From an uncultured virus (IMG/VR IMGVR_UViG_3300030107_004098) (Duplodnaviria; Heunggongvirae; Uroviricota; Caudoviricetes), in the IMG/VR virus record IMGVR_UViG_3300030107_004098: a stretch of 31,615 nucleotides of DNA. One strand, given 5' to 3'. The stretch's first letter is position 1, and each line of letters begins with the position of its first letter. The translations under genes and the position numbers were made by a program. This document shows positions 1 to 31,615 of this stretch, piece by piece. The notes beneath the pieces are model-generated. The model was not told the origin of the DNA, did not search any database, and saw nothing but the letters and a program-made list of their open reading frames with translations.

Positions 1-2
1 AC

Positions 3-1289
3 ACAATTAGAACAATTCAGGATTTAGAACGAGCAACCTACGGTAGTGTTGGTGGAATGCAGTTACTAAAGGGAGCAGGTATTGAATCAGGTATTCATTC
101 TGCTCACGATGTAACTCTTCAATCTGCTTTTAACGGTAGTGGGCTTTACAACCATATTTACGGACAGAAAGTTTGGTCAATGCTTAACCGCGAAATTAAC
201 GCATTAAGTATTTTACCTAAGAAACCTTGGTCTTCTTCCGGTTGGCGCATCTTAAAAGAGCGAGCAATTGGTGGCGGAGCAGATGTTTGGGCAACGACTG
301 GTGGAACTGGTCATGGTTCTTTAACAGAAGGTGCAATTGGTGGTGTAGCAGAAAATGCAGCATTTACAACAAGTGCTACTGATGGATTAAGTCCATTGAA
401 GCCTGTATATGATGTAATGTATGCTAGCCCAAAAACCGTTGCACATCAGTTCGAAATTTCAGAACTTGCTGCTGCTATGGCTAAGATTGACGATGGAATT
501 GGCGATATTATGGCTGCTTACCGTGAAGAAATTGGTGTTTCTCACGCAGAAGTCATGAATCATATGGCTCTAATGCCTCTTGAATCCCAATTTAGTAGTT
601 CTACACCAATTAGCGGAATTGCTAACAATCTAACATCATTGTATAAGATTGTTTCTAACTATGCAGAAATTGACGCTATGGACGGTGGAGTAATTATTAC
701 TGGAACACAAACTGCTGCTGAAGAATTAATACGTCTTTATGGTCATGACCGAGCATCTTCTGGTGCTGATTGGCTAAACGCATATGTTGATTATGGTTCT
801 TCATATGCTTCAAGGCGACCATTAACTCTTAATATCTTAAATACCGCATTACGCGAGTTGCAGATTCGTGGAGGTTCACCAAAGGTTATGCTAACAGGCT
901 ATGATACTATTCAGGCTTTGGGTGAATTGCTACAATCTCAAGAACGATTTATGGGAAGAACAGAAATTGTTCCTACTCATAATGGTGTTCGTGGTGTTAA
1001 AGGTCGAGAAGTTGGATTCAAGGTAGCAACATACCATGATATTCCAATTATTCCTTGTAAGGAAATGGGAAGCACTGGCTCTGGAAGTGGTCTATCAGAT
1101 ATTATGATTCTTGATACAGACCATCTTTTCCTAAGTACTCTAAAACCCACTGAATATTTCGAGGGCGGTATTGACGCTGGCGACCCATTCGGTGTAGGCA
1201 AACTTGGAAACAGAGGACTTTACCGAACAATTGGTGAAATCGTTTGTACTTATTTCAAGGGTCAAGGTAAAATTACTAACCTACAGTGA
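3..1289 (+). CDS. Major capsid protein, probable HK97 fold (5' end lies outside the window)
   Basis: The frame is open from base 3 (TIRTIQDLERATYGSVGGMQLLKG...), so ATG 57 is internal. Motifs include IYGQKVWSMLN, LPKKPW, PKTVAHQF, GxEVGFKVATYHDIPII and C-terminal GQGKITNL, resembling haloarchaeal virus/magrovirus capsid proteins. It heads a virion gene cluster. Confidence 0.9.
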   Translation, partial: TIRTIQDLERATYGSVGGMQLLKGAGIESGIHSAHDVTLQSAFNGSGLYNHIYGQKVWSMLNREINALSILPKKPWSSSGWRILKERAIGGGADVWATTGGTGHGSLTEGAIGGVAENAAFTTSATDGLSPLKPVYDVMYASPKTVAHQFEISELAAAMAKIDDGIGDIMAAYREEIGVSHAEVMNHMALMPLESQFSSSTPISGIANNLTSLYKIVSNYAEIDAMDGGVIITGTQTAAEELIRLYGHDRASSGADWLNAYVDYGSSYASRRPLTLNILNTALRELQIRGGSPKVMLTGYDTIQALGELLQSQERFMGRTEIVPTHNGVRGVKGREVGFKVATYHDIPIIPCKEMGSTGSGSGLSDIMILDTDHLFLSTLKPTEYFEGGIDAGDPFGVGKLGNRGLYRTIGEIVCTYFKGQGKITNLQ

Positions 1290-1300
1290 GTGTGAAAAAG

Positions 1301-1861
1301 ATGACTAGCACAGTAACACTAATTAGTGACCATTTAGGTTCTGATAAACCATTTGTTATGGGTAATCAATACGTTGTAGACGCTGTTATTAACGTAACAG
1401 ATTTTGATGATGCAACAACTACTACGGGAAATTTTACTGCTTCGGCAAATACTTTTACCCGAACTAGTGGAACAGCATTACCAACAAATCTTATCGCTGG
1501 ACAGAATGTTATTATTACAAATGCAGTAGATGGTGGAAACAACACTACTGTAACATTTACGTCTTTAGCGGGTGAAGTGTTAACTCTAAGTGCTGTTGCG
1601 GCTGATGAAACAGGTGACGAGGTTACTCTCACTATGGACCAAGAAGTTATTGCTTATGCTGACTTCGGGTTATCATCAGTTTCGCAGGTTGAAATACTAG
1701 GACAAGAAAACCAATTACTAAATTGGTCAGTACAACTAGGAACTGACGGTAATACTCATATTACCGACTATTTAGTTCTAAGATGTATTACCTCTTCGAC
1801 TGGCGCACAAGCAACCGGTGATTGCGGAACTATTAGAGTTAGATTATACGGGCAGGTCTGA
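1301..1861 (+). CDS. Putative capsid decoration/minor head protein with an inserted beta module
   Basis: Directly follows the capsid gene. ATG 1301 is preceded by GTGTGA. Thr/Val/Asp-rich, with a module at 1415-1633 homologous to repeats in the giant tail protein. Confidence 0.6.
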   Translation: MTSTVTLISDHLGSDKPFVMGNQYVVDAVINVTDFDDATTTTGNFTASANTFTRTSGTALPTNLIAGQNVIITNAVDGGNNTTVTFTSLAGEVLTLSAVAADETGDEVTLTMDQEVIAYADFGLSSVSQVEILGQENQLLNWSVQLGTDGNTHITDYLVLRCITSSTGAQATGDCGTIRVRLYGQV

Positions 1862-1871
1862 GGTGAATAAA

Positions 1872-2234
1872 ATGGTACGAGTAAGATACTTAAAGGGATT
1901 TTGCCGTGTTTACGGTAAAGCATTTTATCCTAATATGTGGACAGAAGTACCGGACGATTGGCTACCTCGGCTAAGTAATGATAAAGATTGGGAAATTGAA
2001 GCAGAAGAAACTGTAGAAGAAACTACTGAATTAGTAGAAGAAACTGTAGAAGAAACTGTAGAAGAAACTCTTGTGGTGGAGGAAGAAGAATCTTCCGATG
2101 AAGCCCAAGAGGAACCTTCACTTTCAATGACCAAAAAAGAATTACAAGCCTTGTGTGATGAAAAAGGACTTGAGTATTCTAAGTTAGATACTAAGTCCAC
2201 ACTTCTAGGTTTATTATCCGGAGAAGAAGAATAA
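1872..2234 (+). CDS. Small acidic protein with a C-terminal HeH/LEM-like (Rho-N-like) domain
   Basis: GAGGTGA at 1860-1866 favours ATG 1872 over the track start 1818. An EETV-repeat linker is followed by MTKKELQALCDEKGLEYSKLDTKSTLLGLL, a typical helix-extension-helix signature. Confidence 0.7.
   Translation: MVRVRYLKGFCRVYGKAFYPNMWTEVPDDWLPRLSNDKDWEIEAEETVEETTELVEETVEETVEETLVVEEEESSDEAQEEPSLSMTKKELQALCDEKGLEYSKLDTKSTLLGLLSGEEE
2004..2069 (+). repeat. In-frame 12-bp tandem repeats (GAAGAAACTGTA, encoding EETV)
   Basis: Read directly; about five imperfect copies in the acidic linker. Confidence 0.85.
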
Positions 2235-2243
2235 ATATTATGT

Positions 2244-2294
2244 CCGCTATCCGCAAATCTACATTAAGTTTATAAGTAGGTTTGCGGGTAGTGG
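2244..2294 (+). promoter_or_regulatory. 19-bp hairpin whose loop contains a TATA-like box
   Basis: Arms 2244-2262 (CCGCTATCCGCAAATCTAC) and 2276-2294 (GTAGGTTTGCGGGTAGTGG) pair fully as + strand RNA with 3 G-U pairs. The loop is ATTAAGTTTATAA. Confidence 0.7.
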
Positions 2295-2312
2295 TATTAA
2301 GTCGGTGATAAT

Positions 2313-2912
2313 ATGTCTAGGACAAGAAGTATCAGGTGTACTGCAAACACCAATATAATTAAGATTTTAAATAAATTTAACGATGCAAATAGGGGAGCAC
2401 ATAATAACCCTTGCACTTTTAAGGGAGTTATAATTAACGTACTAAATCCCGGTACTAACGGTCAAGGTATATTTAGTATATATGATAACAATATCGGAAC
2501 AGGTTTTACTGTTCCGGCTGCTGTTGCTTTAGCGGCAACTGCTAATACAATTACACTTAGTAGTGGAACTTGGGATGATAAAGGATTATATATCGGTCAA
2601 AAAATTGCTACTTCTGGTGCTGATGAATCAGCCAATAATATAGCATCTATGACTATTACTAATTTAACTTCTACAGTAATTACAGTTGATGAAGATTTAA
2701 CAACTGATGGTTCTGATACAGGTTTAGTTATTGATAGTGCTGGTGGCGATAATACTGATGTAATTGCTAATATAGTGATGAATTTTGCTAGCGATGGTTC
2801 TGGTAACGACGCATGTATGATTCATGAACTTGATGGAATTATGTGCCATAACGGACTAAGAATCGAATCAAACTCTTGGACTAATTTAGAGGTTTTCGTC
2901 CTAGTGGGGTGA
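2313..2912 (+). CDS. Putative virion structural protein with an inserted beta module
   Basis: GGTGAT RBS upstream. Contains a divergent module copy at ~2508-2735 (ANTITLSSGTW...GQKIATSGA...NN...TITNLTSTVITVDEDLTTD). Confidence 0.55.
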   Translation: MSRTRSIRCTANTNIIKILNKFNDANRGAHNNPCTFKGVIINVLNPGTNGQGIFSIYDNNIGTGFTVPAAVALAATANTITLSSGTWDDKGLYIGQKIATSGADESANNIASMTITNLTSTVITVDEDLTTDGSDTGLVIDSAGGDNTDVIANIVMNFASDGSGNDACMIHELDGIMCHNGLRIESNSWTNLEVFVLVG

Positions 2913-2919
2913 TTCTCTT

Positions 2920-5900
2920 TTGGTTAACGTAGATGGCTTTGATAAAATAGAGTGGATAACAGAACAAAGTAATTATACTCTTGATGTGGCAAAAAAACTA
3001 CTTGGGTATTATATATTTCCAGCAGAAGCCTATGATACCTCTCCGAGTTTAGTTACTGGAACAGAAAAAAAGGATATAGAAGATATTAAAGACGGATTTA
3101 TTTCGTGGATTTTAAGACACGATAAAGACATGGAAGCAATAATAGATGGTTTCAATGAAAAAGAATTTGAAAAAAGAAATCGTGCTGCTCTTACTAGATT
3201 ACTTAATATGAGTATTAATGAATACATAACAGGAATTTCAGATACTCCAACCAAAGGTAGTAGAGTTACCGTTCAATTAAAATCTGGCCCTCGTGAACCT
3301 GATGAAGATATTTCATTACTTGCAATACGACGTGATAAAAAATTCTCACATAAAGGGGAAATAGAAGGTATGCCCGCTACAGATTTTTTAGAGAATTTAT
3401 CTGATAAAGTATTGGACCCTAATTTCTTTAATATAGATATTAAACTTAGAGATATTTTTGAACAAACAGCCCAAAGTAAATATTTTTATCAATTAACACC
3501 TACTCAAATAAAAGACCCATTAGTTCAAAGATTATTTGCTGAACTTGGCGAAGAAGAATATAGGGTAGCGGATGTAGGTATTCCCGGAAAGGAGTTGTTA
3601 TCTATTGATAACCCCGGCGAATTTTTACAAAGATATGAAACTGTAATGAGAAGAAATAGACCGGTAGATGTAAGAACTATAGAAAACGGAAAAGAAGTAA
3701 TTTTTGAGGCTATGGCCGGAGAAATTTTTGATTTTACTAGCGAAGAAATGAAAAAAACAATAATGGATAAATTACTTGAGGGATATGGTAATTACAATGA
3801 GGAAGAACTTACTGAAAGAGAATTAGATACTAAGATAGCCATTCATTTCTTGGCTGCAGTAGTAAATTCAAGGCATTCTGATGAAACTATTATAGATATG
3901 GATTTCTTATATCCGTTTTCACTTTTACCTGATTATCCTGATGTTCTGCGGGTTCTTGAGGAATTTAAAAAGAACTCTAAAAGGATAAAAAAGTTAACTG
4001 AACCTACAGAAGAAAAAGATAAGGAAGGAAATATTATAAAACTTCCAGCCAAAATTATATTGGAAATACCTTTCGGAGAACTAGAAGATTTATTTGATTT
4101 TAGTCCATACTTTGATAATGAGGATGACCAAGATAGATACGAAGAAGCAGTAATTCATACTGAAAGAATTATTGGCTACTTAGAACAACGCGGTATTGGA
4201 CATAATTTAATTAGCGGAGCAAGAGTAAATAGAGTAATTGAAAAATTTCTTAAAGATTTGTCGCTAAAACTTTCTGGGCAAGTTTACACCTTAGAATTTT
4301 CTACAAAAAGTGGTCGTGAACTAGAAGCATCACAAGAAGATTTAGGAATAAGAATTTTATCAGGAGATAACCCAATATCACTAAATAGATTAAAAGACGT
4401 AATGAAAGATGAACCTGTTATGAAACTTACAGGAACAAATGTTACGGATGATGATGTAAAGCCATTTATTAAAACAAGACCGCGTGTAGTCCAAACTAAT
4501 CTCACAAGAAGAACTCCTATTAAATTTAGTATAGGACCTTTAGATTTATCTAAGGCTTCCCCTCTTCCTGCTGCTGCTAGAAGTAACGTAGAAGTACTTA
4601 ACGCTGGTATTGCAGAAAATAAAATAAGTCGATTAGTAAAAATAAATAAAGAATTAAAAAATTATACTAATAAGAAGGCAGCAGAAGAAAAAGAAGTTAC
4701 AGCAGAAGAAAAAATATATAATAAGGCTAACGAAGTTATGGAAATGTATTTAGATATTGTTGGCAAATTAAAAACAATGTCGTTAGTAAAAAGTAAAGAT
4801 GCGAAAAAAGTTATTTCTAGAACAAATATTAATAAATTGGTGGATTTGTTAACTAATATTATTGATAATTATGATTCTGTTCAAAATAAACAAGTAGATA
4901 ATGTAGGACTACCTAAGTTAATAGATAATATTGGTGCTGCTTTAGACAAAGATAATTTATCGTGGGAAGATTTTAGAAAAAATTTAGGTAATTTAAAAGA
5001 AATTTGTGAGGTAGTAACTTCTACACTAGAACCTACTGTTCAAGTTAGACAAAGAAAAAAAGTCACTGAAGAAGAAATAGAAGAACAGAATGAGGAAAGA
5101 AAAAGATTAAAATTAGAAGAAATGGCTCAAGAGGATGATGACGAAGATTCATTAGAAGTAGCAACCACTCAAGGTGCAGACGGAGAAACTGTAGAAGAAG
5201 AGGAAACTGATATAGAAGAAATATCAGAATTAAATAGAAATGACTATGATTTTATTATGAATGAGTTAGGAACTATTGATGATAACTCATTGGTTTCTAT
5301 TATTAATAATATTGATGACCCAGAAATTGAGGCACAACTTGATGCTTATTATGGAATGATAGAAGAAATATCAAAAATGGAAAGATATGAACCAAATGAA
5401 ATAAGTAGAGAAGCATGGTCGTTAAGCGAATCTATTCATAGTTTACGGGGCTTAGCAGGAAGTTTAGAAGACGTTAAAAATAGTCAAAGAAAATTTAAGC
5501 AGATTAAATCCGATATGCGTAAATTAGAAGAGACAAATGAAAATATTAATTCATCAACAGAAACATTAACTAAATTATTAGAAAGGTATGATTTAGCAGA
5601 AATAATATTAGAAAGTATTGCAGAACAAAGCGGGTTTAATACTGTAAATATTGTAGACCTCGTAGTTAAATATGATTTAGAGTTTGTAGAAGATATAAAA
5701 AACGGCGCTATGTTCAATAAATTGAGAGGAAAGGTTAATTTCGAATATAAGATTATACAAGTAATGGAGGCAACTACTGGTAAATATGATTTTCCTACTG
5801 TTGATGCTGTAGGAAGAAAAGGTTCGGCTAAACGTATGGTAAATATAGCCGACAGAGCAAGAGCAAAAGGTAGTACAAAGGGCCAAATACAAGATGAACG

Positions 5901-5979
5901 TAAGGCAAAAATTTATAGCCAAATCTATAATAACTTATTAGAGTTAGAAAACATATTCAGGGAGGTTGAGGCAGAATGA
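2920..5979 (+). CDS. Large acidic, probably helical hypothetical protein (1019 aa); possible internal virion protein
   Basis: Long ORF with a TTG start after GGGGTGA. E/K/D/I/L-rich with a coiled-coil-like C-terminal half; ATGA-coupled to the next gene. No recognisable enzyme motif. Confidence 0.6.
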   Translation: MVNVDGFDKIEWITEQSNYTLDVAKKLLGYYIFPAEAYDTSPSLVTGTEKKDIEDIKDGFISWILRHDKDMEAIIDGFNEKEFEKRNRAALTRLLNMSINEYITGISDTPTKGSRVTVQLKSGPREPDEDISLLAIRRDKKFSHKGEIEGMPATDFLENLSDKVLDPNFFNIDIKLRDIFEQTAQSKYFYQLTPTQIKDPLVQRLFAELGEEEYRVADVGIPGKELLSIDNPGEFLQRYETVMRRNRPVDVRTIENGKEVIFEAMAGEIFDFTSEEMKKTIMDKLLEGYGNYNEEELTERELDTKIAIHFLAAVVNSRHSDETIIDMDFLYPFSLLPDYPDVLRVLEEFKKNSKRIKKLTEPTEEKDKEGNIIKLPAKIILEIPFGELEDLFDFSPYFDNEDDQDRYEEAVIHTERIIGYLEQRGIGHNLISGARVNRVIEKFLKDLSLKLSGQVYTLEFSTKSGRELEASQEDLGIRILSGDNPISLNRLKDVMKDEPVMKLTGTNVTDDDVKPFIKTRPRVVQTNLTRRTPIKFSIGPLDLSKASPLPAAARSNVEVLNAGIAENKISRLVKINKELKNYTNKKAAEEKEVTAEEKIYNKANEVMEMYLDIVGKLKTMSLVKSKDAKKVISRTNINKLVDLLTNIIDNYDSVQNKQVDNVGLPKLIDNIGAALDKDNLSWEDFRKNLGNLKEICEVVTSTLEPTVQVRQRKKVTEEEIEEQNEERKRLKLEEMAQEDDDEDSLEVATTQGADGETVEEEETDIEEISELNRNDYDFIMNELGTIDDNSLVSIINNIDDPEIEAQLDAYYGMIEEISKMERYEPNEISREAWSLSESIHSLRGLAGSLEDVKNSQRKFKQIKSDMRKLEETNENINSSTETLTKLLERYDLAEIILESIAEQSGFNTVNIVDLVVKYDLEFVEDIKNGAMFNKLRGKVNFEYKIIQVMEATTGKYDFPTVDAVGRKGSAKRMVNIADRARAKGSTKGQIQDERKAKIYSQIYNNLLELENIFREVEAE

Positions 5980-7064
5980 TACATAGACCATCCGATACAT
6001 CAATGAGCCAAGCGGATTATGCAAATGGTATTGGTTACTATACAGATGTTACACGTATTGCTAATTTACTTAGTGTTCCTGAGTTTGATGATTCATCATA
6101 TCCTACCGAGGGTCATGTTGGTGAATTAATTAGATACGCAGAAGATTATATTGACGAATACACAAAGGATTCATGGCGACCTATATTGGTAGAAAACGAA
6201 TATCATGATTTTGATTATGATATGTTTAGAATGAATCGTGCTAGTTTATATAATAAATATACAGATTACGTAGGATTTATTAGGCTTAATGCAGAAAACC
6301 TTCGTAAAATAGTTCGTCTTGCTGTATGGCGTGGTAATCAATGGGAAGAATTAGCAGGTGCTACTGCTTCTGTTACTATTACTGATTATACAAACGCAAC
6401 AAATATTACATTACAGTTACCAAATAGCGGCACAACATTTACATTAACAGCAGGAACTTCTACGGCCCAATGGAATAAAAACTATGGTAATAGAACTGCT
6501 GCTTATGAATTAGCATATCTTATTAATGAACAATTACCTGTTATGACTAGTGGATTTACAGGTTCAAGTGGTAGAAAGAGTTTAACTCAAGGTTCTGATT
6601 CTATTAGTGATTTCTTTTATGCAACCGTAGAACAAGATAACAAAGTAGTTATTTCATCTACACTATTAGGCGATGATGGTAAAAACTGTGCTATTACAGT
6701 TTCAGGTTCAGGTTTATCTAAAGAAGATTTTAGTGATGATGAAGCAAGGGGTAGAGAACAGGATTGGTGGGATATTCGTTCTGATGGTTCAATATTCTTT
6801 AGAACTAATTATCCATATAACCAAAAGCATTCAATTAGAATTACATATCTTACAGGTGGAGCATCAGTTCCAGCAATTATTACAGAAGCAGCAACTAAGA
6901 TTGTTGCTTGTGAATTAATGGCTCAAGATGATTCAACTCTTTTACTTGGTGAAAACGGTGAGGCAGGTCTTGCTTTATCCGACAAATATACCAAATACAA
7001 AGAAGAGATAGATAAGATACTTGGTATGAAAAAGAGATTAGTTTATTTCTTGGATAATGATTAA
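5976..7064 (+). CDS. Putative head-tail adaptor/neck protein with an inserted domain
   Basis: N-terminal YYTDVTRIANLL...LIRYAEDYIDEYT and C-terminal IRITYLTG...VPAIITEAATKIVA fit the gp6/gp15-like adaptor pattern. Located between head and tail genes. Confidence 0.7.
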   Translation: MIHRPSDTSMSQADYANGIGYYTDVTRIANLLSVPEFDDSSYPTEGHVGELIRYAEDYIDEYTKDSWRPILVENEYHDFDYDMFRMNRASLYNKYTDYVGFIRLNAENLRKIVRLAVWRGNQWEELAGATASVTITDYTNATNITLQLPNSGTTFTLTAGTSTAQWNKNYGNRTAAYELAYLINEQLPVMTSGFTGSSGRKSLTQGSDSISDFFYATVEQDNKVVISSTLLGDDGKNCAITVSGSGLSKEDFSDDEARGREQDWWDIRSDGSIFFRTNYPYNQKHSIRITYLTGGASVPAIITEAATKIVACELMAQDDSTLLLGENGEAGLALSDKYTKYKEEIDKILGMKKRLVYFLDND

Positions 7065-7272
7065 TATGTTTAAAGATATACAGAAGAAGTTAGAACAATT
7101 AGTGGTAGAAATACCTAATATTATTGATACTACTATATCTCAAAATAAAGATATTGAGGAAATGAGTCAAGAATTACTTGGTGTAAAAATGTCTGACGAA
7201 ATTGTTGCTAAAGTAACGGAAGAAGAAATTACAAATAAAATAGTTAATATGCTTAAGGAGGCTTTTGAATGA
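7057..7272 (+). CDS. Small helical hypothetical protein
   Basis: Overlaps both neighbours, consistent with translational coupling; 71 aa. Confidence 0.6.
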   Translation: MINMFKDIQKKLEQLVVEIPNIIDTTISQNKDIEEMSQELLGVKMSDEIVAKVTEEEITNKIVNMLKEAFE

Positions 7273-7904
7273 GTTGGTTTGAAGTCATAAAACGAGTTGG
7301 AAAACTAAAGAAAATCCAAATGAAATTTTTTAGACCTGCTGTATTAAGGGCGTTTAAAGACGTTGATAGATTAGATAGTAATAACCTAATTAAAGATTAT
7401 CTGGATGATGTTTTTGACGAATACGAAAGATTACTAAGATTAGAATATGCAGGTATGAGTAACTACCCAAGTATAATTAGTCAACATGTAAATAAATATA
7501 GAAATTCTAGAAGGACAAATGCTACAATAGCAAACGTTTTACGACATAATGGTTGGGAAGGCGCTACAAGAAACAATAGAACTATGATTCGTAAAGAATA
7601 TAAGATACTTAAAAGAAAAAGAATTGACTATGATAAGTTTAAAGAAGCGGTTAAAATAGCAGGAGATAAATTTTCTACCGATGAAAAAATAAATTTTACT
7701 GCATTTGGAGAAGATGCTAAAGTATTTATGAAAATCGCTAGACAGGCTTATGCTAAATTGACTGGTAGTGGTCAACACGCAAACAAAGTATTTAGTTGGG
7801 ATGCTCGCACAGGTAGATTACCATTAATTAAGAAAATATTATTTAATCACGGGTGGGATGATGAAAGTACAAATAAAGAAATAATTTTAGTTAAGGTGAT
7901 ATAA
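7269..7904 (+). CDS. Basic hypothetical protein with an MSWxxxIK leader and two tandem homologous halves
   Basis: ATGA and TAATG overlaps with neighbours. The halves share SQHVNK/GQHANK and IANVLRHNGWE/IKKILFNHGWD. Confidence 0.7.
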   Translation: MSWFEVIKRVGKLKKIQMKFFRPAVLRAFKDVDRLDSNNLIKDYLDDVFDEYERLLRLEYAGMSNYPSIISQHVNKYRNSRRTNATIANVLRHNGWEGATRNNRTMIRKEYKILKRKRIDYDKFKEAVKIAGDKFSTDEKINFTAFGEDAKVFMKIARQAYAKLTGSGQHANKVFSWDARTGRLPLIKKILFNHGWDDESTNKEIILVKVI

Positions 7905-8545
7905 TGGCGGTAACAGAAGACGAAACAACTTCACTTATTACAATACTTAGTGAAAACTGGGCGGCTGCTTGTACTGCTTTAGATACTACAAATGGTAATG
8001 GACAAATAGCAGATATACACGCAGTAACTCCACAAATACTAGATATTAGAAATATGAATTCTGGTAAAAACACTGACGCTCAAGGACGTGCTCGTGGTGG
8101 TAATAGAATTAATACTTCTAAAGTAGAAACAGGAAATAGGGCTGCAGGAACTCCTGAACCTATTTATTCTAATGATTTAATTATTATTTCCCAAAGTTCA
8201 CAAACTGTAAATTACCCTACAGTATTTTGGGATTCCCGTGATGAAGAACACCAAATGGAAATTTGGATTCGCACACGACAGGACGATAGAACACTAACTA
8301 ATGGAACTAAGGTTTCACCTAATTCGGGAACTTTTGGTATAGACCGAATCCGAAGCCTTTATATTATAGTTAGGTATATAATCGAATTAAGGCGTAAAGG
8401 CTATATCAAAAGTGGCTCGTTATATCAAGGAATAAATCATATGATTTTAGGTGGAAGAACGGAAAGTAACGATAAGCGGAATAAATTATTTGGATATAAA
8501 GTAAGTATTACAATGAGAAGATTAGCACAAGGCGTTACATGTTAA
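7904..8545 (+). CDS. Putative tail terminator/tail completion protein
   Basis: Immediately upstream of the tail tube; AGGTGAT RBS; alpha/beta pattern (LITILSENW...MEIWIRT...FGYKVSITM). Function is inferred mainly from gene order. Confidence 0.5.
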   Translation: MAVTEDETTSLITILSENWAAACTALDTTNGNGQIADIHAVTPQILDIRNMNSGKNTDAQGRARGGNRINTSKVETGNRAAGTPEPIYSNDLIIISQSSQTVNYPTVFWDSRDEEHQMEIWIRTRQDDRTLTNGTKVSPNSGTFGIDRIRSLYIIVRYIIELRRKGYIKSGSLYQGINHMILGGRTESNDKRNKLFGYKVSITMRRLAQGVTC

Positions 8546-8561
8546 AAAGTAGGTAAGTAAA

Positions 8562-10907
8562 ATGTCGACAGCAGAAGTGTGGATGGGTTCAGGAGTAACA
8601 ATGACTATGATTCCTGAGTCAAAATTGTTTTTAGGATATATGCCGTTTGGCCCAACATTAGGTAGAGATGATACAACGAAAGCGAATTTAATTAAATATT
8701 CGGTTGGTTTTTCAGTTAATGGAAGTAGCCTAACTATGGCTAATATTCTAGGAGAAGGAACTCCTGCTGTAAATCATTTTTCTGAAAAGTATCATTTAGT
8801 TCCCGGATTATATGCCGGTTGTACTGCCGAATTTTGGTATACTACTGATTCTTCAACTGCTGCTACTTTACAATTTACTGCTACTGTTGCAGATAACGAT
8901 GAAGATGCTATTTACTTTGCTGGAAATATTGATGACTTTCCTACTCTTTGGGCGCAACATGATGATATGGTTGGAACAAATTCAAAACTTACAGTAGCAC
9001 ATGCTAGTGGAACTGGTGCTGGTGGTGCTAGAGGTTATATTATGTTACAAAAACATGGAGCAGTAGTTCCTGCACCTTTAACTCTTGAAGAAAGAATTAA
9101 TTCACTTTCAGATACAATAGCAGCAGATGAAGACGTAATAACTTGTTCTGCCGGTCAAGGTGATGTAGAAAATGTAAAAGCACATGATTTAATATATGGT
9201 GCTGATGGTGATTTATTAGGTAGAGTTTGGGGCATTAATGCTAGCGGAACTTCACCTTCAACAAGAAGTAATGGAACTACAAGTAGTACAAAAATTCATC
9301 CGGTTTCTGGTGCTATTGATACTGCCGATGACCAAACCGTAGGTGGTAGTAACTTTAGTGGTATTTATGCCTTACAAGTTAATAGCGCAGATTTAAGAGG
9401 AACTTTTACTGCTGGTGATTTTATTTCAGGAAATAACGTAGATACTTTATTAGGAGTTATTTATCATACTTCTTATGATGGAACTAATACTAGTTTATAC
9501 GTAGCGCGTGTTGGAACTAGCACAATTTCAGACACAAATAACTTATTTTGGGGAAGAGATATTGCTGCTGGTGCAACAACATCTGCTACTTTATCTACTG
9601 GAGCGATTAGAACTTTATCAGATAACTGGTTAGGATTAGTAGATTCTGCTACTCCTTCTACCACTGATGTTTCTGTTGAACCTAAAATGATGGCTATTGG
9701 TGGAACTAGAAATGCTACTTATCATCTAAAGGGTATGGAAACTGCTGGTTCTGCTAGTTTAGATGTTACATTAAATCATGGAACTTGGCTTCATTATGCT
9801 TTGGGTTCTACTACTTTAACATTCCCAACCGTAACAGGTAGTTATCTTACAGACCCGTTTGATATAGGTAGTGCTACTAGTGAACACAAAACATTAGTCG
9901 CTACTTTAGGTTCTTCCGCCGCAGTTGCAGGTAATACAGATGGTCCATTATTTCATAGAGTATTAAAAGGAACAGATGCTATTTGTCCACCACTATTGCC
10001 GGGAACTGCTGCAAAAGAAATTACAGAACCTACTGTTGGTGGAGATGGTTTAATGGATAACGGTTTCATATACACTTTTACAGAAAGAAATGATAGCACA
10101 TTACCTTCTTTTGCTTTTGAATTAGTAGCAGAAAAAGGTGGAAATGTTGCGTCTATTCCTCAAGTAGATAGAGGAACAACCACAAGACAGGATAGCACAA
10201 CTTTTGCTACAAAAGATACTGCATATGCACAAATTCATCCGGGAGCAACAATGGAAAGTATGAGTTTAACTGCTGCCGCAGATTCTGCTGTTACTGCTAG
10301 TATGAGTTTTAATGTTAAAACAGCGTTTGAATGTCCTGAAGGATATATTGGTAGAGCATACGATGCAACAAATAACGACACTAGTGGAGCACAATTACCT
10401 AGAGTTCTAAATAACTTTGGACAAACTACAGGACTTAGTACGGCAGTAGAACAAGAATTTATAACTCCTTATTATTTTAGTGATGGAACAATTAGTTTAT
10501 TCGGTAGTGAGTTTATGCGAGTTACTAATTTTGGATTAACTATTAATAACGGATTAACAGATAAAAGATATATAGGTCAATATAATAAAAGAATAAAAAG
10601 TGTAGTTACAGGAACTAGAGATTATAGTATTGATATAACTGCTCAACTAACAGACCGTAGATTATTTGCTGAACTAAGAAATGAAGAATCTTTCCGCAGT
10701 GCTATGAGTCATTCAAATATTCAGTTACTATTAGAGAAACCCACTGGAGAACGAATTAAATTACAATTTGATGACTTCATGGTATCTGTTGCTAACTTCC
10801 CCGGACCTACTGATGACCGAGGACCGCTAGAAGTATCATTTACTATTATGCCTATACGTAAAGGCACGACTATTGATACAAAAACTGCATGGGTTCTACA
10901 AGGATAA
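8562..10907 (+). CDS. Tail tube (major tail) protein with accessory domains, 781 aa
   Basis: Tube-like motifs: NWLGLV, GTWLHYALG, YTFTE...LPSFAFE, GATMESMSLTA, RVTNFGLTINNGL, GTRDYSIDIT, GPLEVSFTI. Followed by chaperone and tape measure genes. Confidence 0.75.
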   Translation: MSTAEVWMGSGVTMTMIPESKLFLGYMPFGPTLGRDDTTKANLIKYSVGFSVNGSSLTMANILGEGTPAVNHFSEKYHLVPGLYAGCTAEFWYTTDSSTAATLQFTATVADNDEDAIYFAGNIDDFPTLWAQHDDMVGTNSKLTVAHASGTGAGGARGYIMLQKHGAVVPAPLTLEERINSLSDTIAADEDVITCSAGQGDVENVKAHDLIYGADGDLLGRVWGINASGTSPSTRSNGTTSSTKIHPVSGAIDTADDQTVGGSNFSGIYALQVNSADLRGTFTAGDFISGNNVDTLLGVIYHTSYDGTNTSLYVARVGTSTISDTNNLFWGRDIAAGATTSATLSTGAIRTLSDNWLGLVDSATPSTTDVSVEPKMMAIGGTRNATYHLKGMETAGSASLDVTLNHGTWLHYALGSTTLTFPTVTGSYLTDPFDIGSATSEHKTLVATLGSSAAVAGNTDGPLFHRVLKGTDAICPPLLPGTAAKEITEPTVGGDGLMDNGFIYTFTERNDSTLPSFAFELVAEKGGNVASIPQVDRGTTTRQDSTTFATKDTAYAQIHPGATMESMSLTAAADSAVTASMSFNVKTAFECPEGYIGRAYDATNNDTSGAQLPRVLNNFGQTTGLSTAVEQEFITPYYFSDGTISLFGSEFMRVTNFGLTINNGLTDKRYIGQYNKRIKSVVTGTRDYSIDITAQLTDRRLFAELRNEESFRSAMSHSNIQLLLEKPTGERIKLQFDDFMVSVANFPGPTDDRGPLEVSFTIMPIRKGTTIDTKTAWVLQG

Positions 10908-10910
10908 CTG

Positions 10911-10930
10911 CATAAGGTTTATTAATAAAA
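10911..10930 (+). promoter_or_regulatory. Possible archaeal-type promoter (TATA-like TTTATTAA)
   Basis: Intergenic CATAAGGTTTATTAATAAAA about 35-40 nt before ATG 10959; resembles CATTAAGTTTATAA at 2262-2275. Confidence 0.4.
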
Positions 10931-10958
10931 GGCGTATTGCTAAGGTTAGTGATTAACT

Positions 10959-11336
10959 ATGAGTTACACAATAGCCACAGATAAAAGCAAATTGCTAGTT
11001 TCACGACAAGCAACTGAGCATTATGTTAGAATCGCTCCCGGTAGCGACGAGTACCTAAAAATTTGGATTAAGGAACCTACATTCCTACAACTAGAACAAG
11101 CGCAAATGAAATTATTTGATTTCAATGCTGGTTCACAAGAAGTAAACTTAGATATGTCGGAAGTATACCGTTATCTTTGGGATGCCTTTGTGGAAAAGAC
11201 CGAGCCTGCCCTTAGTGCTATGGATGTATTAGGACTTAATCCCTATATCGGCTCACAAATTAAGGAGATTTTACCAAATCCCTTTGATTTTAGTGAGGTG
11301 GATGAGGATTTAAAAGTGCCTACCGTCGAGCAGTAA
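10959..11336 (+). CDS. Tail assembly chaperone (gpG-like)
   Basis: Between tail tube and tape measure genes; ends just after a slippery heptamer. Confidence 0.75.
   Translation: MSYTIATDKSKLLVSRQATEHYVRIAPGSDEYLKIWIKEPTFLQLEQAQMKLFDFNAGSQEVNLDMSEVYRYLWDAFVEKTEPALSAMDVLGLNPYIGSQIKEILPNPFDFSEVDEDLKVPTVEQ
11309..11315 (+). other. Programmed -1 ribosomal frameshift site T-TTA-AAA
   Basis: X XXY YYZ heptamer in the correct phase (GAT TTA AAA). The -1 frame is open for 22 codons (SAYRRAVRTGKIENPQIASRIV) into the ORF annotated at 11381. Confidence 0.8.
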
Positions 11337-11566
11337 GAACAGGAAAAATAGAAAACCCACAAATTGCATCGAGGATAGTTATGTATACTTTAGCGAAAGA
11401 ATTGAATATTCCACCCCATGAGTTAGGGAATTATCCCGCCTCGTTAGTATCTGACTTAATGTTAATTTTTGCAGAAATTAAAGAATTTGAAGCCGAATCA
11501 ATGGATAAGGTTACAAAAAATGCAAAAAAAGGTATGGGTAGTACAGACGGGGTTAACTTTGGGTGA
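11315..11566 (+). CDS. Tail assembly chaperone frameshift extension (gpT-like part of a G-T fusion)
   Basis: -1 frame continuation; LAKELNIPPHELGNYP is a typical gpT-like pattern. Confidence 0.7.
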   Translation, partial: SAYRRAVRTGKIENPQIASRIVMYTLAKELNIPPHELGNYPASLVSDLMLIFAEIKEFEAESMDKVTKNAKKGMGSTDGVNFG

Positions 11567-11573
11567 TTAGAAT

Positions 11574-13190
11574 ATGGTTGATTTAGATAGTACTTCTAAA
11601 AAATTAACTGGTAAAGTTACAAAGTTACCAAATAGTAGTTTAAAATCTACTGCCGAGAGTATGGCTTTAATTGCTGAAACATCTATTTTAACAAATCAGG
11701 CTTTAGAACAAATTGTAAAAAATACTACCAACTTAAAGAAAGAAACTGAAAAGGCCAAAAAGGAATCATTTAAATTAGCCAGAGGTTTTTCTAAATTATA
11801 TAAAACAAGTGATGAAAACCCTGCTTCTAAATTTATGAAAGATTTTGGTGACCAATGGCAGGTAATTCGGCGGTTTTCTTCTAGGTTTTTACCGGGATTT
11901 TGGAGTTTTCAAAATGCTTTAGTTGGGTTAATGAAGCAAACTGAAGTTATATTAAATTGGTGGGATAGGAAGGGTACGCGCGGAACAAAGATGTTTGGAG
12001 GAATAAAAAAAGGTTTTAATCGTTTAACGGGCGGTATGAAAAATATATATGAAGAAGAACTAATTGTTAGTGATGAACTTAAACGAGGTAAAACATCTAG
12101 TGATGAACTTAAAGGTGGAAGGTTTGGTAAAGGTAATTGGCTAAGACGGGCATTAAGAAAAAAAATAGGTCCTGATGATTATACTGATTTAGACGATTCT
12201 GCGATGATGCAAAGATACGGCGGAAAAGAAAAATTATTTTCGACTAAACGAGCAAAAGATAGATTTCAAAGATTAAGAGATAAAATAACATTATGGAAAA
12301 GTAAAAGCATAATTAAATTTAAGAAATATAGAGAAAGATTATCAAAGGTAAGATGGGATGTTTTCTTTAAAACCTTTATGAGAGTAGCAGGAATAGTATT
12401 AAAATTCGTAGTAGCCTTCTTTGCAGCAATTTTTATACTTAAGGCATTTAAAATAGATGAAGTACTAAAGGGTATTTGGGACACTGTTGTTCTTATGGTT
12501 AAAGCGGTAATATTTGGTGTTACTAAAATTATAGAAGGTGGTGGTAACATTCTTGGCGGTATTATGGATTTATATTATTCATTCAACGATATTCTAAGCG
12601 AAGGTAACTGGAAACCATTTTTAGATGCTTTATGGAGAATTGGTAAAGGTGTATTACAGGTAGTAGGAGGTATTATATGGACAGTATTAGGACCAATTAT
12701 TGATGGAATATGGGGATTATTAAAACATACATTATTTGATTGGGTTACAAGTTTTTGGGGTGACGCTGAAACATGGTGGCAAAAAACACTAATATTGATA
12801 CAAGTTGGAGTAACTGCGATGTTAGCAATAGCGGCATTTTGGGCTGCACCAACATATATAGTAGGTATAATAGCAGCAGCAGTAGTTACCGCTATAGGTT
12901 TTGCTTTAGGTAGATTAATTCCCGGAAGGTCTATGGGTGGACCTGCTAGTGGTCTTACATTAGTAGGTGAAAAGGGACCAGAGTTAGTAAATCTACCTAG
13001 CGGTTCAAATGTTTATAGCAATAGCGAATCAAAAAGAATATCCGCCGGAACTACTAATAATATCACTGTAAATGTTCAAGGTAGAGTCGGAGCATCAGAT
13101 TCTGAACTTAGGGAAATAGCACAAAAAGTTGGTAGAATGATTAATCTAGAACTTAATAGAACAACAAGCACAAGGACAAGGGGAGCATAA
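11574..13190 (+). CDS. Tail tape measure protein (short, 538 aa)
   Basis: Follows the chaperones. Contains amphipathic W/F/G-periodic helices, hydrophobic segments and the common C-terminal motif GGPASGLTLVGEKGPELVNLPSGSNVYSN followed by NNITVNV. Confidence 0.85.
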   Translation: MVDLDSTSKKLTGKVTKLPNSSLKSTAESMALIAETSILTNQALEQIVKNTTNLKKETEKAKKESFKLARGFSKLYKTSDENPASKFMKDFGDQWQVIRRFSSRFLPGFWSFQNALVGLMKQTEVILNWWDRKGTRGTKMFGGIKKGFNRLTGGMKNIYEEELIVSDELKRGKTSSDELKGGRFGKGNWLRRALRKKIGPDDYTDLDDSAMMQRYGGKEKLFSTKRAKDRFQRLRDKITLWKSKSIIKFKKYRERLSKVRWDVFFKTFMRVAGIVLKFVVAFFAAIFILKAFKIDEVLKGIWDTVVLMVKAVIFGVTKIIEGGGNILGGIMDLYYSFNDILSEGNWKPFLDALWRIGKGVLQVVGGIIWTVLGPIIDGIWGLLKHTLFDWVTSFWGDAETWWQKTLILIQVGVTAMLAIAAFWAAPTYIVGIIAAAVVTAIGFALGRLIPGRSMGGPASGLTLVGEKGPELVNLPSGSNVYSNSESKRISAGTTNNITVNVQGRVGASDSELREIAQKVGRMINLELNRTTSTRTRGA

Positions 13191-14233
13191 TGGCGGAAAC
13201 AGCAGTATCAAATGTGTCGGGTAAAGAGATTACAGTAAGTAGCACATCAGGGTTTATGGTGGGTTCTTTAGTTAGATTCGTTAACGACACTGTTGGAAAC
13301 ACGTTAACATACAGAATTACAAACATTGTATCTACTACTATTACTGTTGATACTAGTTTGACTACCGATAGTTCTGCTAGTAATTTATTCTTAGTTGATT
13401 ATGTGTTATTTAGCACAAATGCTATAATTGGTAATGAAGAACATAACCAAGATACTACTTTACGAACAAATGTTTTCTTAGAGTTTGCATCTAGAAATAC
13501 TGGAGATGTAGAGGGACAAACACCTTCTAGTAATAGAGTTATGTTACTAATGGATTCACTTAGTATTCAGGTTAGTAAAACATCTCCTACTATTGATTTA
13601 TATGGTTCTGCTTTACTTACTGGTGAATCAAGAACTATTACTTTTGACTTGGCTGCAAGTAAAAAGAATTTTAGTGGTAGCGGTATTATTACAGAACAAT
13701 TTATTACTAGACAATATGAAAAAGATGTAAATGATGACTATATTGCAGATGCAGACCCCGCTAGTGGTGGAGCAACAGTAACTAGATTAATGACGGCATA
13801 TGAAATTGCTCAATGGTTACAGTCATCTTTAGATTCTTCACCAAGACAAAAATATCAACATATGAATAGGTTGGGTTTTCTAATCCCTAGCCGTGTTGGT
13901 TATAATTACAATTATCATAATTCACAAACTGAAACTGCTGATGTTCAGGATTTGCCTCTAATTCCGTGGTCTTTTAAATCACGTAAGCCGGATAATATCG
14001 GGGCAAACTTCGGAGCCTCAGAAGATTATTTTACTCCTGTATCTTCATCAAATCAAATGAGTCACCCAGTAGTTATTAGTTCATTTAATATTAATATAAC
14101 TCCCGGACAACCATATGTTAATTTTGATTTTAACGGTGAGTTTATCTACGATATTATGGGAACAATGGGGGATGCCTTCTCAACAGATGCAACAGGAGCG
14201 ACTGATTACTTGAGGGAGAATTCACCAATATGA
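13190..14233 (+). CDS. Putative distal tail (Dit-like) protein with an N-terminal beta module
   Basis: TAATG-coupled to the tape measure gene; beta-rich; function inferred from position. Confidence 0.55.
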   Translation: MAETAVSNVSGKEITVSSTSGFMVGSLVRFVNDTVGNTLTYRITNIVSTTITVDTSLTTDSSASNLFLVDYVLFSTNAIIGNEEHNQDTTLRTNVFLEFASRNTGDVEGQTPSSNRVMLLMDSLSIQVSKTSPTIDLYGSALLTGESRTITFDLAASKKNFSGSGIITEQFITRQYEKDVNDDYIADADPASGGATVTRLMTAYEIAQWLQSSLDSSPRQKYQHMNRLGFLIPSRVGYNYNYHNSQTETADVQDLPLIPWSFKSRKPDNIGANFGASEDYFTPVSSSNQMSHPVVISSFNINITPGQPYVNFDFNGEFIYDIMGTMGDAFSTDATGATDYLRENSPI

Positions 14234-15369
14234 ATATTAGACCATATATCGGGGACCAATATGGGCTACAATTCCCTGTATTTTGTGATGCCTATATTGA
14301 TGTTAATTATAACAATAATACAAGTTCAGAAAACATTGGTATATGGAATCACACTGGTAGTTTTACCTTGCAGACATTAGTTACTCCTTATGATATTAAC
14401 GGCTACGGTTCAACCCCAACCACCACTAATTCTGCAAATATTAATAATGATATGGGTAACCAAACAGTTAAACATACTATGCCTAGTAGGGCTGTAAGAA
14501 CTAGTACTACTACACAAGACATTAGTTATATGCCTGTTGCTAACCGTCTAAATCATCGTATGGCTATATTTAGTTCAACAAATTTTAAATTATATTTAAT
14601 AAATAATACTTCTACAAATGTAAATCAACCTGCAGAATATTATTTACAGGCTCAAATTACACTAGATAGTACAACTAATACTATTAATTCCAATTCAATT
14701 TTTATTCCTACATCTTCTCATGTTAGTGCTGTTGTTGCAGAAACAAGTTATTTATTTAAAAATAACCAACCGTATTTAATTGATAGCACTAAAGTAGTTG
14801 CTTCATCTTCTGCTAGTAATAGAATAACAGTAACATTTGATGGTGACTCTAAAACTAGATTTTACGTTGGGCAAAAACTATATCGAGAAGACGGAATACT
14901 ATTAGGTATAATAGATACTATAACAGAAGTAGACACAAATAGTAGTGGTTCTGTTGATAGTGTAAGAATACAATTTACTGGAAATATGGATGTTTCAGGT
15001 TCATACACTATAGCAAGTAGTAGATTATATATGGAAATAGGACGGGAAGCAAAATACATTAAAGGGTGTAATATGTTAGGTTACTCATATAATGCCGATA
15101 CCGCAACCCATTCTTTATTCTTAAACGGTGAAAGGTTAGCCACAACAAGCGTAAATAGTCCAACAACAGCATTTTCATTTGGAGAAGCAAATATTACTTT
15201 AGGTCAAGACACAACTGCTACTACTTTTCGCAATTCACAATTCTATGGAATACTACATGAACTTGCTGTGATGCGAGGCCATACTTCTAATATGTCTGAT
15301 AGGCTTAACTTATTACCTTCTTATTACAGTACACTATTATATGTAGATTTTGAGGAGGCTGACTTATGA
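14230..15369 (+). CDS. Tail protein with a LamG/ConA-like domain interrupted by an insertion
   Basis: Motifs GSFTLQTLVTP, GYSYN...SLFLNG, ITLGQD and FYGILHELAV. Confidence 0.65.
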   Translation: MNIRPYIGDQYGLQFPVFCDAYIDVNYNNNTSSENIGIWNHTGSFTLQTLVTPYDINGYGSTPTTTNSANINNDMGNQTVKHTMPSRAVRTSTTTQDISYMPVANRLNHRMAIFSSTNFKLYLINNTSTNVNQPAEYYLQAQITLDSTTNTINSNSIFIPTSSHVSAVVAETSYLFKNNQPYLIDSTKVVASSSASNRITVTFDGDSKTRFYVGQKLYREDGILLGIIDTITEVDTNSSGSVDSVRIQFTGNMDVSGSYTIASSRLYMEIGREAKYIKGCNMLGYSYNADTATHSLFLNGERLATTSVNSPTTAFSFGEANITLGQDTTATTFRNSQFYGILHELAVMRGHTSNMSDRLNLLPSYYSTLLYVDFEEADL

Positions 15370-18300
15370 CCTTACATGTATTAGACATTAATGGTGGAGC
15401 AGGTTCAAGTGTAGATTATACTGCTTCTGCACCTACAGGTGTCGGAGGTAATGCTTCAGTAAACCCTACCATTGTAGAATATAACACAAGTGGTTCAGAA
15501 TTTACTAATCATATTAACTGTTTTGAAATACATAAAACAAGAAATAACCACAGCACATCTAACGCCGGAACTCATATTACAAACAACATAACTACGGCTA
15601 ATTTTATGAATAGGGCTTTCCCTGCTCATCCAAATAATCATACTACATTTCTTGAAAACGTTCACGCCACTCCCGGATATAGAGTTAGGTCTTCAACAAC
15701 TATTAGCCTTACTGCCGGTTATGACCACTTTGTATTACTTTATGCTGACGATGGAGATTTACATCATTTTGCAAAAATTACTGAATTAGTTACTTATGAT
15801 ACTGCGGGTGATGGTTTTGAATTTGAACCCCGTCTTAAACAAGATATACCAAAGGGAACTAAGTTTGAAGTATATCGAGGACCACAAACAACTAATACAA
15901 ATGTAGTAGCAGTAGGATATGGACTAAGAGCCGGAACAAATACAGACAAACATAACCATATTGTGAATGTTAGTCGCAACACATTTTATTTCTACAACGA
16001 TAGAATAGATAATGCTAACAATGATGAACTAGCACACAATACAAAATATGAAGTCAAAAAAAGTAGATACACAGGTAGCACTACCGTTACAACTAATTTT
16101 TGCTTCTTAACTACATTTCCTAATACAAAATTCGATTCCTCTAATTCAGTTACTGGTAGATTACTAGATAAAAGTAGATTTAGTCATAAGGTAAAAATTG
16201 TAGATAATTCTTTAATTAGAGATAGAGCACAAGATGGAACTTGGTATAATAACTATGCTGGTTCTGCTACAGGTAGTTATACCTTTAATGCTACTTCTTG
16301 GGACACATGTTATCTTAATGGTTCTAGAGAAACATATACTACAAGTAGTACTACCGCTACAGGAACAAAAAATGGTCCAGATAACTACGTAAGATATGTT
16401 ACCTCTCCAGAACAATCTAGAAGATTTGATACATTAACTTCTGCAAATATTTCTAAGAGTATTAACGTTTCAGGTAATTATGCAGAAATTACTTTAATGG
16501 ATGCAGAAAAGATACTTGACGAAAAAATAAAACTTAACGATGATATGAAGGTTAGAGTAGATGTAACTAAACAAAAATTTGGTGGATTATACGATGTGTT
16601 TTTACCGGGTGATGTTTATACTACTTCTTCTGCTAGTGAATTAGAATTTAGACATTTAACTAAGTCACAAGATTTAACTAAAATATTAAGTGCTCCCGGA
16701 ACTTTAAGAATAGGAGATTATATTTACTCTATTAGTAGTATTGCTAGTAAATCTGGAGATTCTCAAATAGTCACAGTACGTGGTAAAATATCCTCCGGTG
16801 ATGTTTCTTATTATACTGGTGCTTCATCGGGTGGAGGAAATACTACCTTAGATGCGGCAATACATGAAACTTTATCTGGTGTTAAAGCATACAGACGCGC
16901 ATGGAATCCATCGCTAAAGAATCTAATGGTTAACTTTCCAATTGATACTGAAATTACTTCAGGAACATACGCTACTGCTGTAATTAAAAAGCACGATGCA
17001 ACAATTACTAATTCACAATCAGATATGGCGAATATAGAAATAGAAGTATTTGATACACAATTTGGTGAAGGTAGGTTTACTATTACTGCTGCAGATAAAC
17101 ATAACTCCTATGCGGAGATTACAGATTATGCAGAAACATATTATCAGTTACCTGCTGACTATAGATTTAGAACTCCAAATGCAAACTTTGTAGCAAATAT
17201 AATTGATTTAGTTAATTCGTCCGCGCAAGTAGTAAATGTAGTATTTGATGGTTCTGTAGAAGTTATCAATAGCAAAGTTGAAAATGGTATATTAAGTTAT
17301 GAGATTTCAGGCAGGGATGATTTAGGTAAACTGCTATCTAGAATAAATAATAAGAAATATCTATATTCTGATGATTTTGTTTATTCTTCTGAACCTCCTT
17401 TGGGTACATGGATAAATACAAACTTTGGATATGTTCCGGGTTCTAATAATGCAGATATTCTTAAACCTAATTCTCAAACTACAACTGGAACTTTTGCTGC
17501 TAGCACTAATAGATTTACTTATGTTAGTGGTACGAATTTTAGTAATTTAGAGGTTGGAATGACTGTAACCATTACTAATGCAGAAGATAGTACTAATAAC
17601 GCTACTGTAACTATTAATGAAATATCTGGTTCTACTGGTTATTTAACGTTAAGTAGTGTTAGTGCAGATGAATCAAATGATGAAATAACAATAACAGTAG
17701 ATAGTCATCCAACTACTATTGAGGCTAAAGATGCTACTGCTAGTATTACAAAAGGTGACTTAATTTTCTATAAAGATAACTCAGGTAGTGGAGAACATAG
17801 AATGATTTTCTTAGGTGTGGCTAATTCTGATAGAGCAGATGTTACTGCTATAACTACTACCGGCACTTTTAATGCTAGTGCTAATACATTTACTTACGTT
17901 AGTGGTACGAATTTTAGCACTTTAGAAAAATTTATGAGTGTCGCAATTACAAATGCTGTGGATTCAGGAAATAATCGTACGGCTACAATTCTTAATATTT
18001 CAAGCGATACAGGTGTTTTAACGCTAGATAGTGTAGTAGCAGATGAGACAAACGATGAGGTAACATTAACTATAGTAGGTTTACCATTAACGTTTGTAGA
18101 CAAATTAGCAGTAGATATGAATATTGCTGAAAATATTACTACCGGTACTAACTTCACTTCAAGGTTGGCCGCAGAAGTAGATAGTAAATCTAATAATATT
18201 TTATGGGCTTTACGTGGTAACTTTAGCCTAGGTAAATCTTTAATTTCTGACCCTACTGCTAGTTCTTTCCCATCAAACATTAGAGGTGCTATGGATAAAG

Positions 18301-21300
18301 GTGTTAACTTTATTACAGGAACTAATATTGATAGAATTACTGGCGCACATGTTAGTGATTTGCCCGGTTCTAAGGGTTCGGGCTATACTGGTTCAGATGC
18401 CGTTAACTCACTAGGTTATTCTATATCTAATTCGGTAGAGATGGATGATAACCTATCACCCGAAGTATTTAGAATATACAATAGTGGAACAGATACAACC
18501 GCAGAAAGTATTGCTACGGTTTCTTCAATGTCTGACTATGAAATTATAGACATGGAGAAAATAGATGATGATATGAACAAAGTTACAGTTGCCCCTCTAT
18601 TACCTGTAGTGTTAGGTAGAATAGATTATAACACTTCTACTGATAAAGGAATTACTGCTGCTGCTGGGGCATACACAGAAACCGTGGGCATTTATTTAGT
18701 AAATGTAAATGGTCTACCTCAAGGTGGGTTTATTCATGTATTGAATTCTGAAACAGTTGATGGTAAACCTATTACATTTATGGGAAAATTATTAAATGAT
18801 ACAAATACAAGTTCTGTAGAAACTTACTCCAATTTTATTCAAAGATATGGTCCTAGTATATATCGTTATGTGGATTTGGAAACTGGAAATCCCGGTGAAA
18901 TATACTTTAATGATGAAATAGCAAATAGAGTTACAGGAACTGCTAAAACCGCAGTTGCTGGATTCGTAGGAGTTCCAATATACAAAGATGATAAAGGTAG
19001 AATAATGGCCCATGCAACAGGTCTTAAAATTGGTGGGTATGGTTCTAGTCAATATTATATTGATAATGATTTTGATAATGAAGCATCTTTGTCTTTCTAT
19101 AAGGATGGACCTTTTGAAATGCGTGGGCCTTTACCTATATTGGGTAGTAACTTCTATGATACCACAATAGAACCTGTTGAATTAGCCAGTGGTGAGAGAC
19201 GAGATACAAGTAATACAAGTAACGCATTTGAACGTAGATGGTATGATATTCTTGAGGATATTGATTTTAATAATGATAAAACAGCATTTGAATTATTAGA
19301 CCCTAAAACTCCTAATATGTTCTTATTATGTAGTGGGGATATATTACCTGATAGTAAAAAGAGAGTAACACATATTGGTGGAGTACAAAGAAATCTTACT
19401 GATTATTCAATTATATTTAAAGGAAAGCCTGAAAGAGAAATTGGTCAAACTCATCAAAAATATAGCGGTGCGTTAAAAACTAATATAGTAACTGATGAAA
19501 AATTCGTAGCACGACCTATTAGTAGTGCTAGCACAACGTCGAATAATATTAACAGATTTGGTATTATTAGATTAGTAGAAATGACTATGGACTGGCATTT
19601 TAATCCGGTAGATATAGAGAATATTCGTAAGAATGATTCATACAAAGATTTTACTAGTTCAGGTATTGCATACAACCAATACCCATATATTTTAGATGGT
19701 AAGGATAAAGACACTTTCACAGATAGAGGGCTACATGGTTCTAATCAAGTAACTATGACTGTTGTTAATAGTCAAAGTACGGATTCATATATTACACTTA
19801 ATAATGCTACTAATTTAGCAATACCTAGAGATTATCTTAAACAAACATTTGCTCATGTTCCGCGAGGGCACGACCAAAAAATTAGATTTGTTAAATCTAG
19901 AAGTTTTACTACTAGTGTTACATTTACTAATGGTAGCACTAGTTGTACTGGAGCCGCTAATACTTTAAGAATTGCAGCCGGAATGACTGTAACCGTAGGT
20001 AGTGATAGTCAAACAGTTGCGTCCGTTAGTACTGCTAATATAACAGCATTTACTTTGTCTGGTAATTGGGGTGGAAGTAGTGGAACACAAACTGCTACCT
20101 TTAGTTGGGACTATGCGTATTCGGATTTTACTACAGAAAGTAGTGGAACTTCTAGAGCAGTAAGAGGACTAGTTATAAGAAATAAGCGCACTAATGAATA
20201 TGCTACTATTTCTACTGTCGAAGTAGATGGAACACATGTAATACTTGATTTAGTCGCGGGTCCTAGTGGTGTAGATGGCTACATGATGAGTGAATTTAAA
20301 TTTGATGATGTTTTAGAATTAGCACCTATTCATGTTTATGATTATAGACGTGATGGACACGCAAGACGTGAAATAGGTATGGTTGCTAAATATCAAGGAA
20401 CCACATTAGCCTTAACTACTGAGAATCAATTTTTTAACGGTTTTAACAATTTAAATATGCTAAACCATACTCAAACATTACATAGTGACTTCGAAATACT
20501 ATTCAAATGGTTTAGTAAAAAATTAGAACCTCATTCAGATACATTCAGTAATGATATTAAAAATTTCAATAAGCATTTAATTACAGGTAATTTAATTTCA
20601 CCATATTATTTTAGTGATAAAGCATATGGGGCTGCTTGGAATAATGAAATTTTACCTAACCAAATAGCCCAACCTTTGTTATTATCACTACCCACTAGTT
20701 ATACAGTGATTGGTGATTTTAACTCTACTACTAATACATTTACTAGAACAGGTGGAGATGATATTAGAGGGTTAGGTATTACTAGTGTAGCAATTACTGG
20801 TTCTAGTAACGGTTCAAATAATGCTACTGAAACAATATCAGAAAACGGTCTTGATGCTGATGGAAACCAACTATTGACTTTTAGTACGGGTATTGCTGGA
20901 ACAACCACTGATGATGAAGTTACGTTTACAATAACTAGGGCAGATAATAGTGCAGGTGTAGGGCTTGGTATATCTCCATTTAGAAATATTAACTACGCAC
21001 TACATCGTGGGTCGTCTAGAGTAATTAACGATTTAATTGATACTAACTATAAAATAAATGATATATTTGGAACTACTGCTTCTCCTTCCACAGTTACAAT
21101 TCAAGTAACTGGTCAATTTTATAACAGTGGTGAGAAGTTTACTAGAACTGCTGGGAATAGCCTTGCGGATTTAAAGCCGGGTAGGAAAATAACTATTGCT
21201 GGAACATCTTCGCATAACGGCGATTGGGAAGTATACAGCGTTAGTGGAAATGATGTTGTATTAAAAGATACTTCTAATACTGTGGCTGATGAGGCAAGTG

Positions 21301-24122
21301 GTGATTTTACCATTACATATAGTGCTATAAGTAATTACTTAGGTAGTGAACATAAACTACATACTCCCAGAGAGTTTGCTTTTGATGATAGAATGGGAAC
21401 TAGAAATTCATTTGGTAGTAGTACAAAAACTAGAGAAAACTTAATTGGTGTGGTTACTAAGCAATATCCTATATTTAATTATGATGATGAAATACCTACT
21501 ATGTATGACTTAGAGGCGGGTAACTTTACAATAGCAGATGAGTTCCTAAAAACAGAATTAGAAACTAGAACTTGGGGTGTGGGTGCTAGTGTGTATGGTA
21601 TTACTATTAGTGCAATTGTAGATAAAGAAGACGAAGATTACTTTTCCGTAGAAAATCAAATAATGCGAGGGCTGGCTGAAGGAAAACCCATATATACGGC
21701 TGGTCTAGGTAATGCTGATATTTATGGGGCTACTGACGTATATACACTTATTACAGATAGTGCATCTGTCCCCGTTGCTATATCAGCATTAAAAGATAAT
21801 TTACTACATGGTAGGTCACCTGCTGAATTAGATTACTCAGGCGATACTAACGGAACAGGTAGAGGTGTTTCTATACAAACCGGTTCTGCTGTTTCTCCTG
21901 TATTACCTGCTGTAAGGGCTATACCAACTAGAGTAAATAACGGTATGACTTTCCCAATTGCAGGAGCAGGACTTAATAGAGGTAATCTTAATTGTTGGTG
22001 GTTAGCGACACAATATGGACCCTCTCATCTGGCTGCTTATACTTTTAGATATTATAAACAAGGTTCCACTACTACTATTACAGATAAACTACCCATGAAT
22101 CTTAATACTGGTAACTTACTGGGTTACGCGAGTAATTCTAATGATGTTGGAACAAATAAGGTAAACTCCCTTTATTATGGTAGAACTAACGCTGATAAAA
22201 ATAATAGGATTAAAACACAAGTATCTGGAGCAGAAGTATTCTATAAACCTGTATTAAATACAGATGGTGCCGATATTGTTGANNNNNNNNNNATTGTTGA
22301 TGCGTATGTATATACTAGTGCAGATGGTAAAATGCGAGGAAGAGTAATAATTGATGTATACAATGCTAACGATAGCACTAATTATACCCATAAATTAGAA
22401 CATGCTAATGAAACTGAAATGCATAATAGATGGATTCATTTCTGTCCTAACTTAGCAGGTAATTATCTTGTTAGTGAAGCGGGAACTAATTTTGATACCA
22501 GCGTATCAACCAGTAATAGAAATATACATAATAATATTCCTACTAGTATTCATAAGATAGTTAATCATAGAATAGCCAGAGCAATACAAACATCTTCTAA
22601 CAATGAGTATTACAGACATATTATTGATATTGATAACGTTAGTGGTAGTCATGGTGACGCATTAGCCTTAACTGGTTTTTATCGAGTAATGAGAATTAGC
22701 CAAGATACCTTCTATGACTTTACACCTAATGAAATTAAAGTAAACTGCCTATCTAAGAATTATTCTAAAATTCCATATGTTGATGCTTGCTTTTCTACTA
22801 TTGATAACTTTGGACTACACGATGATGGACCAATAGATGATATTACTGATATGTATAACGAAGGACTTTTATCCATGTTTATGTTCGTAGAAGTAGACGG
22901 TAGAGGTAGTGTAAGTTATACAGATGTAAGAACACCATCACAAATGGTTCATGATACAGGAGCAGATGGTAGATTAAAACCTAACCAAATATACAATATG
23001 TTCTTAACAGATGGACACAACAAACACCTTACAACTATGACTGTAACTAACACTGCTACCAAACCAAAACTACTATTCGGTGAGATGAAAAAGATGAACG
23101 GTGTTGTATCTGTTGGTGAGACATTTACTGTAGATGTATTTAGACCACCATCCTTTAGAACCAATAGGGCCGCAATTGGTGTAAACTTACACGTAGTAGA
23201 TGAGGCTGAACAGGTAATTAATGACTTATTTGAGAGAACAGATATTACCTATACTACAACGACTGACGCTTCTAAATACTTTGAAGCATTCGATGTACAA
23301 GGCTTAGATTCGTTTGCTGCTGCTAACTTAGTTGCTGGACTAAAAGATAGAAGAGTTATAGTTGACGGTAAAGAAGTTAAACTTGTAAAGAATCTAGAAA
23401 CTATAGATTATACAGATATTGTCTTTTCAGAGAATTCAACATATAATAGAGTAGTTAATATAAGTAGAGATAATACGTTATATGACTTCTTTAACGAAAT
23501 TACTGTATATGGTAACGGAGTTAAATCAACAGTAAGAGATAGTCGTAGTATTAAAGAACACGGATTAAAACAATTAGAAGAAGTCGACTTAACAATTATT
23601 ACAAAAGAAGCCGCATACCGTAAAGCAAAAAAATTACTTAAAGTACATAGAGAAGCAAATAACGGTATTAAGTTAACTACACTATATACAGTTTGTCCAT
23701 TCCTAAAACCGGGACAAATTATTACAGTTAGTTACCCTTCTCAGAAGATACCCAGAAACGATTATGTTGTATTGGAAATTGATTACGAGATAGGTAACGG
23801 GTTAATAGAAATTACCGCAGGTGTATATACAAAAAACCTAACTAACCGTATTGCAGAATTGGTTTCAAATAACAAAAAGACGGATGCTGCTCTAAGGGGT
23901 AATAGACAGGAAGCAGATGATTTAGGAACAATGAGTCAAGCATCAGTAAGAGTACGTGGTGTTAAACTTAAAATATCAGATGTGACTAGTTCAGGTGGTA
24001 GTTCAAGTGTATTTGGGTTTGGTAGTACGTATGGTTTTAGTGCAACATTTGGATTTAGTGGAAGTGGGTCTGGAAGCGGACCCGCTACTAAGGTAACTCG
24101 CAGGGAGTATGATTTAATATGA
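15366..24122 (+). CDS. Giant tail tip/baseplate hub-adhesin protein (~2900 aa; spans a 10-N gap)
   Basis: Hub-like segments VVFDGSVE...YEISGRDDLGKL and NEITVYG...SIKEHG...FLKPGQIITV...YVVLEIDY flank ~1900 aa of Thr/Ser/Gly/Asn-rich modules. Confidence 0.75.
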   Translation: MTLHVLDINGGAGSSVDYTASAPTGVGGNASVNPTIVEYNTSGSEFTNHINCFEIHKTRNNHSTSNAGTHITNNITTANFMNRAFPAHPNNHTTFLENVHATPGYRVRSSTTISLTAGYDHFVLLYADDGDLHHFAKITELVTYDTAGDGFEFEPRLKQDIPKGTKFEVYRGPQTTNTNVVAVGYGLRAGTNTDKHNHIVNVSRNTFYFYNDRIDNANNDELAHNTKYEVKKSRYTGSTTVTTNFCFLTTFPNTKFDSSNSVTGRLLDKSRFSHKVKIVDNSLIRDRAQDGTWYNNYAGSATGSYTFNATSWDTCYLNGSRETYTTSSTTATGTKNGPDNYVRYVTSPEQSRRFDTLTSANISKSINVSGNYAEITLMDAEKILDEKIKLNDDMKVRVDVTKQKFGGLYDVFLPGDVYTTSSASELEFRHLTKSQDLTKILSAPGTLRIGDYIYSISSIASKSGDSQIVTVRGKISSGDVSYYTGASSGGGNTTLDAAIHETLSGVKAYRRAWNPSLKNLMVNFPIDTEITSGTYATAVIKKHDATITNSQSDMANIEIEVFDTQFGEGRFTITAADKHNSYAEITDYAETYYQLPADYRFRTPNANFVANIIDLVNSSAQVVNVVFDGSVEVINSKVENGILSYEISGRDDLGKLLSRINNKKYLYSDDFVYSSEPPLGTWINTNFGYVPGSNNADILKPNSQTTTGTFAASTNRFTYVSGTNFSNLEVGMTVTITNAEDSTNNATVTINEISGSTGYLTLSSVSADESNDEITITVDSHPTTIEAKDATASITKGDLIFYKDNSGSGEHRMIFLGVANSDRADVTAITTTGTFNASANTFTYVSGTNFSTLEKFMSVAITNAVDSGNNRTATILNISSDTGVLTLDSVVADETNDEVTLTIVGLPLTFVDKLAVDMNIAENITTGTNFTSRLAAEVDSKSNNILWALRGNFSLGKSLISDPTASSFPSNIRGAMDKGVNFITGTNIDRITGAHVSDLPGSKGSGYTGSDAVNSLGYSISNSVEMDDNLSPEVFRIYNSGTDTTAESIATVSSMSDYEIIDMEKIDDDMNKVTVAPLLPVVLGRIDYNTSTDKGITAAAGAYTETVGIYLVNVNGLPQGGFIHVLNSETVDGKPITFMGKLLNDTNTSSVETYSNFIQRYGPSIYRYVDLETGNPGEIYFNDEIANRVTGTAKTAVAGFVGVPIYKDDKGRIMAHATGLKIGGYGSSQYYIDNDFDNEASLSFYKDGPFEMRGPLPILGSNFYDTTIEPVELASGERRDTSNTSNAFERRWYDILEDIDFNNDKTAFELLDPKTPNMFLLCSGDILPDSKKRVTHIGGVQRNLTDYSIIFKGKPEREIGQTHQKYSGALKTNIVTDEKFVARPISSASTTSNNINRFGIIRLVEMTMDWHFNPVDIENIRKNDSYKDFTSSGIAYNQYPYILDGKDKDTFTDRGLHGSNQVTMTVVNSQSTDSYITLNNATNLAIPRDYLKQTFAHVPRGHDQKIRFVKSRSFTTSVTFTNGSTSCTGAANTLRIAAGMTVTVGSDSQTVASVSTANITAFTLSGNWGGSSGTQTATFSWDYAYSDFTTESSGTSRAVRGLVIRNKRTNEYATISTVEVDGTHVILDLVAGPSGVDGYMMSEFKFDDVLELAPIHVYDYRRDGHARREIGMVAKYQGTTLALTTENQFFNGFNNLNMLNHTQTLHSDFEILFKWFSKKLEPHSDTFSNDIKNFNKHLITGNLISPYYFSDKAYGAAWNNEILPNQIAQPLLLSLPTSYTVIGDFNSTTNTFTRTGGDDIRGLGITSVAITGSSNGSNNATETISENGLDADGNQLLTFSTGIAGTTTDDEVTFTITRADNSAGVGLGISPFRNINYALHRGSSRVINDLIDTNYKINDIFGTTASPSTVTIQVTGQFYNSGEKFTRTAGNSLADLKPGRKITIAGTSSHNGDWEVYSVSGNDVVLKDTSNTVADEASGDFTITYSAISNYLGSEHKLHTPREFAFDDRMGTRNSFGSSTKTRENLIGVVTKQYPIFNYDDEIPTMYDLEAGNFTIADEFLKTELETRTWGVGASVYGITISAIVDKEDEDYFSVENQIMRGLAEGKPIYTAGLGNADIYGATDVYTLITDSASVPVAISALKDNLLHGRSPAELDYSGDTNGTGRGVSIQTGSAVSPVLPAVRAIPTRVNNGMTFPIAGAGLNRGNLNCWWLATQYGPSHLAAYTFRYYKQGSTTTITDKLPMNLNTGNLLGYASNSNDVGTNKVNSLYYGRTNADKNNRIKTQVSGAEVFYKPVLNTDGADIVXXXXIVDAYVYTSADGKMRGRVIIDVYNANDSTNYTHKLEHANETEMHNRWIHFCPNLAGNYLVSEAGTNFDTSVSTSNRNIHNNIPTSIHKIVNHRIARAIQTSSNNEYYRHIIDIDNVSGSHGDALALTGFYRVMRISQDTFYDFTPNEIKVNCLSKNYSKIPYVDACFSTIDNFGLHDDGPIDDITDMYNEGLLSMFMFVEVDGRGSVSYTDVRTPSQMVHDTGADGRLKPNQIYNMFLTDGHNKHLTTMTVTNTATKPKLLFGEMKKMNGVVSVGETFTVDVFRPPSFRTNRAAIGVNLHVVDEAEQVINDLFERTDITYTTTTDASKYFEAFDVQGLDSFAAANLVAGLKDRRVIVDGKEVKLVKNLETIDYTDIVFSENSTYNRVVNISRDNTLYDFFNEITVYGNGVKSTVRDSRSIKEHGLKQLEEVDLTIITKEAAYRKAKKLLKVHREANNGIKLTTLYTVCPFLKPGQIITVSYPSQKIPRNDYVVLEIDYEIGNGLIEITAGVYTKNLTNRIAELVSNNKKTDAALRGNRQEADDLGTMSQASVRVRGVKLKISDVTSSGGSSSVFGFGSTYGFSATFGFSGSGSGSGPATKVTRREYDLI
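17478..18071 (+). repeat. Two diverged ~219-bp direct repeats (17478-17696 and 17853-18071) encoding a 73-aa module
   Basis: TTTGTFAASTNRFTYVSGTNFS...ADESNDEITIT versus TTTGTFNASANTFTYVSGTNFS...ADETNDEVTLT; shared DNA GTTAGTGGTACGAATTTTAG. Confidence 0.9.
22283..22292. other. Assembly gap (10 N)
   Basis: Run of N flanked on both sides by ATTGTTGA. Confidence 0.98.
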
Positions 24123-24487
24123 TAACAGAAAAGGCTATGGAAATGCTTAGGGACTATATACAAACTACATTCTTATTTTATAATGTAGGTCGTGGTGGAG
24201 ACACTACAGGAATTAACGCTACAAGTTTAGATGCACCTATTAATGCTACTAACTTTAATAACAGCACAGGTAGCATAACAACAGATAAGACGGGTCTAAC
24301 GTCTTTGGATTTTACAATAACTTTAAATGGCTCTGACTATGTAGGAGAGATAATAAGAGAGGTAGGTATTTTTGATAGTGCTACATTGGCTTCTGCTAAC
24401 ATGCTCATCAGAGTTCCTTTTAATGCAATTGGACCGCTTACCGCTAGTGATACAATAGAATTAGTTGTAACAGTGGATGTGATTTAA
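24119..24487 (+). CDS. Small tail tip/fibre-attachment protein
   Basis: IREVGIFD...MLIRVPF resembles tail-collar/fibre N-terminal domains; coupled to both neighbours. Confidence 0.55.
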   Translation: MITEKAMEMLRDYIQTTFLFYNVGRGGDTTGINATSLDAPINATNFNNSTGSITTDKTGLTSLDFTITLNGSDYVGEIIREVGIFDSATLASANMLIRVPFNAIGPLTASDTIELVVTVDVI

Positions 24488-25920
24488 TGGTTAACTACGT
24501 AAACAGAATTAGCACTTTAGCACAAGACCCTGCCGCCGGTGCTACTGATGGTTTAATTGATGAAACGGATAAAATACACACAGGTATAGTTAAGGCATTA
24601 GAGGCCAGAAGTCAAGGTAACTATGTAATTAGTATGGGAACATTGGCGCAAACAGACGGTGGTAGTAATACAACCTTTACTATTAATGGTGGAACTACAA
24701 ACTTAGTTTACAAAAGAAACGGAAAGGTAATTACAATTTCTTCAAATAAAACAGTAAACCTGACTAACAAATCTTCATCTGATAGATACGACATGTTAGT
24801 TATTACTGACGATTCTGGAACTTTAGCAATTAGAGCAGGAACATTAAGTGGTACTAGTGCCTTAGTTCCAGAACTAACTTTAGGTGATGTTCCTGTAGCC
24901 CTTATTCAAGTTCTCGCTGCTTCGGATAATGATGTAACTAATAGACATATTCAATTCTTCGGCACAGATAAACGTGAGGATGAAATTACTATCGCTTGGA
25001 ATAATTCGGAAGTGTATACTAAAACTGCTACTATTTCTGCTTCTGCGAATACTGCTACTATTGCAGCAGAATCGGGAGCAGACGTTAAAGTTAAATTAGC
25101 CGGAACTGCGGCAGGTGATACTTTTGAAGTTATTGATTCTGCATCCCAAGTACAATTTAAAGTACAAGGTGATGGTGCAGTTTCTGTACCTAATGGAACC
25201 TTTACTGCTGGTACTGTTACTGCTGGAACAACAGTTGTACAAAGTAGTGACTCTACAACAAACGCAGTTGTTTTACCATTTAAGATTAGTGAAGTAACTT
25301 CAGGAACTCCTGCTGTTGGTTTAGGAGTAGGAATGCAGTATGAGGTAGAAACTTCAGCCGGTAATAATGAAATAGGTGCTATTACAGATGCACAAGTAAC
25401 TAATGTAAGTAGTGGTAGTGAAACTTTTAAATGGAATCTTAGTGTGATGAATGGTGGAAGTTTAGTAACTTATTTAACAGTAGAAAGCGGTATGTTTTCT
25501 CATCCTTCTTCGGCAGCATTTTCTCAACCTTATCTGAATTTACCCGATGATAGTTTACAGTCAGATGCTGATGCTAATAACGCATCATTACAATTTGGTA
25601 GATTTCAATTACCCGATGTTCAAGCGGCATCTGATAATTTTATAAATTTGCCGCCACTTAGCGGCGTATATGATGGGCAGATGATTACTGTTAAAAATAT
25701 TACTACTAATGATTTAATCATTAAAGGGGCTGGTAGCGATACAATTGATTATGGTAGCACCGCTAACGCTATGATAAGTTCTGGAAATACAGTAACTTTA
25801 GGTTCTGCTATGGCTATAACATTTCAATCAGTAAAAGCAATAGCCACAGTAGCATACACAAATGCAATTGCTGCGGGTCCAGAAGTTAGTACATGGATAG
25901 TAGTAAGTCAAACAGCGTGA
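24487..25920 (+). CDS. Putative tail fibre/receptor-binding protein
   Basis: N-terminal DRYDMLV...VPELTLGDVPVALIQV anchor-like domain; C-terminal INLPP...DGQMITVKN...IKGAGSDTID beta domain typical of fibre/baseplate proteins. Confidence 0.6.
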   Translation: MVNYVNRISTLAQDPAAGATDGLIDETDKIHTGIVKALEARSQGNYVISMGTLAQTDGGSNTTFTINGGTTNLVYKRNGKVITISSNKTVNLTNKSSSDRYDMLVITDDSGTLAIRAGTLSGTSALVPELTLGDVPVALIQVLAASDNDVTNRHIQFFGTDKREDEITIAWNNSEVYTKTATISASANTATIAAESGADVKVKLAGTAAGDTFEVIDSASQVQFKVQGDGAVSVPNGTFTAGTVTAGTTVVQSSDSTTNAVVLPFKISEVTSGTPAVGLGVGMQYEVETSAGNNEIGAITDAQVTNVSSGSETFKWNLSVMNGGSLVTYLTVESGMFSHPSSAAFSQPYLNLPDDSLQSDADANNASLQFGRFQLPDVQAASDNFINLPPLSGVYDGQMITVKNITTNDLIIKGAGSDTIDYGSTANAMISSGNTVTLGSAMAITFQSVKAIATVAYTNAIAAGPEVSTWIVVSQTA

Positions 25921-25924
25921 TAAT

Positions 25925-26134
25925 ATGAGTTTAGAAGATGCGTTAAACGGTGACTTAGATGAAAAAGTCAATTGGTTAATTAATTCTCAAGTTGAAACTA
26001 ATAAAGATATAGAGAGTATTAAAGACAATCATCTTTCTCATATAGAAAAAGACATGGCTTTAATTAAATCTCGTATTTGGTGGATGACGGCATTTATTAT
26101 TTCAGTAGTTACAGGGCAGAACGTGATGTTATGA
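25925..26134 (+). CDS. Coiled-coil plus single transmembrane helix protein (XhlA/holin-like)
   Basis: IKDNHLSHIEKDMALIK is followed by hydrophobic IWWMTAFIISVV; lies after the tail genes. Confidence 0.55.
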   Translation: MSLEDALNGDLDEKVNWLINSQVETNKDIESIKDNHLSHIEKDMALIKSRIWWMTAFIISVVTGQNVML

Positions 26135-26913
26135 GTTGGGAAAACACAATAAAAAAAGACACAAGATACCCCAAAGGTAAAAAATTTAAGGAACAACAAG
26201 ATGCCTTAAATTGGAAAGCGAAATTATTAGCACAACGTCAACAAAAAACCAAAGACGAAAAAATAGATAAATGGTTTGATAATTTTAATAGTTGGCAAAG
26301 TAAAAATCCCGATACTAAAGATGTTCATGCAGATGTTATGGAACACATTTTAAATAATGCGCCGAATCGCGGACAGGGAGTACAGGAATATAGTAAAGAA
26401 GAAGTTCATGCTAAAGCAGATGAAGCCTTACAACTTTTAATGGCTAATAAAAGAATGGAGCCAGAAACATATGAAGGTTTTATTACTGAAAGATTATTTT
26501 CGCCTAAATTTAGAGACAGGTGGGTTTCTCTTAGCGACGTGCATGAAACTAGAAGAGAAGTATTTGATGATATGCAAAAACGTCTTAGCAGAAGAACATA
26601 TGATACTCCTTACCCGTGGACTATGGAAGGTAATTTAGAAGAAGGAACTGCTATAGTATATGATGATGAAGGTCCATTAGCAGGTGTTGCTATGATAATG
26701 AACGCACCCCAATACTTTTATATTATTTGGCCTACGAAAGATAAAGATAATATGCCTGACCCTAAAACATTTAATACTAGAAACTTGGGTACAAGCCCCG
26801 AATCACTTAGACAGAAACTTTCCCCTAACCCTTTTGAACCAAATAGAAAATTAGACCCTGAAACTAGTGAAACTGCTATGATGCGTGAATCTGAAAGGGA
26901 AAAATATGAGTAA
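26131..26913 (+). CDS. Hypothetical protein with an MSWxxxIK leader (260 aa)
   Basis: ATG 26131 overlaps the upstream stop (ATGA) and follows GTGAT, so it is preferred over the track start 26077. Begins MSWENTIKK. Confidence 0.7.
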   Translation: MSWENTIKKDTRYPKGKKFKEQQDALNWKAKLLAQRQQKTKDEKIDKWFDNFNSWQSKNPDTKDVHADVMEHILNNAPNRGQGVQEYSKEEVHAKADEALQLLMANKRMEPETYEGFITERLFSPKFRDRWVSLSDVHETRREVFDDMQKRLSRRTYDTPYPWTMEGNLEEGTAIVYDDEGPLAGVAMIMNAPQYFYIIWPTKDKDNMPDPKTFNTRNLGTSPESLRQKLSPNPFEPNRKLDPETSETAMMRESEREKYE

Positions 26914-27157
26914 TTCTCGTAAAATAAGGATTAGAAAGTGGTTTAGGGACCTAAAAGAGACATTATCTTGTGAAATTTGCGGAGAAGACCACCCATCTTG
27001 CTTAGAATTTCATCATTTACGCAAAAAAGATAATATAATTTCAAAAATGGTAGTTTCTGGCTATGCAATTGATTCAATTCAGAAAGAAATGGCTAAATGC
27101 CAAGTAGTATGTGCAAATTGCCATAGAAAAATACATTATGTTAAAGATTCTAACTAA
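26906..27157 (+). CDS. Small HNH endonuclease
   Basis: CEICG...LEFHH...CQVVCANCHRKIH is a Zn-binding HNH signature; probable start is ATG 26906. Confidence 0.85.
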   Translation: MSNSRKIRIRKWFRDLKETLSCEICGEDHPSCLEFHHLRKKDNIISKMVVSGYAIDSIQKEMAKCQVVCANCHRKIHYVKDSN

Positions 27158-27185
27158 ATTAGTTATAAAAAATAGCAATTTTGCG

Positions 27186-27233
27186 AAAAATAAAAAAAAT
27201 TGGACCTGACCCCCAATTTTGGGGGCCAAGCCC
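27186..27233 (-). terminator. Hairpin plus U-tract terminator for the minus-strand operon
   Basis: On the minus strand GGGCTTGGCCCCCA-AAAT-TGGGGGTCAGGTCC forms a 14-bp stem with 3 G-U pairs, followed by AATTTTTTTTATTTTT. It begins 7 nt after the exonuclease stop, between convergent operons. Confidence 0.8.
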
Positions 27234-27240
27234 GTTTTAT

Positions 27241-27849
27241 TTACCATTTAATTTTAACTTCATTTAATTTATCATCTTCTGCGTTGTAATATTTAACAAT
27301 ACCAGTTTCTTGACCATATTTCCATAAATCATAAGTAAGTTTAGTATCACTTATACAGTATTTTAACACTTCTTCAAATTGACCTGCTCTCCATTTAACA
27401 ACGGCATCGGTTCCTTCCATTAATTTACCTGTATCTAATGTGCATTTAACGGCGTTATCTAAATGTATTCGTTGTCCAGTAGCACTCGTTAATAGTGCTG
27501 AGGTATCAATACACCTATCTTCCTTTTCTTGTAAATACTTCCTTACAATATAAATATCCATAGAATCTCTAAGGACTGGTAAATCAAAGACATTAATATT
27601 ATGACCTAATAACTTACCACCCTTTTGAAAGTGGTCATCTAAATCAAACTTTAATTCTTTTAGAGGCTTCCAAGTGGCCTCATCACTTTTGCATAAATCT
27701 GAATCGCCTCCTTCATCAGAATAAATTGTTGCGTTATTTCCATCCCATGTTGCTACACAGGCTACCTTAAATAAGTGTGGGTTTCCCCAACCACCAATCT
27801 CATGACTTAAATTCTTTGTTTCTATATCTATTGATAATACGTTATTCAT
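27241..27849 (-). CDS. DEDD/DnaQ-like (RNase H fold) 3'-5' exonuclease
   Basis: ExoI SIDIETK, ExoII GHNINVFDLPVL and ExoIII YCISDTKLT. Confidence 0.85.
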   Translation of the reverse strand: MNNVLSIDIETKNLSHEIGGWGNPHLFKVACVATWDGNNATIYSDEGGDSDLCKSDEATWKPLKELKFDLDDHFQKGGKLLGHNINVFDLPVLRDSMDIYIVRKYLQEKEDRCIDTSALLTSATGQRIHLDNAVKCTLDTGKLMEGTDAVVKWRAGQFEEVLKYCISDTKLTYDLWKYGQETGIVKYYNAEDDKLNEVKIKW

Positions 27850-29371
27850 TTTTTTCCCTCAATCTTACATATGATTTTTTGTTTCTCTTTTCTTCAAAAA
27901 GATGCGCTACTTCCGGCCATGTTCTATAAAACTTACTTGGGGCGCAACCTTCATACTTTGCATACTTAGCCACCATTGTTGTTTTAGGAACCCAACCGTC
28001 TTCGCCGTTAACTCTAACCTTTTTACATTGTGCATAAATTGCTCTATAAACCTTTTCAGTTTGATTACCAATACGTTTCTTAGGTCTTTGTTTAAGTTTA
28101 TCAGAAAACCAATTAGTAATAGAATCAAAACTTTCGTCTGTTAACTGCCTACCCATATCAATATGTTTAGGTAAAATAATATGACTTCTTTCTGATGCTG
28201 CACAAAGCGCGGCTGATATAGCAATATTGTTAATAATATTCATTAAGAAAGTATTTAGTGCTTCAAACACTTGGTCTTCTATACCTTCCATATACTTTCG
28301 CATACCTTTATGAACAATCTTTAACTTTCTCTGAGCATCAGGACTCCATACTATAACTCTACGTTTATCACCATTAACTTCGTTAAGCCTGTTTTGTGCC
28401 CAACGATATGTTCCGTATAGCATTTCTGAGAACTCTTCAAAGTATTGCTCATTATCATTTTCATTACCATCAGCAATCATACCAATATTATCAATATACT
28501 GTTCTTCCATTTGTTGTTTAAGTGATTCAGGAACTTCCCGAACATATAACCACATACGTTGGAATACACCCTTTGTTAAAATTACTCTTTCAAGTCCTTC
28601 TGGTGGTAGAGTAGTAGCCCACAAAGACCTCTGGCAATCTACTACTAAGTCCTTACCCCATTCAGTAAGTCGCTTTTTAATAAGATGTGTATCTGAATCT
28701 AAACGATTCATGAACTTTTGAAACAACATTACAGTTTCGGACTTATGTTGAGTTTCCTTAAATATGCCCGAATGTTCAAATTCATCGAAAGCGATAATAC
28801 CACTTCCATATAAACTACCATAAATAGGAATGTCTGTAACTTCGGGTATATTATAATCTTCATCATCACGCGCTTGAGCGCGGTCATAATCTGGATTAGG
28901 TTGATTTACCTTTAATGTTCCCAATAATCCTTGGTCTGTAAAACTATCAGGGTTTTGTAGGTTAAACTCTTTTACTCCATTTAACGGGAGTGTGGGTTCT
29001 TGTAGTGTAGCACCGTGATTATTAACTAATTCAAAAGTGCGTTGCCAGACAGGTGATAGAAAATCAAACATTGTTGTTTTTCCTGACCTTGCTGATTGAA
29101 CCCAACAGTGATGAATACGTGGGTCTAACGTAAGCATCCCCACAGGTATTCTAATTGTATCTTTTAAAATCTGCCCTAATGATACAAAGTAGGCCATCGT
29201 TGCTGGGTATTCATTATGTAATGAAAACCTTGATACAACTTCAACCCACCTTTGCACGTCATCAGGTAGACCAGTATGTTCACTTCTCATACTAGTATAT
29301 ATTTCATCCTTTTGGATGCGTTCTAATTTATCATATATTTCCCAAGCATCTACATCATAATCTTGTGCCAT
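27842..29371 (-). CDS. MCM-like AAA+ ATPase, putative replicative helicase
   Basis: Walker A variant QSARSGKT, TDQGLLGT, Walker B GIIAFDEFE, sensor region SLWATTLP and arginine-finger-like GVFQRM; possible winged-helix C-terminus. Confidence 0.7.
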   Translation of the reverse strand: MAQDYDVDAWEIYDKLERIQKDEIYTSMRSEHTGLPDDVQRWVEVVSRFSLHNEYPATMAYFVSLGQILKDTIRIPVGMLTLDPRIHHCWVQSARSGKTTMFDFLSPVWQRTFELVNNHGATLQEPTLPLNGVKEFNLQNPDSFTDQGLLGTLKVNQPNPDYDRAQARDDEDYNIPEVTDIPIYGSLYGSGIIAFDEFEHSGIFKETQHKSETVMLFQKFMNRLDSDTHLIKKRLTEWGKDLVVDCQRSLWATTLPPEGLERVILTKGVFQRMWLYVREVPESLKQQMEEQYIDNIGMIADGNENDNEQYFEEFSEMLYGTYRWAQNRLNEVNGDKRRVIVWSPDAQRKLKIVHKGMRKYMEGIEDQVFEALNTFLMNIINNIAISAALCAASERSHIILPKHIDMGRQLTDESFDSITNWFSDKLKQRPKKRIGNQTEKVYRAIYAQCKKVRVNGEDGWVPKTTMVAKYAKYEGCAPSKFYRTWPEVAHLFEEKRNKKSYVRLREKNE

Positions 29372-30066
29372 TATTCCTTTACCTCCTTCTCTTCATTTAA
29401 TGTTTTTAATATTCTATTTGCTGTTACTCTTCCAAAACCATCTAACTCGGAAATTTCTTTTACCGAAGCAGCAGACAGTTCTGCTATACTACCCCATTTA
29501 TTTAATAGTGTTTTTGCTTTTATTACTGATATTCCTTTAATTTGTGTTAACATGTCTATTCTTAAATCATCTGTTCTTTGTTTTTTTGGTAATGCTTTAG
29601 TTAATTCAAAATGACCATCTAAGTGTGAATACATCGCTAATACACAATGGGCCGCAACTGTTACGTTAGGAACCCATAATACCTTAATATTAGTATTAAT
29701 TTGTAGAGCGCCAACTGCGCCAACAAACATTCTTTTTAATCTATTCTTCCAGTGCATAGAATTAAATTGTCCGTTATTAACTCTATCTAAATACTGCATC
29801 GCTTCCTCAAATGTTCCATATATCAATACTACAGATATATCATAGTTATCTAACATATTAGACGCTTGATTAAATACACGTTGATTTCTAACAGATGCTA
29901 AAAAATCACCTGATGACTTTGCTTCTATCGCTATAGTTTTATTAGCCGACATAACATAGTCACCTATTTCTAACCACTGTTTTTTATATTCAACCTTTTG
30001 TTCTTCACAGAGTTTAATTACTGCTCCGCTTAATATTGAATCTTCTCTACTATCTATTAATAACAT
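29371..30066 (-). CDS. XPF/ERCC4-family structure-specific nuclease with C-terminal HhH motifs
   Basis: IDSRE, GDYV and IEAKSSGDF nuclease motifs; IKGISVIKAK and LDGFGRVTA HhH pair. Confidence 0.9.
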   Translation of the reverse strand: MLLIDSREDSILSGAVIKLCEEQKVEYKKQWLEIGDYVMSANKTIAIEAKSSGDFLASVRNQRVFNQASNMLDNYDISVVLIYGTFEEAMQYLDRVNNGQFNSMHWKNRLKRMFVGAVGALQINTNIKVLWVPNVTVAAHCVLAMYSHLDGHFELTKALPKKQRTDDLRIDMLTQIKGISVIKAKTLLNKWGSIAELSAASVKEISELDGFGRVTANRILKTLNEEKEVKE

Positions 30067-31094
30067 TCACCATACCTCCAACATTTACCTACACATAAAC
30101 CTTCATTAATTAATGTATTACACGAAGGAGCCATATAACGCTTATCTACAATAAACGAAACATGTTTATGTGTTTCTTGTTCGTTATAATCAATCCATAC
30201 ATTTTCATTATCTGCAATAGTTGATATTTCTTTACATATACTACCTTTAATTGTTCTAAGAGCAGGTCCACCAATATTTCTAGGACTAGCAAAACCACCT
30301 GTTTCTAACACGGCCATTTCAGACAGTATCTCATTATACCATTGAGCAAGTAAAACTCTCGCTCTATGGTTTGGGTTTTCTACCATTATTGCGTTTTTAA
30401 GACAAGGTAGAATAGGTAGTTCGCCGGGAGATTCAACACTATCTATTTCTATAGGTAGTGCATGAAACTCTTTCACTTCCGGCCATCGAACTAATTTAGT
30501 TCCTATATATCTTCCTTCGACCGGTATATTCCTTTTACCTTTAGACAGGCTTAATATATACGGTAAGTGATTTAACCTATCTGATGGAACCAAAGGAATA
30601 CAATATCTACCACCGACCATATTCCACGTATTCATTACACGACGTAATCTAGCAGTATTAATTACCGAAGCATCAAGTGTAGATGATTGGGCCACATCAA
30701 CGCATATATCAAAGAATGCTCTAATTTGTCTAATATTATTTGCTATTCCTCCATATACGAAGATGTAAAACCCGCGCCCACTAAAGGCCATAGAGTGTTT
30801 ATAATCTTTTGAATTTAACCAACTACAAACTCTCATGAAAGCATCATGCGCTTCTTCTAAATTACCATCGTGGGCATCAAAGTCAAGAAAGATACGGTCA
30901 AGAATAATCGAATGTTCAAGCCCCCTATTATGTGTAAAATCACTGTAGTCGTATACAGAAGTATAGACACTCATCTTCCCATTATATGCTTTAACAAACT
31001 GTCCGTATTCTTCTTTATTCTCAACTACTTTTCTTGATGGGTTTATTGCGCCTTTAATATGACTACCTGCCCACATCTCTCTTGGAAACTTCAA
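30057..31094 (-). CDS. Archaeo-eukaryotic primase fused to a PriL-like Cys-containing C-terminal domain
   Basis: Motif I FLDFD, motif II region FSGRGFY and motif III region LD...ARLRRV. The C-terminus LPCL...NHRAR...DY...YMAPSC...GLCVGKC provides four candidate Fe-S ligands. Confidence 0.85.
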   Translation of the reverse strand: MKFPREMWAGSHIKGAINPSRKVVENKEEYGQFVKAYNGKMSVYTSVYDYSDFTHNRGLEHSIILDRIFLDFDAHDGNLEEAHDAFMRVCSWLNSKDYKHSMAFSGRGFYIFVYGGIANNIRQIRAFFDICVDVAQSSTLDASVINTARLRRVMNTWNMVGGRYCIPLVPSDRLNHLPYILSLSKGKRNIPVEGRYIGTKLVRWPEVKEFHALPIEIDSVESPGELPILPCLKNAIMVENPNHRARVLLAQWYNEILSEMAVLETGGFASPRNIGGPALRTIKGSICKEISTIADNENVWIDYNEQETHKHVSFIVDKRYMAPSCNTLINEGLCVGKCWRYGECY

Positions 31095-31570
31095 TCAATC
31101 ATCCCCTGCTCTTTCATTTCTTCACCTGTTAATAATTTTGCATCCTTTCGGATTCTTTCTTTTAGTGACTGAATTGCTGGAATTTCTTCTACGATTTCTT
31201 CTACCACTTCTTCTACTACATCTTCTGCAGATGTTTTAGTTTCAGGAGCATGACGCATAATTCCACCAATGTCTACTTCTGCTTCATCTAATACTTGACT
31301 AACCATACTTCTAATATAAATAGAGGCACTCTCAATAAATTTCTCTTTAATGAAGGTCTGCATTTCTGTATCAAAGAAACGATATACACTTAATAAGTCG
31401 GCACTACTAAAACATTTAATTGCCAAATCTTCGGATATACGTTCTATGTCTAACACATCTCTTACTGACCATTTCTTATCTGCAATCAATTTCATCAAAA
31501 GTTGTTCTATATCTTCTCCTTTATACTTTTCAGGCATTTTTAATTTATCTACATTTTCACCAGAAGTCAT
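31091..31570 (-). CDS. Hypothetical acidic protein
   Basis: GGAGGT RBS at 31583-31578 favours ATG 31570; ATGA-coupled to the primase gene. Confidence 0.6.
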   Translation of the reverse strand: MTSGENVDKLKMPEKYKGEDIEQLLMKLIADKKWSVRDVLDIERISEDLAIKCFSSADLLSVYRFFDTEMQTFIKEKFIESASIYIRSMVSQVLDEAEVDIGGIMRHAPETKTSAEDVVEEVVEEIVEEIPAIQSLKERIRKDAKLLTGEEMKEQGMID

Positions 31571-31615
31571 ATCCATTACCTCCACCTACTGCTTCACAAT
31601 GGTCGTAATGTCCAC
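31557..31615 (-). CDS. 3' end of an upstream gene, possibly a Cas4-like/PD-(D/E)xK nuclease
   Basis: Reads x-GHYDHCEAVGGGNGYDFW-stop. If the truncated first codon (NGT) is TGT, the C-x5-C spacing matches the end of a Cas4-type Cys cluster. Only about 19 codons are visible. Confidence 0.3.
   Translation of the reverse strand, partial: GHYDHCEAVGGGNGYDFW

What the first reader, a model, noticed from the sequence alone, without database searches (positions are those of the whole stretch)
7269..26157. Shared MSWxxxIK leader on unrelated inserted proteins: candidate capsid-targeting/processing system
Seen: two genes 19 kb apart start MSWFEVIKR (7269) and MSWENTIKK (26131), both from ATGAGTTGG and both overlapping the upstream stop. 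Their bodies are unrelated, charged and helical, unlike the Thr/Ser/Gly-rich structural neighbours, and they look inserted into the virion operon. Established: T4 internal proteins carry a short N-terminal capsid-targeting sequence removed by the prohead protease, and the HK97 capsid protein is cleaved after a Lys. Inference: W-x-x-x-[IL]-K is a portable leader that loads variable cargo, such as host-takeover or anti-defence effectors, into the head and is clipped at the Lys. Only two leaders are visible in this window, so support is limited.
Basis: partly seen in the sequence, partly recalled or inferred. Interest (0 to 1): 0.8.

Follow-up and report, generated by a model that had tools for sequence, protein, structure and literature searches.

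The report
Shared N-terminal address tag in magroviruses
The two look-alike gene starts belong to a genome-wide system in these marine archaeal viruses, in which dozens of otherwise unrelated small proteins per genome begin with the same eight-residue tag, probably an address label for a common partner such as the assembling virus head.

Summary
Both ORFs (7269, 26131) start MSW...IK. In 12 of 12 related magrovirus records the same start, M-[S/T/N]-W-[K/E/F]-[D/N]-[I/V]-[L/I]-K, heads 4-24 genes each, against 0-1 control matches. In one complete 94-kb relative, about 22 genes carry it where 0.075 are expected by composition.

Conservation stops right after the Lys. Ile, Leu and Lys codons vary synonymously. 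The bodies fall into 116 BLAST clusters among 186 proteins. Homologous bodies carry 0-100 residues of variable linker, yet the tag stays at the extreme N-terminus. In window gene A, a fusion of two tagged genes, the internal copy has decayed.

Tagged genes lie only on the structural-gene strand, some inside the head and tail modules. The tag was missing from the two haloarchaeal and two methanogen tailed-virus genomes checked. A codon-specific scan of 185,579 prokaryote genomes found no gene start with it.

So a portable leader is strongly supported. Capsid targeting with clipping at Lys is the best guess (about 0.4), but only circumstantially: an S78 prohead protease is present and the gene positions fit. 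I found no description of the tag in the searched literature.

The parts
7269..7292 (+). Leader of gene A: MSWFEVIK
   Evidence: An in-frame stop lies directly upstream and AAGGAGG lies 8 nt upstream. The leader is identical in homologues P0002 and P0003, which are 53-70% identical overall.
7269..7904 (+). Gene A (211 aa): leader, domain 1, decayed internal leader, domain 2. It is a fusion of two tagged paralogous genes of about 105 aa.
   Evidence: Alignment A1: P0003 is leader plus domain 1 only, and the single genes of L001 and L002 are leader plus domain 2. AF2: two confident domains at residues ~20-105 and ~120-211; residues 1-13 and 111-115 have pLDDT below 50. Possibly winged-helix-like, on weak evidence only.
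7596..7613 (+). Relic of the second leader (EYKILK, residues 110-115) at the fusion joint
   Evidence: It aligns with MSWDKILK of the single-domain gene in L002. In the fused homologue P0002 it has degraded further, to SKSGVP.
7057..7272 (+). Conserved 71-aa gene upstream of A; its TGA overlaps A's ATG
   Evidence: Counterparts of 57-77 aa occur in L001, L002 and L003.
26131..26154 (+). Leader of gene B: MSWENTIK
   Evidence: Close homologues read MSWKNTIK or MSWKYTIK. All 11 remote homologues also start with the leader.
26131..26913 (+). Gene B (260 aa): leader, helical module X (about residues 9-110), then alpha/beta module Y (about residues 110-240)
   Evidence: module X is shared with P0011 and P0015; module Y is shared with nine proteins of 147-202 aa. 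AF2: helices at 15-107, a sheet domain at 114-207, and pLDDT about 49 for the leader. No Pfam, PHROG, PDB or Foldseek match.
25925..26134 (+). 69-aa gene with a hydrophobic C-terminal stretch upstream of B; its TGA overlaps B's ATG
   Evidence: It has a homologue in G002, where no B-like gene follows.
26906..27157 (+). Small HNH-like endonuclease gene overlapping the end of B
   Evidence: Pfam AI2M-like_HNH, E 0.0014, below the curated cut-off. B and this gene are both missing at this place in G002.
3..1289 (+). Major capsid protein, 5'-truncated by the window edge. The invariant L-L-K-x-A-G lies at nt 63-80. I list it as a possible processing site only.
   Evidence: Pfam SU10_MCP. Alignments A3 and A7. 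That this is a processing site is inference, not shown.

Best explanation
The eight residues M-[S/T/N]-W-[K/E/F]-[D/N]-[I/V]-[L/I]-K form an autonomous, portable N-terminal address tag used by magroviruses (tailed viruses of marine group II archaea). My reading of the sequence is that it is a short amphipathic helix start, with a Ser/Thr/Asn cap, Asp/Asn three residues later, and Trp, Ile and Leu on one face. It is placed in front of a large, rapidly turning-over set of small soluble proteins of many different folds, at least about 20 per genome. Window genes A and B are two of these.

I think the tag docks all these proteins onto one common partner. I rate a protein-level tag recognised by a shared partner at about 0.9. 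The most likely partner is the assembling procapsid, that is the scaffold/protease or the inner capsid surface. Under that model the cargo is loaded into the head and delivered with the DNA, as with the capsid targeting sequence of T4 internal proteins. I rate this at about 0.4. The S78 prohead protease may remove the tag after the Lys; I rate that at about 0.25.

Shown here: the tag exists, it is selected at protein level, it depends on being N-terminal, it sits on unrelated bodies, and it is restricted to the structural-gene strand. Inferred only: the partner, the loading into heads, and the cleavage.
For: 1. Enrichment. G002 has 23 tagged ORFs against 0.075 expected. Ten further records gave 4-24 pattern hits each against control counts of 0-1. 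G001 gave 5 and G002 24.
2. Sharp edge. Residue counts relative to W, n=92: -1 S46/T16/N6; +1 K30/E26/F16; +2 D38/N21; +3 I62/V13; +4 L61/I19/V12; +5 K87/R5. From +6 onward there is no preference.
3. Protein-level selection. Ile, Leu and Lys codons in the tag follow genome-wide usage, and both MW.. and MxW.. forms occur.
4. Unrelated bodies. 186 tagged proteins fall into 116 BLASTP clusters, 95 of them singletons. The few family hits differ from each other: DUF5754, phrog_727/38880/3477, phrog_8582, phrog_7595, and weak winged-helix and SUKH matches. The A and B profiles align only over the tag.
5. The tag stays N-terminal. One winged-helix core follows the tag after 0, about 32, or 60-75 residues. 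B's module Y follows it after 10-100 residues in 9 relatives. In the fused gene A the internal tag has decayed.
6. AF2 does not pack the tag onto either body with confidence: pLDDT 45-49, helix at residues 3-9.
7. Link to morphogenesis. In G002, 19 of 77 structural-strand genes carry the tag against 0 of 52 on the replication strand (Fisher p 2e-5). Hits are one-stranded in all records. Tagged genes sit directly before the terminase gene, after the portal gene (682 aa, G001), in the head-tail joining slot (A), after the tail tube gene, and at the tail-module end (B).
8. An S78 prohead protease with a scaffold-like extension lies next to the capsid gene in G002 (Pfam E 1.2e-10).
9. Cargo resembles T4 internal proteins. 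It is small (median 103-118 aa) and soluble (1 of 92 with a membrane-like stretch), and strongly charged (35 acidic and 33 basic of 92). A T4 review states that the diverse internal proteins share only a capsid targeting sequence (PMC3012670, passages read).
Against: - There is no direct evidence that any tagged protein is in virions or is cleaved.
- Twenty or more tagged species per genome, about a quarter of the genes on that strand, is many more than I recall for T4 (a handful of CTS proteins).
- Several bodies look like small DNA-binding proteins (winged-helix-like, Cys-rich, very basic). That would equally fit early regulators that never enter the head.
- The main block of tagged genes lies upstream of the terminase gene, at the start of the strand, and could be an early or middle operon rather than late genes.
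- The tag-like F-D-I-[LV]-K at the protease domain end aligns with F-G-V-V-S in halovirus HVTV-1. It may simply be the last strand of the protease fold.
- L-L-K in the capsid protein sits after a conserved N-terminal segment, which is not typical of a discarded propeptide.
- [ILV][ILV]K tripeptides are common by chance.
- The residue after the Lys shows no preference.
- The specificity of this protease is unknown.
Confidence: 0.4

Rival explanations
1. The tag docks the accessory proteins onto a hub that has nothing to do with the capsid. Candidates are a conserved host machine (polymerase, proteasome/unfoldase, chaperonin, replication factor) or a non-structural viral protein. The cargo would then be host-takeover or regulatory proteins working inside the infected cell.
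For: - Many bodies look like small DNA-binding or regulatory proteins: a winged-helix core, Cys-rich and very basic families, and weak winged-helix neighbours for A.
- Most tagged genes form a block of small genes at the start of the strand, upstream of the terminase gene.
- The tag is the same across clades whose capsid proteins are only 57-60% identical, which fits a conserved partner.
Against: - There are no tagged genes at all in the replication module strand.
- Tagged genes also occur inside the head, neck and tail gene blocks.
- A codon-specific MSWEDILK scan of 185,579 prokaryote genomes found 2 matches, neither a gene start. No cellular clients with such a tag were seen, but only one codon version was scanned and host genomes were not searched degenerately.
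Confidence: 0.25
2. The tag has no partner. It is a generic 'good start' module: a strongly capped first helix that improves expression, folding or N-terminal stability (for example escape from N-end degradation) of newly acquired or newly born small genes. It spreads because it works.
For: - The residues match a helix N-cap pattern: S/T/N, then D/N three residues on, with hydrophobic residues at i, i+3 and i+4. This is my reading of the counts.
- The tag sits on very young, fast-diverging and shuffled genes.
- There is a nucleotide-level preference at the second codon.
Against: - An invariant Trp and a near-invariant Lys (87 of 92, plus 5 Arg) at fixed spacing go beyond what helix capping needs.
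- The tag is absent from the replication-strand genes of the same genomes and from related archaeal tailed viruses. Both would benefit equally from a generic stabiliser.
Confidence: 0.1
3. All tagged proteins descend from one ancestral gene. The N-terminal helix is simply the best-conserved piece of a single, highly diverged multigene family.
For: - Local paralogy does exist: the A family has tandem copies and a fusion.
- Several clusters of related tagged proteins were found.
Against: - Profile comparison of the A and B families aligns only 9 columns.
- AF2 gives different architectures: two helix-rich domains for A, and a long helical module plus a sheet domain for B.
- The family hits are to different families.
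- Homologous cores sit at variable distances behind the tag, and modules X, Y and Z are shuffled behind it.
- The internal copy decays after fusion.
Confidence: 0.08
4. The conservation acts on the RNA or DNA. It would be a translation-initiation or translational-coupling element, or the binding site of a translational regulator, and not a peptide.
For: - A follows the ATG in 55 of 63 tagged genes, against 103 of 246 other ORFs.
- Ser at residue 2 is AGT in 33 of 37 cases, although AGT is only 27% of Ser codons overall.
- Many tagged genes overlap the upstream stop as ATGA, including both window genes.
Against: - Beyond the second codon the nucleotides are free. Leu is encoded by TTA, CTA, TTG, CTT, CTC and CTG; Ile by ATA, ATT and ATC; Lys by AAA and AAG, all in roughly genome-wide proportions.
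- The distance from ATG to TGG varies (MW.. and MxW..).
- The amino-acid classes are what is conserved. This rival explains the S/T/N bias at residue 2, not the tag.
Confidence: 0.04

Closest known systems
Capsid targeting sequence (CTS) of phage T4 internal proteins
   Same: - A short conserved N-terminal peptide sits on otherwise unrelated, small, highly charged and rapidly diversifying proteins.
- The virus assembles a procapsid with a scaffold and a prohead protease.
- A T4 review describes the internal proteins as a highly diverse set sharing only the CTS, which encapsidates them into the scaffolding core (PMC3012670, passages read).
   Different: - The host is archaeal and the virus lineage differs.
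- The sequence differs. I recall the T4 CTS as ending in the gp21 site L/I-x-E; this was not checked in any call.
- The protease is S78 (HK97 type), not the T4 type.
- There are about 20 or more tagged proteins per genome rather than a handful.
- Tagged genes are spread over the whole structural strand.
- Packaging and cleavage are unproven here.
Encapsulin cargo-loading peptides
   Same: A short terminal peptide with a few conserved hydrophobic residues directs diverse cargo to the inner face of an HK97-fold shell. This is recalled, not checked in any call.
   Different: - Encapsulin peptides are mostly C-terminal, and the cargoes are a few enzymes.
- Here the tag is N-terminal, on more than 100 body types, in a true virus with a packaged genome.
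- Binding to the shell is not shown.
Propeptides of head and ejection proteins in giant phages (SPN3US, phiKZ)
   Same: Many different internal head proteins are processed by one prohead protease. The abstract seen in the listing for PMC7411985 says the head holds about 50 proteins, of which 8 were known to be cleaved.
   Different: - As I recall, those propeptides are long and dissimilar, sharing only a cleavage motif.
- Here a fixed octapeptide lies at the extreme N-terminus.
- The genome is about 94 kb.
Conserved leaders on hypervariable cores in ribosomal peptide natural products (for example prochlorosins)
   Same: One conserved N-terminal recognition sequence lets a single machine handle many divergent downstream sequences. 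This is recalled, and is an analogy of logic only.
   Different: Those leaders are longer, the cores are short peptides that get chemically modified, and they are cellular, not viral.

Membership tests
T4-type capsid targeting sequence system | The same short N-terminal peptide on otherwise unrelated proteins of one virus | tested here: met
   186 tagged proteins fall into 116 clusters. The A and B profiles align only over 9 columns. The motif edge lies directly after K.
T4-type capsid targeting sequence system | The virus encodes a prohead protease and scaffold | tested here: met
   In relative G002 a 432-aa protein next to the capsid gene matches Peptidase_S78 (E 1.2e-10, 42.2 bits, cut-off 21) and has a charged helical C-terminal extension. 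The window itself starts inside the capsid gene, so its own protease gene is not visible.
T4-type capsid targeting sequence system | The tag ends in the protease's consensus cleavage site, which also occurs in scaffold and capsid protein | tested here: inconclusive
   F-[DN]-I-[LV]-K is conserved at the protease domain end in 7 of 7 magroviruses, and [IL]-L-K-x-A-G in 7 of 7 capsid proteins. These are short and common motifs. The former aligns with a fold element of HVTV-1.
T4-type capsid targeting sequence system | Tagged proteins are present in virions with processed N-termini, and the tag suffices to load foreign proteins | not testable with these tools
   This needs virion proteomics or a reconstituted assembly system.
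Encapsulin-type cargo-loading peptide | The shell protein has the HK97 fold | tested here: met
   The window capsid protein matches Pfam SU10_MCP at E 4.3e-5 (23.6 bits, just under the cut-off of 24.1; G002 scores 30.7 bits). It also aligns with annotated haloviral and methanogen-virus major capsid proteins.
Encapsulin-type cargo-loading peptide | The terminal peptide binds the inner face of the shell protein | not testable with these tools
   No usable computational answer was obtained. This needs binding or structural experiments.
Winged helix-turn-helix domain (body of A) | Significant sequence or fold match to winged-helix domains | tested here: inconclusive
   No Pfam or PHROG hit. Foldseek's best E is 0.18, with tandem winged-helix proteins among the weak rows. 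ESM Atlas neighbours are winged-helix clusters at TM 0.26-0.34.
Magroviruses (tailed viruses of marine group II archaea) | Genome of about 90-100 kb with a halovirus-like structural module, a ligase inside it, and a separate replication module | tested here: met
   - P0001 lies on a 93,615-bp contig.
- The gene order matches G002, with terminase, portal, ligase, protease and capsid genes plus an opposite-strand replication block.
- The nearest named capsid proteins are haloviruses at 26-27% identity.
- The description is in PMC5434244 (passages read).
- The host assignment comes from that paper and was not tested here.

The most novel reading that the evidence does not exclude
Magroviruses, among the most abundant archaeal viruses in the surface ocean, use a virus-wide protein sorting code. 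A single N-terminal octapeptide addresses 20 or more different, rapidly evolving proteins per genome (over 100 body types across the group) to the procapsid. The virion would then deliver a large, customisable arsenal of host-takeover and anti-defence proteins together with its DNA. The tag would be the first cargo-loading signal described for an archaeal virus, and it would be usable to load foreign proteins into HK97-type capsids.
Probability: 0.35. Interest if true: 0.9.

Novelty: new variant of a known kind. Interest (0 to 1): 0.8.

Why it matters
About a fifth of the genes on the structural strand of these very abundant, uncultured ocean viruses are 'hypothetical proteins' with no family. 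The shared tag groups them into one functional class and gives a concrete handle on them: one peptide, one presumed partner.

If the partner is the procapsid, this would be an archaeal counterpart of the T4 internal-protein system. It would also predict which unknown genes encode injected effectors.

If the partner is a host hub, it points to a central vulnerability of marine group II archaea. In either case the tag is a simple sequence marker for recognising magrovirus fragments and their accessory genes in metagenomes. The hypothesis can be tested with synthetic genes, without culturing the host.

Tried and rejected
- Direct homologue searches with A and B in IMG/VR by peptide patterns found nothing. 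Relatives were reached through the tail tube protein instead.
- tblastn of A and B against 50,697 phage records gave no match.
- Earlier-findings look-ups held nothing.
- The ESM Atlas gave no feature hit for A or B, and only weak structural neighbours for A.
- Foldseek against the PDB gave nothing at E<=0.001 for either model. A PDB profile search with the B family gave nothing.
- Complex prediction used G002's capsid protein, protease/scaffold and a 67-aa tagged winged-helix protein. The verdict was 'no answer' (score 0.00, controls not run). This is no evidence either way.
- Sequencing runs: 20 DNA holders, all marine or seawater metagenomes, and no RNA holder listed.
- A whole genome for the window is not held, so the tag count for this exact genome is unknown.
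- Host genomes could not be scanned with a degenerate pattern.
- I considered whether the tag-like sites in the protease, capsid protein, portal and ligase mark cleavage sites. The ligase FDILK is, from recall, probably a ligase motif. The others are too short to carry weight.
- Chance similarity and pure nucleotide-level conservation were rejected on the counts.

Full report
**The observation.** Window 7269 and 26131 both read ATGAGTTGG and encode MSWFEVIKR... (A, 211 aa) and MSWENTIKK... (B, 260 aa). Each ATG overlaps the upstream TGA as ATGA. Neither protein matches Pfam or PHROGs. BLASTP of A against B, and a profile-profile comparison of their families, align only the first 9 residues.

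The window is the structural half of a magrovirus-like genome. It runs capsid protein, head-tail genes, tail tube (Pfam Phage_tube_2), a likely tape measure, and a 2918-aa tail protein. It then meets the start of an opposite-strand replication module holding an ERCC4 nuclease and an exonuclease. The identical protein P0001 lies on a 93,615-bp contig.

**The motif is genome-wide.** Relatives were found through the tail tube protein. Upstream of it they carry further genes that start MSWETILK, MSWKNIIK, MSWDKILK, MWYNIIKQ and (GTG)SWENILK.

In the complete 94,082-bp relative G002, 23 ORFs of at least 40 aa start with x0-2-W-x3-[IL]-K, all on one strand. One TTG case inside the ligase gene is probably spurious. 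Composition predicts 0.075, and the motif occurs internally only 7 times in 29,725 residues.

Ten more IMG/VR records gave 7, 7, 20, 16, 15, 7, 4, 7, 6 and 24 matches to ATG-NNN-TGG-N9-HTN-AAR. The reversed-pattern control gave 0-1 per record, and the hits were almost all on one strand. Four of the five records tested carry capsid proteins 57-60% identical to the window's. The sizes and completeness estimates of the others imply genomes of about 91-98 kb.

Of 123 distinct matches, 111 head ORFs of at least 40 aa or run off the locus.

Two haloviruses and two methanogen-virus genomes, the nearest named relatives by capsid protein, gave 1, 1, 0 and 0 matches against controls of 1, 0, 0 and 0. 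A codon-specific MSWEDILK pattern found 2 places in 185,579 prokaryote genomes, and neither is a gene start.

**Anatomy of the tag.** In a census of 550 first-ATG ORFs of at least 50 aa, Trp is residue 3 in 87 and residue 2 in 18. It is residue 4, 10 or 15 in only 8, 5 and 11. Of those 104 ORFs, 92 carry W-x3-[ILVMF]-[KR].

| Position relative to W | Residue counts (n=92) |
|---|---|
| -1 | S46, T16, N6 |
| +1 | K30, E26, F16 |
| +2 | D38, N21 |
| +3 | I62, V13 |
| +4 | L61, I19, V12 |
| +5 | K87, R5 |
| +6 onward | no preference |

I read this pattern as a capped helix start with W, I and L on one face; that is inference.

Ile, Leu and Lys codons in the tag follow genome-wide usage, so selection acts on the peptide. 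The second codon is different. A follows the ATG in 55 of 63 tagged genes, and Ser is AGT in 33 of 37 cases against 27% overall. This fits the frequent ATGA stop/start overlap.

**Portability.**
- 186 distinct tagged proteins fall into 116 BLASTP clusters, 95 of them singletons. The median length is 103 aa.
- The few family hits differ from one another.
- A winged-helix core follows the tag directly, after about 32 residues, or after 60-75 residues.
- A HMMER search of 1.84 billion representatives with B found 11 remote relatives at 15-32% identity in alignment A5.
  - All 11 begin with the tag. One reads IINK, and one was called with an upstream extension.
  - B is tag plus module X plus module Y. 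Module X is shared with two of these relatives, which have a different C-terminal module. Module Y is shared with nine, which have 10-100 variable residues behind the tag.
- Gene A is a fusion of two tagged genes of about 105 aa that stand separately in relatives. The internal tag is reduced to EYKILK, and it is lost altogether in the fused homologue P0002.
- AF2 models give confident domains but pLDDT 45-49 for the tag, which is helical at residues 3-9.

**Link to the virion.** In G002, 19 of 77 called genes on the structural strand carry the tag, against 0 of 52 on the replication strand. Most tagged genes form a block of small genes directly upstream of the terminase gene. Others lie:
- after the portal gene (682 aa in G001),
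- in a variable slot between two conserved head-tail genes, where A sits,
- after the tail tube gene,
- at the end of the tail module, where B sits next to an HNH-like gene; both are absent there in G002.

G002 encodes an S78 prohead protease with a scaffold-like extension beside the capsid gene. The cargo is soluble and either acidic or basic.

The tag-like F-[DN]-I-[LV]-K at the protease domain end and L-L-K in the capsid protein N-terminus are conserved in 7 of 7 magroviruses. They are short, and the first aligns with a fold element of HVTV-1. I count them only as hints.

**Comparison and novelty.** The closest known system is the T4 capsid targeting sequence on diverse internal proteins (PMC3012670, passages read).

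No paper in the library holds any of six tag strings. Two magrovirus papers showed no passage about a shared N-terminal sequence when searched for 'N-terminal', 'motif' and 'leader' (PMC5434244 and PMC11706807, find only). A four-term search on Poseidoniales virus motifs found nothing.

[quoted passage not shown] I did not verify that the cut follows a Lys.

**Verdict.** A real, strongly selected and apparently undescribed portable N-terminal tag. Its function is unproven. Procapsid targeting is the leading hypothesis.

Noticed in passing
window 1433-1660, several copies inside 15366-24122, and L001 10001-12589: A module of about 70 aa (..TGxFxASxNTFTxxSGT..ITNAxDxGNNxTxT..DExxDEVTLT..) recurs in three places: the 186-aa protein after the capsid gene, several times in the 2918-aa tail protein, and as an insertion in the tail tube protein of relative L001. 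It looks like a mobile surface domain shared by head and tail proteins.
   Followed up: partly
window 22283-22292: A run of 10 N lies inside the 2918-aa tail protein ORF. The frame stays open across it.
   Followed up: no
window 26906-27157: A small HNH-like endonuclease gene overlaps the end of B (Pfam E 0.0014, below cut-off). B plus this gene may be a mobile cassette at the end of the tail module. Neither is present at that place in G002.
   Followed up: partly
L029, L030, L059, L070 (alignment A2, columns ~40-60): The linker between the tag and the winged-helix core in longer family members contains an EF-hand-like loop (D-A-x-x-D-G-K-I-T-x-x-D-F) and Cys-rich stretches.
   Followed up: no
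G005 (IMG/VR record of 184,733 bp): The record is rated 100% complete but holds two capsid genes, 60% and 57% identical to the window's, about 91 kb apart. It is probably two different magrovirus genomes joined in assembly.
   Followed up: no
G002rc 76939-79701 and G001 13330-15462: An ATP-dependent DNA ligase gene sits inside the head module between the portal and protease genes, as reported for magroviruses (PMC5434244 passages). In G001 a GTG-started tagged ORF (VRWTTILK, 149 aa) lies directly in front of it.
   Followed up: no
G002rc 72659-75847 versus G001 9993-12041: The large post-portal protein carries a canonical tag in G001 (MDWEDIIK). In G002 it starts MKSETLIK, which is tag-like but lacks the Trp. 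Only the C-terminal ~150 residues are homologous, at 45% identity.
   Followed up: no
L010, L080, L025, L066 and others: Several very basic tagged proteins carry a conserved WPSAYASG..C motif or match DUF5754. They match internal stretches of long PHROG profiles (phrog_727, 3477, 38880). Similar modules may therefore be concatenated in other viruses.
   Followed up: no
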